A stretch of 64,000 nucleotides of DNA from Lophium mytilinum (taxonomy: Eukaryota): positions 227,397-291,396 of the forward strand of contig MU004191.1 in NCBI GenBank assembly GCA_010093605.1, written 5' to 3'. The first letter of the stretch is position 1. Each line of letters begins with the position of its first letter. Made by a program: the position numbers and the translations under genes. Shown here one piece after another: positions 1 through 64,000 of the stretch. The notes beneath the pieces were generated by a model. That model was given only the letters and a program-made list of their open reading frames with translations. It ran no database searches and was not told where the DNA came from.

Positions 1-2127
1 TGCTTGTTGAGGAGGCATGGCACTGGAAGGCGGTGGGTAATCTGCTGGATTGTACGGGGGGTATTGCTCTGGTGGTGGATACGGCTCTGTTGCTGCTCTG
101 GGCGGGGGAGGGAAGTAATTCGATTGGGGGAAATATGCATCGGGCTGTCCATTTGGCGGAGGAGGAGAGAAGCTGTCATTAGAGTAATTGGCTTCCTCAG
201 ATTGACCTAGAGCATTGTGAGCGAGTTACACGAGATATTAGTAAGTAGTGTAGAACATACGTCTCCGCTCCTCTTTCTCCGCCTTCTTCCTTTCCCGCCG
301 TTTCGCAGCTTCATGCGCAGCCACACCAGCAACACCAGCAACAGCGGCCGTTTCTGCTAGCTTTCTACTTCGACTCTTACTCCGGCTGCGGCTTGACCGA
401 CGTCGATCACCGTCTGATGAACTGGATGAGCCCCGATGTCTACCCCTATGGTCTGCTGGGTCGTCGTCGTAGCCACGGCTGCGAGACCGGCGCGAGTGGC
501 TACGCACGGGGGGGTCGGTATAGATTGGCTCACCACCGTACTCTACAAGGGCAGTGTCACTTGAAGTGCTATGTCTTCTGCCGGAGTGTACCGACCTGGA
601 CCTTGATCTTGATCGCGACCTCTCTAGCTTCTCCTCCTTCCTGGCTTTCTTCTTCTCGTACAATCCAGCGACGGCTGCTCCAGCGAGACCTGCTGCAGCG
701 ATAGGGACACCAGTCTTTACTCGGCTTCGACTCCGTGACTTTTTGCCCTTTCTGCTTCGTGACTTGCTTCGGGCACGTTCCACTAAGCCGGCAACGGCAG
801 CAGTAGCAAGGCCGGCTTGTGCAACACGACGATTGCGGTGTTCGGGATCTCGGTGCTTGCTGGACGACCTCTCTCTTTCAGTGTCGCTGACTGCGCTAAC
901 AGAGGATCTCCTGCGCCTCGATCTGCTTCGGCGGTCCTCCACGACTACCTTGTTCTTGTTGTTTCGGCTCACAGCGTATGCGAGAGCACCAGCGGCAGCA
1001 AGGGCAGCAACAGTGCCTAGCTTCTTGTTTCTCGACGAAGAGCGATGTCTGCGACCACGATCTCGAGATCCCGACCTAGAGCGTGATCTAGATCGTCGGA
1101 ATCGACTCACGGCTTCGGCACCGATTGCTCCCAAGGCACCGTAGCCAACGGTTTGCCGGATATGATGGCCTGGGTCTTCCCCTTGCTTCTTCCTGTGATG
1201 CCGCATCAACTGCGCGGCGGCCACACCACCGATGACACCTTCAGCTAGATGGCGCTTATGGTGAGGGCTGACGTCGCGCTCGCCCCAGGTATCACGTTCC
1301 TTACGGATAAAAACAATGTCGTCGTCGCTGTACGCTTCACGATCATCGTGGTGTCCACGCCGGTCGCGACCATATTCTCTCTCGTCGTAATATCGTTCCT
1401 CAGGTTTCCCGCCGCGATCCACTTCCTTGATCTTTCGCTCGTAGTAGTAATCTTCTTCCCTGCGTGGTTCTTCCCTGCGTGGTTCACGACGAACAACCTG
1501 GCGCTCCTCGGGCTCGGGCCGTTCGATGATCTCGTATTGTGGCTCTTCTCGCCTGACTATGATTTGTTGCCGGGCTGGCTCTTGTATGATGATGGGCTGT
1601 GGCACTTCTTGCCGGATGACGATAGGTTGAGCGGGTTCGGGTCTGGAGAAGTATTCGGTCGATTTTGAGTATCGTTCGAGCTCGTAGGGGCTCTTTTGTG
1701 GCTCTCTCTCCCATTCACGTTCAATACGATACTCTCTCACGGGTGGTGGAGACGGCGAGCGGTCGATCTCGCGCTCAATGCGGTACTCGCGGACTTCGCG
1801 GCGGGGAGGAGATGGCGAGCGCTCGAGCTCACGTTCGACGTAGCGATACTCGCGAACCTCTCGTGGAGCAGGCTCACGCTCGCGCTCGGTTTCGCGGATG
1901 TCGATGTACTCCCTGACCTCGCGAACGTCACGAGGCGGCGAGCGCTCTCGTTCGCGGACGATGCGGGTCTCCTTGACTTCTTCGTACTCTTCCTCATCGA
2001 AGTGCGAGTGGGACGACTTGTCAGGAATCTTGTAGCGCTTAACCGTGGTAAAAGTCTGTCCGCCGCCACGGGAGGAGACAGCGTCCCAGTCCCGCTCCCG
2101 TTCCCGTTCTCGGTAGATGGTCGACAT
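1..2127 (-). CDS. DUF3824-type RS/Arg-Glu-rich hypothetical protein, 3' end beyond window start
   Basis: 629-aa ORF with RSRS tracts and 'AAAGLAGAAVAGLYEKKK' blocks. Intron 260..207 (GTATGT...CTAG on minus). The spliced frame continues RQSEEANYSNDSFSPPPPNGQPDAYFPQSNYFPPP, a Pro-rich YFPPP tail as in fungal DUF3824 proteins. Family name is from recognition, not a search. Confidence 0.75.
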
Positions 2128-5100
2128 GACGGCGTGGAACCGTGGTTCAGTGGCAGAGGGTTGGAATCAGGGTCCGTTGCGCGACGTTGGGAAGATAAGA
2201 AGCTTGTGTCGGGATCTCCAGCTAGCCCACGGGTGTTTGAAGGATGAGAGGCTCGTTAGCTGGACCAGTTGCGACAATGGCGGGCGAGGCAGGCTGCAGA
2301 AGCAGATGACTTGCTGCGCCCAACTAGTGCGATGGAGGGGTTCTTCGGTGCGGGTGCGTCGGTGCAGGTGCGTAATGCCGATCTTTGCGCGGATGACTCG
2401 GTCTGACACAGCAACACGCACGAAGTGAGGATTGTTTCGAGGATGAAGGCTTGCTTGAGTGCTCGAGCAGTGAAGCGGCTTTGGGGTCCGGCGAGATTGA
2501 AAAGGACAGCAAGGCCGGCAAAACAGGAGGCGGGTCAGGCGCGACGAAGGCACTGCCAAGTTGGGATATCAGATGATGTCACCGGCTCTGCACAACCTCA
2601 CTTTTGCGTTGCTCACTCAGAGCCCTGCGCGGGGGACGAGGGGCCTGTTTCTTTATACACGGCCCGCCGCCTCGTTGAGGACACGACAGAACGCAGTGCT
2701 TCGCCGCCAGACGCAGCCCAACTGCCGCCGCGCTGGAGATGCCCACGGGAAGGCGGGCGGCCGGTGGACTGGCATGGGCCCTGCGCAGCTATCTACACTG
2801 CAACCTGTCCCTAATGTGCCAACACCACACCCAGCACGAGGCCACCCCGTCCGGTTGGTACACCTCTCTTTGCCACACTTATTTCACCGGCTGTCTCGAC
2901 TGTCTTGAGCAAAACCGTCGAGCTGCATAGCCACGCAGACGGTGAAATCAGAGCACGGGCCACATCACCGGTCCATATGGCTTCCCTTTTTTACGCCTCC
3001 CAAACGGGGCACAGTCATCGGCTCTGCTGCCTGCGCATGAGGGGGAAGAATCCTGCCCGTGGCTTAGTTGTCTTTGAAACCGGCCCATCCCGCGGTGACC
3101 CATCCCACTGATTGACCGGCATGATTGCCAGGGTCACAAGGCTGGAAGCTGGCCTGGTGGGATCTGGCGGTTCGCATCGATCCTATTCACCCTTCCGCAG
3201 CCTTATCCAATCGACATCTAGAACCATTCGTCTAAAGTGTGATCGCTTGTGTTGCTTACCCGAACCGTATAATAGTTAGGCGGCCCGCACATTGTGTCGG
3301 TGAATTCTCCAGTCCCAACAGTATCACGGTTGAGCGAATAGTCGACCTAACACTGGGCCGACACGCATACTCAGTTGATGCCATGACGGCATGGCGTCCT
3401 TAAGACCCCTCTGATCGTTTACTCTTCGAGAAATGTGTGCGCTTCTTAGGTTGCGAGCGCGAAATGCAAGCTAGAGTGGTGGTGGGAAGAAGCCTGCAGT
3501 GACTAGACAAACATGCAGCCTCGTGCTTCCGGTGACTGCAGTGGTACCCAGGCTGACGCAGAAAAGACCACACTCCGGAAGTGTGGCCGACGTACCAGGG
3601 ATATATGACCGGTCGGTCTTCCTACTGGTAGCAATTCAGGTACTCAAGAGAACTTACGTCCGGATTAGGGTTGATATACACACCTTTAGCAACCAACCGG
3701 TCCCAAGAGCTTTTAGTTGATATAACACCAGAATCAGGCAACCAGCAAACATCGTCTATGTTGCATCGGCCTTAGGCTCAAACACGTTCTGCAACAAGCG
3801 CGCTCGGAGTTTGCTTAACTGAAAGTGCTTTCGTGGCGTGCATGCTCAGCTCACTGGGTGGTACTCGGAACATGGCCTTAGTGCATGTATCAAGCCATCA
3901 ACCATAATAATCCTGTGCTCCAATGTGGGGGAGATGTGGCGTGGATGTGTTGTACTTCACTATGCCACGAGGTACAAAGGTACGAGGTCAACACGAATAG
4001 ATCTATGACCCCCAGATCCATGACCTCTGCGTGAATTTTTCTCGGCGTGGTCTCATGATGGACGTTCTTGTCGTTCATACGTGAAGCGGGAAAATGCGTC
4101 TGAATATGTGATATTCGAAATCGTCAAGATAAAATCTCCGTCAGTCGTTTGGTAGTGCTAAAACCTAGACTATTCTTTCGGTACACTCCATAGGAAGGCA
4201 TCCTCTAGAACAACGCTCCGACGTGCTCTACCAATCGTCCCAGATCAACGTGTTGTCTGCATAGACACGGCTCTGTCCTTTCTTTCCAAAAATCTAGAGG
4301 ACGCATCAAAATACAAGGTTTTGCACACCTGCTAAAGATGAGGCGCAGCAAATAAATCTAATAGTAGGTATCCTGGGGTACATGGCGCCGTGTGCAAGGT
4401 CGCTCAAGCCTACGAAGCCATCCACTATTTGCTGACTTGGTTCTTTTTTCGGGTCGGCTGCCTCGATCTTGACCTCTGCTCCAGAGTGCCTCTGCCTCGA
4501 ACTTCAAGTATACAATTAAATTGAAGATCGTAGAGTGTGGGCTTGAAAACACGACAAGCTGCAGTCTGTAGATACGTGACAGCATTGATGATAGACTGGA
4601 GGCGACTTGGTAGAGAGTGCAAGTGATGTCAAGAGAAGCACAAAGAAGGGTGACATGGGCTTTACACTGCCTGTATCTCCATCGCGGAAGCACTTCAGCC
4701 TCGACTCCGTCATCCTGGCAGTCGGGACCGAGTAGCTTTACACAGTCGCACCGTTCGGGGCGGACCCTGGCGTACCTGTGCTATGTATAGTCAGCTGCGA
4801 GCCAGCGACACTTGAAGTCATGTTTGATAGAGCATGACAGCGACCAGGGCGCAGAGATTGCCGTGGACGTAAGTAGCAGAGAGACGGAGTTTCAGAGGCG
4901 CGATTATTACAGCTGATGAAAAGGAGACGCATGATGCTGCCCCTGAATGATGAAGAGGCGTCATGGCGGGAGAGAAAGCTCGGCAAGACGGCAGCCGGCA
5001 GGGGGAGAGCGGGAAGCCAAGGACGCCAAGGGCGAATTGGGATGGGTCACTGCAGCGGGTTGCCAGCGGGCGAAAAGGAGACCCTTCACGGCTTCACGGC

Positions 5101-5739
5101 TGCAGAGTGCTTCACGGCTCTTGAAGTCGGAGGCTCTATATGGCAGCGATGACGCTTAAGTTGCACCAAGATAAGATTCCCCGCCCCTGCGATCAACTCT
5201 CGTATCCAGGCGGGAGGCACAACGGCGTTCATCACGGCTCCAAACGGGCAGCTCAAGAACGCCGCCTCTCCGCACTGCGCAGGTGCTGGAATTCGGCCCC
5301 TGTGCGGCGTCCAGGGCTGGCAAGGGGCTCTGCTGTGAATGGCGGGCTGCTTGCTCGCGCGGCGCCTCATCTAAGTCCGGCCACGCTATTCAGCAAAGCC
5401 TCCAAGCCTCTCTCCACCGACGGGGGGACCACCGCGTTCCCCTTCTCGCCTTGGCTTGACCGCGTGCCTCATCCTTATTATTCGTCGTCGTCGTCGCCGT
5501 CGTCCTGAGCGCCTCCCTTCCTCCTCCCACGCCATCTTACCCTCCTTCTGTCCTCTCTCTGTCCAAACACGCTGCTATTGTGCAGGAGTCAATATTTGGA
5601 TGCTTCTGCCGAGCCTATTTATGAACCGCTCCTTTGAACTGCGCCCCCGCCGCAATCGCTACATCTTATAATCAGGGCATCTGCGTGCTTGTTTGTTCCT
5701 TCGCCCGACTGCTATTATTCCTACTAGACTTCCTCCGCC

Positions 5740-7206
5740 ATGCCTCCACGCGACGCAAACTGGGTCGATGTAAGCCTCTCCACCGCGGGAATCCTGGGCT
5801 CGCGTCGTCCCGCCTGAGGATGAGACAGCAGATCACCGCTGACATCGGCATTCACAGGGCTTTCGAGGCATCGCATCCTTCATGGTCGTCTGCGGTCACC
5901 TCTGCACCGCCTTCGTCCCGTGGCTCCACGCTCCTGCACACTCGGCCACCGAGGCGCCGCACCTCTTCCAACTCCCCTTCTTCCGTCTCGCCGTTGGAGG
6001 CCGCAGCGCCGTGGCTATATTCTTCCTTATAACAGGCTATGTTAACTCAATTGGTCCAATTGCGAGATCGAGGTCCGGCAACACCGAGGCCGCCTTGTCA
6101 GGGTTGGCGAGGAGCACCTTGGCTCGGTCAGGAAGGCTAGTCCTCCCAACCATGGTTGCGACCCTGATTACCTGGTTCCTGGCAAACATAAATGCCTACC
6201 ACATGACTAAACATGTGGATTCGACCTGGATTCGCCAAGGCTGGCATCGCCAGGAGCCCACTCTGTACAAAATGTTTACCAGTCTGGTGCGGGCAGAAGT
6301 TGGGACCTGGACAACGGGATGGGACGAATACGACGGCACCCAATGGACTCTACAGCTTTTCCTGGAGGGCAGCATGATGGTCTACCTGACTATGCTAGCG
6401 ACAGTTCTAATTAAACCACGCGCTAGGAAACTAGTATTTGCCGTGCTCTACGTTTATTGCTGGATTTCAGGCCAAGGTACGTTTGAAGAGGCCGAGTAGC
6501 TCCCTCTAATCGCATTGTACTGACTTGTGCAGGCCTTTCTATTGGACCCCTGAAAAGTTTGAACATCATTACTGGCATGTTTCTAGCGGAACTGCAAAAC
6601 GAGTACAAAGACGCAGCCACTAGCATGATTCCAGCTCCCATTCCCGCCCTCATGATCATATTTGGAATGTTCATGTCCAGCTACCCGCAAGATGCCCCGG
6701 AGCGCGCTGCCTGGTCCAACCACATGTGCAAATTCATGCACCACTTCACTCCCAAGGATGCCGACGTCCGCCGATACTGGGACTCCTTAGGCGCATCGAC
6801 TGTCCTTTTCGGAATCTTCTTCTCTAGGAACGCTCGAAAAGTGCTCACTTCTCCAGTATTCAACTTCTTGGGACGGGTCAGCTTCCCAGTCTACCTCATG
6901 CACAACACTCTCATCAAATCTGTTCTGACGTGGATGGTATACCTGCCCTCTGCCATGAATCCTCCACGCAACGCGAAGGGCGAGCAAATGGATCTGCAGC
7001 GCGGCTCCACCATGCACATTTTCATTGCTGTTGGAATCTTCTACTACATTCTTTACCGCCTCGCATCGCTCTGGGTCCAGTACATCGATCCAGCCTGCGG
7101 CAGAGTTGTGAATGCTTTCACCAAGTGGGCAACCGGAGACCCTCCTACCCACAACGGACACGCCATCGGCAATGGACATGCGGAAAAGCCAGTGCTGCTG
7201 CAATAA
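5740..7206 (+). CDS. Acyltransferase family 3 (OafA/Acyl_transf_3) membrane O-acyltransferase
   Basis: Exons 5740-5769, 5858-6476, 6533-7206. Introns are GTAAGC..CAG and GTACGT..CAG. Splicing gives MPPRDANWVDGFRGIASFMVVCGH (DGxRGxA motif), then AVAIFFLITGY, QWTL and FLGRVSFPVYLMH, with multiple TM segments. Confidence 0.9.
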
Positions 7207-8620
7207 ACATGACAGAAGGAAAGTTAAGAGAACTACTCCCAAATCTGAAGCTGGGACTGGACTCTACAGCACGCAGGGGAATTCGCCATTTGATGAACCA
7301 CGACATTACTTCTTCTAATCTGATCCGGGATTCGCCCGGCCCACCAGCTTTTACGGAACAATCCGCCGCGTCGCTGATATGCAAGCATGCATGACGACAA
7401 ATGTCTATAATTTTTCCTCAAAACTTCTTGGATTATCTAGAAGCTCGGAGTCACGGAGGAGGAACGTTGATTCTGAATACCCGATCTCCAATTTCATTTC
7501 AAGCTTTTGCGCATCTGTGGAGAGAAGGACAACCTCTCCCATTGATTCTGTCAAAAATCGTCATATTCTTGTGTATTGTCTTTTGGTTCGAATAGCAAGA
7601 ATAGTCGGATATTCAGACTAAAGCTCGCGCCCAGTTTAGCCACTGCTAATTTCGTTTCCATCCGCATTTTTTGCATCCTGAGGAGTATTGGGAAAGGCTG
7701 GCGAACAAGTGATTTGGTAGCCACAACATATCAATATATCCATCATAAACTATCAAATCATAGTCAACATGCCGCTCCTTGCTAAAATGGACAGACTAGG
7801 TCTTCACACAGCCTACCATGTTACTACCAATCAGACCACGTAAGTATTACAGTCCTCGCAAGTCTGGACCTGCTTACGAAGGTACAAACCATGTTTGACT
7901 ATCAAACCACAAAATGCATCCCTCACACAAAGCTAGATTGTCCGATCTTTCGTGCCCTTCTCATTCCACGCCGCGTCATCACTACAACATTCCAAAATCT
8001 TGCACCACCTCGCTAGTGGCAGACGGGTGCGACACTGGCCCGTATCTGGAACCACGCCGCCTTCTTTTGTGTTTCATGTTCCGCTGACTGCTGAGCCACG
8101 GGCCGCAGCTACCTTACCTAGCGGGGGTGGCTTAGAATGACGGTGGCTTAGTGCTATAATAGTAGGTATATTTCTAAGACATGGCGGGAGGGAGGATCAT
8201 GCTAGACGCAAGGCTAGTTGCGCAGCAGGTAACTTATCAACGTGGTCTAACTCTTTCGAAAATAAGGCTTCCACCAGCACTCCAGCTACGAGATTTGAGT
8301 AGAAGGGACTTCGATTAGCTTGTGGGTCTTGGCGCTGTATTCAGTATGCCTGTCTACTGTATCCACGTACCTCCTTAGTGATCCTGCTCACACACTCGCT
8401 GACTGTTACAACGATCCCCGCTCTCGTATAATTTTAATGTATAATCAAGTCCCCTAAGTGCACATATCCTAAACACATCCTTAACACCACAACAAGCCTA
8501 GCACAGGTGTACGGCGTGCACAAACATGGGTCTAAGCTATCTCTACTCGGGTTCTCCCATATATCCATACGCAGTCGTCCCAGTAGCTACTACACCAGGC
8601 TAACATTATCACACAGCGTG

Positions 8621-10700
8621 CCTGTTACACTACATCAACCCCTCTAAAGACAAAAAGTAGAAAAACGAACCGGAATCGTCCACGCTGCGTAGTTACTTTC
8701 TATCCCATTACCGCAGCTCCTAGATCAGACCAACGTCGCTAGGCTTATAGAAAACTGGCGAAGCACCTCCGCTTCCGGATTTAGTTGCCTGGTTACAAGT
8801 TCTAACGGATTTAACCGTGTAGGTGGAAGTTTGGTAGACGCAGAGGAGTACGCGGCGTGCCCCTTTTCAACCCTTTTTCACAAGCTGGAAGCAATGGGGC
8901 CTAGATTAGGACCTATTTAAGAGGTTTAAATGAAGCTGTTAGAGTACCTCTGCTTATGAGATCCGAAGTTCGGTTACAAGTTCTAACGGATTCAACCGCG
9001 TACATGGAAGTTAAGTGGATGCGGAGGGGTAGGCGGTGTGCTTTTTTACTGCGTATCTATAGCTCTTAGATCGGGCTCAATTCTAACTAGATTTTCCTAG
9101 GCCTAGAAGAGAATGCTAAAGTGCCCCCCGGTATCAAGATAGTGGTCTACTTACAAGTTCTCACGGAATTAGCCGTGTGAAATAGGCCTTCGTGGATGTG
9201 GAGGGCACACAGAGGGTGCGCGGTATGGGGTTTTCTTGCTACTTTTCTACGCCTTTTAAATCGAGTTGACGTTCTCGATGAAAGTGCGTCGCAGCTGAAG
9301 CACCTCCACTATCTTGTAACAACTGTTGGTTACTTCTTTTCACATATTCAACTGCGTGAAACCAATCTTATAAGACGCAAAGGGTACGCTGCGTAGTTAC
9401 TTCTAACTACTTTTCTACACCCTCTAAATCAGCTTACCTTTCTAAAGTAAAGTAAAAGTAGCTAAGACACCTCCGCTAAATGGTAGCAACAATCGGTTAC
9501 TTTTTGTTACAGAATCAACCTTGTGATACAACTTTCCATAGCCATTTTCCCATCCGTTTTTCACGGGTTGTGGATCAGCTCATCGCAAAAAGGTCTTCCA
9601 GGAGCCTGCTGAAGCTCCTCCGTTGATTTCTTGCTCGCCCAGTTACAAGTTCTTACAGAATTGACCGCGCAGCTGAAGTATTTGGTAGACGCCGCGTACC
9701 CTTGTCATCCTTTTCCCGCAGCTCCTGAATCAGCTTAATGGAAAAGGGCTTCTTAAGAACCGGCTGAAGCTCCTCCGCCAATCTCTCACCTATCCGGTTA
9801 CAAGTTCTCACGGAATGAACCGCGTAGCCGAGAAATTTGGTAGACGCCGCGTACCTTTTTCATCCTTTTTCCGCAACTCCCAAATCAGCTTATTGGAAAA
9901 TAGTTTCTTAAGAACCTGTCGAAGCCCCGCTCTATGAATATTTCACTCTTCTAGTTACAAGTTCTTGCGGAATTATCCGTGTCGCTGAAATATTTAGTAC
10001 ACGCCGCGTACCATTTTCATCCTTTTTCCGCAGCTCCTAAATCAGCTTAATGGAGAAAGGTTTCTTAAGAACCTGCGGAAGCCCCCTCTGTCAATATCTC
10101 ACTCTTTCAATTACAAGCTTTCACAGAATTAACCGTGTAGCGACATGTTTGGTAGACGTCGCGGACCCTTTTCCATAGCTCCTAAATCAGCTCATAGGAA
10201 AAAGATTTCTCAAGAACCTACTGAAGCCCCTCTAGCAACGTCTTAATCTCCCAGTTACAACTTGTCACGGAATCAACCGCGTGGCGAAAGATTTCATAGA
10301 CGCCGCGTACCCTCTTCGTCCATATAAAGTAGTCCCTTCCAACCCCTTTCCTACAGCTCCTAAAGCAGCTCGTCGTTAATAAGCTCTAGGAGAAGCTACT
10401 GAAGCCCCTCTAACAACGTCTCCCTGTCCTAGTTACAAGTTTTCACAAAACTAACCATGTAGCGAAGTATTTACTAAACACTGCGTTCCACCTAACGTAG
10501 CCCTTCCCACCCCTTTTCCACGGCTCCTGAATCAGTCTATCGACTAAGGACTCTAAGAAAGCCTACTGAAACCCCTCTGACAGTGTCTCATCGTTTCAGT
10601 TACAAGTTTTCACAGAATCAACCGTGCAGCGGAGTATCTTTCAGACACCGCGTGCTACCTAACGTAGCCCTTCCCCATCCCATTTCCACAGCTCCTAAAC
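8621..10700. repeat. Degenerate non-coding tandem array, about 13 units of 144-181 bp
   Basis: The anchor GTTAC(AAGTT) recurs with TTAC at 8625, 8793, 8974, 9151, 9330, 9497, 9643, 9798, 9955, 10111, 10255, 10433 and 10600. Other shared blocks: CACGGAATYAACCGYGT, TAGACGCCGCGTACC, CAGCTCCTRAATCAGCT, CTGAAGCYCCTC. Confidence 0.9.
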
Positions 10701-11699
10701 ATTTTGAGTTCTTACGGACCAGCGCTGTGCAGACGGACGTCTGATAAACCCCGGAGGGGTTACGCGGCGGGGGACCTGGGAAGCGGGTTGGTTACGGTGG
10801 GCTTGAATCGGACGCTTGGTTCTCCGTAACGGGTGGGATGCGGGTGTACGGCTTCTAGATTTGAGGTTGATAGATTGCAAGGGGTTGTTTAGTATTTCGT
10901 TTCGGGGCAATGCCTGTGGTTAGAGGGGTGGCCAATTGCGAAGGGGTAAAAGGACTGCCAATGGGAGATGCAGCTATGAGACGGAGAGAACGAATTGAGT
11001 GCTTGGCGGCTGCGGGTAGCGGCACCAAAGGTTGGAAATGCGAGGGGAGAAGGCGCAGGATGCGATCTAGGATCAGAGCTTGTCTTAGTGTAAGGTGGCA
11101 TAGCGAGCCGTAGTGAAGGCCGGAGTGTGGAGAATCCTCGTGCTGTCGGAAAGTGCAGAGCTCATTTGGGAGCATTGGCCTGTGTTGTTCAAGTAACGAA
11201 AGGCGGCATGATATGCAACGTGGCGATGTATGTGGTAATGATAGCAGGGTAAGGGGAAAAGCTTTAGGTAATGGAATCAGAAAAACATGACGTTAGAGGT
11301 TGAATGAAGATTAGCAGGAGAGTTTCAGTGGAGAACAGCAAGGAGGTGCGTGTCAAGCACATGACTTGTCCAACCCTTGAGTTCACGATGAACCTAGTCG
11401 CTTCGTATTTTTCTATCCGAAATGTTAATGTAAACTTGATGTTGAACTGGCCGTATCCATGCTCCTGAGGGTATCTTCTCTTCTCTAAATATGCCCGATG
11501 TGGTACTACTCGCTTGCGCTGTCCGCTCCTGCATCAATCTAAATGCTTCTTCGTGGGAATAGAAAGACCCGATGATCACTAAAAAGACTCCTTGATGATT
11601 AAATGCCGTGACGCCGTTCGTATGGTATAACGCTAATGAGAATGCCAAAATGCCGCCAATGGCTATATGTATATCGAGATAGTTTGGTATCGATGTTGC

Positions 11700-13817
11700 T
11701 CAAGCGTAATCGCTGAGTATTTCTTCCGGGTCCTCGGCTGGAAGCATGTCTAGGAGGTCTTTTGTGCGTGGACCGGTATATTTGCTAAGGAAATGTCAAC
11801 ATCTCTTCCAGTGGGAATGGAAACGGCAGTGCACTTACTTCTTTGCCCCCATGAACCACCAGGACATGCTGAATATAGCAATGAAACTAGCCACACAGAT
11901 GGCGTAGTTCATATTGGCAGCCGTAACTGGCTTGATGGTAGGGAGGAATAGAATGATACTGATGAAGATAACCCATGAGACTGCGATCGCGTTGATCGGT
12001 TTGCTCCATTTCCCTAGACTATATGGACCTTCGATGAACTGGACTCTGTTCTCGTAGACCCGATGGGCAATTATGACCGCAATGTAGCTGAGATCCAGAG
12101 CAGGGGCCGTGATGTTAAAGATGGAGACAATGGTCAATGTGCTGCCAATCCCAATCAGGGTAAGGCAGGTACAGAAAAGGACGACAAGCCAAACAGCATT
12201 GACGGGCGTATGGGTATGGCGGCTGACCTTGCTCCAGAACCTAATTATTGATTAGCATCTTGGCTTGGCTCGAAAGGAGTAAAGCATCCATACCCTGAAA
12301 ATGGAATTGCCTCATCGCGAGCAAATGCATATGCCATCCTTGCGTTTGCGAGCATGGCAGAGCAACCGGTAAAGAACTGGACTAGGATGACGAAACACCA
12401 CATCACGGTGCCTCCGGTCCTACCACCTGCATTGAGGAAGATTTGCGCAACAGGCAGCCCTGTGGGTGAAGTCATGACTCCTTCATAATCTGACATGCAG
12501 AAGCAGAAGGTCACGGTCAACATCCAGCCGACGACTCCAGATACGAGGACTGCCGCCCTAATCGCCACAGGGCCGCGAATTGCTGCATCGTGTGTTTCTT
12601 CCGACATGCTGAAGGGGTGTTATGTCAGACTTGCTTACTTGCATGAACAGGGGTAGGAGCTCACTGTGTTGTCCCATCATAGTCGGTCATCGTCCATGCA
12701 ACCGACAAAAATCTAACAAGGTTAGCGATCTGTTTATCGGTGAGAGACGTCTTGTCATTACCCAAGGAGGAAAGAAAAGCCTTTGTTGCCCCAGCCTGTA
12801 CCATCAGTGACTTCCGTGAATACCCACTTAGCACTCTGCTTCTTAGGGGTCAAAACCAGAAGAGCGATACATATGCTGATTGAAGCAATAACTGCAGGGT
12901 TTGTCAGAAGTAAGTAGGTAAAAGGTACAAGAAGAGACTAACCATTGATTGGAGCGAACCATATAACAATCCTGTGCAACCATCTCGTGGTCAGCGAGCA
13001 GATGATGCCAAATATGCATAGGATCAAGATGGTAAGTAGCACGGTCTGTAAGGCGGTTCTGTGAAGTTGTGTGAGATGGTGAAGAACTGATAAGGGGGTC
13101 TGATTCATACGGTGTGAAGGAGTATGTTCCATCCACGTAAGATGAATTCATAACGGCGGCTGCAAGAATCATCTGCGCGACGGTGTATGTCACGCTGGCC
13201 ACGCCTGCGGCCTGACCGAGCAAGTTGCACCACCCGATAACCCAGGCCCAGATGGCTATGTGCTCAGGCGGCACGACGTGTTTCGTGACAAAATACATGC
13301 CACCGGCGGTGGGATACGCGGATACCAATTCAGCCACTGTGAATATCAGTACCAAGGAGATGACTTTAGAAGTACAAAGGCTACGTACCCGAGCTGGCTA
13401 TGCACATAGCCATGACGCTCCCGATGAACCATGCCCATACCGCGGTTGCTGGTCCTCCGGCATTGATAGGGCTACCGAACGTGGCAGGGACGGAGCCCAG
13501 CACACCTAGAATGGAAATGGCATAGGAGACTGTAGACCACTTGTTGAATTCTCGTCTGAGTTCCTAAGATGTGTCAATTGCTACAGGATCTAGCGCGGGA
13601 AGCAGAAGTTACGAACTTGCTTGTAGCCTATCCGCGCAAGCAGACGCTCGTCATCGTCTTGAATTGTCGCCATCGGCCGTGAGCCTTGCGGTCGAGATGT
13701 AGCTTCGGCTTCTTTTTGCGATGTTTTGGAGTCGGTGTGAGCCAATGGCGGCGGTTGCGCCGCAGAAGCCGGCTGTTTCTCCGAGATAGAAGGTTGGAGG
13801 GGTTGACTGTTCGCCAT
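11700..13817 (-). CDS. APC-superfamily amino acid/GABA/polyamine/choline permease (ACT family, UGA4/TPO5/HNM1-like), multi-exon
   Basis: DDDERLLARIGYKQ|ELRREFNKWSTVSYAISILGVLGSVPATF (intron 13616..13564), AELVSAYPTAGGMYF, MSEETHDAAIRGP, ARMAYAFARDEAIPFS, GPYSLGKWSKPIN. Last exon KYTGPRTKDLLDMLPAEDPEEILSDYA*, stop at 11700-11702. Confidence 0.92.
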
Positions 13818-16800
13818 TGCAACGGTTATCAATCGGTCATGGAGAAGAAACGTGTAGCTGGATTGGAAGATGGCAGCAGATGGCGAGAGAAAATGTGGGA
13901 AGAGAACAGAAGTAGTGAGGTGGGATGATGACAATAGACTCGAGGGGGGTGAGATGAAAGGAAGGGCAAGGATCGCAACATGGCATCATACGGGAGACAT
14001 ACTTCTATATACGTATCTTGCCAATCGGCGAGGGGTCGGTGTAGCAGGGCGCGCCGATGAGAGGAGCAGCAGGTTGGACCTTGCTGGCGGCCACCATGCC
14101 GTTACTTCGTGCCCGTAGCTCCCTAGCCTGGTCAGGGCATCCAGGCTCCGCGCTCGCGGCCAGGGATAGGGACACGTGCCGAAGGAGGCTGGAGCTGCAC
14201 AATGCGGTTGCTGCTGAGTGGTGGAGGGGCGCGAGCGGAGGATTGGCGGTGGGTGACGGGTGAATGGGGGGTGGGGGCAGCTCGATTGGGACAGGTCTTC
14301 GCTGGGCCAGTCGCGGGATCTGTACGACAGCGACGGTGATCTCAGAAGTTGGCCCGCGGGAAGATGCCTTTCCTTTGCAGCCACGAGGCCGGACAAGGGC
14401 CCAAGGGCAGCATTCCACCGTTGCGAGAGCAGCCGGCGCGGGCACGTTGCGTGTCAAAGGGCCGAGTAGAACCTGGTTGGCGGGACCACGGTGCTGGGAG
14501 CGAGAAGTGATGACGGCCCAGGAAGAATGCTCCCAGCGTGCTGTTCAAGGCGAGAGTCTAGACGCTATGTAGATATCTGAACCGGGCGCAAGGCCGTAGC
14601 GGTTCGTATAAATTTGAAACCACCAGCGGGAGGAACAACGCTAGAACTCGCCTTGAAACTGACCCGTGCGGGCCCCGCCCTCGCCAATGCGCACTTCAAT
14701 TTCTCTCTCTTGCGGATGCTGCTGGAGTCCTGAATCGGCCAGCGGTGACCAATGCTGAGTCGTCTGGCGCCGATGGTCGCGGCTATGAATCGTGAACGAC
14801 CCTGGGCCCGCGCGACTCATCAACACTGTGACACTGTCGTGCGGCGCCCACTCCCTGTCTCCGAACAATGTCGTCTTTCTGGCGGTGAGGCCCAGTTCTA
14901 ATTGGTGCCATTGTCGCCGAACAGTGCCGAGCGTGAGCTATCGTGGTCGGAGGCTAAGGTACAAGCCGTTACGATATACCTTCGGCTTATCGAAAAACTC
15001 CCCACGGCGCCGAGTACCGCTACCTCCAACGGGGACACGGGGACGTCTGCAGCGTGGCATGATTGGGCGCCGTTATCCTGCACGACACGTTATGCCCGAT
15101 ATGGTGCAGTGTCTACTCAATATCCACCTCACACACCACTTTATTATACGTCAGCGCAGCGTCGACGAGACATGAAACGCAACATGGAATCTCTATTGCC
15201 GCTGCTACAGCTTGCACCATTTACCTTCATGTTAGTAGTGACATGGTGTCGGTAGTGCTGATACATTGGTGGGGTTCCAACTGCCCGAAGCAGCAGCATA
15301 GCGGACTCTTTTGAAGCTTCTCCCTTTCTGCATCCACATGCATGGAGACGGGAACGACGGGTGGAAGCGGACCACTCCGAGGCTAGCTTCCTGTACTGGC
15401 CACTTGGGCATGTTCCACCGTTCCTTTTCTCACGCAATGTGGTAATTTTCTTGTCTGCTCTTCCGTGCCACGTCATGAACATGACTATTTTTTTTGCTGA
15501 GCCAAGACGCTATCAAGTTTAGGACGAGATAATGCCGAATTCAGTTCCGAGGTAGCGGTCTACCATCCGTCGCGGCGGCGCGTCTGTATGCACTTGTCCG
15601 TATGACTTGTTGTAGCGCGGGGCGAAGGATCCAAGAGAGATCCGACAGTATGGTACGCCAGTTCGCTTGTCGAATTGCCATCTATCTTTGCTGGGACTGC
15701 TTTGATGCCGACCTGCCATACGTCTGCGCTCGGATGGCTTCCGAGCCCATGTCGCGCATCCCCGAGGCACAAAACGGCAGTGACTTATTCACCGTACTTT
15801 GACATCCATCTCCCTCTCGCACTCTCTTGACCGGATGAATAGTTAGTGAAGAGACTATCTGGACCAATGGAGAAAAAGAAAGGTATCAGGCGAAGCTAAT
15901 GCAACCCGGATCGAAAGCCGTATAGCTGTCGATCTAGAAGGATTGCATGCTGCAGACCTGCGTCTTCGATGCAGGAATCCCGGTGACACAGCAGCGAGTC
16001 TTCATGGCGCGCGCCCAGTCGCCATTTTTAATAAAGTGGCACCACGTTGACAGCTGTAGCGCAACAGCATTCTCGTCTTGTCCTAGAGCTTTTACCAGCA
16101 TCTGTTTCGAGATATCAACGGGAGTGCCAATCAGACCTTCGTCAGACCAAAGCCGCGGATATGCTAGATTACCCTAAGAGGTAGTCGAGCCAACAAATCA
16201 AGGACGAGGCTTGGAGGTATGCTGCTGAATAATCACAAATAATCCCCTTGTGTCGCAAAACTTGGAACCCAAGGCTGTCCCATGTCCGTCTTCGAATCCT
16301 TCGCAGATACTGAAACAGCAAGTCGTCGAAGTCCACGGTCACGGGTAGGAGTATCTTCAGCCCGATCCCGACTCATTGGGCCGGCCGTCGATCAGCCTTA
16401 CGACCCGAACCCCGCTAGTCAATCAGCCTTGTCCCAGAGCTTGGGGACCACCCAAAACAGCGACTCCAACACCACCCTAGCGTTATCCTCCTCTTATTAT
16501 ACCGCAGTATTATGGCAAGTTACCTCCAAAACATCCACGACATCGACGTCGTACTACCCACCCTCCTCAAATTCCCACGAATCCACTTCGACAACCCTGA
16601 GAACATACTCGACCCCAGTTGTAAGTTTGTGAGAACGACAGACCATCGGCGTCCAGTCCGCCCCCGCGACTCCAGCACCCCCTATCCGCACCTACCCGCA
16701 ACTCGCTCTCTGCAAGCTGCGAGTGTGAAGCACAGCATAACCATCCCATGCATCACGACATGCAACTGTGCAGCCATCCCATCACAGCGCGCGGGGAACG

Positions 16801-17824
16801 CCCGGATGCACTGATCCGCAGAGACAAGGCGACGAACCAGCGCCTGCATTGCTGCATCCTCCCCCTCACGATCGAAGACGCAATCGCCGTCGAGCGTCGT
16901 CTGCAACCACTTTCTGCCGGGGACCACCTTAGGCGGGTTGCACGAATAGGAAGCGGACCGGAGTGTATCGTATCGTCATGTTTCAGCATCGGCGGGTCCA
17001 GAATCTGAAAACGTCTATAGGCGAGGTGAGAAATCTGATCTGTCACATATGAAGTTAAAAGCCTCCGCTTTACTCACATGCGTTTACACTTCCTGCCCTG
17101 CTCCGCTTGCCTCGCATGCTGCGTTATGTTCCCCCCTCCCTTTGCCTCACTCAAACCGAACCCTCATCCTAGCATCAAGTCATGCACTCTGCGTCCGCAA
17201 TCTCCCCTACAGTCGTTCTGCTCGAGGCAGACCAAGATGACGCTGATGTGATGCTCATGTGGTTACACAACGCAATCTCCTTCTCTCCCCACTCTTGTCC
17301 ATCAATCCACTCTTGCTCCAGCCTCACGTCTCACCAGCCCTCGGCACCTAAAAACTAGTCCATCTGTGCTTATGTCCATAGCTCTTTCCCACGCTCTACC
17401 CACACTAGTCTTCCTTCAGCACCGTTCACTCTATCGAACAAGGAGAGAATTGGGGGGAATGGCCACTCCTGTGTCGACATCACAACTCACAGCACCATTC
17501 ATTTTCCAATTTTCCAATTTTCCTCATATCGTGCATTGACGGCTCCACCTACACTTAGCATTTCTATCTTCACCGATGATCCATCGTGCGGGAATGAGAG
17601 AACGACCAAAAGGGGGGGGAATCAATAAAAAAAGAAAACAATGGAAAAGTAACACAGCATCAAAATCGCCTCCCTAATCACTTGTCCATGCCGCCTCGAT
17701 GCCCCAACGTCCAACGCCGGTGAGAAAAGAGCGCGCCTCGCCTCAGCTCCCCAACCATCCCGAGTCCTCGTCGTCATCAAGCTCCCCATAACCTGTCTCA
17801 CCAACCAAGCACCCCATCCCCCAA

Positions 17825-20366
17825 CTAATATGGACTATTAACAATCTCGTTCCTCCCCAAATAGCTCCCCCTCGCACCACTCCTCCGCGGCGTGCCCACC
17901 CGCGCGGGACTCGCAATACTCTCGCGCGTCGGCCGCTGCAGCGCGCGCTTCGCCACCATATTGACCTCATTCGGCAGCGCGACAATCAGATTCTTATCGC
18001 TGCCAAACTTGAAGTTATCCGCCTTGACCTCCTCGCTATACCGCTTAATACTGTACGGATCCTTGCGGTTCGCCAGCACCTTCTTCAAGCTCCACGTGAC
18101 GATGAACGGCCCCGTCGCCGTGATGATAGTCGTCTCCTTATCGTCGAGGCCCGTGTTGAAGTGCGCCGTCGTGAAGGCGATGGGCTGCTTCGTCTCGTGC
18201 TGGAACTGCGCGACGTGGCTGGGCGTGAGGCCGAGGCGGCGGGGTTGGGGTTTGTCGTCCTTGGCGAAGGCCTTTTCGAAGCCGAGCTTGCCCGCGTTCT
18301 TGCCGTCTTTTTGGAGGGCGTCGATGAGGAGGAGGTAGGTGCGGGTCGTGGCGAGCACCCAGCGCCCGTCGGCTGACACGTCCATGCCAATGATGGGGTC
18401 GCCGAGGGCGGGGATGAGGGTTTTGGCGTTGATGCCGAGGCGGTCGAAGAGGCGGATGTCGCCTTTGTTGGAGGCGACGGCGATGTGGCCCTTCTCGGTG
18501 GTTGCGGCGGCGGAGAAGTCGTTTTTGCTGACGTATGTCTTGAGGTCGGTGTCGACGAGCTTGTTGCCGGAGAGGCGGGGGTCGATGCGGTAGAGGGCGT
18601 TGCCTGATAGCCCGAGGAAGGTCTGCTCGCCGGTCATTTGGGCGAATTTCTGTAGTATGTTAGTTGACGGATTCAAGACGAGGAGATTCTTTGAAACTTA
18701 CTTTCTCTGGGGCGAAGGTCCTGACAGTGATGTCGTCGTGAACCTTCCATTCATCCACGACCTTTCCGTATTCTAAGTCCATACGGTAGAGCGAGTTGGG
18801 ATCATCCGTGTTCTGCAAGATCATATTCGTGTCCTCTGCGTGCAGCATAACCTTGTTCGGGCTAAACAATTTGCCCTTGGGCGTCTGGACTTTGGAGATG
18901 TTGGTCGAGAACTCCAGATGATTATCCGGAGTGTGCTTGAAGACTCCAATTTTGGATCCTCGGACAACGAAGGACCGATCATGCTTATAGCCCACAGCGA
19001 GCTGGGAGTTGACATTGCCATCCTCGTCGCGGGTGACAACATCATCTTCGGATTCATCACTGTCGTAATGCTCGCTGCGCTTCCCATCATCTGCATCTTC
19101 ATAGTCCTCTTCCTCATCTTCTTCTTCCTCAGCATCTGGAGCGTCTTCCATGGTGAGGTCATTGAAGGCATCTAGCACGTACTGCTGATCAGTCTCCTTA
19201 GATTTCGCCCATTTGATCTGATTGAGATGCTCCCACAGTGCCTGCATAGTCCCAGACTGGAAGCTCTCCAGGCCTTTTTCAGTAGGGAACTTCAAAAGCC
19301 AAGAGTAAGCGGAGCCATCCTCCAAGTAGTGATTAAAGATGAAAGATTGGTATTCGAAGTTGAAGACTGGGTTGATCTCAGGAATGATAGGCTGTCCGAG
19401 CCACTCTCGCTCCTCGCCAGTAATCTGAAGCCAGTAATCCCAATTGCCCACCTCCAAGACTCTCGCATGGACCGCAGGATCCTGCTTGATAAAGGTTCCG
19501 GAGGGGAAGTCGAAGAGATGCAGCTCCGCGACGTCGTCGGCCAGTACCGTGCGGCTTTCAGGGTGAGCTGCAGATGGAGGTGCGACTGTCGGGCCCTCTT
19601 CTTGCACAGGCTCTTTGCCCTTGCCCACAACCTTCTTGGACATCTTCTCCTTGGCGGTATTCGGGAACAGGGCAGTAGTGTCAGGAGTAGGTGGGAGGAC
19701 TGGAGACTTAGACACCGGGCTAGCAAGCGGGCTAGCCTCCGGAATCGGCTCTTCGTCGAAAGTGAGGTCCTCTAGATCCTGTTCACTGGCGCGCTCGTGG
19801 CTCTGACGGAACTTCCTCTCGTACTGACACTGGAGAGACACGCGCTCGAAGAGGGCCGCAGTCTCGGGCTTGACAGAAGAGTCGCACACAAACTCCCACA
19901 GGTCACCGTAGTCGCCGCTCAAGTCGCGCCACGCAAAGACCTTCTCCCCCGTCTGGCGGATGTCGGTGCGGAACTGTAGGCTTGGGTCGAGGAGGAACGT
20001 CTTCTCGTCTTTTTCCCCACCGAGCCCCTCAACACCAGCGTCCTCGCCGTCTTCTTCCGCTAGAAGCTCTTCCTCGCCTTCCTCGTAGGCGCGCTGTATC
20101 ACAAGCTGGTATTGGAACTCCTGGCCAGTGCGGCGGATCGAGGCTGCCGCGTCCTTGAAGATGAGCTCGGAGTAGCCCTTGACGGAAAGCGGTCGGACGA
20201 GGTAGAGTTGGCCCTGGGGGATCTCGATGATTGATTCCTTTGATGCGTCGCCGAAGAGGAACTTGCTAACTGGAGTGTTGTGTCAGTGGAGGCGCAGTAA
20301 ATGGGAGGAAGGGATTCCAAACACAGCGTTGGCGGGGGTATACATACCGTTCCTGAGCATGAACAT
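17825..20366 (-). CDS. VID27: Vacuolar import and degradation protein 27 (VID27 family: PH-like domains plus beta-propeller)
   Basis: Exons 20366-20348, 20269-18702, 18649-17825. Translation starts MFMLRNVSKFLFGDASKESIIEIPQGQLYLVRP. Contains NSQLAVGYKHDRSFVVRGSKIGVF, MDLEYGKVVDEW, GDIRLFDRLGINAKT and DNFKFGSDK. Confidence 0.93.
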
Positions 20367-21190
20367 GGTGATAAGGACGTGTAGCTAGAACCTGGATGAT
20401 CCGAGGTGAGGTGTTGGCTGGGTGTCTGAGACTTTGAAGGGCCCCGCAGGTATTTTGCGCTGGCGGGCGGGTAGGCAGGGCAAAACGCGAGCTGGTGAAT
20501 GCATTATTATGACGCTGCCCGCTTACGCCACAGTAGGTGGGCAGGCGGCAAAGTGGCTTTTTCGAAGTGTCCACTACACTGCGAGCAAACCAGACCCAAA
20601 CATAGGTACTAGTACGTAAGTTTGCAACTAATAAAAGGCCTTCAGAACCATATGAGAAGGTCCAGGAAACCAGCAATACACTCTATTTTAAATCGCCTGT
20701 TCGACGTTACAGCTGTGCAAAAATCTCGCCGAGTTGTGTATATATCTTCTGGAGTCGCGATCTGGAACTAAAGTTAGACAGTATATGCGGGCTCCCGCTC
20801 GCTTCCAAGATTCTCCCCAGGCAACGGGCTCGTGCAGCGGTCCGTGATCAGACAGATGATTTACTCAGGGACACCTGGCAAACAATTGAGACAAATATTT
20901 GGCACTCATAGCGGATGCCACTGCTTGAAGCGACTCAAGTAGATAGCCTGGCAAGAGGAAATGGCACAGTGCTCGAGACCTTCTGTCGTCTTTAGATTTC
21001 TGTAATCATGTTGAGGCATGGGGGCAAATTCAATGCAGACTCATGAGGAGGTACTGTAGGTTTTTGTCTGACTATCGCTGGATTTCTACTCGCCCGCTCC
21101 TGCACTGGCTCTGCCAGTTGCCGCCCGCTACCAATTTCCGATAAGTGATACAGACGGTAGTCCACCTGCACCATTCCGCGGCACCCTGCA

Positions 21191-23768
21191 TTAAAACAAA
21201 TCCAAAAGCTCCTGGTTGCTCTTTGGCCCCGCCGGACTGCCCAGCTGCTGGCTTGCGGGCGGAGGCTGGCTGGAGCCTCCAATATCTAAACCTCCGAACC
21301 CGTTCATTATGTCGTCGTTCGTCATCTGCGCCGCCGTGCTGGGGTTGCCGTCTCCGAATAGACCCATTAAGTCGTCCATGTTGTTCGCCGGCGCGTTGGA
21401 TGTCGGAGATGCAACTCTCTGCGGCGTACCAGCGAGACCCTCCAAGCCTGACGATCCCGGCGGTGGTTTTGTTTGCATTGATGCGGGCGCCGAACCATCA
21501 AAATCGAAGTCGAGGAGGTTCTCTGCGTTCGGTTGCGGAGCTGTGCCTCCTGTGGCAGCGGCAGCTGCAGCGGCTGCCGCAATCGGATTCTCTCGAGCCT
21601 CTTGTTGTTGCTCCCTGTGAAAGTAAGTAAAGGGCTGCGTGGGCTGGACACCGACAAAACATACTCAATAGCCGCCTTTTGCATAGCCTCTGCCCCGAAT
21701 CGGCCTTGTCCAAGGAATGTCTCTGGTGGCTTGTGATACACCGACGCTAGCGTTGAAAGTTCTGTGAGAAGTTGCTCGAGGAGAGGAGCCGGTAGTGACT
21801 GAATGGTAGATGTGATTGGAGGTTTGTCAGAAAGGACGATGTTCTGAGCCGATCATCAGTATTCTTCCTTATTAAGTACATATTAAAACATACCTTTGCG
21901 ATTTGAGGATCACTGGAAAGCAGTCTCCAGTAGACATAGGCTCGGTCTCTGATATCGGGGTTGTCATTTTCCGCCGTGGCCGCCTGCAGGACCTTTTGCA
22001 CGAGGCCTTGTGATTGATCCGGTTTCTTGAGGAACAATTTGACCACAGCTGTCAAAATCTGTAGTTGTGTCTGACATGCAAGTCAGCTTCCGCCCGATTC
22101 TAAACGCTAGAATTGAACCTACCTGTGTAAACTCCTCGCTAAAGCCATCAACGAATCCAGAAAGGATGTCGCCAGCATTGTTAATCTTGTCCGCATACTC
22201 CCCAACAATCCAAATGAGAGCGCCTCGAGCATTTGGTTCGTCGAGCTCATCAATGCATTGGCAAAGTGTGGGAATGATGCCTTCATATCCAGGGTATCGC
22301 CGGAATATGTCCTTAATAACCACAATGGCTTCTTGTACAACGTAGTTGACCTTGGTATTGATGAGATCAAGGAGCGTGTTGACACACTTCTCACTCGCAC
22401 TCTCAATCTTGATAGCCACCTGACCGATGGCTTTTACTGCGCGCCTCACAAAGTCCATATCAACCTCCATGGCGTATTCCTTGAGTTCTGCTAATAGCTG
22501 GTCGACGTTCTTGTCGTTTGCGATCCTGACCATGATTTCTAGCTTCTCGAGCTTCAGATAGGGAGGGTCGTTATATTTGCAGAAGAAGACTCGCATTTCC
22601 TTGCTCAAAACATCCGGTTGCTTCTGTAATATTAGGTCGATGTTTCGTAGGGCAACATATTGGACCTCAGGTGCAGATGATACCAAGGTAACTAAGGCTG
22701 TTAGCGCCCGTTATTACAAGCATTGGCATCTATACATACCCAGAGGAGGAGCCATTTTCTTGAGGTAGGACTTGGCAAGTTCAGGACCAACATATCGCAT
22801 GTGGAGGAACACAACTTTGACGGCTGCAAGCACTACGCTTGGATTGACGTGTTGGAATTGCGGGGATACCCTTTCGCAAATGTGTTCAGCCTCCTTTGTA
22901 TCTACTGCCTTGTAGTCCGCGAGAGTTGTGAGTAAGGTGACTCGTCCCCATTCCGTGCACTCATTAAGAGCCATGAGCATCTTCTTCAACGTGGCTGCAC
23001 TTATAGCGAAGGCCTTTGTCTCTGGCGCAGATTCTTGAATCTCCACCAACGCAGTTACGGAGTTCGCTACCACCATGGGGTTGGGGTCGCCTATCATTTC
23101 CTGTAAAGATTCCAGGAAGCCGTTTTCCAAGCACATCGAGGGGTTGAGGTCGAAAAGTTTCGCAACACAAAGGGCAGCGGTTTTCCGCACGTAAGGAGAT
23201 TCGTCCCGAAGAGTCTTTCTTAGGGGTTCCTCCATGTAGTCCACCATTTTGTCAACCCGAATGCAACCCATTGTCCGTATTGCCAGCGCGCGCACCAGAG
23301 GATTGGGGTCTTCGGAGTCCTGAACGAAAGTGTTCACGGCGAGAATGCAGAGGTCGGGATGTGATTTGGCGTAATTCCTGAACGCAGCTGTTAGATCTAA
23401 GTGTGAGTATGCGCCTAGACTGACCTACATCAAGTAAAGGTACACTAGTTTTTTCTGGTCCAGATCAGACGTCGCTATATTCTTGAGGACATCTGGAAAC
23501 AACGCGGACACGTCCTTGCCCAGCGTCATAGACATGATCGTCTTCTGGATAGCCTCTTTCCTATGGAGGCTTAGTAAATAGTCTCAGATCTGTATAGTTC
23601 CGCGCAGGCGAACCTTTCGTATGCATATTGAGACCTAAAAGCAATGATCAGTACGGCGCATAATGGACCGACATGCTGCGGGTGCTCTTACACCAGACCT
23701 GCCCTCAGCTCGAACGTCTCTCCCTTCCTAGGCACCGCGAAGGCACCTCTTATCCTGTTTACCGCCAT
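21191..23768 (-). CDS. APL2: AP-1 adaptor complex beta subunit (beta-adaptin), multi-exon
   Basis: Start [26 protein letters not shown]. Contains [54 protein letters not shown] and [17 protein letters not shown]-terminus ...NQELLDLF*. The AP-1 versus AP-2 beta call rests on recognition of the N-terminus. Confidence 0.9.
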
Positions 23769-24966
23769 CTCTACACTTCAGCCGCGGGGGTGCCGACCGC
23801 AGACGCCGCCCTCATACACTTGGAGATTTGTTGCTTGGTGATCGCTAGCTCGCGGAGGGGTGTTCGTGGGGTGGATGGGGCTGACAAGTCGATTTGGGGA
23901 GGTTTCGCGGGAGGATTTGGTTTCGAAGAAGGTGTGAGAGGTGGGTGGGTTTAGTGTGTTGTGATGATGCTGATCAGATTTGAGGTCGCGGAAGTGGTGG
24001 CCTTGTCCTGAATGGCGAGAAGTCCCCGATGGCGATTGGCGAGTCTCGAACCTCTCGTCCACGCCATCCGCAAACAACGTCAATATTCTAGGAGTGCAAG
24101 TAGGCAGGCACTTCGTGGAAGCTATACACTATGGTTTGTCTCTTTTCGAATTGCTATATCACTTCGCTCGGCTTAACATCGTCACAGCCTTCTAATCTCC
24201 CCAATCTCCGGAGGCTGTTCGTAGAGGCACGAACTGACGCTGAAGAAAGCGCCTACTCAAGAAACGCGGTACGATACACCTATGCCACTGTGAACTCAAG
24301 GTCATTCTCTAACGTCTTTGCAGTTCTATAATTTGGTTCTATTCATGTCCTCGGTTGCGGTGTTCAGTCTTGCAGCCCAACGCATGTCAGAGAACCGTAT
24401 TACTGGCTAGGAGTACGAGCGGCTGTGCTTCAAAAAGTGAATCTCTGGAGGGCGTACGCGGGAACAGCATTATCGCCTTGTGCACGGAGGCATAGGCGTG
24501 AGGAAGGCGTTTGGGAATCATGATTGAGTAAAAGCTTGGCGTTATTCGAGATACCCATGGGGTGCCCCAGCGAGGTCAAAGGGCTGCCAAAGCGTTCGGA
24601 AATTGGGCCGAAGTAGACCGTGCAGACTTTGCATTTTGTTCAAATGTTATGCGACTCACGGAAGCCCCACAGACCGTGTGAACCAGTGTACACTGATTTT
24701 TGAAATAGATAGCATGACAACCGCTAATATTGGGTATATTGATACGAGAAACTCTACACCTGCTTTTACCACACTAAACATCGTCGAATCCGAATTTCCT
24801 TCCCTATATCTTAGCAGTCAAGCTGCATCTTCTAGCAGCAATGAACTCTTTCACGCTCGAAATCAAGCCCTTCACGCTACATTTATATCACATGCCAAAT
24901 GCTCTTAGAGGACGCCCAGCATGAATATTACTCGCAGCATGCTGCCAGTCCATCGACGCCGATCGC

Positions 24967-26416
24967 TTAATCTGAGTCTGAACCTGAAAAGGCCGATTCC
25001 TCCGACTCTTCGTCCTCATCGTCTTCACCATCACCGTTGTCCTCAACAGCATCGTCGCTGTCATCATCTCCACCATCTTGTTCCTCGCCCGAGTCATCCG
25101 AGTCAAATTTGATAGGAGCAACTGGCTTGGAAGCTCTCGCCGCTGCTCTCCGTGGCCTTCCCCCGGCATCTTCTGCGTTGCCCCACGCTTTTGCGCCCTC
25201 CTGCACAGCATTCAATTCTGCGTCTAGCTCACGCTTCGCCTTGATTTTCTGTGCCTTCTCAAGGGTGTATCGTCCGTCCATCCCGGCATCCCTTAGCAGC
25301 TCTTTAAGATGACTGATCTTTTCTTTCGGGGTGTCGTATTGAGCGAGGTACCGAGCCCACACCTTCTTGATGCCACAGCTCACTAAGTGGCTCTGCAACT
25401 GCTTTATCTCGGCCTCTTGGGGAGTCACATCCTTTCCAGCAGACTTGGCCTTTGGCTCGCGCGGTTTAGGGGCGCTCGTTGCCTTTTTCGTGCGTGGTTT
25501 CTTCGTCGGAGGTTCGTCCAATACGTCTGACAGCTCGCTTTCGGAGGCATCTTTTTTGGCTTTGCTCGCTTTAGCCCCCGTCTCCTGATCGCTCTCATCG
25601 TCTGGCGGTTCGTTGTCGTGTCCTGCTGATGCATCGCTCATCTCGTCGTCAGACTCCACCTTTTTGACGTTCGCAGCTGCTCGTCGAGCAGGACTTTTCG
25701 GGCCAGCTGCCAAATCAGAATCACTAGGTGATTGTACTGAGTCTGGGGCATCTGATTCCTCATCTTCGTCGCTCGAGACGACCTTTCTGCGTTTCTGAGG
25801 CTTGGGCTTGGAGACTGGAGATTTCCTCTTCACGCCTCGTGGAGGCTCAGCTGGCTTGGTCTTTTTTGGCGCAGCTTTGGGTTTTGGGGCTGGCTTCGCC
25901 GCAACTTTCTTCTTCTTCGGGGGACTAGGTTCGGGTGTAGGGGCAGCATCCTCTTTCTGGCATGTATCCTGGCACGCGCAGATCAGTCAGCGCCATATTC
26001 TACGTGTAAATGCATAACGGTTACACGTGCGCGCTATTGCTTCACGTGCTTAACGAGTTGCAATCCCTCCTCCATAATTTATAAACGACCCGTCTGAGCA
26101 GTAGAGGGTGTAGCTTCATCATTCTAAAGAAGTATTGAAGCGCGCCAAACAGTAGCAAGCATGGGTACACAGCTCGATGAAGTGCAGAAAGACATACCAC
26201 TTGGCCGTGAATGATGGTGTGGCTTTTCGTCTTCCAGAGAGCATCTTTCAAGAATCCCGACGGCAGCTCGAGTTTCTCCTCGGTGACGGTGCGCACGCGT
26301 TTGACAGTGAGGTCGTCGGTGTTACCGGACTTCCAGATCTCGACGACAGATTCGCGTAGGACCTTCTCGATGGTGGCGTCGGTGGGCGCATCCTGGTCTG
26401 CGTCGTCGTAGGCCAT
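24967..26416 (-). CDS. HIRIP3-like chromatin protein (N-terminal DEK-C-like domain, C-terminal CHZ-like histone chaperone region)
   Basis: Exon 1 26416-26198 (DDLTVKRVRTVTEEKLELPSGFLK). Intron 26197..25969 (GTATGT..CAG). Exon 2 is in frame with the 288-aa ORF, with K/D/E-rich linker, LQSHLVSCGIKKVW and GMDGRYTLEKAQKIKAKRELDAEL. Confidence 0.8.
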
Positions 26417-26514
26417 AGCGGCGTTGTTGATATGTCGACGCGTGTGGTGTTGAGCGTGAAAGGCGGATCGACAGGGCTCACTGCGGAGACAGCGCCGTAT
26501 GGCCGGCTAGGCTG

Positions 26515-26716
26515 GATTTATTGTATTTAAAACGGAGTACATTCCTTGGCGTTTTTCTCTATACACCCCCCCTAATTTTATAAGCGCGTGCCTGGGATTA
26601 TTAGATAGGTTATATATTAATTTTTAACTACTTTTTAATATACCTATATTAGCTATTAGTAAGGCCTCTTATATATATATTAAAGCTTATATACTAATAA
26701 TTTCTAGTATTCTAGT
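26515..26716 (+). repeat. Left terminal inverted repeat (~200 bp)
   Basis: GATTTATTGTATTTAAAACGGAGTACATTCCTTGGCGTTTTTCTCTATACACCCCCCCTAATTTTATAAGCGCGTGCCTGGGATTATTAGATAGG... is the reverse complement of 58007-58209. Differences are almost all transitions. Confidence 0.95.
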
Positions 26717-27339
26717 ACTACTATAATATTCTTAATACAGCGTAATCTTTAATAATAATACCTAACGCTCTAGAGACCTACTAGTAGCTAGAGAAGGTAG
26801 AAAAAAAGAAGAAAGAGAAGAAAGAGAAGAAGTAGGTACTTTTATAGAATTACTTAAAGTTACGCTAAAGAATATATAGACTACTACCTAAAGAGAGAGA
26901 TATATATACTTTAATAATAGCTAAGCTACTATTAAAGCTACTATAAGACTAGGTATAGATCTTTTAGCTAAAATAGTAAAAGAGAGAAAGAATAGACTAT
27001 AGTATAAGGCTTAGGCAGCTAAAAAGGCTATACATAAGGCTATAGTAATAGATAGGTAGCGCGCGGTATAAAAAAAGGTAGTATAATAGTAAAAGAAGAT
27101 AGTATAGTAGTAAGAAGAAGTAGTATAGAATAAAAAGATCTAGAATAGTTATAACTCTATACTAGGTCTACCGCTATTATTACTACTAGATAGAGATAGA
27201 GTACTACCCTTTATATTCTCTTCTACTTTTAGTACTCTAGCGCGCTATAAGCGCGTAGTATTAATATTACTACTAATATCTACTAGTTCTCTAGACTATA
27301 ATATTAACCTATTATTCTAGCTATTTATTAATAAGAAGA

Positions 27340-28660
27340 AGGCGGATAGTAAGGTAGTAGGTATAAGAATATAGTTTAGCCTCTCTAGTAATAATATTAA
27401 GCTAGAACTTAATAAGCTAGTTATAAAGGCATAGGCTAATAGTAACTACTAGGCGGAGTATACTATTACTTTTTATACTATAGTGCTATATACTTTAAAT
27501 AGTAAAGGCGGTATATAAATATATAATATAGATAACTTCTTTATATTCTTTTTTAATAGATTATTTATAGCCCTTAATATAAAGTAGATAGTCTTCTAGA
27601 AGAGTACTATAGCGCTTCTATTTAAATATAAAGTTCTATCTAATCTATCTAGAAAGTTAATTATATTTAAGTTTTTACTAGCTATAGCTATACCTAAGAG
27701 TTATAGTAGGAAGCTACTATAGTAGTATAAGGCTATAATAAGTAGAATTACTAATATAAGAGACTATAATATAGACCTAATATAGTATTAAAAGTATACT
27801 AATAAAGAGTATAGTAACTTTAATAGCTACTACTTTCTTAATAGTAGTAAGCACTTTATTATACTTACTAAGTAGTAGAAGGTATAGGCTAATACTATAG
27901 CGCGCGGTAAGGCTACTATATTAGTGCCCCTAATTAAATTATTAAAGAAGCTTTAAATAAATAGGCCTATAGGTTTAGAATATTATTAGCTAGTAAAGAT
28001 AATAAGAGTATAGTAGATAGTAAGTACTATAGATAATATTAAGGTAATAATAAAATAGACTATAGAGCTTAGTAGTATATAATAGATAATAGCTATAGCT
28101 AAGAGGTTTTTAAGTATATAGTAGCCTTTATTATAGCCTTAGTTATAGCCTTAATAGTAGTAGTATAGCTACTATTCTCTCCCTTCTCTACTACTCTATT
28201 ATCTACTAAATCTATATATTTCTGCTAGGTTTCTAGTATTTCTATATATGCTAGCACCTACGCCTATACCTATGCCTTCCCTTTCTCTACTACTATTACT
28301 ACTACTTTTAACTTAGGCCCTAGCTGCTATAGAACCTTACTAACTAAAGAGCTTAAGCCTAGTATACCCTAAAAAGAAGAATATAAATATACTAGAGGCG
28401 TTCTTCTATTAGAAAGTTAATAGTATATAAAATGCTAGTTTATACTAGCACTAGTAGTAGGCGGCCTAGGTAGTAATAAATTAGGCTTAAAATATAGATT
28501 TCCTCTATTAGATAATAAATAAAAGCTTAAAGGCATATTATAAAACTATATAGCTAGAAATATTAAATAGAATAGCTATAAAGTTTACTAAGAAGCTATA
28601 TAGGTTTAAGTAGCTATACTAGAAGAATAAAGCGGCGTTTAATTTTACTCTACTAGATAA
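27340..28660 (+). pseudogene. RIP-degraded ORF with a Cys/His (W-x-C-x4-C-x-N-x4-C...H) motif and Pro-rich tail
   Basis: The frame at ~27780-27950 de-RIPs to about WKCTDEECSNFNGYCFLDGGKHF...WANTIARGEATISVPP. It is followed by poly-CTA (Pro after de-RIP) and LEAFF..W. Each TAT/TAC/TAG restoration is ambiguous and the ends are approximate. Confidence 0.4.
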
Positions 28661-28760
28661 TAGGGGGTAGAGTGTATAGTAATAGATATATACTATCTAT
28701 CTAATATATACTATCTATAATATATATACTACCTATTAATTAGGGGGTATTTATAGTTTA

Positions 28761-28976
28761 AGGCTTAAGTATTAGTAGTAAGAATTCTATTCTAATATTT
28801 TGCAGCTTAAGTATTAGTAGTAAGGATCTTATTTTAATATTTTAAGGCTTAAGTATTAGCGCAGGGTAAATTTCCTCTACGCTAATACTTAAGCCTTAAA
28901 ATAGAATTCTTACTACTAATACTTAAGCTATAAATTATTAAAATAAGATTCTTACTACTAATACTTAAGCCTTAAG
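28761..28976. repeat. Palindromic cluster of a 13-bp motif (3 forward + 3 reverse copies)
   Basis: GCTTAAGTATTAG at 28763, 28805, 28847. CTAATACTTAAGC at 28882, 28916, 28958. Further copies at 30243 and 30275, and degenerate copies at 37596 and 37636. Confidence 0.85.
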
Positions 28977-29199
28977 TTAGATACTATATAGAGTATATAT
29001 AAAACGGGAAGGCTATATAGAAATAGAATCTATTACTTTATTATATCTTAGTAAATATAAGTTTAAATTATATAAATAGATAGCTAAATTACGCGTTTAA
29101 ATATATATATTTACATCCGCGTACTAAATATATAGAAATATTAATTAGTAGTAATAAACTTTTAAAGTTATAGTTATAGTTTCTAAGTATATAGTTAAA

Positions 29200-29460
29200 T
29201 AGGCTTAATTCTCTACTTCTTTCTTTTAGTATAACTAGCTCTAGGCTTTAGAGCCCGCTTAAACGCTACTATATCTTCTATAGTATTAATCTAAGTATAG
29301 CGCTTACTTTTAACCCTATATATACTATATTTACTATCTAGATTATTATTAGTATAGAAATTAATATTATACTAATAATAGCCCCTAGTAGGTATATTCT
29401 AGGCGCACTCTAGGTATATACTATAGGCTAGGCCCGCCTAATTCTAGCTATATTAGCTAT
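29200..29460 (-). pseudogene. RIP-degraded small Cys-rich segment resembling a Zn2Cys6-like cluster
   Basis: De-RIP reading CLECAQNVPTGGYHRCDINFHTDDDPDGKCSVCRVKSKRC (Cx2C-x11-C-x13-Cx2C-x6-C). Only one Cys codon (TGC) is intact; the rest are restored from TAT/TAC. Confidence 0.3.
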
Positions 29461-30439
29461 TAATAAGCTTTATATAGGTAAGCTTAGCGCGGTAAAAGTA
29501 CTTTTAAAGGGCTATAGTAATAGTAGAGAAGCTAAAAGTAGTAGTAAGATTATTAGTATACTAAGAAGGAGTTAGTAGGCCTAGAATAATAGTAATAGTA
29601 AGAGGAAAGAGTAGATAGTAAGCGCAGCGCTTTCTATATAAATAGGTTAGCTAGATTCTTAAGCTACTATACTAGAAATTATATATAGTAGAGGGGGATT
29701 AGTTTTTTCTTTTTCTTTTTTATTTTTATTCTTCTTTTAATTAGGTATATTATAAATATCTCTACTAATAGTAAGAGTAGAAAGAGAGTATATAGGCCTA
29801 CTATATACTATATAAAGCCTCTAAGGGCTAGAATTCTTTAAGCTCTTACTAGAGAAAGCTTCTAGCGCCTTATCTTTAGCTTAAACGCCTATTATCTTCT
29901 TCTTAGTAAGAAGTAGCCTAGCTACTACTATCTATATTACTAGAGGATCTAGGTAAACTCTAAGAGGCCTAAAGAGGTATATAGTAAGAGATAGAGAGGG
30001 GGAGGGCTCTATAAGAATATTATTAATTAGGCTATTAATAGAGCTTTAATTACTAGTATTATTAGCTATAGTATTATTAGCTATAGTATTATAAAGATAG
30101 TAATTAATAGTATATAAAGTCTAAAGAAAAAAGAGAGTTAAGAAAAAAATAAAAATATATAGAAAAATAAATAATAGCTATTAAGCTTTACTATATAACT
30201 TTATTCTATATTAATATATAAGCTATAGATTATCTACTAGTGCTAATACTTAAGCCTTAAAATATCTACTAGCGCTAATACTTAAGCCTTAGCCTAAAAA
30301 GTATATAAAAAATAGTAAGGCTATATATAAAGTATATATTAAATAAAAAGGCTATATATAGTATATACTTAGGCCTTAACCTACTTCTCTACCTACTTCT
30401 TCTTAATTTAAGTATTAGTATTACCTCTTTTATATACAT

Positions 30440-31440
30440 CTAGCTTAGCCTAAATTCTATCTATCTCTTCTCTTATATAGTATACTTCTCTAGCTATATA
30501 ATAGAACTACTTTTAAGTAAAGTAATTATACTAGCTCTACTTAATAGTAGCCCTTAGAAAGTTACTAAAGTTATAATAGGCCGGGCGTAGGTAATAGTAA
30601 TACCTATAGATTTATACCTTTAGCGTAGTAAAGGTTAACTCTATAGGGTTAAAATCTAGTAAGTATAGCGGTAGAAAATATACTAGATATTCTTACGCCT
30701 AGATTATATATATAAGAGCTTTCTTAGTATATATTCTAATATTATCTAGAATAATAATCTTTAAGCGGCCCTTAAACTTACCTTCTATAGCTAGTAGAAA
30801 AGTAGTAATAATTTAGCTTTAGAACTTCTTAGTATTAAAGTAGCCCTCTTATATAGCTATATATAGTAGCTACTCTACTATACTTATTACCGCGTATATA
30901 CTCTATATATTTCTATAATTTATAGGCCTCTAGTAGTATATAGAACTTCTAATAGATATATATATATAATAGCGCTAGCTAGTCTTCTTATTAAATATAG
31001 ACTTATTAAGAAAGATAAGATCTTTTAGCTTATAGTAACTAGTAAGCTCTAAGTACTTTAACCTTAACTTCTTACTTACGCAGTTTAACTAGCGCTAGGC
31101 CTACTTTTTACTTTATCTATTTCTCTTTATTATATATAATATAGTTAGCTATAAAGCTCTAATACTATACTTAAAATTAAGCTATATTTAAATCTTATCT
31201 TAATTACGCTAGCTATCTTCTAGAAGCTATTAGAGCACCGCCTTTTTATCTACTATAGTAAGTCTTCTTAGCTATTCTATCTTAATTTATAGAGGCCTTA
31301 TAGGCGCGCTATAAAGAATTATATATTTTTCTATATTATATACTATCTTCTAGTAAATATAAATAATCTTAGTAATCTATTTAGAATACTTATTAAGCTA
31401 GAGAAGCTATATAATATCTAGGCGCTATAAGGCTAATATT
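30440..31440 (-). pseudogene. RIP-degraded IS630/Tc1-type (DDE_3) transposase
   Basis: Minus frame, de-RIPped: N-terminal HTH region with GRPRRLT, then LIFLDESIFNEKTGWR (~30975-31020), IIILDNIGIH (~30728-30758) and FLPPYSPDFNPIELTF (~30630-30678). These are the three catalytic D, D, E motifs of DDE_3 transposases. Confidence 0.85.
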
Positions 31441-32164
31441 AGGAATTTCTAAATTAAGAAACGCGCGGAGAATACTAGTTACTTACGTAACCTTCTAGAA
31501 GACTATATATTTTACTGCTCTACGGGCTTTACGCTACTCTATAAAAGTTTACCTACTTTTTATATAAAATTTGCGCGCAGGCTGTATAGATAATTCTTAA
31601 TTATAGATAATCTAGCATTATAGATAATTATTATAGTTAATAACTACTTTATAGTCCTTATAAATATAGCTATCTACCTCCTCTATCTAACCTTTTAAAA
31701 CCGCCTAATCCGCCTAGGTTATAGATAGATAGATAATAACATAGATAGGGCCTTATATACTAAATACATAATTATCGCGTATAGTAGGAAATTTAAAGTT
31801 GCACTAGTATATTTAGTTATCTCTTCTTACTACCTCTACTAGGGCTTTATAGTCTATAGTAACTTTATATATATTATAGACTTTACGCGTTATATAGATA
31901 GTAATACCTATATATATTTCTAAGAATTATATAACTATTACTAACCTTAATAATTTTAATATCCTAGTAGACTATTAGAGCTAGCAACGCGTGCACTAGA
32001 TGTCCGGGCTAGAAAATAGCACGTAATATGCACGTTGCGTGTTAGATAGTAGACTATATAGTAATTTAGAATACATCTAATTGCGGTATATATATTATAA
32101 AATAGAAAGATAATACTAAGTATAAGATAGAGCCTACTTATACTCTATTTACTAATTCTATACT

Positions 32165-33900
32165 ACTATTCCTCGTCCCTAATACTCTTAAGCAACTTAA
32201 TAACTAGCCGCAGGCTTTCTTCTCTAGAATCCTGTGCCTTAACGCAGGCAGCTATAAACTTTTAATATTAGTTCTTATTAGACATAATTATAGTATTATT
32301 TTTATACTAGCTGTATTTATCTTTCTTTATATAGAACTGCTGCCTAAATTATATAAATAAGAGATTAAGAGGGCACTGCTTCTAGTAGTTCTTTATCTTA
32401 ATACTCTTCTTAGCCTCTCTATAAATTAGAGCTAAGCGGTATAAGTTATTATTAGTAAGGGGCTCTATATTATTAATCTTATTATTCTATAGTTAATATA
32501 ATTAGTATATTATACTTTAGCTCTCTATCTTATATAATTACCTATACTATCTATAATATCTAATAAAGTATCCCTAAGGGGGGGGCTAAATAGAATTAAA
32601 TATAGTAAGGATAAGTACCTAGAGTTAAATAGTTATACTTTGCTCTTAATGCGCTTTATTAGCGCATATATCTTCTCGCGTTAGTTAATAAGGTTCCGCT
32701 ACTAATCCCGCTTCTTTACTTCTATTCTCGCCACCCTTATAGTAAAGGCCTGTTATTATTCTAGTATTATATCTTTAGTTAAATCTAATATATTATAGCA
32801 GTTAGGGTTATTATATATATCCTTATTATTATCTTCTTTATAGTTTATATACTAACCTACCCGTTTTATAATAAATTCTTGCTAGTAGAATAATAGTTAG
32901 TGCTTATAGTATAAGCTAAGTGCCCGCTATTAGGCGAGATATTTATTATAATTTACTACTCTAGCTTATAGTTAGTATAGTCTTATATAAGAGGGGCGGT
33001 AGTTAATACTAGTAGTAGTAACCCCGTAAATTAGGTTTATGCACTTCTAGCCTAAGGTATATTTACTAATAGCGTAGTAGAGGTAAGTATATATATATAT
33101 AATAGTATTACCTAAGAGGGGGTTAAAAAACTCTTTTAAGTATCTTTATATCTCTAAGGCGTTTATAGACTATTCTATAAAGAGTAGGTCTATAACTACT
33201 ACCTAGATAGCCTTAGCTATAAAGATTACTAGTAGCCCCTATAATCTATTAGAATACTATCTAACGCTAGGTTAGTAACTAACCTTAGCTTAGTCTTTAT
33301 CTACCCTAAAGAAATAGTTCTAATCCTTTATTAGCATTAACGCGGTGCTAGTAATATCTAGAGTTATAGAACTAAGACTATAGCATTCTTATATAATATT
33401 ATAAGCAACCTTTATTATAGCGTTATAGAAATAACTAAAAGCGTTATAAATCTAGGTTATATATTATAATTAGCTATTATATAAGGTTATAGAAGTAGGG
33501 AGAGAGTAATATATCTTCTACATGTAAAAAGAATCTAGAGTAGTAGGAATATTAGCTTAAGTATAGAATAGTTAGTCTTTATAGATATCTACCTATATTT
33601 ATATTAGTACTTACTAAAATATATCTAGCCTAATACTCTTAGTCTAGGCTATAAGGTTATTACTATATTTCCTAATTATATTAGTACCTAATACTATACT
33701 TCTAAGTATCTAGTATCTTATTTATTCTTCTACTACTATATATTTTACCTCTATAGTTAGTACTTTAGTATGCCTATCTATACTATTCTATATTTAAATT
33801 ATTTTACTGCGTTATTTTATACTAAGGGAGCTAATATAGTTATAGATAGGTGTGCCTCTGCCCGTGCCTAAGAAGCGGCTAGTAGAAGAGGAGGATAGTA
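32165..33900 (-). pseudogene. RIP-degraded ORF with a DUF6532-like domain
   Basis: A long continuous frame, interrupted only by TAG/TAA at RIP-type positions. About 33045-33135 de-RIPs to EFFDPLSGDTIVHVCTYLYYAIGEYTSG, resembling the FxPxPxxTIxxVxTxIxxxIxEWxTG signature I recall for DUF6532. Needs HMM confirmation. Confidence 0.45.
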
Positions 33901-36159
33901 GACCGCTTAATATAAAGGTATTAGACCTAGTTATTTAGTTAACGGCCCTGCAGGCTTCTATTCTAGCCGCTATTTTATCTTAGACTACGGCGGCACTCTA
34001 ATAGGTATTTATTAGTATATACTACTTAGTAGAGTGGCCGTAATATATATATAAGCTAATCTTACGCTTAAAGTCTATTTACACGCGGAAGTTAGTATTA
34101 CTAGATTAGAAGATAGGCGTATGCCTATTCTTATTCTCTATACCGCATTTTCTCTTTCTAGTAAGAGATAAGGTGCAGCTAGACGGCTAAGATAATATAG
34201 TATTACTATCTTAGAATATTCTAGTAGTATATTCTCTTTTACTTATTAAGTTCTATATATTTATTATTAGTCGGCAGGCGTTAGAGTTAAGAAAGCTAGG
34301 CGCATTACTATATTAATTAGTTTTAAGGTAGCACGTTTTTACTTCTTTACTATCTATAGTTATATGCGTTAGCTATATATATATTAATATATACTATAGA
34401 TAGGGTATATAGTATAGTATGTTTAAGTTATATAGTAAGTCCCTATTTAGGGTAGAGAGAGATAGTCCTATATTACCTTTTACTATATTTAAGTAGATAA
34501 TATTAAGCCTTACTAAATAATAGATAGAGGGCGTGTAGTAAAAGAATATTCTATTTCTTAAGGTAGAGTGCAAGAATAATAACTATAAAGGGAAGTAAAG
34601 TAGATTATAATTAAGTAGCGTAGAGAGAAGGGAATAAAGGGAAAGTAAGTTGCGCGTTTATTATAATAGAATATAATAGAGCTAGCTAGATATAGTCTAT
34701 ATATATTAACTTAGTATCTTTAGCTAGTTATATGCCTCTTCTCTATCCCCCCCTTAATAAAGCCCTATTATTCTATATAATTAAATACTTCCGTCTACGC
34801 AATTACCTCTTCTATTATATCGCCTTAGACTAGAGCTTATACTTATGTACTTGCGTTAACTTCTACTAATTGCTGCACGCGCGCTACTACCTTCTACTAT
34901 TATTTCTAGATAGTATCTTCTATACTATTAGAATAGTAGTTAGTTAAAAGATTATAGACTTTATATTCTATATTATTAAATAGATAGCTAGCTAAGTTAG
35001 AGGCCCTAATAGAGGTATTAATATTATAATACGCAGCCGTCCCCTTATTACTAACTTTATCCTCGGTTAGGCAACCTACTTAGGCGTAAATAACCTACTA
35101 GCTATCTTCTCTAGCTATAGTATATGTCCCTCTTCTATATTATCTATAATAAACGCCTCTACCTTTACTAACTAAATTACGCAACCTTAAGCTATTATAT
35201 CCTTCTCTCTCTTAGCCTAAAACACCCTCTTTACTACTATTTAGGCCTTTTTTCTATAATTCTAGCCCTCTATTAGTTACTATACTATAAGCGGTTATAT
35301 ACTATATTACAGGGTACTCCTCTATAGTAGAAAGGTCCCTAGATAGAAAAATAGAAAAATAGTCTACTAGTAGTAAATTCCCCCCCTATAGAATCTATAT
35401 ACCTAGTTAGAATATTTAGCTATATAGCTATACTTCTAGTTCTAATAATAGCTATAGTTTAGATAACTCTATACTACCTATATATAGAGATATTAAGCCG
35501 TCTATATTCTAGTTTAGTAAGATAGTATAAGATTATAATAAGGCCCCGCCTTAGAGTAGTATAGTTCTAGTCTAGTTCCCTTAGTAAGGCGGGCTATAGA
35601 ATAGTCTAATTATAAATTAGGTTAGCTAGGTATATAGACTCTTGCGCTATTTAAGTTCTCTACCTTTTATAGTTCTACACTCTTATCTCTTATATAACCC
35701 TTATATTCTTTTTAACTTTTTCTATAGCTTTAATCTCTTACTTATTTATCTTATTACGCAGGCATTTATAACTAGTAGAGGCTAATATAGATATAGATAG
35801 AAGAATAGTATAGTGCTAGCTAAAGTAGATAGATACAGGGGTATTATTTATCTATATTAGCTATATTAATTAAAATTATCGTATATATCTAATATACTAT
35901 TTAGCTAAGGCTTAATAATTAGGGTAATATAGTCTAGTTCTCTTAATAAACTCTAATATACTATTACTATATACTAGTCTATCTTATTCTTAACTAGAAA
36001 CTTAAAATTATCTATAATATAGTAATATATAGTTTTACATTCTATATTAAGACTAAATATTATATTTAACCTAGTAATAAGTATACTAAATTTAGAGGCT
36101 AGTATTACTAGTATACTCTTTAGTAGTATAGGTAGTGCAAGTTTATATACTAGTATAAT

Positions 36160-37069
36160 NNNNNNNNNNNNNNNNNNNNNNNNNNNNNNNNNNNNNNNNN
36201 NNNNNNNNNNNNNNNNNNNNNNNNNNNNNNNNNNNNNNNNNNNNNNNNNNNNNNNNNNNNNNNNNNNNNNNNNNNNNNNNNNNNNNNNNNNNNNNNNNNN
36301 NNNNNNNNNNNNNNNNNNNNNNNNNNNNNNNNNNNNNNNNNNNNNNNNNNNNNNNNNNNNNNNNNNNNNNNNNNNNNNNNNNNNNNNNNNNNNNNNNNNN
36401 NNNNNNNNNNNNNNNNNNNNNNNNNNNNNNNNNNNNNNNNNNNNNNNNNNNNNNNNNNNNNNNNNNNNNNNNNNNNNNNNNNNNNNNNNNNNNNNNNNNN
36501 NNNNNNNNNNNNNNNNNNNNNNNNNNNNNNNNNNNNNNNNNNNNNNNNNNNNNNNNNNNNNNNNNNNNNNNNNNNNNNNNNNNNNNNNNNNNNNNNNNNN
36601 NNNNNNNNNNNNNNNNNNNNNNNNNNNNNNNNNNNNNNNNNNNNNNNNNNNNNNNNNNNNNNNNNNNNNNNNNNNNNNNNNNNNNNNNNNNNNNNNNNNN
36701 NNNNNNNNNNNNNNNNNNNNNNNNNNNNNNNNNNNNNNNNNNNNNNNNNNNNNNNNNNNNNNNNNNNNNNNNNNNNNNNNNNNNNNNNNNNNNNNNNNNN
36801 NNNNNNNNNNNNNNNNNNNNNNNNNNNNNNNNNNNNNNNNNNNNNNNNNNNNNNNNNNNNNNNNNNNNNNNNNNNNNNNNNNNNNNNNNNNNNNNNNNNN
36901 NNNNNNNNNNNNNNNNNNNNNNNNNNNNNNNNNNNNNNNNNNNNNNNNNNNNNNNNNNNNNNNNNNNNNNNNNNNNNNNNNNNNNNNNNNNNNNNNNNNN
37001 NNNNNNNNNNNNNNNNNNNNNNNNNNNNNNNNNNNNNNNNNNNNNNNNNNNNNNNNNNNNNNNNNNNNN
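36160..37069. other. Assembly gap (910 N)
   Basis: Run of n bases. The true length is unknown. Confidence 1.
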
Positions 37070-37779
37070 ATTAAGAAGCGTAATAAATATAATAGTATTT
37101 TAGAGTATTTTCTAAATTAAGTAGAAAGGTTATAAATAGATAGCGTCTAAATTAGCTATAGAGTAGCATATAAATGTATTATACTATCTTAAAACTAACC
37201 TAACTTATCTCTATATCTAATTAGCTATAGTGTTAGTAGTATATTAAAATATAGGTAGCTAGAAAGGGCTTAGTATTAGTAAGTATATACTTTTCTACCT
37301 ATTTTCTTTTAGCTAGTATGTATATATAGCACTAAATTATACTACTATAGACCTATAGTGCACTCTAATTTATAGGCTGCTCTATTTAAATCTCTTTATT
37401 AGAAATATAAGTAAGATTAGACGCATACTATCTACTAATATTCTGCGGTCTAGATTAGAATAGTAGAATAGAGAGTTCTTGCAACCTTTCTATACCTTAT
37501 AATATATAAGAATATTACTAATAATATATATAGGCCTATAGAGTATTAGCGCTGCTATATAAATATTTACCTATATAATACTATAGTTTATATTACTAAT
37601 ACTTAGGCCTTAAATTATATTTAAGGCTTATACTACTAATATCTAAGCCTTATAGTAAGTATATAGTTAAGTAGATTATATTAATATTAAAAATAGGCAG
37701 TCTATAGTAGACCTACTATAGATATAGTATACTTATTAACGCGGCGATTATAGGTATATTATAGAAGTAGAAGTTAAAA

Positions 37780-40700
37780 TAGTTTATTTTATAATGTCTA
37801 CTATAGAACTATATATACTATATAATTAGTGCATTTAGTAGTTACCTTAGTACTAATAGTCCCTTAGTTTTTCTTCTTTTTTAGTATACTTTATATAACC
37901 TTATATATAAACTTATTATTATTAACTATATAGAACTAAGCTAGTATATCTACCGGGTTATTACCCCCTATATAGGCGAGAATAATGCTATATATTCTAT
38001 TAGACCTCTAGTTCTTCTACTATACTCTAGATATAATCTATATCTTAAGGCTAGATATAGTCTATAGCTCTATAACTATTACGCACGTGCATTAAAAAGT
38101 AAAGTTAGAGCCTTCTACTCCTCTAGTCTTCCGGTTCGCAACTAGAATATTAACAGCCGCTAGATTATCTTAATTACGCTTAAAGCCGGTATTAAATTAC
38201 TTCTATTACTTAACTATTAGTAATAAATATAACTATATAAGCTTTTTAGTTAGTATAGTCTTTATAATTATCTAGTATTAATTATATTAGTTTATTAGAT
38301 AATAATTACTAATTATAGATAGAGATAGGTGGCAACTTATAATATAGATAACTAAATTAACTATAGGCTTCTTACTAATAATTAGTATCTTCTTCTTCTT
38401 AGCTTAAATGTATTAAACTATGCTTCTAATTTTCTTTAGCTTTCCTAAATTAGCTAGTAGATTAGTATACTATTTAGTAAGGGTACTCTCTAAGTCTATA
38501 TAATCTATCTAGCCTATATTTTTAATATCTTCTAGAGTAAAGATTAGGTTACTTATTAAGCTAAGCTCTTTCTATTATGTCTTTAACTTAGCCAGCCTAG
38601 AAATTAATGTAAAAATCCAGGGCAGCCTCCCCTTACCTAAGCCCGTTAGAAAGGCGCCTAGGCTAAAGAAAGGCGGCGGCTTATTAATTACTACTTTATA
38701 CCTTAGCTATTCTTTATACTCTTCTTTAAGGTCTATATATCTCTCTCTAATAACTATATAGTACTTCTTAATAAAGAGTTTAAAGCGGTTAGGTATACTA
38801 ACTATTACCTGCTATATAATATAGAGCGGCATATCCCCTAAAAAAAGGCTATCTAGGCTAAGGCTTATTAGTATTCTATAGATACTTATAGCTATAATTA
38901 TATCTAATACTCTCTAGAGACGCCTAGATAATTTAGAATTATTCTATAGTTACCGCTCTTTCTCTATTTTTAAGGTAAGATAGTAACCTCTAGCCCCTAT
39001 AAGGTCTCCTTAATTAATACGCCGGAGGGTAGGGCCTTAATAAAGAATATTAAACTTATCCCCTTTATTTATATTCTCTTTCTCTAACTCCTTATCTAGA
39101 AGAGTATTATTCGGGTTATCTTTAATATTAGCGTCTAAATTAGTTAAGTCCGCTATCTAAGTTAGCGTCTATAAACCTCTATATAGTATAACTATTAGAT
39201 ATAATAGAGTTTTAGGGCCGTAGAGAAAAGAAGTCCTACTATAGAATAAGCCTCTAGGGTAGCTATATAGATTAGCAGCCTTATTAAACCCTTTTAAGTT
39301 CTAGCTCTAATAAACCTAATTAAGCGCACGGTTAATATTCGCCTATTTGCGCGTAGTTAGGCGGAATATATACTAATACTACATGGACTTAATATAGCTA
39401 AAAGCTATAATATATAGAGATATATTATTAAATTCTAGATAGAACTTATTAAAAAAAACAGCCCTATATATATACGTGGGGGTTACTTTATTACTATATA
39501 ATAGGTTATAGAATATTATAAAGGTCTCTAGTAAGTTTAAATTCTTATTATATTTTTTATTAAAGGTCTCCGCGCTTATAATAATAAGGTAGGTTTTTAC
39601 TCTTAGATTTAGCTTATACTACATCTAACTATTTATTTCTTAGTAGATAGGCCTAAGGTTCTTCTAGTCTTTAAAGGTAAAGTTACCCTCTATAATACTT
39701 CTATATACACGCCAGATATAAAGTCTTCTACTAGGGACCTTAAAATCCTTATTCTTATATTTAATATCTAGCTAGTATTTTACCTTCTTATAGGTCTAAT
39801 TTAGTAGACTCTTCTTAGTAAGCTAAATAATGTAGCCTTTAACGCTGCTAGAACGCGGAGTATTAGTACTAGCCTCTCTAGTATAAGTAGTAAATGCTAT
39901 TAATATTTATAGAGTTTTTCCTATCCTAGGGGGGTTTATAAGAATTAGCCTACGCGCTCTACTAGTAAGACCTTAGATAATACTATATATCCCGGCCACC
40001 TAGTATAGGGCCGCATGCATCTTTAGGTTAGTAGTTATTTCTAGCAGCTTAAAGGTTATATTACTAGAAAAATTCCTATATATTAGAGGTAAACTAAAAA
40101 ACTATAGTACCTTCTTAAATGCTGCTACTAAGATATTCTTTATAGAGCTTAATATTAGGGCTATTATAGTAGTAATATTAATAGTATCTATCTTTTCTAT
40201 ATTAGCTATAATTATCTTATTTATATCTATAGAGGGTCTAGTCTTGCTAAGACTATATATATTAAATTTAAGCGTAGCCGCAATATTAATACTACTAATT
40301 ACTATATCCCCTATAACTTAGGTATTACTAGAGATAGTCTAGCCGCTCTCTATAGTAACTATAAGCGCATAGAGTTATTTTTAGGTAGTTAAATACTAAG
40401 TAGTTCTAGGCCTAAGCGCCCTAAGCTACTATATAACCTTATTATAAATAATACTAGGCTAAATAGAATTACGCATTAACTTAGTATATAGCTAGATAAT
40501 ATTAAGTATCTATTAGATTAGTTACGCTTTCTTCTCTATTTATAGCTTCTATACCTTCTTCTCTACTAGTAGTTTCTACTTTCTTTATTTCTCTTACTCT
40601 ACCGTCTCTTCTAGCTATTTCTACCTTTTTACTTTCTCTTTAGTTATAGTCTTAGCTAGCTCTCTCTCCTTCTATTCTATCTACTTCTTAGCCTTCTCTG

Positions 40701-42500
40701 CTATTACTATATCTACTAGCTCTCTCTTCTTTATCTCTTTCTTCTTTATTTCTTTCTTCTTTCTTTCTTTCTCTACTTTTACTATTTCTACTAGCGCTTT
40801 CTCTACTAGCGCTTTCTCCGCCAGCTCTTTCTCCGCCAACTTTTTCTTCTTCTTCTCTTTCTCTTTCTTTTCTCTTTCTACTTTCGCTGTTTCTACCAGC
40901 TCTTTCTTCTTTTTTTCTTTCTCTTCTTTTACTATATCTACTAGCTATTTCCGCTTCTCCCCTTTATTCTACTCTATAGTAGAATTAACCCTATCTATAT
41001 TAGCTATATATATATCTAGACTTATAGTTAAGTTAATAATTATTTTATCTAAAGTGTTAGCGGCGGTAGATTTAGGTAGACTCTTAGCCGCGGCAGCCTT
41101 AGGCTTACTGCGGCGGGGGCGTTTCTTAGCCGGGTAGATACTAGGGGGCGGGGACTTAAAAAAGTGCGGACCTAGCTATATATTAGTTAGTAGTAATATT
41201 TAATAATTAATAATAATTAATATACGTCTAGTCTTAAGTTTAGATATTACCTCTTTAATATTAAGGCCCTTTACTATAAAACTAAGCACTATCTCTTTAG
41301 GTATACTCTTTATTTTCTCTAATAGCGTAGTTAGATAGAAGTTATTCTCTATTAACTTCTAGGTTCTATTAACTATAATAATATACTCTAGAGGGTTAAA
41401 GTCTATAAAAGTTCTATTAATAGCTTCTAGAAACTTTATAAAGCTATAGTCTTCTAGCTCTAGGCCTTTACTACTAGACCTTACAAGATAGAGAGTAAAA
41501 AGGCGTCTAGTACTTTTCTACTGCGGCAGCTAGTATATTATAGTAAGGACCGCGTGTAATAGCTAGAGCTTAAATAGGGCATTTTAGGTAGTAATATCTA
41601 GAGATTTTATTAGAGAGCTAAGGCCTACTAATATAACTAACTTTGCGGACAAGGCTAACTTAGACTGCTTCCGCTTCTTATTACTTTTAATAATACTACC
41701 CTATATTTTATATTTCTTATAGACTTTATACTAGATTAATATCTAATATACTTACTTCTACTTAGCTAATATAGAAGACTTCTTAAATATGCAACTCTAT
41801 ATATTTATAAAAAGCGTATATATTTTAGACTAAGTATCTAAGTAGGTGTTATTCTTACTATAGTTATTTTAGCCTAGTTATAAAAGACGTTTTGCCTGCA
41901 GGTATGCTTTAGAGTTCTCTATTAGTATAAATAAGTTAGCTTCTATCTAGTACTATATCTTAAAAGCTAGACCTAAGCCAGCTATAATATTTATTTAACT
42001 TAAGTAGCCTTTAGGGTTCTTAGTAAAATTAGATACTATCTTACTCTATATAGATATATTATATAGCAGATCTACTAGAAGTATTATAGCCTTCCTCTAA
42101 GTAGGTCTAGAGTATTAGTAGCTACTATAGAAAGGCTAGCGGCTATAGTAGTTATCTAGCTTATCTAGCTCTAAATTACTATTATAGTCTACTTAACTAG
42201 AGTCTATACTTAATAACTATTTATCTAGGTTAAACTTCTTATTATTTTAATTATTAGGGAGGCGTTATTAGCAACTAGTATATTAACCTAATCCTTTAGC
42301 TATATTAGGTAAATAAGATAAGAAGTTAGGGTATAAGAAAGGTAGATAGAAGGGGGTAGAGTTAGTAGATAGAATAGCGTTATATAGTAATGCGGGTAAG
42401 GGCAGGCGGAAGGCTAATAATATTAGATAAACAGCAATAGTAAGTAATAAGTAAGGTAGTTACTTACCTATAAAGTTATAATAGTAGACGCTACTTATAG
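37780..42500 (-). pseudogene. RIP-degraded SNF2-like superfamily-2 helicase/ATPase with an N-terminal K/E-rich coiled coil, intron-containing
   Basis: De-RIPped motifs in the correct order: Q-motif PYQVAG (~40000), motif I GLILVDPPGMGKTLQ (39907-39951), Ia YIIWLTKKSLLDQT (~39800), II VFFDEFH (39439-39459), SGKL (~38440), IV EKILIISE (~38380), V TGGVEGSNFT (~38110), VI QIxSRVxRKNQ (38008-38040). K/E-rich tract at ~40540-40960. The 5' end is approximate. Confidence 0.8.
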
Positions 42501-44849
42501 TATAATTAACCTTAGGATTATACGCGTTAAAAAATAAGGTAACTATAGTAGAAGATATATAAATCCGCGCGCGCTAGTAATAGAAGTAGCTACTTTTAGT
42601 TATACTTTTAAATAGGTATAACATCTATTAAAGAAGTACTTATAGAGCGGTACTAGAAATATAGTAAGTGCAGGCAAGCCTAAGGCGTAGAGAAGAAAGT
42701 TAGCGTATAAGGGAGGAAGGAGAAAAAGAAGAGAGAGAGAAAAGAGAGAGATAGAGGAGGAGGAGAATAAGAGAGGAAAGATAGGTAAGAATAGTAGATA
42801 AGAATTAGAATTAAAAGGCTAGATAGAAGGTAAAGTTTAAAGTAGCGCATAATTAAGTATATAATTAGTAAACAGGCTATATTATAATATAATAGAAGTA
42901 AAGAGTTATATAGCTTAAAAAACTCTACTACCTAATAATTAGTAATAATCGGCCTCTACCTTAATATTTATCTATACCTATTAGCTTTTAGTAATGCTTA
43001 ATAGATTAGTAATAACTTCTACCTAATATTACCTTCTACTTACCTAGGTTAGTTAATATAGGGAGAAAGGCTAATTTCTATATATAGGTGCCCCCCCCTA
43101 TTATTTAAGTTAGTGTTATAAGCTCTACTAGATTAGCGGCTAATAGGTTAAAGTCCTTAGAATAGAAAGAGAAGTTAGCTATAGCTATCTAAGAAGGTAC
43201 TATACTACTTATTATTACCTAAGCTACTACGCGCCTCTCTACCTCTAATAGTAGCTTATTATCTACTAAAGTTGCGCCCTATAAGCTAGTAGGCAGTAGT
43301 ACTAATTTATATATCTTCTTACTATCTACTCTTTTTATAAGTATTACTAATTTAGCTTATACTATAGAATAGCTTACTTACCTACTCTCTCCCTTACTAA
43401 ATAAGCACCTTTACCCTCTAGCCCCTCTACTAGCGCGTACACTACCTCTATATAGAGAACGCCTACTTTAACCTACCCGGGAAGACTAGCGTTACCTACC
43501 TATATATTTATTATACTTCTTATCTACTTACTTACTCCCGCTAGCGCTAGGCTAACTATAGTCTATATTTAACTAGCCTATATATCTTTCTCTCTTATAG
43601 CCCTCTACTACTCTAGGCGGCGCTTTCTAGAGGCTCTACTTAGTAGTTTCCGCTCTCTTTCTATCTCTTACAGCTCGCGCTCTAATAACTAGGTTAGCGC
43701 GCTTCTTCTTGCGGATTTAGCCTTTCTAGAAGTAGTAGAATTATATAGTTATATTTTATAGGCCACGCCTCTAGAATATATATAGGTTAGTAATGCTTAG
43801 GTTTACCTATTATAGTATACTATAAGGCTAACCCTTAAGTATAGCTTAAAATTAGTAGAGGTAGGTTAAAAGTAGATAAGAAAGATAATAGAGTAATACT
43901 TAGATATTTAGAGGACTAATTAACTACTATATAGTACCTGCATTCTACTAGGTAATTTAGCTATTAAATACGCGTTTAGATAAAAGCCTCTTAACGTAAC
44001 TAATATCTTACTAGACGTAATAGTACTTAGTTCTAATTTAATTATTAGCCTAATATTATACCGGCCTTAACTCTAACCCTCTAGAAGGTAGCTACTACTA
44101 TAGCAACTTACGCCTTTTATAATAATAGCTAATATACTACCAGCGCATATTAAACTAAAGCTTTAAACTCTTCTAATAACCTACTTACTATTAAATTATA
44201 GCCTCTTCTCTAACCCTAACTATTTTATTTAGAATATAAGCGTATCTACCTATACTAATACTAACTAACTATTTAAATATATTAGGCCTAACAGTAATAT
44301 ATAGTCTAGAATGGCAAAGGCTAATATACTTTAGATAGAGACTAAGTAGTAAGTCTAGCTTATGCGCAGTAGTATCTAGACTTAATAGACTAATCTATAT
44401 ATAGAGAGGTTACTACTAAGCCCTTCTTTTAACTCTACTCTAAGGGTGCTAACTAATTCTTTAATCTTCTATATAGTATACGCAAAATCTTAGTTATAAG
44501 AAATAAATTAAATAAACTATAGGGAGCGGAACTTAAAAAGATACTTACTACTTAAAAGACTATAATATAGTCTACTAATAGGTTTAAGTCTATAGTAACC
44601 TTTAAAGAGAAATATAGCAACCTCTAAAAGCACTAGAGATATACTAAATACTAACTTAATTCTATAGTAAATATTCTAATCTTAAAAGGCTAAATAGGGG
44701 TAATAGATGCCTACGCCCTTACTATTATTCTAATAACCATGCCCAATGCCACCCGTGCGGTAAAGCTTGCCAAGGCGCTATAAGACTAAGAGCTACTAAA
44801 GTAAGTTATAATTAAGTGCTAATTTAGAATCTCTACTTAGATGCGCCCT

Positions 44850-46970
44850 AGCCTACCTACTAATATACCGGGTATATAATAGTGCACTTACTCTTATTAT
44901 TTTAATCTAGATATATATAAACTATAAAAGGTAGCCTCTATAAATAAGCCTAAGTACTACTATAACCTTACTATTAAGGGCACTCTTAAGGTTCTTAAGA
45001 TTCTAGAAGAATACCTACCGCCCTTATTTAGAGGCTAGATAATTAGGTGTAATACTAACGCGACCGCTAGTAAAGAGCTAGTAGAGGTCCCTATCTTTCT
45101 TACTATTATTCTAACCTAACTAGCTACCCCTGCTAAGCTAGTAAAACCCTATAAGAGGTTAATATAGAACGCTATTTACTATATAAGGGTCTAAGATAAA
45201 TATAAGTCTTATATTAGTCTACCTTAGAATCTATATTCTAAATAGTATATACCTATTATCTTATATATAATCTATAGAGAATTAGCTAATAGAAGTCTAG
45301 CCTTATAAATATAGCTTATATTTATAGTTCTAGTATTTAGATTACTATATACTAATAAGCTATACTAGATTATATTCTATAGCTAAGCGGACTCTCTACT
45401 TAATACTGTTTATACTAATAAGAAGTTTAAGGCTATAATAATAGATAGTTTTACCTAGATGCACCTAGTTATATCTACGCTAGATACTCTAGAGAAGTTA
45501 GCGTCTATAGAAGTATAAGCTAGAGAATTTTACAGCCTTAAGTAGCCCCTAAACCTACTATAAACTACACCCCCGCTCCTAGAGTTATAGAAGGCTAAAC
45601 TTCTTACCTAAACTAATCTACTATTTATTAGAATTATAGAGCACCTACTAGTGCCCTAGTATAACTACTATACCTACTCTTCTATTAATACTCTAAGTAA
45701 GTATATAGACCTAGATTATATTCTTTATTTTAAGATTACTACTTCTAATATAAAGAAGTAAAGTCTAAATAATAAGCACCGGCATGCTACTTAGACGGCA
45801 TATAAAAATATTGCCTAGCGTACTATACTAGTTAACTTATTATAGAAATAGGTTAATACCTAGACTTATAAGAAGTTTTATAAGGTATTATATAACGCAG
45901 CTGCTAAAATACTTATAGTATTATCTATAACGCTAAATATAGTAAATATAATAAATAATATAGTAGAGAGCTTTATAGACGCAACTAAGCCCCTTTATAT
46001 ATATCTAAATTAGTACTAGGTTCTAATAATAGAGGATTATATACTACTAGAGAGACTATATACTATTAATATTTCCTACTAAGGCTACTCTAACTAGTTT
46101 CTATCCCTGTTTAAGTTAGTATAGATTATAGTTAAGCGAGTTTATAACTTTAAGATAACTAGTAGACCGGAAGGGCATAGTAAATATAATATTAAGAATA
46201 TCCTTAGGTACTATACTAAGGTACTAGATAAGTTTAAGGCTAGCCGGGCTAAGGCTAGTAATAGTGCAGAGGGGGATAAATAGAACGCTGCTAAAGTCTA
46301 CTATATTAATAGTCTAATCTTCTATATAGACTACTATATAGCTAGAGGTTTTACTATATTTATCTAAGAACTAATTACTAATAGTACTATTAACTATTAT
46401 AAAGTAAGTAGCTATTTAGCAGTTAGCTATTACTACTCCGCCTTTAGCTATAATAGAAGTAATAACTTCTACTCTAAGTGCAATACTAGTAAAGATAATA
46501 ATACTAACTAAGATAGTACCTATACGCTATACTCGGGCGATAATAAATTAATACGCCGGCGGCTAACTATCTTAGATTGTATCTATAAGGCTATTCTAGA
46601 CCTTAAGAACTGCGCTAGACTCCTTAATAGAGATAGTAATAGTAGTAATAACTTAAATGCGTAAGATAATTATAGACTATAGAATCCACGCAAAAATAAG
46701 CTTAGCTAGAGAATATAGAACTATATAGCTAAAGCGTTAGCTAAAATATAGTAAGTAGTAGAGGGCTACTATAATTAGGAATAATTAATAATAATTAAAA
46801 ATAATTAGACATTCTATAGGCGGCCTAGGTAGACTATAGTATAAGAGTTACTACTAGCACTAGTTATAGGCGCCGGTAACTTAGATAGAAGGTAGCATCC
46901 CCGCTACTAATTTAGAGGTATTAGTAATCTAGAAGTCTTCTATACCTATATACTTAATTTAAAATACTAA
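44850..46970 (+). pseudogene. Long RIP-degraded reading frame (~700 codons), function unrecognised
   Basis: One plus-strand frame reads as plausible protein, with stops only as TAG/TAA at positions compatible with Q/W/R codons. It is preceded by an intron-like GTAAGT..GCTAAT..TAG at ~44801-44840. Confidence 0.45.
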
Positions 46971-48459
46971 GTTATTATTATATTTACTATAGGTTATATA
47001 TATAAATACTAGATAGTAATATATATAGCCTATAAGCTAATATCTTTCTAGGGCTAAATATCTACTAGCCTAATTTCTAGCACTATTAATAAGGGCTTAA
47101 TAATTCTTTAGCTTCCCTATTAACCCGGTATAGAATAGAGCCTAGAGTTTTACTAGAGTGTTATTATAAAAGTAGCTAAAGAACTTAACCTACTTTTAAT
47201 GGCGCGGTATAGACTATTAAAGAAAGGCTTAAGTACTTTTATAATCTATAAGAAGATAGTCCTCTACTCTTACTACTTACTAGTCCTTATAAGTTATCTA
47301 CTCTCTATCTACCTTATCTTTATTAAGTGTAGTTATTACTAATATATATACCGCTAATTCTACCGCGTATAAGAGGCTTAAGTAGCTAAATTAGTAATAT
47401 TATAAAACTCTCTACCTAACTAGCGCCTTCTAGCTATTATCTAATTTTGCGCCGGCTAAGAGAGACGTAGAGTTTAACCTAGGCTACTTAATGCGCATCT
47501 AATATTACTATCTTATAGCTATTCTATAACTAATACTTACCCTAGCGGCTATCTTCTTAATAACGCCGGCACTCTTAGTAGATGCCCGTTAACTCTATTC
47601 TACTAGACTAGTAATGTATCGCCGCCTAGCGCTCGCCTTATAGAAGGAAGTAACGCGCTTAGACTTAGTATCTTCTTCTATATTACCTAGATAGTACTTA
47701 CCTAGAGTTAAGAGTTCTTTACTATAGCTAGTAACTACGGTAGAAAGTTAGATACTAGAAATTAGTAAAAGGTAATACTTACTTTTAATACACGCTATAC
47801 TATTAGAACTAGGGAAACTAGATATAACTACTAGTATATACTTAAAACTACGCCTACTATAAAGGTTTATACTAGCTATAAAGAATATAGAAATAATAGA
47901 AATAATTATATATAGGCTTTAGAGTTGCAGTTTAAGAAAGTAAGCTATAGTCTTTAACGCGTAGATATATTAAGGTTCTAGGCTAATAGAATAGCCCGCC
48001 CCCTATTAGAATATATTACGTGCTATTAAAGAATAATAAGTACTATATACTAGCCTATAATCTAATATAATCTATAATAATTACTTATAATCTATAAGTT
48101 TCTATATAGGGCTAACTAAATTTAACTAGAAATAGAGTATATACCTTCTACTAAATATAGATACTACTATAAGTTATTTTAAATACTTAGTGCCCTAAAT
48201 AAATATATACTATACTATAAAAAGCTTCTTAAAATACTGCAGCAGGTCCCGCTTACTAATACTAGAACTACTAGATCTATAATCTAGTCTTATATACTCT
48301 ACGTTATTTAGATAATAGACGGGATATTATTTAGAACGCCTAGATTACTACTAGTAAGTCTACCTCTACTAGCTAACCTCTATAATAAGATAAAGTATAA
48401 GATAAATAGAATAGAGCTATATATCTCTAGTAAACTAAAAGAGTACTAGAGTCCGCCTT

Positions 48460-51400
48460 TTATAAATAAAGGCCCTATAAGCTTAATATATAATAACCCG
48501 CCGGAGGCTACTAAATTCTATATTCCGCACTAATAAGGCTAACTAATAATATTATCTATATTATTGCTATAAGAGGAAGTATATCTCTCTACTAAATTAG
48601 GCATGCCTGCAGGGGCGTCTATTAGATAGGCTAATACTAGATAGTAGATATAAGTATTATTAGAGACCGCTATCCCCCCCGCCTATAAAGGCGGTATTAA
48701 AGCTTACTAACTAGTTACTCTATTATAGGGACTAATCCCCCTTCTATCTATTTTAATTAGCGTTTAACTATACTTTTATATTATAGCTTTAGTAGATTAG
48801 CTGCACTAAGAATAATATTAACCTGCTATTTAATAATATCTACCTTAAGAGCATATTCTCTAACTTTCTTATATTTACATCGGGCGATTTATAGAATAGT
48901 AAACTAGAGAAAATTAAATATAGCGTTAATAATACTAACTATATAGTAGAGATGCTATATTTCCTAAGTAAAAAATAAAGCTTAAGTAGAGAGTAGTATC
49001 TAGTATACTACTTTAATATAATAGTAGCTATATTATTCCTAATTAGACACCGCCCTTTCTATAATTACCTTATATTTATACTAGTTTAAGTCTATAATAT
49101 AGAAGGCTAGTAGGTATATACTAAGTTATATATATTAGACTAGTAGTAGTAGACTTAGTTAAAGCTTCTAGCGGGGGCTATAGTAATACCTATCTTACTC
49201 TCCGTAGATAAGATATAGCTTATCTAATATTGCGGCGATAAGAGCGTATAGCTAGTCTATCTAACTATTAGTAACCTAGATAGAACTATATGGCGCTTAA
49301 ATATATTACCTAGCACTCTACTACTAGGCTTTATACTAAGCACGGCGGATAAAGGAGACTATCTAAAGTATTAGCTATACTATAGCTCTTTAGGCTATAT
49401 TCTTAGATATTAGTAAAATTCTTACTAATACTAAGTAGTTTTCTAATATAAAATAAGCTATTATAGAATATACTACTAATAGAATTATACTAGAATACAG
49501 GGATAGTAAGAATTAAAGGTGCTATCTAGTATTATACAGAATTATAGCTAATTATAAAGAATAGAGCCTACTTATAGGTATTAAATTTAGAAAACACTAT
49601 ACTATATACTAGGTACTATTACATTAATATAAAGACCTAGAGACTAAACATACTATAAGGTCTTACTACTTAACTATTATTTAGATTAAATAGCAACGTA
49701 ATAATAAAGAGCGTTTAAAACTTCTACTAAATAAAGTACTATATAATATAGAGGCTATAGAGCTTAATATAGAGTTATATATATATTCTATAAATAACTT
49801 TACTTAGAAATACCCCTATACTAATATCTACTAGATAATAATAATAGATATTCTATACTAACTATTTACGGGCGTTATTTATAACCTTATTAAATAGGTC
49901 TAGCTACTAGTAGCGGAGGTCTACACCCTAGCAATTAGAAGAAAAGATGCCTATATTCTAATAGAAAATAAGAGCGGCTTAACCTAGCTAGATAAGTAAT
50001 TTAAGGACGTGCTGCCTTTCCCGGGTCTATCTATATTTAATAAGAAGAATTTTAGTAAACTCTTATAGTATACTAGCTCTAAATAAAAGTCTATAGCCCG
50101 CTAGCTTATAGTAGTAGTAGCACTACTACTAGAAGTAAAGGCGCTAAATACGCTCTAGTTTATCTATGCAATACTTAATTTTACTATTCTAGTATAGTAT
50201 AAAATATATAATAAGGCTACGCTAGAGTATATAGAGCTAGCGATAGCTTAAATTAATATATATAAGTTAGAATTTAGGATATTTAGACCTAGAAATAAGA
50301 ATAGAAACTACGCCTTCTACTACTTAAAATTCTATATTATATAGTACTACGTTAATTTTATATAGAAATTTAGCGCTATTAATAGCTATAACACTAGCTT
50401 AAATAGTAAAGTAAAATACTAACACCTAGTTAAATTACAGTATTAGTTAATAAACTATAAGGACTTTCTACCCTAGATCTACTAATTAAACTAGAGACTT
50501 ATAAATAACTAGGCCATAAATAATATACTAAACTACTAATATTACTATCCTTAACTAGCAGCGATAAGAGATATGCTAATGCAATAGATAATAGTATTAG
50601 AAAGTATTAACATCTTAAACTTTAAATAGCCTAGATATAATAATTCCTATAAAGGCTAAATAGTATACTATCTAAAAGTAAGTATTAAGTATATAGCTAA
50701 TATAAGCTAGAAGCTAGACTTTATAGCCGCCGCCGCCGTATTTATTTAAGAAGAGAGGCGTAAGATCTAAGGCTAATATACTAAGCCTAGCAGCCTAGAT
50801 ATATTAGACCCTAATCTATTCTAGGTTAGCTACCTCTAGCTTAAGTTCTATGCTAGTATTTTATATTAGAAGTAATTAGGTACTAGTAAGAACCTAGAAA
50901 GCCTTATAAAAGAAAATCTATAGTATAACCCTAAGTAGTAGAACTAAGAATAGTAATATAACTATCTATAGGTATAAGAGTATAGCTTAAACTATACTAA
51001 AAATAGAAAGACGCGCGTTAGTATTACTAATAGAAGGTTAGTAGAGTAGCTATAATTTATAGTAACTATTATAGACTCTATTCTAAAGGGTAAAGATACC
51101 CTATAGGCGGTATACTCTAGAGTTTTTATTTACCTTCTAGCGCTAATTAATAACGGAAAGCTATATTATATCTATAGCCTAGTAGAGGTAGCTTTTTAGG
51201 CTTCTAATAATAGCCGCCGCTAATAAAAGCTAGAAGTATATTAATTCTATCTACTACTATAAGTCCTCTAAAGTGCACATATTATACTAGCTACCTTTAG
51301 CCCGGACTCTACCTGTTTTTTTATTAATAACTATATTAACTAGAATTAATATAATACACTCTATATAAAAGACTAGAAGATAGAGGTATAAGAGATAATA

Positions 51401-51594
51401 AGGTAGTACTAGCTTAGCAGTTACACTAAAGAGATTAAAGCTACCCTAAGAGTTAAAGACGCAGTAGAGTTTTTAGTAAAGCGCGCAAGGGTAAAAGTAC
51501 TTACTAACGCCTCTTTCCTACAACTAAGCCGGTAAATACTAAGAAGTAGTATAGTAAAAAGAAGCTATAGCACTAGCAAGCAACGGCGTAGGTA
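48460..51594 (+). pseudogene. RIP-degraded Plavaka-family transposase
   Basis: De-RIPped: FLIGHRPF..LVFAPVRVYN.EGQRVYTEL..DWWWQTQ.KLPAGATV.PILLS.DKTQL.Q.CGDKS.WPVYLTIGNLD (~49035-49280); CGDGKNRRCYPVL..IMADYEEQSLLTG; DILHQLFTGV (~49850); LDKRFKDVPPFPGL; YPKFHIMQHYVDFIRKFGAIDGYDT; C-terminal FINNYIDWDQYNTLY (~51320-51365). These match the conserved blocks of Plavaka transposases (Pfam Plavaka). Ends are approximate. Confidence 0.9.
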
Positions 51595-51699
51595 GAAATA
51601 AGGCCGCAAGGAAAGATATTCTTAATTTTTCCCTACTATTAAGAGATAATTAAGCATTATTTAGCTTTATTAACCTCTAAGGCTAATTAATATAAGATA

Positions 51700-54600
51700 A
51701 TAACTATGTACTTTCCTATATAATTTCTATAAAACTAGGTAACGCTAGTATACCCCGCTAGCGCTACCTTACTTTACTTTTTAAAATTGCATATTACTAC
51801 CTTTACCTATTTCCCTTTACTAATAATAGCCGCCTAATTAAATTTACCGGCTACTTAAACTTACTACCCCCTAATTACTTTCTTTCCTTAATACTTTATA
51901 GTAATTAACCCTAAATAGCGCCTATAGTAAGCACGTTATCTATACTAGAGGTTCTAGGCTATAGTTAAGTTATAAACCGCTTTCTAGTAGGTTAATACTA
52001 TAAGATAGAGGTATAAGGTATAAACCTTAATATACTTAAACTATACTTACCTATTCTAGTCTAGTTAAACGCGGATAAACCTCTCTCTAAACCGGGTTAG
52101 AACTATAAGATACCCTCCGCCTTTACTAGAGCGTATACGTCTAAAGAGGGGGATATCTTCTACCTCTATAACTTTAAGCATGTTAGTAATAATACTCTAT
52201 ATTTTAGCCCTATTAAACTAACACCTACAAGCTATATAATATTCTAGCTAATAATACTAAGCTAATAGAATAAGTATTTTATTAATTAAAGCTGCACCTA
52301 TCTATACACAGTTAGAATGTAATTCTCTTATAGCCCTACGCTATAAGATATAATACTAAGATAAATTATCTAGAAAAGTTAGTAAGCATTAGCCTACTTA
52401 AAGAGGTAAGTAAGTACTCCCTCTTCTATAGATACCTGCTAATATAATATCCCTTTTCTAGCTATTTAGGTAATACTATTAAGACTCTATTATTTATAAT
52501 ACTTATATATATATATTACCGGGTAAAATACTAATCTTTACTCTTCTAAAATTCTTTTATATATACAGTTACGTCTACTATATAGACCTAAATACTAATA
52601 AATACTTTAGCCTATAACTATTATCTCCTACTATAATATATATAGATTGCGGATCCGCTAGCCTTATAGATAAGTGCACCAGTCTAGACCCGCTCTAACT
52701 AAACGCAGCTAACTAGTTAATAATACTTTAAAACCTCTTAAGTAATATCTATATATAATATATTATTAACTATAAATAATAGTTAGACTATAATCTACTA
52801 AAGCCTTTTAATCTAGAGGACTTTTAGCACTTAGTTAATCTATATATAATAGAACTTACTAACTATAGAACTAATTTAAAGATAAGTAAAGCGTTTAAGT
52901 TAGAATTTAAGCCTAATATAGATAATATAGAGAAGAAGAATATAGAGATAGAGATAGGCAAGATAGGTAATATTAAAGTAGAGATAGAGGCAGATAATAT
53001 AGAGATAGAGGATAGCGGGTAGAAGGCTTCTCTTAAGCGTGCTTAAGTTATATAGTAGGTAGTATATATAGTTAGTCTAGACCCCTAAATATAGTAGTTT
53101 ATTCTATAATAGCGTCTATATTTAAGTATAAGGTATAATAGGGTTTTAAAAATATTAATATATAAGTTAATTACTAGCAATTTAATTTTTCTTACTACCT
53201 ATACGCTTAACCCTTCTCTTTTATAGATTATTAATTATAATTAGAGATTATATATATCTCCCTTTTATAATTAGAGTTAGCCCGCTACTTATATTATCTT
53301 ACCCGTCTTAATTCTATTATACTCCTTCTTATTAAGCAGGGCTACTACTTATTTAAATACCGCGCAGGTATATATAAGTTAGTTACACTAGTTAAGATTT
53401 ACGCCCTATAAACTATTTAAAGTAATACCTAGGGTAGCTAATATTAGGGGCTACATTTCTAATAATATTAAGAGGTATTCTATTAGTAGACCTACTACCC
53501 TATCTAATAGACCTAAATTCTTTCTCTAATTCTAAAGTAGCATATATTATTCTTTATCTTTAGGCCCTAACGCTAGAAGACTGCTCTTTATAGAGCCCGG
53601 TATTACCCGCAGCTTCTACTCTATTACCTCTAACACTTAATATAATTAATTATAATTAGAGATTATTACCCTCTCGCAATAGTATAAAGTCTACCTTAAC
53701 TATCTAACTTCTTAGGCTACGTAGCATTATCTATTACCTAAGCTAAGGCTATAAACCTACTTTACCTAGTAGACGCGCATTATATTATAGCTAGTAAAGA
53801 CCTTTACCTTCTCTACTAATAACTAAGCAGGCTAGTAAGTAAAATTTAACTCTAACCTTACTCTTATATATAAGCCTTACTATACTCTTTCTTACTATAT
53901 TACTAATAGCTTAATAGCCTAAGTTACTATAACCCCGCTACTATAATAGAGTAGATAGCAGTCTACTAGAATAGACTAGTAGACCTTACTATTACTATCT
54001 ATATTAATAGCTATATAGACTACTTTAAAGCGCTATATACTATATATAGTAGAGATAATCTAGAGAAAGCTACTATATTTCTCTAGCGCCCTTAGAAAGA
54101 TATTATAGACTTTAAGATTAAATATAACGCACTTATCTAGTCTATATATAAGTATTTACTATACCTAGTTCTAAGTTAAGAATTAAATAATATAAAGGGC
54201 GGCTAGTCTAATAAGCTAGAGATAAAAACTATGCCGGAGGTAGTAAAGAAGGCCTATAGAAAGGGCTCTAAAAGCTTCTTTATTAAGAATTAGGCCTATA
54301 TAAATCTATCTACTACTTCCCCACCTATATCTACTAACTATTTACTAGTATAAGAAGCTTATAGTACCTATAGTTCTAGATAAGAGCGGCTTTAAATACT
54401 CTAGAGGTAAAGAAGGTATAGTAGTATAGCTGCGTAAGGGCTATAGACTCTAAGTTAATATATCTATAAATACGCTTAATATTACTAGTAGTATAGCACT
54501 AATTATATATATAAGCTATACTTTAATACCTACCCTACTAAGTATATTCTAATCTATACTTATTAATATAGATGTTAGAAAGACCTTCTACTACTACTAA

Positions 54601-56080
54601 GACCTAAAATATACGCCGCTGCTATATATAAGAAGATTATATATTTACTAACCTGCATTTAGTTCTCTTACTAATGCGTGCCTACTTTATTAACTCTAAA
54701 GATAGTTCTATATTTAAAGTTAGCCTTATAAACCTAATATTATTCTACTTAAATTACGCCGCCTTAGGTAAGGCTATTAGCTACTATGCAGCTACATCTA
54801 GGGAGAAAGGGGAGAAAGATAACTATAACCTCTAACTAGAAGTCTAAATTTATACTAAGCACATCCTTATAGTTAAGCTGTAGATCTTAATATTCTAGAA
54901 GACTAGAAGCGTATAAGCGGCGCTATTATTACTAGAGACCTATATCTTTATAGATAAGCTATAGACCTTAATACGCTAGAAGACTAGAGGTATATAAGAG
55001 GCGCTATTATTGCCGGAGACCTTAGTAATAGCTAAGGCTAAAGAGAAGAACTTAGAAATAGTAGTATTAGAATAAGAGACTTAAGATGCAACCTTAAAGA
55101 ATAAATATAAAGCACTATCTAATAAACTAGAGCCTATAGATCTTATAGAAGATAAAGATAAATTAGATATATACTACTTTAATAATAGAAAAAACTAGGT
55201 AGAGAAAGTTAACTAGAATAAAGAAAATACTATAAAGAAGGTATTATTTATAGGAGACCTAGATAGCTTAGAGGTAGCGGAGGCGGCCTTATATAAGGCT
55301 AAAATAGGCCTAATTATAGCTTAGACTAGCATTAAGAAGGCCTTAGAAATTATGCGTACTTACATAGTAAGGGATAAAGAGAAGAATACTAACTCTACTA
55401 TCTTTTACTTCTCTAATATTATCTAAGAGACGCCTAAAAGTAGATATAGAAGGCGTATATACTTAGTATAGTAAGTACCTTCTTAAGAAATTACTAATTT
55501 TCTAGTATATATATAGGTAGAAAGCGGCCTTAAATAGAACTATATAAGTCTACCTATATATACTTTCTATATACCTTCTATACTCTTACACTGCTACTAA
55601 GTTAACTTTTAATAAATGTATAGCATGTATATATACCTTATATCTTAAAGCCTACCTCCGCCCTAAGCTCTAACTTAGAAACTACTTATCTACCTACTTC
55701 TAATATAAACCCCCTAAACTACACGCGCTTAAAAATACTACTAGTCTTATAATACCTATTTAGAGATATTCTATAGTTATAATACCTAGCGCGTTAAGCT
55801 ATAATATAAGGGATTAAACCTAAGGCTAATTAAGAATAACTATTAGTAATAATAGCGCACTACTATAAAGACGCACTTATATAAGATTCTAATAGTATAC
55901 TTAAGAAAAAAGTATATAGTAACTATTAGTTAAAATACATGCGCCTAAGTTTTAAATTTCTAGCGCCTGCCCGCATATATAATAGAACTATTCTCCTCTA
56001 TTCTATAGATATAAAAGCCTGCCCTATATCTCTTTCTCTATACTATAGAGTAGTAGAAGGTAGTAAGAGTTAAAAAGGTA
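51700..56080 (+). pseudogene. Further RIP-degraded plus-strand reading frames (at least two), unassigned
   Basis: Codon-like frames at ~51700-53020 (ending in an acidic E/D tract) and ~54000-56080. No family motif recognised. Confidence 0.3.
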
Positions 56081-58006
56081 GAAGAGTTATAGTAGAGATT
56101 AACTTAAGGCTAACTATTTAAAATATAGCGGGTATTAAAATTATATATACTAATAAATTATAGTAGAGGCTAAAGCTAGTAGAAACTTATTTAAGAAGCT
56201 AGAATATAGAGAATAAGAGGCAGTACGTAGGTATAGCTTACTAATAGTATCTACTATAATAGAAAGCTAATAGCGCACTAATATTTAGGTTAGTAGTTAA
56301 ACTAGCATAGTTCTATAGAGCTATATTAGGTAAAGATAATATACTCTAGTATTACTAGCTTATATTATCTACTAAGCTTCTCTATCTCTTCTACTCTACT
56401 CTATAAGCTTTTTTATCTACTAGGTTTCTCTATTCCTCCCGCTCTACTCTATAGAATTTTTTTTCTACTAAGTTTCTCTATCCCTCCCGCTCTACTCTAT
56501 ATAATAGCGCCTTAGTTCTAGTATAATCTTTTATATACATAGCTCTTAATCTTCCTAACTACTATATATAACTATATATCTATATTCCCTACTAGCTTTT
56601 AACTCTACCCTAACTACTACTTCTCTAGCCCTACTTTCCTTAGAAAATAAGCGGGCGGATAGAATATATACTCTATTACTAGTGCTAGATATACTTTAAT
56701 CTAGTATTATAGGGACAACCTAGCCCTTATATATACTAGTAATAGATAACTATCTACTATATAATAATGCAGTAGAGAGAGGGAAAATAAAGCTACCTCT
56801 ACTCTAATATCTCTAACTCTTCTTATAGTACTATATAAGATTATTTAGGATTATATAAAATTATCTATAATTATTATAGCGTGCCCTCTATATTTTTACA
56901 TTCTAAAAGAGACTCTAGCCTATTTCTTTAAGTATATTTTAGGTTCTATAACTGCCCTGCTAGATAGAGAGTATATATTTTTATTACCTTTTAGCGCATA
57001 AGTATACTATAGGCTAGGTTATAAAATAATAGTATCCTAACTTCTAAGGTTAGAAGTATAATAGGAGAGACTATAAATAGAGGAGCGGTAACCTAAAATA
57101 TAGATAGAAGAAGTAAAGTATACTAATATAGAGAGAAATAAGAGATATAGAAGAAGTAAATAGAAAGAAGGGGCTATAGAGGTAGTAGCATTATAGCTAT
57201 AATACTAGAGGCTATTCTATAATATAAATATAAGAGACTACTGCTAGAGCTTATATTAGTAGTAGAATAGTTATATACTTTTTATTATTTATAGATAGTT
57301 ATATACCGCGGCCTAACTCTTAAATAATAGGTCTTAGTAGTAATATAGTAAGAGTCTACCTAAGAATATATTAAGTATCCTAATTATAATTTATAAGCCG
57401 GACCTAGCGCTAAATTATAGAATAGATAGATTATATCTTTTCTACCTATTCTCTATGCATTTATTAAATCTACTTTTTAACTACTACAGCCCTAACTTTA
57501 CTATACTAACTATTTATAGAATAAAGATTAAACGTTCTAGCCTAAGTACTTACTATTTCTACTTACTTCTACCCCCGCCTTATACTACTATAGAGAGGAA
57601 AGAGCGGTAAATAGAATTATTTTATAGTAGGATGTAGGTAGTATTATATATGGGGCATGTATATATTAGCTCTAGCACTACTAAGGCTAATTAGGTAAAA
57701 GATACTATAGAACTAAATTATTAATAGTTTAAAATAATAGATAATAATTAAGTATTATTAGACTATATAGTATATAGGTAAACTACTACTAGTCTATATA
57801 GTAATATTACCTGCGCTAGTAGTTTATATAGATATTATATAATTTATATAGTTTACTAGAAGTTTACGCCGTTCGCTACTAAGTACTAATAGCCCTAACT
57901 TTTGCAGTTTTAGGTTTTTCTAATAAATATTAGGGTTTAATTCTAGAGTTAGGTTTACATGCTAGTAGAGAGGAGGATTTAACTATAGATTAAGTTATTA
58001 ACTTAC

Positions 58007-58209
58007 ACTAGAAATACTAAAAATTATTAGTATATAAGCTTTAATATATATATAAAAGGCCTTACTAATAGCTAATATAGGTATATTAAAAAGTAGTTAA
58101 AAATTAATATATAACCTATCTAATAATCCTAGGCGCGCGCTTACAAAATTAGGGGGGGTGCACGGAGAAAAACGCTAAGGAATGTACTCCGTTTTGAATA
58201 CGACAAATC
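58007..58209 (-). repeat. Right terminal inverted repeat (~200 bp)
   Basis: ...CCTATCTAATAATCCTAGGCGCGCGCTTACAAAATTAGGGGGGGTGCACGGAGAAAAACGCTAAGGAATGTACTCCGTTTTGAATACGACAAATC, the reverse complement of the left TIR. Its outer ~70 bp is less RIP-mutated than the left copy. Confidence 0.95.
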
Positions 58210-58859
58210 GGGGTGGGTTGCGTCAGTTTGGAGTGCTCGCGGGACGCAGCTTTTGACGAGCCAGACACGGGAGACTCTTCCGCTGTGGCTCAGTTCTGCG
58301 GCGGCACACTGTGCACCTGCAGGGTTTCACTGATGGATGCCCGATGCTGCACCGCCAGATGAAGACGGCTAGCTGGCCTCTTGGGCGTTGTGATTATACC
58401 AGAAATCTTGGTATAGTTGCCAGACCTCAAGCCTTGACGGCGAGTTCAGACCCCGCTACTGACTGCCATGCTTTGACACATGCCCCCTGCGCCCAGCGAC
58501 GTCAATTTACGGTCATGAGAGTGGCTGCTTGCTTGTCTCAACCAGAGCTTTCTCTCTCTCTCCACAAACCTCTTCCGCTGCTCCTGCCAATCCGTCGCTA
58601 CGTGACCTCCATTTCCCTCTCGCCGGCCTCGGACTACTAAATCCCTCGTACACACTCCGCGCCGTATAGCTCGCGGAACAGCCCGAGTACCTCACCTCAA
58701 CTAACCGAACATTCTTCCGTCACCTCCACCAATTCTCCCACCAGTCATTCACTGAAACCCTCTTGTGGTGGACAACCGACAGAGACAGCTCACCACGACC
58801 CTTCTGTACTCCCCGCCTAACGAGCTCTAGCTTCCTGGACTCCTCCTCTCTCCAGCAAG

Positions 58860-60655
58860 ATGCCGGCTGCTACAGAAGAGCCCAAGACCGACGGCCGCCT
58901 GCTCCTCGTCTCCAATCGGTTGCCTATCACAATCAAGAGATCAGATGAGGGCAAATATGATTTCTCCATGTCCTCCGGGGGTCTCGTCAGCGGATTGAGC
59001 GGCCTCTCCAAGTCCACCACCTTCCAGTGGTACGGCTGGCCAGGTCTGGAGGTGCCCGAAAACGAGATACCCGAGTTGAAAGCGAGGCTGAAGGACGAAT
59101 ATAATGCGGTACCCATCATGCTGGACGACGAGCTCGCCGACAGGCATTACAACGGCTTCTCAAGTTCGTATACACGTTGCGACACATGCAGTCTGCGTCG
59201 TGCAACCCAAAGCTAACAACTGTCCTCCAGATTCCATCCTCTGGCCACTCTTCCACTATCATCCCGGAGAAATCACATTCGACGAGTCGGCCTGGAATGC
59301 CTACACCGAAGCGAATCGCTTGTTCGCCCGAGCAATTGCCGCCGATGTGAATGACAACGATATGGTTTGGGTTCACGATTACCATCTCATGCTGCTTCCT
59401 GCCATGCTACGTGAGGAAATTGGAACCTCCAAGAAAAACGTCAAACTAGGCTTCTTTCTACATACACCTTTCCCGAGTAGTGAGATATATCGGATTCTTC
59501 CAGTCCGCAACGAAATCCTACTCGGCGTACTCCATTGCGATCTCATTGGCTTCCATACCTACGACTACGCCCGCCACTTCCTGAGCAGCTGTTCAAGAAT
59601 ACTGTACGTTACTCCGAACTGATTTTGTTCCCTGAAGATGCATTTACTAACGTTTGTTGGCAGCGGAATGCCCACTACGCCAAATGGGGTTGAGTTCCAG
59701 GGCAAGCTCGTGACCGTCGGCGCATTCCCTATCGGCATTGATCCCGAGAAGTTCGAAGAAGGTCTCAAGAAGCCAAAAGTCCAAGAGCGCATAGCTACCC
59801 TAGAGCGAAAGTTTCAAGGTGTCAAGCTCATCGTGGGTGTAGATCGCCTTGATTACATCAAGGGTGTACCTCAGAAGCTTCACGCTCTGGAGGTTTTCCT
59901 CACGGAGCACCCTGATCAAATAGGCAAGGTGGTACTGGTCCAGGTAGCAGTACCTAGTCGACAGGACGTCGAGGAGTATCAAAATCTACGGGCGGTTGTG
60001 AATGAGCTTGTGGGAAGGATCAACGGCAAATTCGGTACGTTCAAGATAGAAGTTTGCACTATCTTACTAACATTGACAGGCACGATCGAGTTTATGCCCA
60101 TCCACTTCATGCATAAATCCGTCTCATTTGACGAACTGATCGCTCTCTATGCCGTGTCTGACGTCTGTCTTGTGTCTTCCACCCGCGATGGCATGAACCT
60201 GGTCTCTTACGAATACATCGCTACGCAGCAGAAACGTCACGGAGTCATGATACTGTCAGAGTTTACAGGAGCAGCACAGAGTCTGAACGGCAGCTTGGTA
60301 GTCAATCCGTGGAACACGGAAGAGTTGGCTGACGCGATCCACGACGCTGTGACCATGGGCGATGAACAGCGTGCCATCAACTATCAGAAAATGGCCAAAT
60401 ACGTTAACAAGTACACGAGGTAGATAACTTGCTCTCACAAACCTCCAACCATTCACTAATTTTACTTCCAGCGCGTGGTGGGGCCAGTCGTTCGTCCGCG
60501 AGCTCACGAGAATCTCAGAGCATGCCGAGAGCAAGCTCAAAGTTCGCCGGGGCTCAACCTTCGATTCCACAGACAGCAACGGTCAGCCCGCGGAACGACC
60601 ATCGACTGCGCCAGAACGCATCGTCCCGGCCCCCGAAAAATCCGCGACGCTGTAG
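58860..60655 (+). CDS. TPS1: Alpha,alpha-trehalose-phosphate synthase (UDP-forming), GT20
   Basis: Exons 58860-59163, 59231-59603, 59664-60034, 60080-60419, 60472-60655. Motifs LLLVSNRLP, SSGGLVSGL, HYNGFSNSILWPLFHY, WVHDYHLM, GFFLHTPFPSSEIYR, GVDRLDYIKG, RDGMNLVSYEY, LSEFTGAAQSL. Confidence 0.97.
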
Positions 60656-61839
60656 ATTGGCTGCTCTTCTCAGCTCACCTTCTGTCACTATTCTCCCTTT
60701 TCGATCAAAATACCCCAAACACTTTGTAAAATCCAATTCACGATTGGCACGAAATCGCATGACGGCGCATACCACACGTGGGCGTGGAAGTCTAGAAGAT
60801 GGAAACTGGTTGGCGTAGACGAGGGTGTCTGGTTAGATTGGATAGCGTCTCTTTCCGAGCTCGTTTGTCCCTTTCTGTCACCAACCGTGGCATCTTACCC
60901 CCTCCCCTTCTGTAACCTGTCTTCTCGTGTATGCATAGCTAAGACTAGCGATGCGCCTAGCATCAACTATCCGGCTTGTTCTGTTTCGCTTGTACTCTGA
61001 GGTGCTCGCCGTTGCTTCTGGCTCTTTAACGCATTCTAGGAAACAGTCGAACTGATCCCTGGTCATCAACTCTTGGGACACCTAACACGGTACCAGCAGG
61101 TTACGTATTTTGAAAGCCAATACAAAAGTGCAGCCGCTGAGGAATTGGCAGGCAGTTTAGTGCCCCAAATACGTCCTAGTCGGATGCATGAGCCATCCAA
61201 CCGCCTAACCATGACAGTGCTCGAGAGCAACGTAAACTAGGTTCGCATTATCAGAGCGCACCGAAGAAACCTAAGCAGTGACAAGAACGGGATCATGGCT
61301 GAATCGAGATTTTCAAAAGTCCGTAGGAAGTCCTCCTATCTTCGTTTCTAAAACTGCATCGTAAGCTACCTTGCTTAATATGTACAAGTTTGATCTACTG
61401 TCTCTTATAAGACATTGTATGTTTGCCAAAGCCACAGTAAAAGTACCACTCTCAATGTTGTAATGGTTCCTAGCCATGGAACCCGAACTTTGTACCATCG
61501 GATTCTCACCAAAGCCATCTCATCTGTGGAACCGAATCATCGCCCACTCATATGGACCAGGGCCAGAAACCTGAACGCAGCCACCCAAGGAAACATTGCG
61601 CCGATCTTCACGATGTAGAGAAAGCAACTTGGTAAGATGAATTAAGGTCCACATCAAAACATGGTACCGACATCAGAGCGCATCGACACGGGATATATAT
61701 TCAATCTGCCATCTGCATTTTTCTTGACAACTCGCACACACAGTGTACCTCTCTCCAATACCTCTCACATACTCCAACTCTTTTCCAATACCTTCCACGA
61801 ATAGATATGTGCCTAGGCTAGTTCTACACTACTCTCGTC

Positions 61840-62976
61840 ATGGCCTCCACCCACCAGCACGCCTCGAACCAGGCCGCGAAGCCGGCACTTGGGCGCGACA
61901 GAAAGTTTACTGCTCACAAACATCCTACGTCTTTTGACTCGGTCGAGGAGGAGTCGCCTGACTCCATCAACTCCTATCTCTCGTCTTCTTCTTCTCCACG
62001 CTCCTCGCACAAATCGATCAGAGATATCCGCGCCTGGCTTCGTGGCCTCCACCGCCATGCTCAACACGCCCGCTTCCCCACCTCATCTCCCTCTGTACCC
62101 AGCTCGCTCTCTATCCCCTTCGCCCTACCGCCGCCCGCCATCCCCACCACCCCGTCCACCTCTTCCGAATCCACGCAAGAGTCCGCCTCCTGGAAAGTGT
62201 TTAGCGCCCGCTCGCTACTCACCCGCCACCACTTCCTGAAACAATGGAAAAGCTACTTACGAGAGCGCTCAGAAGAGCTCGCGCGCTCGGAGAAGCAGAA
62301 GTACGGCTCCATGCCGCCGACGCCGGTTCTGCTCGCACAGGACAACGAGGAGATGATACCGCTTCTGTTTCTGGGATCGCAGGAGTACCCGCACTGCGCT
62401 ATCACGATCGCGGTCACGCCGCCGACGCCGGTCCTGGGCCCTATGCCGCCGACGCCCGTCCTACGACCACAGGAAGACGTGGGCATGATACCGGTGCTGG
62501 ACCTGGACCTAGACGCGCAGGAGGGTTGGGGGACACCTCAAGAGATCTTAGTGCACCTAGAGGAGCAAGGGTACGAGTACGCCATCGAGATGGTAATCAT
62601 GCCGCCGACACCCGTCCTGCGACCGCAGGCAGACGTGGGCGTGATACCGGTGCTGGTTCTGGACGCGCAGGAGGGTTGGGGGACAGCGCAAGAGATCCTA
62701 GCGCAGCTGACAGTGCCGGAAGGCGAGTGGGAGGGGAGCGGGGTGGGTGGGTTGAAGAGGTCGAATGCGGTTAGGGGAAGGAAGGAGAGGGGGGTGCGAC
62801 GGGTTGGGAGGGGGGAGAGGCAGGTGGGGAGAGCGGCGGGGAGGGAGGTGCTGAGGGGAGAGGAGATTGTTGAGGAAGTGAAGAGGGGCATTGAGGAGTG
62901 GCGGCGGAGGGCGAGGCGGGATAGGAGGTTGAAGAGGAGGTGTAAGTGGCTTGTTAAGATGGGGTTGGTGAGGTGA
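61840..62976 (+). CDS. Hypothetical 378-aa protein with internal MPPTPVL repeats and a basic C-terminus
   Basis: Uninterrupted ORF downstream of a TATA-like GATATATATT (~61692). The internal duplications keep the frame. No recognisable domain. Confidence 0.5.
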   Translation: MASTHQHASNQAAKPALGRDRKFTAHKHPTSFDSVEEESPDSINSYLSSSSSPRSSHKSIRDIRAWLRGLHRHAQHARFPTSSPSVPSSLSIPFALPPPAIPTTPSTSSESTQESASWKVFSARSLLTRHHFLKQWKSYLRERSEELARSEKQKYGSMPPTPVLLAQDNEEMIPLLFLGSQEYPHCAITIAVTPPTPVLGPMPPTPVLRPQEDVGMIPVLDLDLDAQEGWGTPQEILVHLEEQGYEYAIEMVIMPPTPVLRPQADVGVIPVLVLDAQEGWGTAQEILAQLTVPEGEWEGSGVGGLKRSNAVRGRKERGVRRVGRGERQVGRAAGREVLRGEEIVEEVKRGIEEWRRRARRDRRLKRRCKWLVKMGLVR

Positions 62977-64000
62977 GGATTCTGGTGACGAGGGTATGGC
63001 GGTTTGGTGAGCTCTTCTGGGAAGACTTGTGTTGGGTATACGGCGGGAGCTTGGAGGGTGAGAATTGAGAGGCTTGGATGAAGTCTTTTAGTGGTGCTGG
63101 TTTGGATAGAACAGTTTAGAGATGGGGTGGTCTGGTGGAAGTTCTATTGGGGTGTGGTATCTGGAATTTGGAGTTTAAGTTTCAGTATTATAAACGTTGA
63201 AACAAGTAAAAAATGAATGGAACGGCGAAAGTTGCCGTATATGCTAAATTAATGATAATGATGTAAGTGCCATAGCACCATATACAGGGTACTGTAGGTT
63301 CTGTGATAAATCTGAATCTTGACGTTGATGACTGTAATTTTTTCGAATTAATAGCGTCGTGAAGAGCGTAGTTGCTTGCCTAGTCTGCAACTTGACGTGT
63401 GTGTTGGAAACAAATGTCAGTCTATACGAATATGATTTGGTCTATACTGGTATGCGTGAGTACGAACACGTCTGCCACCAATCCTACTGGGACTAGTTTC
63501 TCGCTTAGACCATCCGTATTGCAGAATGCTATAAAACAATAACGGATCTAGTTGCTGAGCTAGGTGTGCAGCTTTCATAACAGTATTAGGGAGTGAAGGG
63601 CTTCTGTAGATTGCAACCCAGAGTTAGGTTGGTACATGTTCGATATATGATGCAATAGCTAATTCTATAGTTCCATAGGTACGGAAACAGTCCGCTGTGA
63701 ATGATGTTTGTGCTAGAGCACTAGACACGTGGGAGCTCTTCGCCGGACCCGACAAGCTCTTCGCCGGACCCGACGGGCCCGAAGACTGTCCTTAGAACAT
63801 CCGCTAGAAGGGGGTAGCGACAGAAATAGAACCGAATCAATGTCAGGATTCAGGAGAAGTATGCCGTGTGTATGCCTCGCAGGATAAGCGAGCATTATAT
63901 CAGATTCAGCTGGTTCCCGCAGCCATCCGAGCCACAAACCGCGTCAACAAGCATACATTGAAGCTTAATTGCTAGTGGCATGCGCGCAATGGATCCGGAT

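Follow-up and report, generated by a model that had tools for sequence, protein, structure and literature searches.

A RIP-mutated 31.7 kb block bounded by terminal inverted repeats in Lophium mytilinum, possibly one copy of a very large Plavaka-driven transposon family

The window analysed here, a 64,000 nt stretch of the genome of the dothideomycete Lophium mytilinum, carries an AT-rich block inserted into a divergent promoter region of about 750 bp, between a DEK-C-related gene and TPS1. The gene on the right is TPS1-type (Glyco_transf_20), as had been proposed from the letters alone (the sequence-only reading), while that on the left is a relative of DEK-C-domain proteins, and its proposed identity as a HIRIP3-like gene found no support. 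A flanking protein shares 100% identity with a protein named by NCBI from L. mytilinum. The block extends from 26515 to 58209 (31,695 nt), limits that are given by a pair of terminal inverted repeats (TIRs), by RIP indices and by steps in GC content, and it includes an assembly gap of 910 N at 36160–37069.

The left TIR (26515–26713, plus strand) and the right TIR (58011–58209, minus strand) match perfectly over 199 nt when bases are coded as purines and pyrimidines, compared with longest matches of no more than 34 nt in all five of five Markov controls. As plain sequence, the arms 26515–26711 and 58013–58209 share 94% identity over 197 nt (203 nt at 93.6% by blastn), and all 14 of the differences found among the 199 positions are transitions. 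The TIR pair bounding the block is confirmed as genuine, in agreement with the earlier report of inverted repeats of about 200 bp around the AT-rich DNA. The outer ~90 nt of the left TIR are more lightly mutated by RIP, and the terminus reads 5′-GATTTGTCG. No TSD was found beside the element ends in this copy, neither one of 9–11 bp nor a TA; the sole near match (TAGGCTG versus TGGGTTG) is offset by 4 nt and has a chance probability of about 0.14 by a rough calculation over the offsets tried. Within the block there is no LTR pair, no second TIR pair and no long internal repeat other than the TIR.

GC content is 0.25–0.35 within the block versus 0.45–0.63 outside. In every 1 kb bin from 27001 to 58000 both RIP indices are shifted, TpA/ApT being 1.56–2.32 and (CpA+TpG)/(ApC+GpT) 0.03–0.37, and the composite RIP index is negative in the flank bins. 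At a resolution of 100 nt, GC content steps from 0.61 through 0.37 to 0.18 at the left TIR end, and from 0.16 through 0.43 to 0.64 at the right, coinciding with the outer ends of the TIRs. Both the uniformity of RIP from end to end and its beginning and ending at the inverted repeats were thus correctly recognised from the sequence.

Two kinds of repeat array lie inside the element. A palindromic array of 42 nt units (28753–28975) consists of three minus-strand followed by three plus-strand copies of the motif AATACTTAAGCYTTAA, with additional copies at 30245–30379 and 37598–37613; the motif has 10 matches versus 0.44 expected, and none of 100 shuffles reached 10. A 48 nt tandem repeat in three copies (56357–56501) is situated 1.7 kb inside the right end.

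The whole block was translated in six frames, with stops read as X, and three of the resulting 24 translations gave Pfam families, namely PF18759 and PF13358 only. PF18759 identifies the decayed core of a Plavaka transposase on the plus strand (48967–49882), which is split between two frames: 48967–49551 scores 37.7–39.0 bits (E 7.6e-10 for 39.0; cutoff 26.3), and the continuation in the second frame, 49448–49882, scores 20.1–21.3 bits. The Plavaka transposase named in the sequence-only reading is therefore present. Judging from this domain, the remnant probably belongs to the EnSpm/CACTA-related CMCT group; no relatives of it were retrieved. A probable Tc1/IS630-type DDE_3 transposase remnant, which may be nested, captured or hitchhiking, lies on the minus strand at 30615–31019. 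Its PF13358 match is marginal (27.5 bits, E 3.3e-6), slightly below the cutoff of 28.6, and the Tc1/IS630 transposase, also proposed earlier, is thus weakly confirmed. No TIRs bracket either remnant above chance (best 22 versus 25 in controls, and 26 versus 27), in a test that is blind to nested TIRs shorter than about 26 nt. Apart from these two remnants, the 24 translations contain no TE domain, reverse transcriptase and integrase included. MULE, hAT and further DDE families are absent, and so is a DUF3435-type match, although RIP reduces the sensitivity for the last.

Other decayed frames were sought against a second-order Markov null, using 300-codon windows and a family-wise 5% threshold; stops in the background number about 11 per 100 codons. 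Five segments passed, representing three independent frames, since two of the segments form one minus-strand frame of 1151 codons and another is the low-complexity antisense of that frame. The test has low power, given that even the Plavaka remnant does not pass it. The longest frame (38290–41742, minus strand, at least 1151 codons) contains 64 stops, versus a median of 130 in frames of equal length, and has a K/E-rich stretch at about 40633–40929 and a P-loop-like motif, NPPRIGKT, at 39913–39936. A phmmer search of this frame against 1.84 billion representatives gave no matches, and PDB sequences gave antibody chains alone, at E of about 0.4. The two others are a plus-strand frame at 45660–46775 (as few as 13 stops in a 300-codon window, threshold 14) and a possibly coding minus-strand frame at 26516–27952 (12 stops in its best window) that extends into the left TIR; neither has a Pfam family, and the five long low-stop frames all lacked a family match at a threshold as loose as E ≤ 10. 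No family could be assigned to about 28 kb of the interior. Of the many decayed reading frames described previously, three pass a test of low power, and the multi-gene payload proposed for them could not be confirmed: no SNF2-like helicase, DUF6532-like or Cys-rich (CxC) domain was found in the 24 translations or the five long low-stop frames, and no host-type cargo gene was recognised in the block.

Evidence on repetition came from contigs that matched the right 20 kb of the block at 80% or better, in two runs (X1 and X2) of a single sample from which the assembly was probably made. This 20 kb is multicopy in the genome of L. mytilinum, being matched by 5246 contigs in X1 and 4922 in X2. Grouped by likeness (≥99, 95–99, 90–95 and <90%), these number 1436, 1796, 1612 and 402 in X1, and 1294, 1612, 1587 and 429 in X2. 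The copies diverge almost solely by transitions; the kinds of difference listed comprise 1064 transitions versus 6 transversions in X1 (99.4%) and 1444 versus 7 in X2 (99.5%). Summed depth, which is uncalibrated against single-copy DNA and not a copy number, is 2923–5724 (X1) and 512–1711 (X2) per 667 nt bin across 30 of 30 bins, a spread of about 2-fold and 3.3-fold, respectively, with values near the Plavaka gene among the lowest (e.g., 512 and 681 in X2). Single contigs that are 88% alike have depths of 124–203 (X1) and 75–128 (X2). The proposal that most of the unit was multicopy accordingly holds for the right 20 kb, all 30 bins included; the left 9.6 kb and the gap lay outside the comparison.

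The outer end of the right TIR is also the point where paralogous contigs depart into other flanks. Six X2 contigs leave there (three at 58208 and three at 58209) and continue for a median of 255 nt into unlike, GC-normal sequences, and therefore other insertion sites share this terminus. No equally long loose ends with at least three records occur inside the stretch, among 12 of the 330 loose-end rows; a loose end at 49238, within the Plavaka core, has three records in each run. Skip joints across the right 20 kb number two among those listed, with one contig each; one of them takes out the Plavaka region, and neither a TIR nor a Plavaka terminus lies at its breakpoints. Both runs contain a back-joint (55076>52925), and 189 of 5246 (X1) and 175 of 4922 (X2) contigs lie only partly on the right 20 kb. 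The longest matched pieces are 189–310 nt, and collinearity can be read only at such lengths.

With moderate confidence, and upholding the sequence-only reading in part, we interpret the block as a single copy, destroyed by RIP, from a multicopy family of very large TIR transposons of the cut-and-paste kind, probably driven by Plavaka. The transposase that bound the long TIRs and moved the unit would be of the DDE type, most probably the Plavaka-type enzyme with its remnant at 48.97–49.88 kb, and the family would amplify to what we infer to be roughly tens of copies. Because the unit was duplicated over its whole length, RIP would then strike every copy in sexual cycles; it would halt at the ends of the TIRs, beyond which nothing was duplicated. 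On this interpretation the Plavaka enzyme presumably acted on these TIRs, and all 31.7 kb should be collinear in other copies. Besides the Plavaka remnant, the interior would hold one or more additional long decayed genes, another one or two decayed frames, the Tc1-type remnant and the repeat arrays, with no demonstrated host cargo.

If the 31.7 kb had never been one unit, unrelated multicopy transposons (a Plavaka element, a Tc1-type element and others) might later have inserted into a much smaller TIR element, with RIP then blurring the inner boundaries. We regard this as rather unlikely, but it is a serious alternative. AT-rich RIP blocks built of TE mosaics are common in Dothideomycetes, two transposase families lie inside this one, and its outer termini are unlike published Plavaka termini. 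The 330 loose-end rows, the 189 partly matched X1 contigs and the unequal depth between bins also fit a composite, and nested TIRs under ~26 nt would have evaded the bracketing test. Against it, neither an LTR pair nor a second TIR pair lies in the block, retroelement domains are absent, and 20 kb under dozens of contig layers show no well-supported skip joint, the one that removes the Plavaka region ending at neither a TIR nor a Plavaka terminus. In each of the 30 bins the depth is that of multicopy DNA and stays within a narrow range, and long loose ends with at least three records cluster solely at the outer TIR end (12 of 330 rows). The unit might instead be large and real while its TIRs belong to another or an undescribed superfamily, the proper transposase having decayed through RIP or acting in trans, and the Plavaka gene being a passenger or nested. 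TIRs of such length are commoner in Mutator-like and some Tc1-type elements. Both the terminus GATTTGTCG and the lack of a 2–3 bp TSD depart from published Plavaka boundaries, and some 28 kb of the interior could be assigned to no family. Yet Plavaka is the only transposase domain above its Pfam cutoff, no frame holds a MULE, hAT or further DDE family, the 9–11 bp and TA TSDs are absent as well, and the accessible literature characterises Plavaka termini in few lineages, no dothideomycete among them; we consider this option doubtful.

An assembly artefact, in which the scaffold links two RIP blocks across the gap and the TIRs come from different loci or elements, is improbable. The 910 N gap and the mis-scaffolding that a highly repeated family invites speak for it, but unique GC-normal flank starts exactly at the TIR end on each side, the TIRs are inverted as expected of one element, and the two flanks, put together, make up a divergent intergenic region of normal, short length. 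That the block is a Starship, or another giant element with a tyrosine recombinase, is scarcely credible. Starships use a tyrosine recombinase, typically lack long TIRs and are usually low-copy; the 32 kb size and the Pezizomycotina host fit what the available accounts describe, whereas 199 nt TIRs and many copies are atypical, a DDE transposase is present, and the 24 translations gave no DUF3435-type match at the sensitivity that RIP allows.

The block is compared here with known systems. From the portion of the literature available (PMC9156397 and others), Starships resemble it as giant mobile elements of Pezizomycotina; the block differs in its DDE transposase, 199 nt TIRs and many copies. 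ToxhAT, described in the accessible part of PMC12506042 as a 14 kb TIR-bounded cargo transposon of Dothideomycetes, is likewise a large TIR-type DNA transposon with extra genes in the same fungal class, but it has a hAT transposase, half the size and a defined cargo gene, ToxA; no cargo gene was identified in the block. The En/Spm (CACTA) families of Chondrus crispus, of 16–20 kb with 4–5 ORFs (as cited in the available text of PMC6431247), are similarly members of the CACTA-related group far larger than the usual 1–2 ORFs, whereas the block has no CACTA terminus and no 3 bp TSD.

Fungal Plavaka elements, as far as the available parts of the sources extend (PMC12730594, PMC12581995; Marasmius, PMC8290104), share the PF18759 transposase domain with the block. 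Their reported termini are TGT..ACA for PlavakaA and CATCA..TGATG for PlavakaB of Agaricomycotina (Kojima 2025, PMC12730594) and CATAC for Tuber consensus elements (PMC12581995), with TSDs of 2–3 bp (PMC12730594, PMC12581995). The block, with its 199 nt TIRs and no TSD in this copy, differs from these, and GATTTGTCG matches none of the three termini given in the portions available. A further comparison is with red algae, where the accessible part of a preprint (bioRxiv 10.1101/2025.02.11.637652) describes giant Plavaka elements of 17.4–19.1 kb in Bostrychia moritziana, and also in Chondrus crispus, with three accessory genes, PAG1–3 (DNA methylase/SET, ParB/2OG oxygenase). Since giant multi-gene Plavaka elements have already been described and Plavaka boundaries published, the class is not new, contrary to the earlier suggestion that its boundaries might not have been defined. 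PAG1–3 were not detected in the 24 translations, and the termini are unlike the Plavaka termini given in the material available; the L. mytilinum copy is ~31.7 kb, has an ascomycete host and was killed by RIP. In common with the red-algal elements, as described there, it is very large, TIR-type and high-copy, and it combines a Plavaka-type DDE transposase with further long genes and inverted or tandem repeat arrays.

The AT-rich block at 26515–58209 (31.7 kb) has a GC content of 0.25–0.35 from about 26.6 to 58.1 kb, compared with 0.45–0.63 in both flanks. In every 1-kb bin from 27001 to 58000, TpA/ApT lies at 1.56–2.32 and (CpA+TpG)/(ApC+GpT) at 0.03–0.37, while the composite RIP index is negative in the flanking bins. 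At 100-nt resolution, GC steps from 0.61 through 0.37 to 0.18 at the left end of the terminal inverted repeats (TIRs) and from 0.16 through 0.43 to 0.64 at the right end. The RIP signature therefore begins and ends at the outer ends of the TIRs, as had been claimed by the sequence-only reading, a model's inspection of the DNA without database searches. The host is a dothideomycete, in keeping with RIP.

The inverted repeat around the block measures 197 nt at 94% identity (203 nt and 93.6% by blastn). Because RIP makes only transitions, the arms were also compared in purine/pyrimidine coding, with five Markov-simulated sequences as controls. In this coding the arms (26515–26713 and 58011–58209) match perfectly over 199 nt, whereas the controls reached a maximum of 34 nt. 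The inverted repeat lies where it had first been seen. The arms differ at 14 positions, always by a transition; six of these are in CpA/TpG, four in CpG and three in CpT context, and one is at the arm end, where the context is unreadable. The dinucleotide indices relative to the flanks and the transition-only divergence of copies are those of a RIP-affected repeat. No Rfam family was found in the block.

The right neighbour, on the plus strand with exons from 58860, is a family-20 glycosyltransferase of the TPS1 type (Pfam E values of 1e-17 to 1e-94). The left neighbour is represented by minus-strand ORFs at 24967–25833 and 26042–26416; the annotated protein has 406 aa, and these two ORFs are therefore exons of one gene. 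Its product is 100% identical to a protein to which NCBI gives the name of Lophium mytilinum, and shares 88% identity with one of Mytilinidion resinicola. It has no Pfam family, and the annotation of its remoter relatives reads DEK C-terminal domain protein or 'transcriptional regulator', which leaves the earlier label of HIRIP3-like unsupported as such. Upstream of both neighbours, 98 nt from the start codon of the left gene and 650 nt from TPS1, the element sits in the divergent promoter region between them. Further to the right, a 378-aa ORF (61840–62976) without a Pfam family contains a repeated proline-rich segment (MPPTPVL...), a 116-nt direct repeat of 84% at 62443–62708. To the left, also outside the element, a tandem array at 9639–10699 (context 7800–11200) consists of about 6.7 copies of 155–167-nt units with a 76–77% match; this stretch is non-coding (no ORF of at least 150 aa), has a mildly RIP-like composition (composite index 0.45–0.75), and is probably a local RIP substrate.

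A Pfam scan of the entire block in six-frame translation (24 translations, stops written as X) gave two families only, the Plavaka transposase (PF18759) and DDE_3. The Plavaka homology is in two pieces on the plus strand, at 48967–49551 (37.7–39.0 bits, E = 7.6e-10, profile positions 34–241 of 325) and, in another frame, at 49448–49882 (20.1–21.3 bits, profile positions 191–318). With 39.0 bits against a cutoff of 26.3, the Plavaka transposase previously recovered by manual de-RIP is borne out, and PF18759 is the domain taken as the criterion for Plavaka in Hiltunen 2021 (PMC8290104). RIP has altered a great many codons of this core. The Tc1/IS630-type DDE_3 remnant, on the minus strand at 30615–31019, scores 27.5 bits (E = 3.3e-6), just below the cutoff of 28.6. 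Reverse transcriptase, integrase, RNase H, tyrosine recombinase and other transposase families were all absent from the 24 scanned translations. Word-based homology searches with the Plavaka core returned 1766 and 2093 candidates, none of them at E ≤ 0.001 or at E ≤ 10; this shows that the shared words were removed by RIP, not that relatives are absent.

Each of the six frames of the block has a background of about 11 stops in every 100 codons, and five segments have significantly fewer under a second-order Markov null, a test that the Plavaka core itself fails. Two of the five are parts of a long minus-strand frame of 1151 codons (38290–41742), whose 64 stops compare with a median of 130 in equally long frames, and one is the low-complexity antisense of this frame; the others are at 45660–46775 (plus strand) and 26516–27952 (minus strand). 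A K/E-rich stretch lies in the long frame, as does the P-loop-like motif NPPRIGKT (39913–39936). The frame had no match by phmmer among 1.84 billion representative sequences and only noise among PDB sequences, and Pfam at E ≤ 10 recognised no family in any of five long low-stop frames. An SF2/SNF2-like reading by eye of NPPRIGKT, ALYX..G and SLLNX was rejected, being the reading of RIP-degenerate motifs without a control. Long pyrimidine-rich and purine-rich tracts of low complexity occur at 40527–40970 and 42707–42772; the former, read on the minus strand, encodes that frame's K/E-rich part. Both give rise to spurious antisense frames with few stops, and both were passed over as repeats when contigs were placed.

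Since Pfam and phmmer give no family, the SNF2-like, DUF6532-like and Cys-rich ORFs of the sequence-only reading are unconfirmed, a result that reflects how far heavy RIP limits sensitivity and does not prove them absent; single-sequence searches retrieved no relative even for the Plavaka core. Likewise, the proposed payload of cargo genes is not substantiated, as no family other than transposases was recognised by Pfam in the block or by Pfam and phmmer in the frames. A cargo-carrying mobile element would have within its boundaries at least one recognisable gene of host type, not concerned with transposition and conserved among copies. It may be that the decayed frames represent accessory or cargo genes.

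Self-comparison of the block detected no long direct or inverted repeat besides the terminal pair; what it did show was a 218-nt palindromic array at 28758–28975, purine-rich low-complexity tracts and short tandem arrays. A search for inverted pairs in purine/pyrimidine coding, blind to nested TIRs under about 26 nt, gave a best value of 22 around the DDE_3 remnant (control maximum 25) and 26 around the Plavaka remnant (control maximum 27). This calibrated test replaced a permissive, transition-tolerant Smith–Waterman alignment, which drifted over kilobases and rose barely above shuffled sequences. One inverted pair around the Plavaka gene (43473–43515 and 51719–51761) was rejected as a TIR, only a core of about 25 nt being alignable. 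With no internal repeats or pairs above chance, no boundary structure other than the outer TIR can be recognised (nested TIRs below about 26 nt would escape). The 16-nt motif AATACTTAAGCYTTAA, containing CTTAAG, occurs 10 times against 0.44 expected, at 28753–28975, 30245–30379 and 37598–37613. Six of the copies form the palindromic array at 28753–28975, three on the minus strand and then three on the plus strand in 42-nt units; proteins may have bound to this array, or it may be a MITE-like insert.

Other copies were sought in the only two public sequencing runs found to contain the stretch (X1 and X2). Both come from one sample, from which the assembly was probably made, and the search consisted in placing their contigs (about 45 Mb) on the 20 kb from 38290 to 58289 at 80% likeness. 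The word share of a query made up half of flank and half of element was 0.72–0.74 in these runs. A total of 5246 (X1) and 4922 (X2) contigs could be placed, 62% and 59% of them at least 95% alike, and 189 and 175 lay only partly on the 20 kb. Differences among paralog contigs comprise 1064 transitions vs 6 transversions in X1 and 1444 vs 7 in X2, which is the pattern of RIP between paralogs. All 30 bins are covered, at summed depths of 2923–5724 (X1) and 512–1711 (X2), values uncalibrated against single-copy DNA that give no copy number; single contigs of about 88% likeness have depths of 124–203 and 75–128. From these uncalibrated depths we infer a family of at least some tens of copies.

At the right TIR, three contigs of X2 exit at 58208 and three at 58209 into unlike sequence of normal GC content (median 255 nt), and these are other insertion sites with the same terminus. 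Among 12 of the 330 loose ends, none equally long with at least three records lies inside the 20 kb, and none falls at the inner boundary of the TIR. Their number is probably an undercount, as contigs of repeat families tend to end where copies diverge. The longest placed pieces measure 189–310 nt, too short to demonstrate collinearity over many kb directly. Two skip joints were listed in the 20 kb, one contig each. The joint 47027>51230, seen in one X1 contig (depth 162.5, 21-nt side), skips 4.2 kb with the Plavaka core. A nested Plavaka element whose empty site this would be was rejected, the breakpoints having neither TIR nor Plavaka terminus in this one contig; the joint may faintly hint at one internally deleted, non-autonomous copy. 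Some findings count against one large transposon, as the partly placed contigs do. A back-joint, 55076>52925, is present in both X1 and X2 with 38 other letters between (depths 195 and 86.7); some paralogous copies are therefore rearranged or locally duplicated there. Inside the Plavaka core, three contigs diverge just before 49238, in X1 and X2 alike, and the alternative sequence has the same 23 nt in all of them, so this is a variant or indel common to several copies. A metagenome scan for the RIP-degenerate 51-nt TIR core gave no matches.

The outer TIRs start with GATTTATTG (left) and GATTTGTCG (right arm). Both arms open GATTT(A/G)T(T/C)G, and the paralog contigs set the end at 58208/58209. 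In this copy, the sequences directly adjoining the two ends (left ..GGCTG, right GGGGT..) share no direct repeat of 2–11 nt that could be a target-site duplication (TSD); the one near match is shifted by 4 nt, and by our own estimate its probability of arising by chance is about 0.14 across the offsets tried. CACTA/EnSpm elements proper have 5′-CAC(TA)..GTG-3′ termini, a 3-bp TSD and a Transposase_21-type domain; these termini and TSD are absent, and no such Pfam family occurs in the 24 translations. Tc1/mariner (IS630) elements combine a DDE_3 transposase with a TA duplication at their ends, and here a probable DDE_3 remnant scores just under its cutoff, the outer ends have no flanking TA, and no TIR pair above chance brackets the remnant. 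Mutator-like elements possess long TIRs, a 9–11-bp TSD and a MULE/MuDR transposase domain; no 9–11-bp TSD was found, nor any MULE-type Pfam family in the 24 translations, where RIP reduces sensitivity. As for Plavaka itself, Kojima 2025 (PMC12730594) gives TGT..ACA termini and a 2-bp TSD for PlavakaA, and CATCA..TGATG and 2–3 bp for PlavakaB, and PMC12581995 gives a 2-bp TSD and a CATAC motif for Tuber consensus elements. None of these termini is matched by the outer TIR starts, and a 2–3-bp TSD is missing from this one copy. The boundaries of Plavaka elements had been thought undefined, a view now outdated, since they are published in PMC12730594, PMC12581995 and PMC8290104.

With about even confidence, we regard the block as one copy, killed by RIP, from a family of very large TIR-type DNA transposons that is present many times over. 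Such a family would most probably have been moved by a Plavaka-type DDE enzyme encoded within it, and would have amplified before RIP mutated exactly the duplicated length. A fuller version, which we put forward tentatively, is that the entire ~32 kb was a single mobile unit, in tens of copies (~1 Mb of the ~45-Mb genome) before RIP silencing. It would have been driven by a divergent Plavaka-lineage transposase using 200-bp TIRs whose terminus is new, and would have carried its own large accessory genes, one of them for a P-loop protein of at least 1150 residues. The main rival, somewhat doubtful, is a smaller TIR element filled by later insertions. The two transposase families inside and the odd termini speak for it, but there are no nested boundaries, retroelement domains or well-supported skip joints, and the multicopy depth is nearly flat.

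The termini leave a choice: either the element belongs to the Plavaka lineage and has new termini, or the Plavaka gene is a passenger between TIRs of some other origin. A large unit whose TIRs came from another superfamily, which overlaps with the leading explanation on unit size, is a second and less likely rival. The 910-N assembly gap at 36160–37069 lies inside the block, and a scaffold mis-join across it is very improbable. Starships carry a DUF3435 tyrosine recombinase 'captain' near one end, are of low copy number and lack long TIRs; here DUF3435 is absent from every frame (at a sensitivity lowered by RIP), 199-nt TIRs and many copies are present, and a Starship is scarcely credible.

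Fungal DNA transposons, Starships apart, are thought of as small. If the Plavaka-mobilised family was indeed a single ~32-kb unit, no larger family of TIR-type cut-and-paste transposons would so far have been seen in a fungus, and a DDE cut-and-paste enzyme would have been able to amplify so large a unit where the genome is compact and RIP active. This raises the question of how the family outran RIP, and whether its large genes helped, like anti-silencing accessory genes elsewhere. Automated repeat annotation is likely to leave such a family unclassified or misclassified. Our literature search, with subscription journals and some supplements outside its scope, found no report of a ~32-kb TIR-type fungal element or of Plavaka in this lineage; PMC12910237 has no occurrence of Plavaka, CACTA or CMC. 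ToxhAT is a 14-kb TIR-bounded cargo transposon of Dothideomycetes (PMC12506042), En/Spm families of 16–20 kb are reported in Chondrus (PMC6431247), and the 'Giant Plavaka' elements of red algae span 17.4–19.1 kb with three accessory genes (bioRxiv 10.1101/2025.02.11.637652). The red-algal elements carry inverted-repeat arrays, and the block has its palindromic AATACTTAAGCYTTAA array. A single ~32-kb TIR unit in tens of copies would parallel these giant multi-gene Plavaka elements and extend their type from red algae to ascomycetes.

Follow-up and report, generated by a model that had tools for sequence, protein, structure and literature searches.

A probable SNF2-family ATPase gene remnant within a large RIP-mutated inverted-repeat element of Lophium mytilinum

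Introduction

Cut-and-paste transposons normally contain one or two genes, and those equipped with a chromatin or DNA motor of their own are, to our knowledge, few and poorly documented. Starships, which are usually low-copy, have a tyrosine recombinase, the 'captain', as their first gene, located at one end. The Rad54-like grouping (Rad54, ATRX and DRD1) is characterized by a motif VI of the form R-V-W-R-x-G-Q and by a proline before G-x-GKT in motif I.

The closest described systems are the Entons and Intons of fungi, complex DNA transposons reported to have five to six conserved genes, including a SNF2 helicase, which are derived from cut-and-paste elements and said to stem from En/Spm and IS3EU (PMC3520738, PMC3627910). 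SNF2-bearing transposons have already been reported, if briefly (the documentation found for Entons and Intons consists of one meeting report and one sentence). IS3EU elements have TA..TA termini and 6-bp duplications (PMC10045372). Plavaka elements end in TGT..ACA or CATCA..TGATG with duplications of 2-3 bp, and the Plavaka/EnSpm (CMCT) group also includes CA..TG termini and target-site duplications of 2-5 bp (PMC12730594). AcademH, KolobokH and Helitron are transposons whose own genes, core or accessory, include an SF1/SF2 helicase (PMC10799480), and TET/JBP dioxygenases are carried by KDZ, Plavaka, EnSpm, IS3EU, hAT and other transposons (Kojima 2025, PMC12730594). In Parastagonospora nodorum, the repeat X3X3R8, present in nine copies, has been described as a duplicated endogenous cluster of Rad5/SNF2-like and Rad6 genes (Hane & Oliver 2010, PMC3017866).

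Here, we report on a window of 64,000 nucleotides (the whole stretch of DNA that was analysed; contig MU004191.1 of assembly GCA_010093605.1, Lophium mytilinum), for which a preliminary description had proposed a transposon-borne, divergent SNF2-like ATPase. The features are listed in Table 1.

Table 1. Features of the element and of its coding remnants; all coordinates are positions in the 64,000-nt window
Feature	Position	Strand	Remarks
Whole element	26515..58209	.	AT-rich, RIP-saturated island, 31,695 bp, taken as one TIR-bounded mobile unit
Left TIR	26515..26713	+	199 nt, GATTT at outer end
Right TIR	58011..58209	-	199 nt, pairs with left arm
Coding-like remnant just inside left TIR	26739..28104	+	~456 codons, inward-reading; periodicity 28 bits
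SNF2-like ORF remnant	37827..41517	-	~1,231 codons, one frame, 75 TAA/TAG stops
Basic patch P-A-K-K-R-P-R-R-S-K-P-K...	41083..41133	-	NLS-like by eye, less mutated
K/E-rich low-complexity array	40516..40968	-	Tandem periods of 15/45/75/90 nt
Lobe 1 start (Q and motif I)	39856..40041	-	RIP-aware SNF2 N-lobe match
Q motif	40026-39991	-	Block rank 70 island-wide
Motif I / P-loop	39948-39895	-	Block rank 1/63,318
Ia-like, II and degenerate III region	39337..39597	-	Codons and RIP-compatible ancestors
Ia-like	39597-39562	-	RIP-compatible reading of codons only
Motif II, DExH-compatible	39462-39424	-	Codon reading
Motif III position, degenerate	39372-39337	-	Codon reading
Lobe 2	37978..38460	-	Motifs IV, V, VI; RIP-aware C-lobe match ends at 38008
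Motif IV	38400-38353	-	Block rank 31/~63,300
Motif V	38142-38095	-	One residue longer than AGG.G.NL pattern
Motif VI	38040-37978	-	Block rank 14/~63,300
Second-largest coding remnant	44403..46743	+	~781 codons; periodicity 37 bits
Tentative rve (integrase/IS3-type) C-terminal motif pair	56786..56989	-	Catalytic-E block and Y-N..R.H block

The Element and Its Copy State

The island is flanked on both sides by ordinary fungal genes and differs from them in composition, with a GC content of 0.25-0.35 vs 0.45-0.63 beyond its borders. Its two arms are complementary at 94% over 197 nt in plain letters and identical at 100% across 199 nt in purine/pyrimidine space, so that all differences between them are transitions. 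The edges of the RIP domain coincide exactly with these arms. Purine/pyrimidine self-comparison of the island detected the 199-nt inverted pair as its only long repeat and neither LTR pairs nor nested repeat pairs inside; a stretch of 921 N at 36150-37070 conceals part of it. The element ends are GATTT...AAATC, and no target-site duplication was found in the flanks (...GGCTG / GGGGT...).

Repeat-induced point mutation (RIP), which produces C>T/G>A changes, is indicated by a TA/AT ratio above ~0.89 and a (CA+TG)/(AC+GT) ratio below ~1.03, together with copies that differ by transitions. Within the island the first index was 1.6-2.0 (0.76-0.83 in the flanks) and the second 0.16-0.23 (1.1-1.2 in the flanks), and both indices and the transition bias mark it as a RIP-mutated repeat. 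The interval 37100-57000 was covered, at a likeness of at least 80%, by 5,259 contigs from one public run (X1) and 4,963 from another (X2), although contig depth does not equal copy number, and the matching contigs are too short (~200-300 nt) to link the parts of the island as travelling together. On this interval the X1 contigs differed at 1,365 transition places vs 11 transversion places; since thousands of diverged contigs differ almost only by transitions, the ORF must be part of a multi-copy repeat. Summed contig depth was alike across all 30 bins. The view that the gene is transposon-borne is thereby upheld, considering the exact TIR boundaries of the RIP island, the lack of internal LTR pairs and the thousands of diverged contigs over 37.1-57 kb. 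A search of metagenome contigs for related loci gave 583 pattern matches, none of which was a relative. Two air-metagenome runs (X3 and X4) covered small shares of the stretch, and transversions were commoner in them.

The SNF2-like Coding Remnant

The ORF running from 41517 to 37827 is the strongest coding remnant of the island. Purine/pyrimidine codon periodicity, which is invariant under RIP, reached 116 bits in its best-scoring segment, which spans 1,231 codons, compared to 11.6±2.1 (maximum 17.9) for shuffled frames, and all motif remnants lie in this single minus frame, with codon starts at 42798-3k. In-frame stops are exclusively TAA or TAG, and TGA was absent from all six frames across the three segments checked. 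Only 15 of the 1,231 codons encode H, Q, W, C or M, a scarcity expected from CpA>TpA mutation. Within the Q motif, behind GKT and in motif VI, stops fall at positions where SNF2 conserves Q, W or R. Stop density was discarded as a frame marker (6.3 per 100 codons vs 6.6 in a plus frame).

The gene comprises ~1,230 codons and requires no intron. The preliminary description had placed it at 37780..42500; coding signal extends to ~41517, so that 41.5-42.5 kb lacks support as part of the gene. The intron-like GT..CTAAC..AG segments that it mentioned occur at 1.27 per kb vs an island background of 1.01 and are attributable to chance; two of the six strict matches overlie motif I and motifs V/VI. 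A long K/E coiled-coil N-terminus had also been proposed: a K/E-rich stretch is indeed present and proved to be a tandem array with a 15-nt period whose K content is partly a product of RIP, since its K codons could have arisen by RIP from E, G or R codons. In the protein, a basic patch (a putative nuclear-localisation signal) precedes a region of charged tandem repeats, after which comes the two-lobe motor core. This copy is without function, having 75 in-frame stops.

Profile Scoring and ATPase Motifs

HMM scoring had been proposed beforehand as a check on the SNF2 assignment, with failure named as a refutation, and it gave no confirmation by ordinary means. The stop-masked 1,266-residue translation matched no Pfam family at E<=1, and neither SNF2-rel_dom (PF00176) nor Helicase_C (PF00271) reached its cut-off, a failure that is expected after saturating RIP. 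Phmmer with 853 residues against 1.84 billion representative proteins returned nothing at E<=1e-3, and the nine PDB matches were all antibody heavy chains at the chance level (E 0.49-0.57). Because ordinary searches of the stop-masked translation found nothing, a RIP-aware profile was used, which allows for each T or A having once been C or G.

The SNF2 core profile consisted of 32 sequences and 455 positions, all bacterial; it took the place of a narrower first version (29 near-orthologues) that gave just 25.1 and 20.4 bits. RIP-aware gapped scoring detected an N-lobe (Q and motif I) at 29.6 bits (shuffle null 15.6±2.1) and a C-lobe (motifs V-VI) at 23.7 bits (null 14.6±1.8), and none of 300 codon shuffles reached either score. 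Each match was the best of six frames across the island, with other frames at 17.6-21.6 bits for the N-lobe and 15.9-20.7 bits for the C-lobe, where the margin over this real-sequence background is only 3 bits. Under naive scoring, motif IV reached 25.3 bits (0/200 shuffles). The signal was steady across assumed mutation rates of 0.2-0.7. Control profiles for ResIII (N-lobe 22.1 bits, p ~0.005; C-lobe 13.4) and HsdR (N-lobe 24.4 bits, p ~0.0015; C-lobe 15.7) matched the N-lobe only, and the DEAD-box profile gave 16.9 and 14.8 bits, neither significant. The SNF2 profile thus scored 5-7 bits above ResIII and HsdR at the N-lobe and was alone in detecting the C-lobe, which supports the SNF2-like assignment. 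No second helicase was detected in the island with the SNF2, ResIII, HsdR and DEAD profiles.

RapA, kept out of the profile as a positive control, scored 77-84 (N) and 68-69 (C) bits unmutated and, after mutation in silico, 47-54 (N) and 48-54 (C) bits with RIP-aware scoring and 28-38 bits with naive scoring. The ORF scores lower than mutated RapA, indicating either strong divergence of its protein or additional decay. When ten motif blocks were chained with the spacing left free up to 400 codons, all six frames reached 65-76 bits, and this approach was rejected because it did not discriminate.

At the level of single motifs, the reported order Q, I, Ia, II, IV, V and VI on the minus strand was confirmed in one frame, with Ia and II being RIP-compatible readings only. 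The ungapped motif-I block (20.2 bits) ranks at the top of 63,318 positions in six frames of the island, with the Q block 25 codons upstream of it (24 expected). In SNF2 ATPases, Q and motif I follow the pattern L..YQ..G .. LAD..G.GKT.Q at the start of lobe 1; here motif I reads D/N-P-P-G/R-x-G-K-T, unlike the canonical profile. The blocks of the bacterial profile miss the Ia-like, II and III sites; D-E-(F/L/P/S)-H is a RIP-compatible ancestor of the motif II codons AAT AAG TTC TAT, a site left unranked by its block. Motif III, (S/T)GTP, which the preliminary description could not identify, is missing: where it should follow motif II, the sequence is R-L-(T/A)-(T/A)-R, and CGC, the codon of the final R, has no RIP ambiguity. 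In motif VI, each of the five SNF2 positions of Q..R..R.GQ has a RIP-compatible codon. Between motifs III and IV, no trace of a Rad5-type RING (a Cys/His-derived Y-x-x-Y cluster) was seen by eye.

Other Coding Remnants in the Island

Besides the SNF2-like gene, at least four coding-like segments of 250-780 codons were found by purine/pyrimidine periodicity, the largest of which is oriented divergently to it. Pfam searches with the four other stop-masked coding remnants gave no match, and no transposase was recognised among them. The rve pair scored 25.1 bits vs a whole-frame null of 18.3±1.5 (maximum 22.2, n=40), its two blocks ranking 11 and 6 and being spaced at exactly the expected 41 codons; 2 of 300 shuffles reach the score (~0.04 over six frames), and the first and second catalytic D are unplaced. 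Since local coding periodicity is negative, this pair is a lead only.

Comparison with Known Systems

In its motifs, the protein may resemble the Rad54-like grouping, with a motif VI that is RIP-compatible with R-V-W-R-x-G-Q and a motif I with a proline before G-x-GKT, whereas its motif III is aberrant. The element recalls Starships in its size of tens of kb, its inverted ends and the inward-reading remnant inside one end (at 26739, 456 codons), but differs from them in being present in many diverged copies.

In gene content it may compare with Entons and Intons, a SNF2-like gene being accompanied by at least four further coding-like remnants within TIRs; however, as compared by description only, GATTT..AAATC without duplication fits neither CA..TG nor TA..TA. 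The same ends and the lack of a duplication set it apart from the termini described for IS3EU and Intons, and GATTT...AAATC between ...GGCTG and GGGGT... likewise departs from those described for Plavaka/EnSpm. The proposed link to Plavaka therefore found no support, given these ends without target-site duplication and no recognised transposase.

AcademH, KolobokH and Helitron are similar as DNA transposons bearing an SF1/SF2 helicase, although the source assigns their helicases to DEAD/Helicase_C or PIF1 and not to SNF2, and the DEAD-box profile was blank here. The element resembles X3X3R8 in that both are multi-copy repeats of RIP-active ascomycetes, have been affected by RIP and contain SNF2-like helicase genes; in X3X3R8, as far as described, gene models are still recognisable and a Rad6 gene is present, whereas here there is one helicase, with blank ordinary searches and no RING-like pattern. 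Transposons carrying TET/JBP genes are comparable as fungal DNA transposons with a chromatin or epigenetic enzyme, for which an aid in escape from silencing has been proposed, in agreement with the idea of the preliminary description, but enzyme and termini are different, and the term SNF2 has no occurrence in PMC12730594.

Interpretation and Alternative Explanations

The region is probably a dead gene for a SNF2-family DNA-dependent ATPase within a many-copy, 31.7-kb TIR element that was destroyed by RIP, which would have struck the element up to its exact ends on account of its many copies. Direct support exists for the reading frame, the signature of RIP, the profile signal specific to SNF2, the TIRs and the multi-copy state. 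It is extremely improbable that the motifs were merely read into non-coding AT-rich DNA: blank Pfam, phmmer and PDB searches and the equally high motif-block chain in all six frames (65-76 bits) would be in keeping with chance, but the independent coding periodicity selects the same frame, the motif-I block ranks 1/63,318, the two lobes appear in the right order (each 0/300 shuffles) and the signal is specific to the SNF2 profile. Quite improbable, too, is that the gene encoded not a SNF2 remodeller but an SF2 helicase of a different group (ResIII/DEAH-type, known from AcademH and KolobokH). ResIII and HsdR do score 22.1 and 24.4 bits over Q and motif I, motif III departs from the SNF2 form, and fungal DNA transposons with DEAD and Helicase_C helicases are known (PMC10799480); nevertheless, the SNF2 N-lobe is 5-7 bits higher, its C-lobe reaches 23.7 bits vs 13.4, 15.7 and 14.8, and motif VI is compatible with Q..R..R.GQ at 5/5 positions.

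AT-rich RIP blocks are frequently mosaics, and the island might accordingly consist of unrelated degraded repeats, with arms unrelated to the ORF (e.g., both being fragments of a small element) and an ORF that is not the cargo of a giant transposon. The missing target-site duplication, contigs too short (~200-300 nt) for linkage and the 921-nt N stretch leave room for such a composition, which we nonetheless consider distinctly unlikely in view of the RIP domain stopping exactly at the arms, a self-comparison without LTR pairs or nested repeat pairs and the even summed depth over 30 bins. Somewhat more plausible, though still unlikely, is that the SNF2-like gene was a passenger, i.e., a host remodeller gene or duplicated host segment captured by a large element or segmental duplication and then destroyed by RIP, with no role in transposition. 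A conserved partnership with a transposase is not demonstrable here, and X3X3R8 is a recorded fungal repeat composed of endogenous Rad5/SNF2-like helicase and Rad6 genes in duplicated form (PMC3017866); on the other hand, motif I deviates from the canonical profile, as does the lack of TGTP, inspection by eye between motifs III and IV showed no Y-x-x-Y cluster suggestive of a Rad5-type RING, and the gene sits deep within a unit having its own TIRs.

Because no intact homologue of the SNF2-like protein was found in any collection searched, whatever is said of its function or origin is what we infer, including the earlier suggestions of a helper that might serve target access or evasion of silencing and of an origin other than recent capture from the host. 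Under the preferred reading of a RIP-destroyed SNF2-family gene in a TIR element, the intact ancestor would have been capable of ATP-driven translocation on double-stranded DNA and may have been an accessory factor of the element rather than its transposase, perhaps opening chromatin at element ends or targets or, alternatively, promoting recombinational repair of the donor gap. A more far-reaching proposal, for which the chances appear limited, is that the island might be a copy from an undescribed, superfamily-level lineage of giant (~32 kb) TIR transposons of RIP-active ascomycetes, with termini unlike those of any catalogued group. Its core genes would include a highly divergent Rad54-like SNF2 motor without canonical motif III, needed to move or copy long DNA through chromatin, for example by making ends and targets accessible or by refilling the donor site through recombination.

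Significance

The worth of this particular copy is limited, as it is dead, its partner genes gave no match in Pfam and no intact relative was found in the collections searched. Saturating RIP conceals genes from Pfam and phmmer, whereas a RIP-aware profile in combination with purine/pyrimidine periodicity can still detect them. A many-copy 32-kb element with a SNF2 motor would bear on how very large transposons move through chromatin, as well as on the origin of complex mobile elements.

Architecture and RIP signature of the element

From approximately 26.5 to 58.2 kb of the window, GC content is 0.25-0.35, compared to 0.45-0.63 on both sides, which delimits a block of 31.7 kb. TA/AT is 1.6-2.0 inside this block versus 0.76-0.83 in the flanks, and (CA+TG)/(AC+GT) is 0.16-0.23 versus 1.1-1.2, the signature of RIP, which identifies the host as a filamentous fungus with active RIP. 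RIP is confined to C-to-T and G-to-A changes and therefore leaves a purine/pyrimidine (RY) coding of the sequence unaltered. The inverted repeats at the ends of the block (arms), 197 nt long and 94% identical in nucleotide comparison, extend to 199 nt with 100% identity in RY space, so all differences between them are transitions. The limits of the RIP domain coincide exactly with the arms, implying that the RIP machinery treated this stretch as repeated, i.e., as a repeat-bounded unit of 31,695 bp (the element, or island); no RIP leakage into the flanks (26350-26514 and 58210-58640) was visible in composition. RY self-comparison of the whole block revealed no LTR pairs, internal duplications or further long repeats; its only other findings were a hairpin of 84 nt at about 28.8 kb and, at about 56.4 kb, a short tandem repeat.

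The element has the termini GATTT...AAATC, and no target-site duplication was seen in the sequences flanking it. Its insertion site is intergenic between divergently oriented host genes, with a minus-strand gene at left, whose ATG (26417) lies approximately 100 bp from the element, and plus-strand ORFs at right. The flanking host genes comprise VID27, a beta-adaptin-type gene, DUF3824 and a family-20 glycosyltransferase of the trehalose-phosphate synthase type. Within the element, positions 36150-37070 are a run of 921 N, either a gap or a masked stretch, whose content is invisible to all analyses.

Copies in public sequence data

Approximately half of the sampled words from 37800-41600 are present in X1 and X2, public runs that both derive from a single sample (organism A; ~45 Mb of contigs), possibly the source of the assembly. 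With a likeness cut-off of at least 80%, 5,259 contigs of X1 (1,464 at 99% or more, 1,802 at 95-99%, 1,593 at 90-95% and 400 below 90%) and 4,963 of X2 were placed on 37100-57000, covering all 30 bins of that interval, a contig depth that does not equal copy number. Variable places in X1 comprise 1,365 transitions versus 11 transversions; position 38696, within the SNF2-like ORF, is C in eight X1 contigs and T in the window. The element region, including this ORF, exists in numerous diverged copies, whose differences are of the RIP type, and the placed contigs, at approximately 200-300 nt, are too short to prove joint travel of all element parts. In addition, contigs from two air-metagenome runs (X3 and X4) match parts of 37100-57000 at 80-99%; their share of transversions is higher than among the organism A copies, a sign that related elements may exist in other strains or species.

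Reading frame and coding remnants

All helicase motifs listed in the preliminary description fall in a single minus-strand frame (codon starts 42798-3k). In a RIP-invariant coding test based on RY codon patterns and trained on the flanking host genes, the maximal segment in this frame scored 116 bits over 1,231 codons (shuffled-frame null 11.6+-2.1, maximum 17.9), and the runner-up in the island reached 37 bits when an out-of-frame echo of the purine-rich K/E stretch was set aside. For the helicase part alone, 200-codon windows gave 9-18 bits in the motif frame and negative or near-zero values in all other frames. The segment is readable throughout without frameshift or intron, and the intron-like segments proposed previously are attributable to chance, as the strict pattern occurs at 1.27/kb on the same strand of the originally described region versus 1.01/kb across the island (loose pattern, 2.33 versus 1.69), and two of the six strict matches overlie motif I and motifs V/VI. 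All 75 in-frame stops are TAA or TAG and only 15 residues are H, Q, W, C or M, both of which follow from CpA-to-TpA mutation of CAN, TGN and ATG codons.

The long N-terminus described as a K/E coiled coil is present as a K/E-rich stretch, but the coiled coil is not supported. This stretch consists of imperfect tandem repeats, and since RIP could have produced its K codons from E, G or R, part of its K richness is artefactual. By RY periodicity, no minus-strand frame carries coding signal at 41.5-42.5 kb. Between the SNF2-like gene and the 44.4-kb gene, a purine-rich low-complexity stretch (42100-42930, plus strand) has coding-like periodicity in several plus frames, which is probably compositional.

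Pfam searches with stop-masked translations of the four other coding remnants gave no matches. An IS3-type rve profile scored 25.1 bits near the right end of the element (whole-frame null 18.3+-1.5, maximum 22.2, n=40), with the catalytic-E block at rank 11, the Y-N..R.H block at rank 6 and a spacing of 41 codons, exactly as in the profile. In a pair test, the observed 18.8 bits were reached by 2 of 300 shuffles and the other five frames gave 7.2-9.3 bits (p ~0.04 when all six frames are counted). Coding periodicity is negative there and does not support this weak, tentative match to the C-terminal part of IS3-type transposases, which may represent the element's transposase.

Features of the element, in window coordinates
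Feature	Position	Strand	Remarks
Inverted repeats (arms)	26515-26711 and 58013-58209		Ends of element
Coding-like remnant	26739-28104	plus	RY periodicity; just inside left arm
Hairpin-like inverted repeat	28754-28979		Left part of element; 84-nt arms, 99% RY identity, 66-nt palindromic centre
Coding-like remnant	34360-32146	minus	RY periodicity
SNF2-like ORF	41517-37827	minus	Maximal RY coding segment
SNF2 C-lobe	ends at motif VI, 38008	minus	23.7 bits; null 14.6+-1.8; 0/300; p ~8e-4
SNF2 N-lobe	40041-39856	minus	Q motif and motif I; 29.6 bits; null 15.6+-2.1; 0/300; Gumbel p ~1e-4
K/E-rich stretch	40968-40516	minus	Imperfect tandem array, periods 15, 45, 75 and 90 nt
Basic patch	41133-41083	minus	Upstream of ATPase core
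Coding-like remnant	44403-46743	plus	RY periodicity 37 bits, 781 codons; second-largest of element; divergent from SNF2-like gene
Coding-like remnant	54689-55451	plus	RY periodicity
Short tandem repeat	54863-55022		Near right end, close to tentative rve-like motif; two 81-nt units, 84%
Short tandem repeat	56356-56501		Near right end, close to tentative rve-like motif; three 48-nt units
Weak rve match	56989-56786	minus	IS3-type profile

Homology and RIP-aware profile scoring

Conventional searches with the SNF2-like ORF returned no Pfam family at E<=1 (stop-masked translation), no phmmer hit at E<=1e-3 for its 853-residue core among 1.84 billion representatives, no relatives in a metagenome contig scan and nine PDB matches, all antibody heavy chains at E ~0.5. 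The preliminary description had made failure in HMM scoring grounds for rejection, and ordinary Pfam would indeed reject the finding; this standard is too strict here, because a positive control, RapA mutated in silico at a rate of 0.42, also loses score. We used a RIP-aware score, in which every amino acid receives a likelihood for each observed codon (C>T and G>A rate 0.42, host codon usage), and aligned it locally to profile match emissions (gap open 6 bits, extend 0.5). The profiles were built from bacterial genes only and comprised an SNF2 core (32 sequences including RapA, 455 positions), two ResIII-type sets, DEAD-box and IS3-type rve; the helicase tests covered 866 codons (40398-37801) with 300 codon shuffles as null.

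Both the N-lobe (Q motif and motif I side) and the C-lobe (motifs IV, V and VI) of the SNF2 profile scored above every shuffle. The ResIII profile gave 22.1 bits for the N-lobe (1/300 shuffles) and 13.4 for the C-lobe (169/300), HsdR 24.4 (1/300) and 15.7 (58/300), and DEAD-box 16.9 (72/300) and 14.8 (119/300). Across the island in six frames, both SNF2 maxima fell in the motif frame at the same places, and other frames reached 17.6-21.6 (N) and 15.9-20.7 bits (C), so that the margin above real RIPped background is 8 bits for the N-lobe and only 3 bits for the C-lobe; an island-wide search with the SNF2, ResIII, HsdR and DEAD-box profiles found no second helicase. As ungapped blocks, motif I scored 20.2 bits (rank 1 of 63,318), Q ranked 70 (25 codons upstream of motif I versus 24 expected), motif IV 31 and motif VI 14; with naive scoring, motif IV reached 25.3 bits (0/200 shuffles). 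RIP-aware scores were nearly unchanged over mutation rates of 0.2 to 0.7. By our own arithmetic, a rough joint probability is ~1e-6, the product of ~2e-3 for the N-lobe (island-wide, six frames) and 8e-4 for the C-lobe (downstream 866 codons). RapA, excluded from the profile, fell from 77-84 (N) and 68-69 (C) bits unmutated to 47-54 and 48-54 RIP-aware and 28-38 naive; the ORF scores below this, and is therefore further from the bacterial profile than RapA or decayed beyond RIP.

Codon by codon, the order and frame of the listed motifs hold. The Q motif reads L-x-x-x-x-x-x-Y-[stop = Q/R/W]-x-x-G and motif I L-x-L-x-(D/N/G/S)-P-P-(G/R)-x-G-K-T-L-[stop], both prolines being unmutated CCN codons, so D-P-P-G-x-G-K-T is a fair, non-canonical reading. 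DEFH is one of several RIP-compatible readings of motif II: its codons (AAT AAG TTC TAT) allow D-E-(F/L/P/S)-H, with DESH as possible as DEFH. Motif III (T-P) is missing at the expected distance, where the codons read R-L-(T/A)-(T/A)-R and the T-P place is taken by an arginine whose CGC codon leaves no ambiguity. Motif V, which exceeds the profile by one residue, fits A-G-G-V-(E/G)-G-(P/S)-N-L-T, and motif VI fits Q-x-x-x-R-(A/V)-[Q/R/W]-[Q/R/W]-x-(G..)-[Q/R/W], with Q...R..R.GQ compatible at all five positions. R-V-W-R-x-G-Q and the proline before G-x-GKT may point to the Rad54/ATRX/DRD1 grouping. No Y-x-x-Y clusters, the mark of a former RING finger, were seen by eye between motifs III and IV, which argues loosely that the ORF may not be of the Rad5/16 type.

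Relation to known elements and possible role

The repeat-bounded, many-copy, RIP-destroyed 31.7-kb unit contains a dead SNF2-type ATPase gene. The SNF2-like assignment draws support from SNF2-specific RIP-aware profile scores with controls, and the transposon-borne location from the properties of the unit, with statistics that are non-standard but controlled in both cases; the earlier observation was largely right. Its assignment to Plavaka is not supported, as the element's termini, with no duplication seen, differ from Plavaka ends. Published termini are TGT..ACA or CATCA..TGATG, with 2-3 bp duplications, for Plavaka and CA..TG for CMCT elements (PMC12730594), and TA..TA with 6 bp duplications for IS3EU (PMC10045372); the element's ends fit none of these. 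Helicases of AcademH and KolobokH are described as carrying DEAD/Helicase_C domains (PMC10799480). In the X3X3R8 repeat of P. nodorum, a multi-copy cluster hit by RIP, Rad5/SNF2-like helicases are present and were interpreted as endogenous genes (PMC3017866). The closest precedent, thin but direct, comes from a 2012 meeting report. It attributes to Kapitonov the description of fungal Entons and Intons, which are DNA transposons that derive from En/Spm and IS3EU and have five to six conserved proteins (PMC3520738); no fuller description of them was found in the literature searched.

The intact ancestor protein would have been a nuclear, DNA-stimulated ATPase translocating on duplex DNA, encoded by a gene that was probably accessory to the element rather than its transposase gene. 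Tentatively, we favor direct aid to the transposition of a very long element, either by opening chromatin at ends or targets or by donor-site repair; in the repair variant, Rad54-like promotion of homologous repair at the emptied donor site would restore the copy, with a net gain. That the gene was a passenger without a role appears unlikely, and more doubtful still is a putative role against heterochromatin or methylation-based silencing, as first suggested for this gene, for which the TET/JBP genes of fungal transposons (PMC12730594) would offer a parallel.

This copy is dead, a precedent exists and no intact relative was found. The element is probably a new member of a known but barely documented kind, the complex fungal DNA transposon with its own SNF2 helicase.

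Follow-up and report, generated by a model that had tools for sequence, protein, structure and literature searches.

Plavaka elements are cut-and-paste DDE transposons of the CMCT clade, that is, CACTA/EnSpm-Mirage-Chapaev-Transib-like. Starships, the giant elements of ascomycetes, are moved by a DUF3435 tyrosine recombinase encoded at one end, and Mutator-like elements carry terminal inverted repeats of ~200 bp and target-site duplications of 9-11 bp. The Plavaka ends given for Agaricomycotina families are of the TGT..ACA and CATCA..TGATG types (PMC12730594), and those given for Tuber Plavaka are CATAC ends with a 2-bp target-site duplication (PMC12581995). In the supplement to the first of these papers, the Plavaka consensus elements range from ~6.5 to ~25 kb, with PlavakaB at ~24.8 kb, and the PlavakaA and PlavakaB consensus sequences open with TGTCG...AAAACGG words (PMC12730594).

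The window analysed here, the whole stretch of 64,000 nucleotides from Lophium mytilinum, carries on the plus strand at 48682-51374 a Plavaka (PF18759) transposase gene in two exons that has been wrecked by repeat-induced point mutation (RIP). Its parts are as follows.

48682..49410, plus strand: Plavaka exon 1 part, frame +1, matching residues 190-429 of the intact homologue P0015 (tblastn, 9e-13)
49138..49152, plus strand: DWWW image GAC TAG TAG TAG TAG, the RIP image of D-W-W-W and one more codon
49411..49459, plus strand: frame switch, candidate short intron, splice sites approximate
49460..51374, plus strand: Plavaka exon 2 part, frame +2, start approximate, matching P0015 residues 485-797 at 32% identity (tblastn, E 5e-29)

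A Plavaka relic made by RIP had been proposed by the sequence-only reading, together with a search with the Pfam model allowing stops as a check. With stops read as X, this search gave a significant match to PF18759 (39.4 bits, E 5.6e-10, cut-off 26.3). The exon 1 part matched profile positions 34-241, and the exon 2 part alone covered positions 191-318 at 22.4 bits (E 8.3e-5), which is below the cut-off; taken together, the two parts span positions 34-318 of 325. Searching 1.84 billion proteins with phmmer returned 163 matches at E<=1e-3, the best at 4.9e-23, and the homologues that bear names, from Periconia digitata and Ciborinia camelliae, are proteins without characterisation. A profile built from 22 homologues (alignment A1) matched the relic with 130.5 bits and E 3e-41. 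Together with the excess of C>T/G>A changes described below, these searches bear out the proposed identity. When 150 homologues were compared to the window by tblastn, every one of the 145 HSPs fell within 48650-50500, and the window therefore holds no second Plavaka copy.

The relic can be read only in two frames, +1 to 49410 and +2 from ~49460, and the switch at 49411..49459 is, judging from the alignments, most likely a short intron. The spliced gene model P0037 runs unbroken across it, and in four of four intact relatives (L001, L002, L004 and L006) the coding region splits into two open frames at the same point. The exon 1 part, which corresponds to nodes 157-389 of the A1 profile, holds the images of DWWW, SxDKTxL and WPVYLTIGN; the exon 2 part carries those of ADYEEQ, CxxC, DILHQL, PFPGL, PKFHxxxHY and GxxDxYxT as well as the C-terminal region. 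The eight motifs that had been listed from the letters, in that order, all align to intact homologues. The TAG run is present where it had been placed and aligns to GDWWWE/D-TQ of intact P0015 and P0037, with W341, W342 and W343 of P0015 facing RIP-compatible TAG codons. The other pairs, homologue before relic, are SDKTAL and VDKI*L, WPVYLSIGN and *LVYLTISN, ADYEEQ and ANYKE*, DILHQL and DILY*L, PEYPGL and LPFPGL, PKFHVMSHY and LKFYII*YY, and GTLDGYDTS and SAINSYNTS. The description of the gene as full-length held from the catalytic core through the C-terminal region to ~51374; the N-terminal 150-190 residues, profile nodes 1-156 with their zinc-finger-like and acidic part, match nothing upstream of the relic. 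Likewise, the span of 48460..51594 first assigned to it is covered by homology over 48682-51374, and the outer ~220 nt at each end are without support.

The gene was killed by RIP. In the 26 invariant columns of the 22-sequence alignment A1, the relic has 12 identical residues and 13 RIP-compatible ones (reachable by C>T/G>A from a codon of the invariant residue); the remaining column, W274, stands opposite TAT and falls in neither class. Of the 310 positions aligned with residues 485-797 of P0015, the relic has 105 identical and 189 RIP-compatible, compared to 112 in the reverse direction and 132 for C>A/G>T in the controls. RIP-type replacements are seen in the glutamate region and in three motifs, namely the second aspartate motif, CxxC and HxxxH; HCTIC of P0015 stands opposite HYTIY (C>Y), and KFHVMSHY opposite KFYII*YY (H>Y). 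Stops occupy 21 of 243 codons in the exon 1 part and 59 of 638 in the exon 2 part, and with these 80 stops the relic has no open reading frame for an active enzyme and is a dead member of the family. The genomic copies differ from one another by transitions almost exclusively (A>G 279, C>T 288, G>A 225 and T>C 264 in sequencing run X1, with six transversions), and inside 26515-58209 the TpA/ApT ratio is 1.6-2.3 and the (CpA+TpG)/(ApC+GpT) ratio 0.03-0.37.

The relic lies within a larger AT-rich unit, in which a further transposase relic was found.

26515..58209, no strand: unit of 31,695 bp, AT-rich and RIP-mutated, with an inverted repeat at its ends
26515..26711, plus strand: left terminal inverted repeat arm of 197 nt, complementary at 94% to the right arm
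58013..58209, minus strand: right terminal inverted repeat arm, with a true terminus of a multi-copy unit as its outer end
30615..31019, minus strand: Tc1/mariner-type transposase relic, DDE_3 (PF13358), E 1.4e-6, 28.7 bits (cut-off 28.6)

The GC content is 0.25-0.35 within the unit and ~0.5 outside, and the GC/AT boundary matches both repeat ends to the base. The arms align by blastn over 203 nt at 93.6% (E 1e-82), differ by 12 substitutions, all transitions, and one indel, and are the only two copies of the repeat in the window. The ends read GATTTGTCG.../GATTTATTG..., with the outer sequence GATTTGTCGTATTCAAAACGG, starting GATT-. Between the flanks of this copy, ...GGCTG on the left and GGGGT... 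on the right, no target-site duplication of 2-11 bp was found even with transitions allowed, and the TA duplication of Tc1/mariner elements is absent, the flanks ending in ...TG and beginning with GG... Inward of the 197 nt the repeat does not extend, as judged by a transition-blind (purine/pyrimidine) score of 41 vs 47 for the control. An assembly gap of N occupies 36160-37069. The relic lies 21.6 kb from one end of the unit and 6.8 kb from the other, and the distance of 6.6 kb to the right repeat that had been noted is correct when counted from 51594 (6615 nt to 58209). The unit is situated upstream of a trehalose-6-phosphate synthase gene, at a distance of ~0.6-0.9 kb that may be of consequence for RIP leakage or for how that gene is regulated.

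The DDE_3 match, with stops read as X, spans profile positions 2-131 of 146, and with this relic in addition to the Plavaka relic, the unit holds at least two kinds of transposon. In the Pfam scans, which took in the unit apart from 35702-36159, the N gap and, within 48502-49402, frames +2/+3, Plavaka and DDE_3 were the only families recognised and no other full transposase was seen. By this measure the Plavaka relic alone is a near-complete transposase gene, and most of the 31.7 kb is without a recognisable gene in these scans. For the DUF3435 gene of Starships, three frames each of 26701-31202 (plus strand) and 53501-58002 (minus strand) gave no Pfam family at E<=1, where RIP could hide a weak match. 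A minus-strand frame with few stops at 38350-40299 (P0175) was discarded: phmmer against the PDB gave chance antibody matches at E ~0.4, and neither NCBIfam nor Pfam gave a family.

Copy number was approached through two sequencing runs (X1 and X2) of one sample, probably the source, for 38500-58209, the right 20 kb of the unit. In X1 the depth, which is a sum over contigs and not a copy number, was 2170-5600 across 30 bins vs 142 for one unique flank contig, and 3317-4410 in the five bins that span most of the relic. The right 20 kb, relic included, thus stands at roughly 20-35 times the flank depth and is even within about 2.6-fold. In X2, 3+3 contigs follow the unit as far as 58208/58209 and from there continue into ~255 nt of differing GC-rich sequence. 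Even depth and breaks at the same base into different flanks are more in keeping with a discrete unit than with segmental copies of ragged outline. Over 38500-58209 there was no depth excess at the relic, at a resolution too coarse to reveal one to three additional copies, and therefore no sign of free-standing copies of the gene. Two joints, 47027>51230 and 48221>56620, which might have represented copies without the gene, were not counted, each being found in one contig with 21-27 nt on the short side.

The closest loci, at 34-36% amino-acid identity before allowing for RIP, are a PlavakaB-like relic pair on metagenome contigs (L061 and L007). They resemble the relic in being AT-rich (GC 0.35) and in having the same gene layout; L061 5913-8516 aligns with 48746-51374 of the window at 56% of 2714 nt (blastn, E 2e-66), and no ORF of >=100 aa is present in the first 9.5 kb of L061. 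The decay of L061 appears to be of the RIP type, and our own reading suggests that the pair differ in many transitions. In contrast to the 31.7-kb unit, the unit common to both is 8.8 kb long and its right end, CATCGGGAAAAT... (CATCGGG), lies 0.55 kb past the gene. Outside the gene nothing in L061 and the unit is alike, with transition-blind scores of 42-48, controls at 36-48 and the gene control at 153. A 10-bp repeat at 56824-56878, 80% similar over 55 nt to subterminal repeats of L061/L007, was set aside with a transition-blind score of only 42 vs 36. Around 80 related Plavaka loci, the inverted repeat of the unit was found in none: when their flanks were compared with it, a check that had been proposed for homologues, the 764 kb around these relatives gave no match better than E 0.05. 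Nor did the unit share a second gene with these 80 loci, all 58 tblastx HSPs falling inside 48800-51200.

A shorter element nested around the relic was searched for as well. No pair of terminal repeats of its own stands out around the relic, where RIP would leave short ends of 10-30 nt beyond recognition; transition-blind scoring for hidden inverted ends gave 54/47/44 vs 64/51/49 for the direct-orientation control. The candidate ends 43473-43515/51719-51761 (43 nt, 77%) were unexceptional among 434 pairs. Scans of intact relatives for terminal inverted repeats and target-site duplications gave nothing in L004 and L008 and, in L001, a weak CAC...GTG/AGG candidate of 12 nt with two mismatches, a motif that also repeats internally.

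How the gene relates to the unit has to be weighed against these results. The stop density over the whole region, 135 of 1045 codons, is high and about background for the surrounding DNA (mean 0.113), as it would be if the Plavaka resemblance were a chance similarity in low-complexity AT-rich DNA; with E 3e-41 to the family profile, 5e-29 to P0015 and 2e-66 at the DNA level to L061, and with 25 of 26 invariant columns identical or explained by RIP, we regard the probability of this as close to nil. As to the enzyme that moved the unit, the reading that we favour, at an even chance, is that the gene is a passenger nested in a larger unit and not the enzyme that recognised the 197-nt ends. This reading is based on the unlikeness of the unit's ends to those published for Plavaka, on the missing target-site duplication, on the 8.8 kb to which the sharing between L061 and L007 is confined, on the absence of the repeat near the relatives and on the presence of DDE_3. 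The Plavaka gene would have entered with a shorter element of its own, about as long (~9 kb) as those of its closest relatives, and this element may have inserted into the forerunner of the big unit at a time when the latter had not yet multiplied. The relic, a fixed resident of the 31.7-kb unit, would then have been amplified with it to roughly 20-35 RIP-diverged copies, the unit itself presumably being moved by something other than the Plavaka gene. Counting against such a passenger are the lack of nested-element repeats, of a depth excess over the relic and of another full transposase seen by Pfam, as well as the published Plavaka of ~25 kb in the supplement cited above and the TGTCG...AAAACGG words in the inverted repeat.

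The sequence-only reading had named the gene as the candidate mobiliser. On this view 26515-58209 would be one giant autonomous Plavaka-type transposon, the product of the relic gene having bound the 197-nt ends and tens of copies having been killed by RIP, which we consider possible but doubtful. Depth is uniformly high over 38500-58209 including the relic, the terminus is precise and common to several copies, and no transposase gene in the block other than the relic is near-complete in the Pfam scans. The length of the unit is by itself no bar to a giant Plavaka, because the consensus elements of the supplement reach ~25 kb, PlavakaB being ~24.8 kb (PMC12730594). The outermost 21 nt of the repeat include TGTCG...AAAACGG, starting 4 nt in from the end, a pattern chosen post hoc with one match in the window vs 0.08 expected. 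Against this stand ends that start with GATT- and not with the TGT, CATCA or CATAC of the published descriptions, the lack of a 2-11 bp target-site duplication at this copy, the CATC end 0.55 kb after the gene in the closest relatives, which are without this repeat, the off-centre position of the gene (21.6 kb vs 6.8 kb to the ends) and the second transposase relic. The latter, the missing target-site duplication, the lack of inward extension of the repeat (41 vs 47) and the 31.7 kb mostly without recognisable genes would also agree with a segmentally duplicated mosaic AT-isochore of unrelated dead transposons, in which the inverted repeat represents two edge copies of a short repeat. This we consider improbable: at both repeat ends the change from GC-rich to AT-rich DNA falls on the very base, the window has the repeat in two copies only, and across 20 kb the depth varies no more than about 2.6-fold, with several copies breaking at the same base into different flanks.

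Taken alone, the relic is a dead transposon gene of an ordinary kind, and the surrounding giant element is moderately interesting. The former is a data point that Plavaka lived in a filamentous ascomycete outside the truffles and was destroyed there by RIP. The unit provides a testable case for the question whether mobile units of 30 kb in ascomycetes can be the work of DDE transposons as well as of Starships, and it bears on the share of the AT-rich compartment that can be derived from one family. Were the whole unit a giant Plavaka, which we consider doubtful as said, its ~200-bp terminal inverted repeats would be ends unlike any described for Plavaka, some 20-35 copies would have made up close to 1 Mb of the genome before RIP silenced them all, and a cargo-scale lineage of ascomycete DDE transposons independent of the tyrosine-recombinase Starships would exist.

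The relic belongs to a Pezizomycotina-style RIP landscape, whereas the characterised Plavaka families, as far as they are described in the papers cited above, come from Agaricomycotina and Tuber. Compared to the Plavaka elements of these descriptions, the 31.7-kb unit has other ends and no 2-3 bp target-site duplication. It is like Mutator-like elements in the length of its terminal inverted repeats and unlike them in having no 9-11 bp target-site duplication and no MULE-type transposase in the Pfam scans. With Starships it shares a size of tens of kb, multiple copies, discrete ends and an ascomycete genome as its host, and it differs from them by its 197-nt inverted ends.

With its 135 stops in 1045 codons read as X, the translation of 48460-51594 matched the Pfam Plavaka model PF18759 at E 5.6e-10 and 39.4 bits (cut-off 26.3), covering positions 34-241 of the model's 325, and thereby bears out the family assignment of the sequence-only reading. 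A phmmer search of 1.84 billion representative proteins with the relic translation gave 163 matches at E<=1e-3, 53 of them at <=1e-10 and the best at 4.9e-23; two are publicly named, as uncharacterised proteins from Periconia digitata and from Ciborinia camelliae. Three long matches, the proteins P0015, P0037 and P0060, are themselves strong Plavaka proteins (1.9e-69, 1.6e-54 and 1.8e-75, respectively). A profile from 22 homologues scored 130.5 bits (E 3e-41) against 48727-49428. When 150 homologues were compared with the window by tblastn, 145 of 145 HSPs fell within 48650-50500, and the relic is therefore the sole copy in the window. In these alignments each motif named from the sequence lay opposite an intact counterpart, in the same order, and the run at 49138-49152 that had been taken for a mutated tryptophan block is indeed D with four TAG codons, aligned with DWWW and the residue after it. 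The relic is genuine, with clear limits, and unremarkable: it belongs to a known transposase family and was killed by RIP.

The coding sequence is spread over two frames, +1 then +2. Residues 190-429 of P0015 aligned with 48682-49407 in frame +1 and residues 485-797 with 49502-50464 in frame +2, and P0037 matched 49015-49410 and then 49487-50491. The remaining Plavaka domain (profile 191-318) was found in frame +2 from about 49448 with 22.4 bits, alone below the Pfam cut-off. In L001, L002, L004 and L006, the four relatives whose frames are open, the coding region is split into two open frames at exactly the relic's frame switch, the first stopping 6-27 nt past the match and the second opening ahead of the next; many metagenome ORFs among the best phmmer matches likewise end a few residues beyond it. 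We read the switch as a conserved intron. Downstream, DNA homology with the closest relatives, L061 and L007, is colinear to 51374 (56% of 2714 nt, E 2e-66), and tblastx matches to them in frame +2 reach 51367. The second exon of L001 has 638 codons, and the end of the relic is therefore predicted near 51360. Upstream of the relic, profile nodes 1-156, the N-terminal part, had no match; from the homologues, the start is expected near 48100-48300. The earlier description as full-length thus holds for the core and C-terminus, the N-terminus being unproven.

The relic lies in an AT-rich unit of 31.7 kb (26515-58209).

Features of the unit and its right flank
26515-26711 and 58013-58209: inverted repeat arms of the unit, 94% complementary
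30615-31019, minus strand: DDE_3 relic (Tc1/mariner type), RIP-degraded, Pfam E 1.4e-6, 28.7 bits (cut-off 28.6)
36160-37069: assembly gap, 910 N inside the unit
48682-51374, plus strand: Plavaka transposase relic
59092-60420, plus strand: trehalose-6-phosphate synthase-type gene in two exons, Glyco_transf_20, E 1e-61 and 9e-95

Within this block GC is 0.25-0.35 vs about 0.45-0.63 on both sides, TpA/ApT is 1.6-2.3 and (CpA+TpG)/(ApC+GpT) 0.03-0.37, both ratios being about 1 outside. These ratios are the hallmark of RIP (repeat-induced point mutation) and therefore indicate a host genome of filamentous ascomycete type. The relic itself has a GC of 0.283, with stops at 21 of 243 and 59 of 638 codons in its proper frames. 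Against P0015 aa 485-797, 105 of 310 aligned positions were identical and 189 window codons could be reached from the homologue residue's codon by C>T/G>A alone, vs 112 and 132 for the T>C/A>G and C>A/G>T controls; for aa 190-429 (240 positions) the figures were 69 identical and 118 reachable, vs 76 and 99. In the two alignments together, 20 of the 42 stops stood opposite W, Q or R. The family alignment has 26 invariant columns, of which 12 were identical in the relic, 13 RIP-compatible and one neither. By this pattern of substitutions, RIP is the cause of the relic's decay. The RIP block stops short of the trehalose-6-phosphate synthase-type gene, about 0.6-0.9 kb upstream. In GC-normal DNA at 9540-10700, internal repeats (offset about 150-470 nt, 66-72% identity) probably belong to a repeat-containing gene.

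The arms coincide with the composition boundary and are the block's only long self-match; between them are 12 substitutions, every one a transition, and one indel, and they do not extend inward even with transitions ignored. Contigs of two sequencing runs, X1 and X2, which contain the window and come from one sample, probably its source, were aligned to 38500-58400 with at least 80% likeness (5193 and 4886 placed). Summed contig depth in X1, which is not copy number, was 2170-5600 across all 30 bins, including 3317-4410 in five bins covering most of the relic, vs 142 for the single unique flank contig. Differences from the unit were almost all transitions. In our reading, the right 20 kb, relic included, is present in roughly 20-35 RIP-diverged copies. 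In X2, 3+3 contigs match as far as 58208/58209 and continue with about 255 nt of differing GC-rich sequence; we take 58209 as a true terminus common to copies. There are also structural variants among unit copies: contigs from further copies part from the unit at 42913, with a 255-nt loose end, or link 55076 back to 52925 through about 38 different letters.

A six-frame Pfam scan, stops masked, of nearly the whole block (all but 35702-36159, the N gap and two plus frames of 48502-49402) found no family besides Plavaka and DDE_3, and none within 4.5 kb inward of either end. By tblastx, the block had nothing in common with 764 kb around 80 Plavaka relatives outside 48800-51200. One low-stop frame at 38350-41650 (minus strand; 0.02-0.055 stops per codon vs 0.113 on average for the block) contains a P-loop-like LINPPRIGKT and an extended K/E-rich segment and had no match in Pfam, NCBIfam or PDB; its upper part is purine-rich, and purine richness alone lowers the stop count. 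A short CTAATACTTAAGCC-like motif, in direct and inverted orientation at 28750-28975, 30212-30291 and 37573-37619, may represent the termini of small non-autonomous elements that are nested within the unit. A 10-bp TATATAAGAT-like repeat, present about four times at 56824-56878, resembles subterminal repeats of L061/L007 (80% of 55 nt), marginally so in a transition-blind test (42 vs 36).

That the relic's transposase moved the whole unit, as first proposed, is a legitimate hypothesis with mixed evidence, and we consider it rather doubtful. It would agree with the even depth across the unit (measured on 38500-58400), with a block devoid of any other full transposase in the Pfam scan, and with the supplement of PMC12730594, where a PlavakaB consensus measures about 24.8 kb. 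Also in its favour is a TGTCG...AAAACGG pattern, recognized post hoc, that lies 4 nt inside the unit end (1 match vs 0.08 expected). Plavaka termini described in PMC12730594 include TGT..ACA with a 2-bp TSD and CATCA..TGATG with a 2-3 bp TSD, the consensus starts in its supplement agree with published Plavaka ends, and CATAC termini with a 2-bp TSD are reported for Tuber Plavaka (PMC12581995). The unit, however, begins with GATTTGTCGTATTCAAAACGG on the right arm and with GATTTATTGTATTTAAAACGG on the left arm, and its flanks ...GGCTG and GGGGT... carry no 2-11 bp duplication. Nor did the unit's inverted repeat recur around the Plavaka relatives, no match better than E 0.05 being found in the 80 loci, and the closest relatives have a unit of their own. 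We give an even chance to the relic being a passenger, a shorter Plavaka nested in the unit; no nested element ends were found around it, and short ends would not survive RIP anyway. A mosaic or segmental origin of the block appears improbable.

The closest relatives, L061:279-9065 and L007:4456-13223, are AT-rich Plavaka relics (GC 0.35) on two metagenome contigs, L061 having no ORF of at least 100 aa in its first 9.5 kb. They have a common 8.8-kb unit at about 90% identity, with 10-bp subterminal repeats in both orientations and a right end, CATCGGG..., that reads CATCGGGAAAAT... and lies 0.55 kb beyond the gene.
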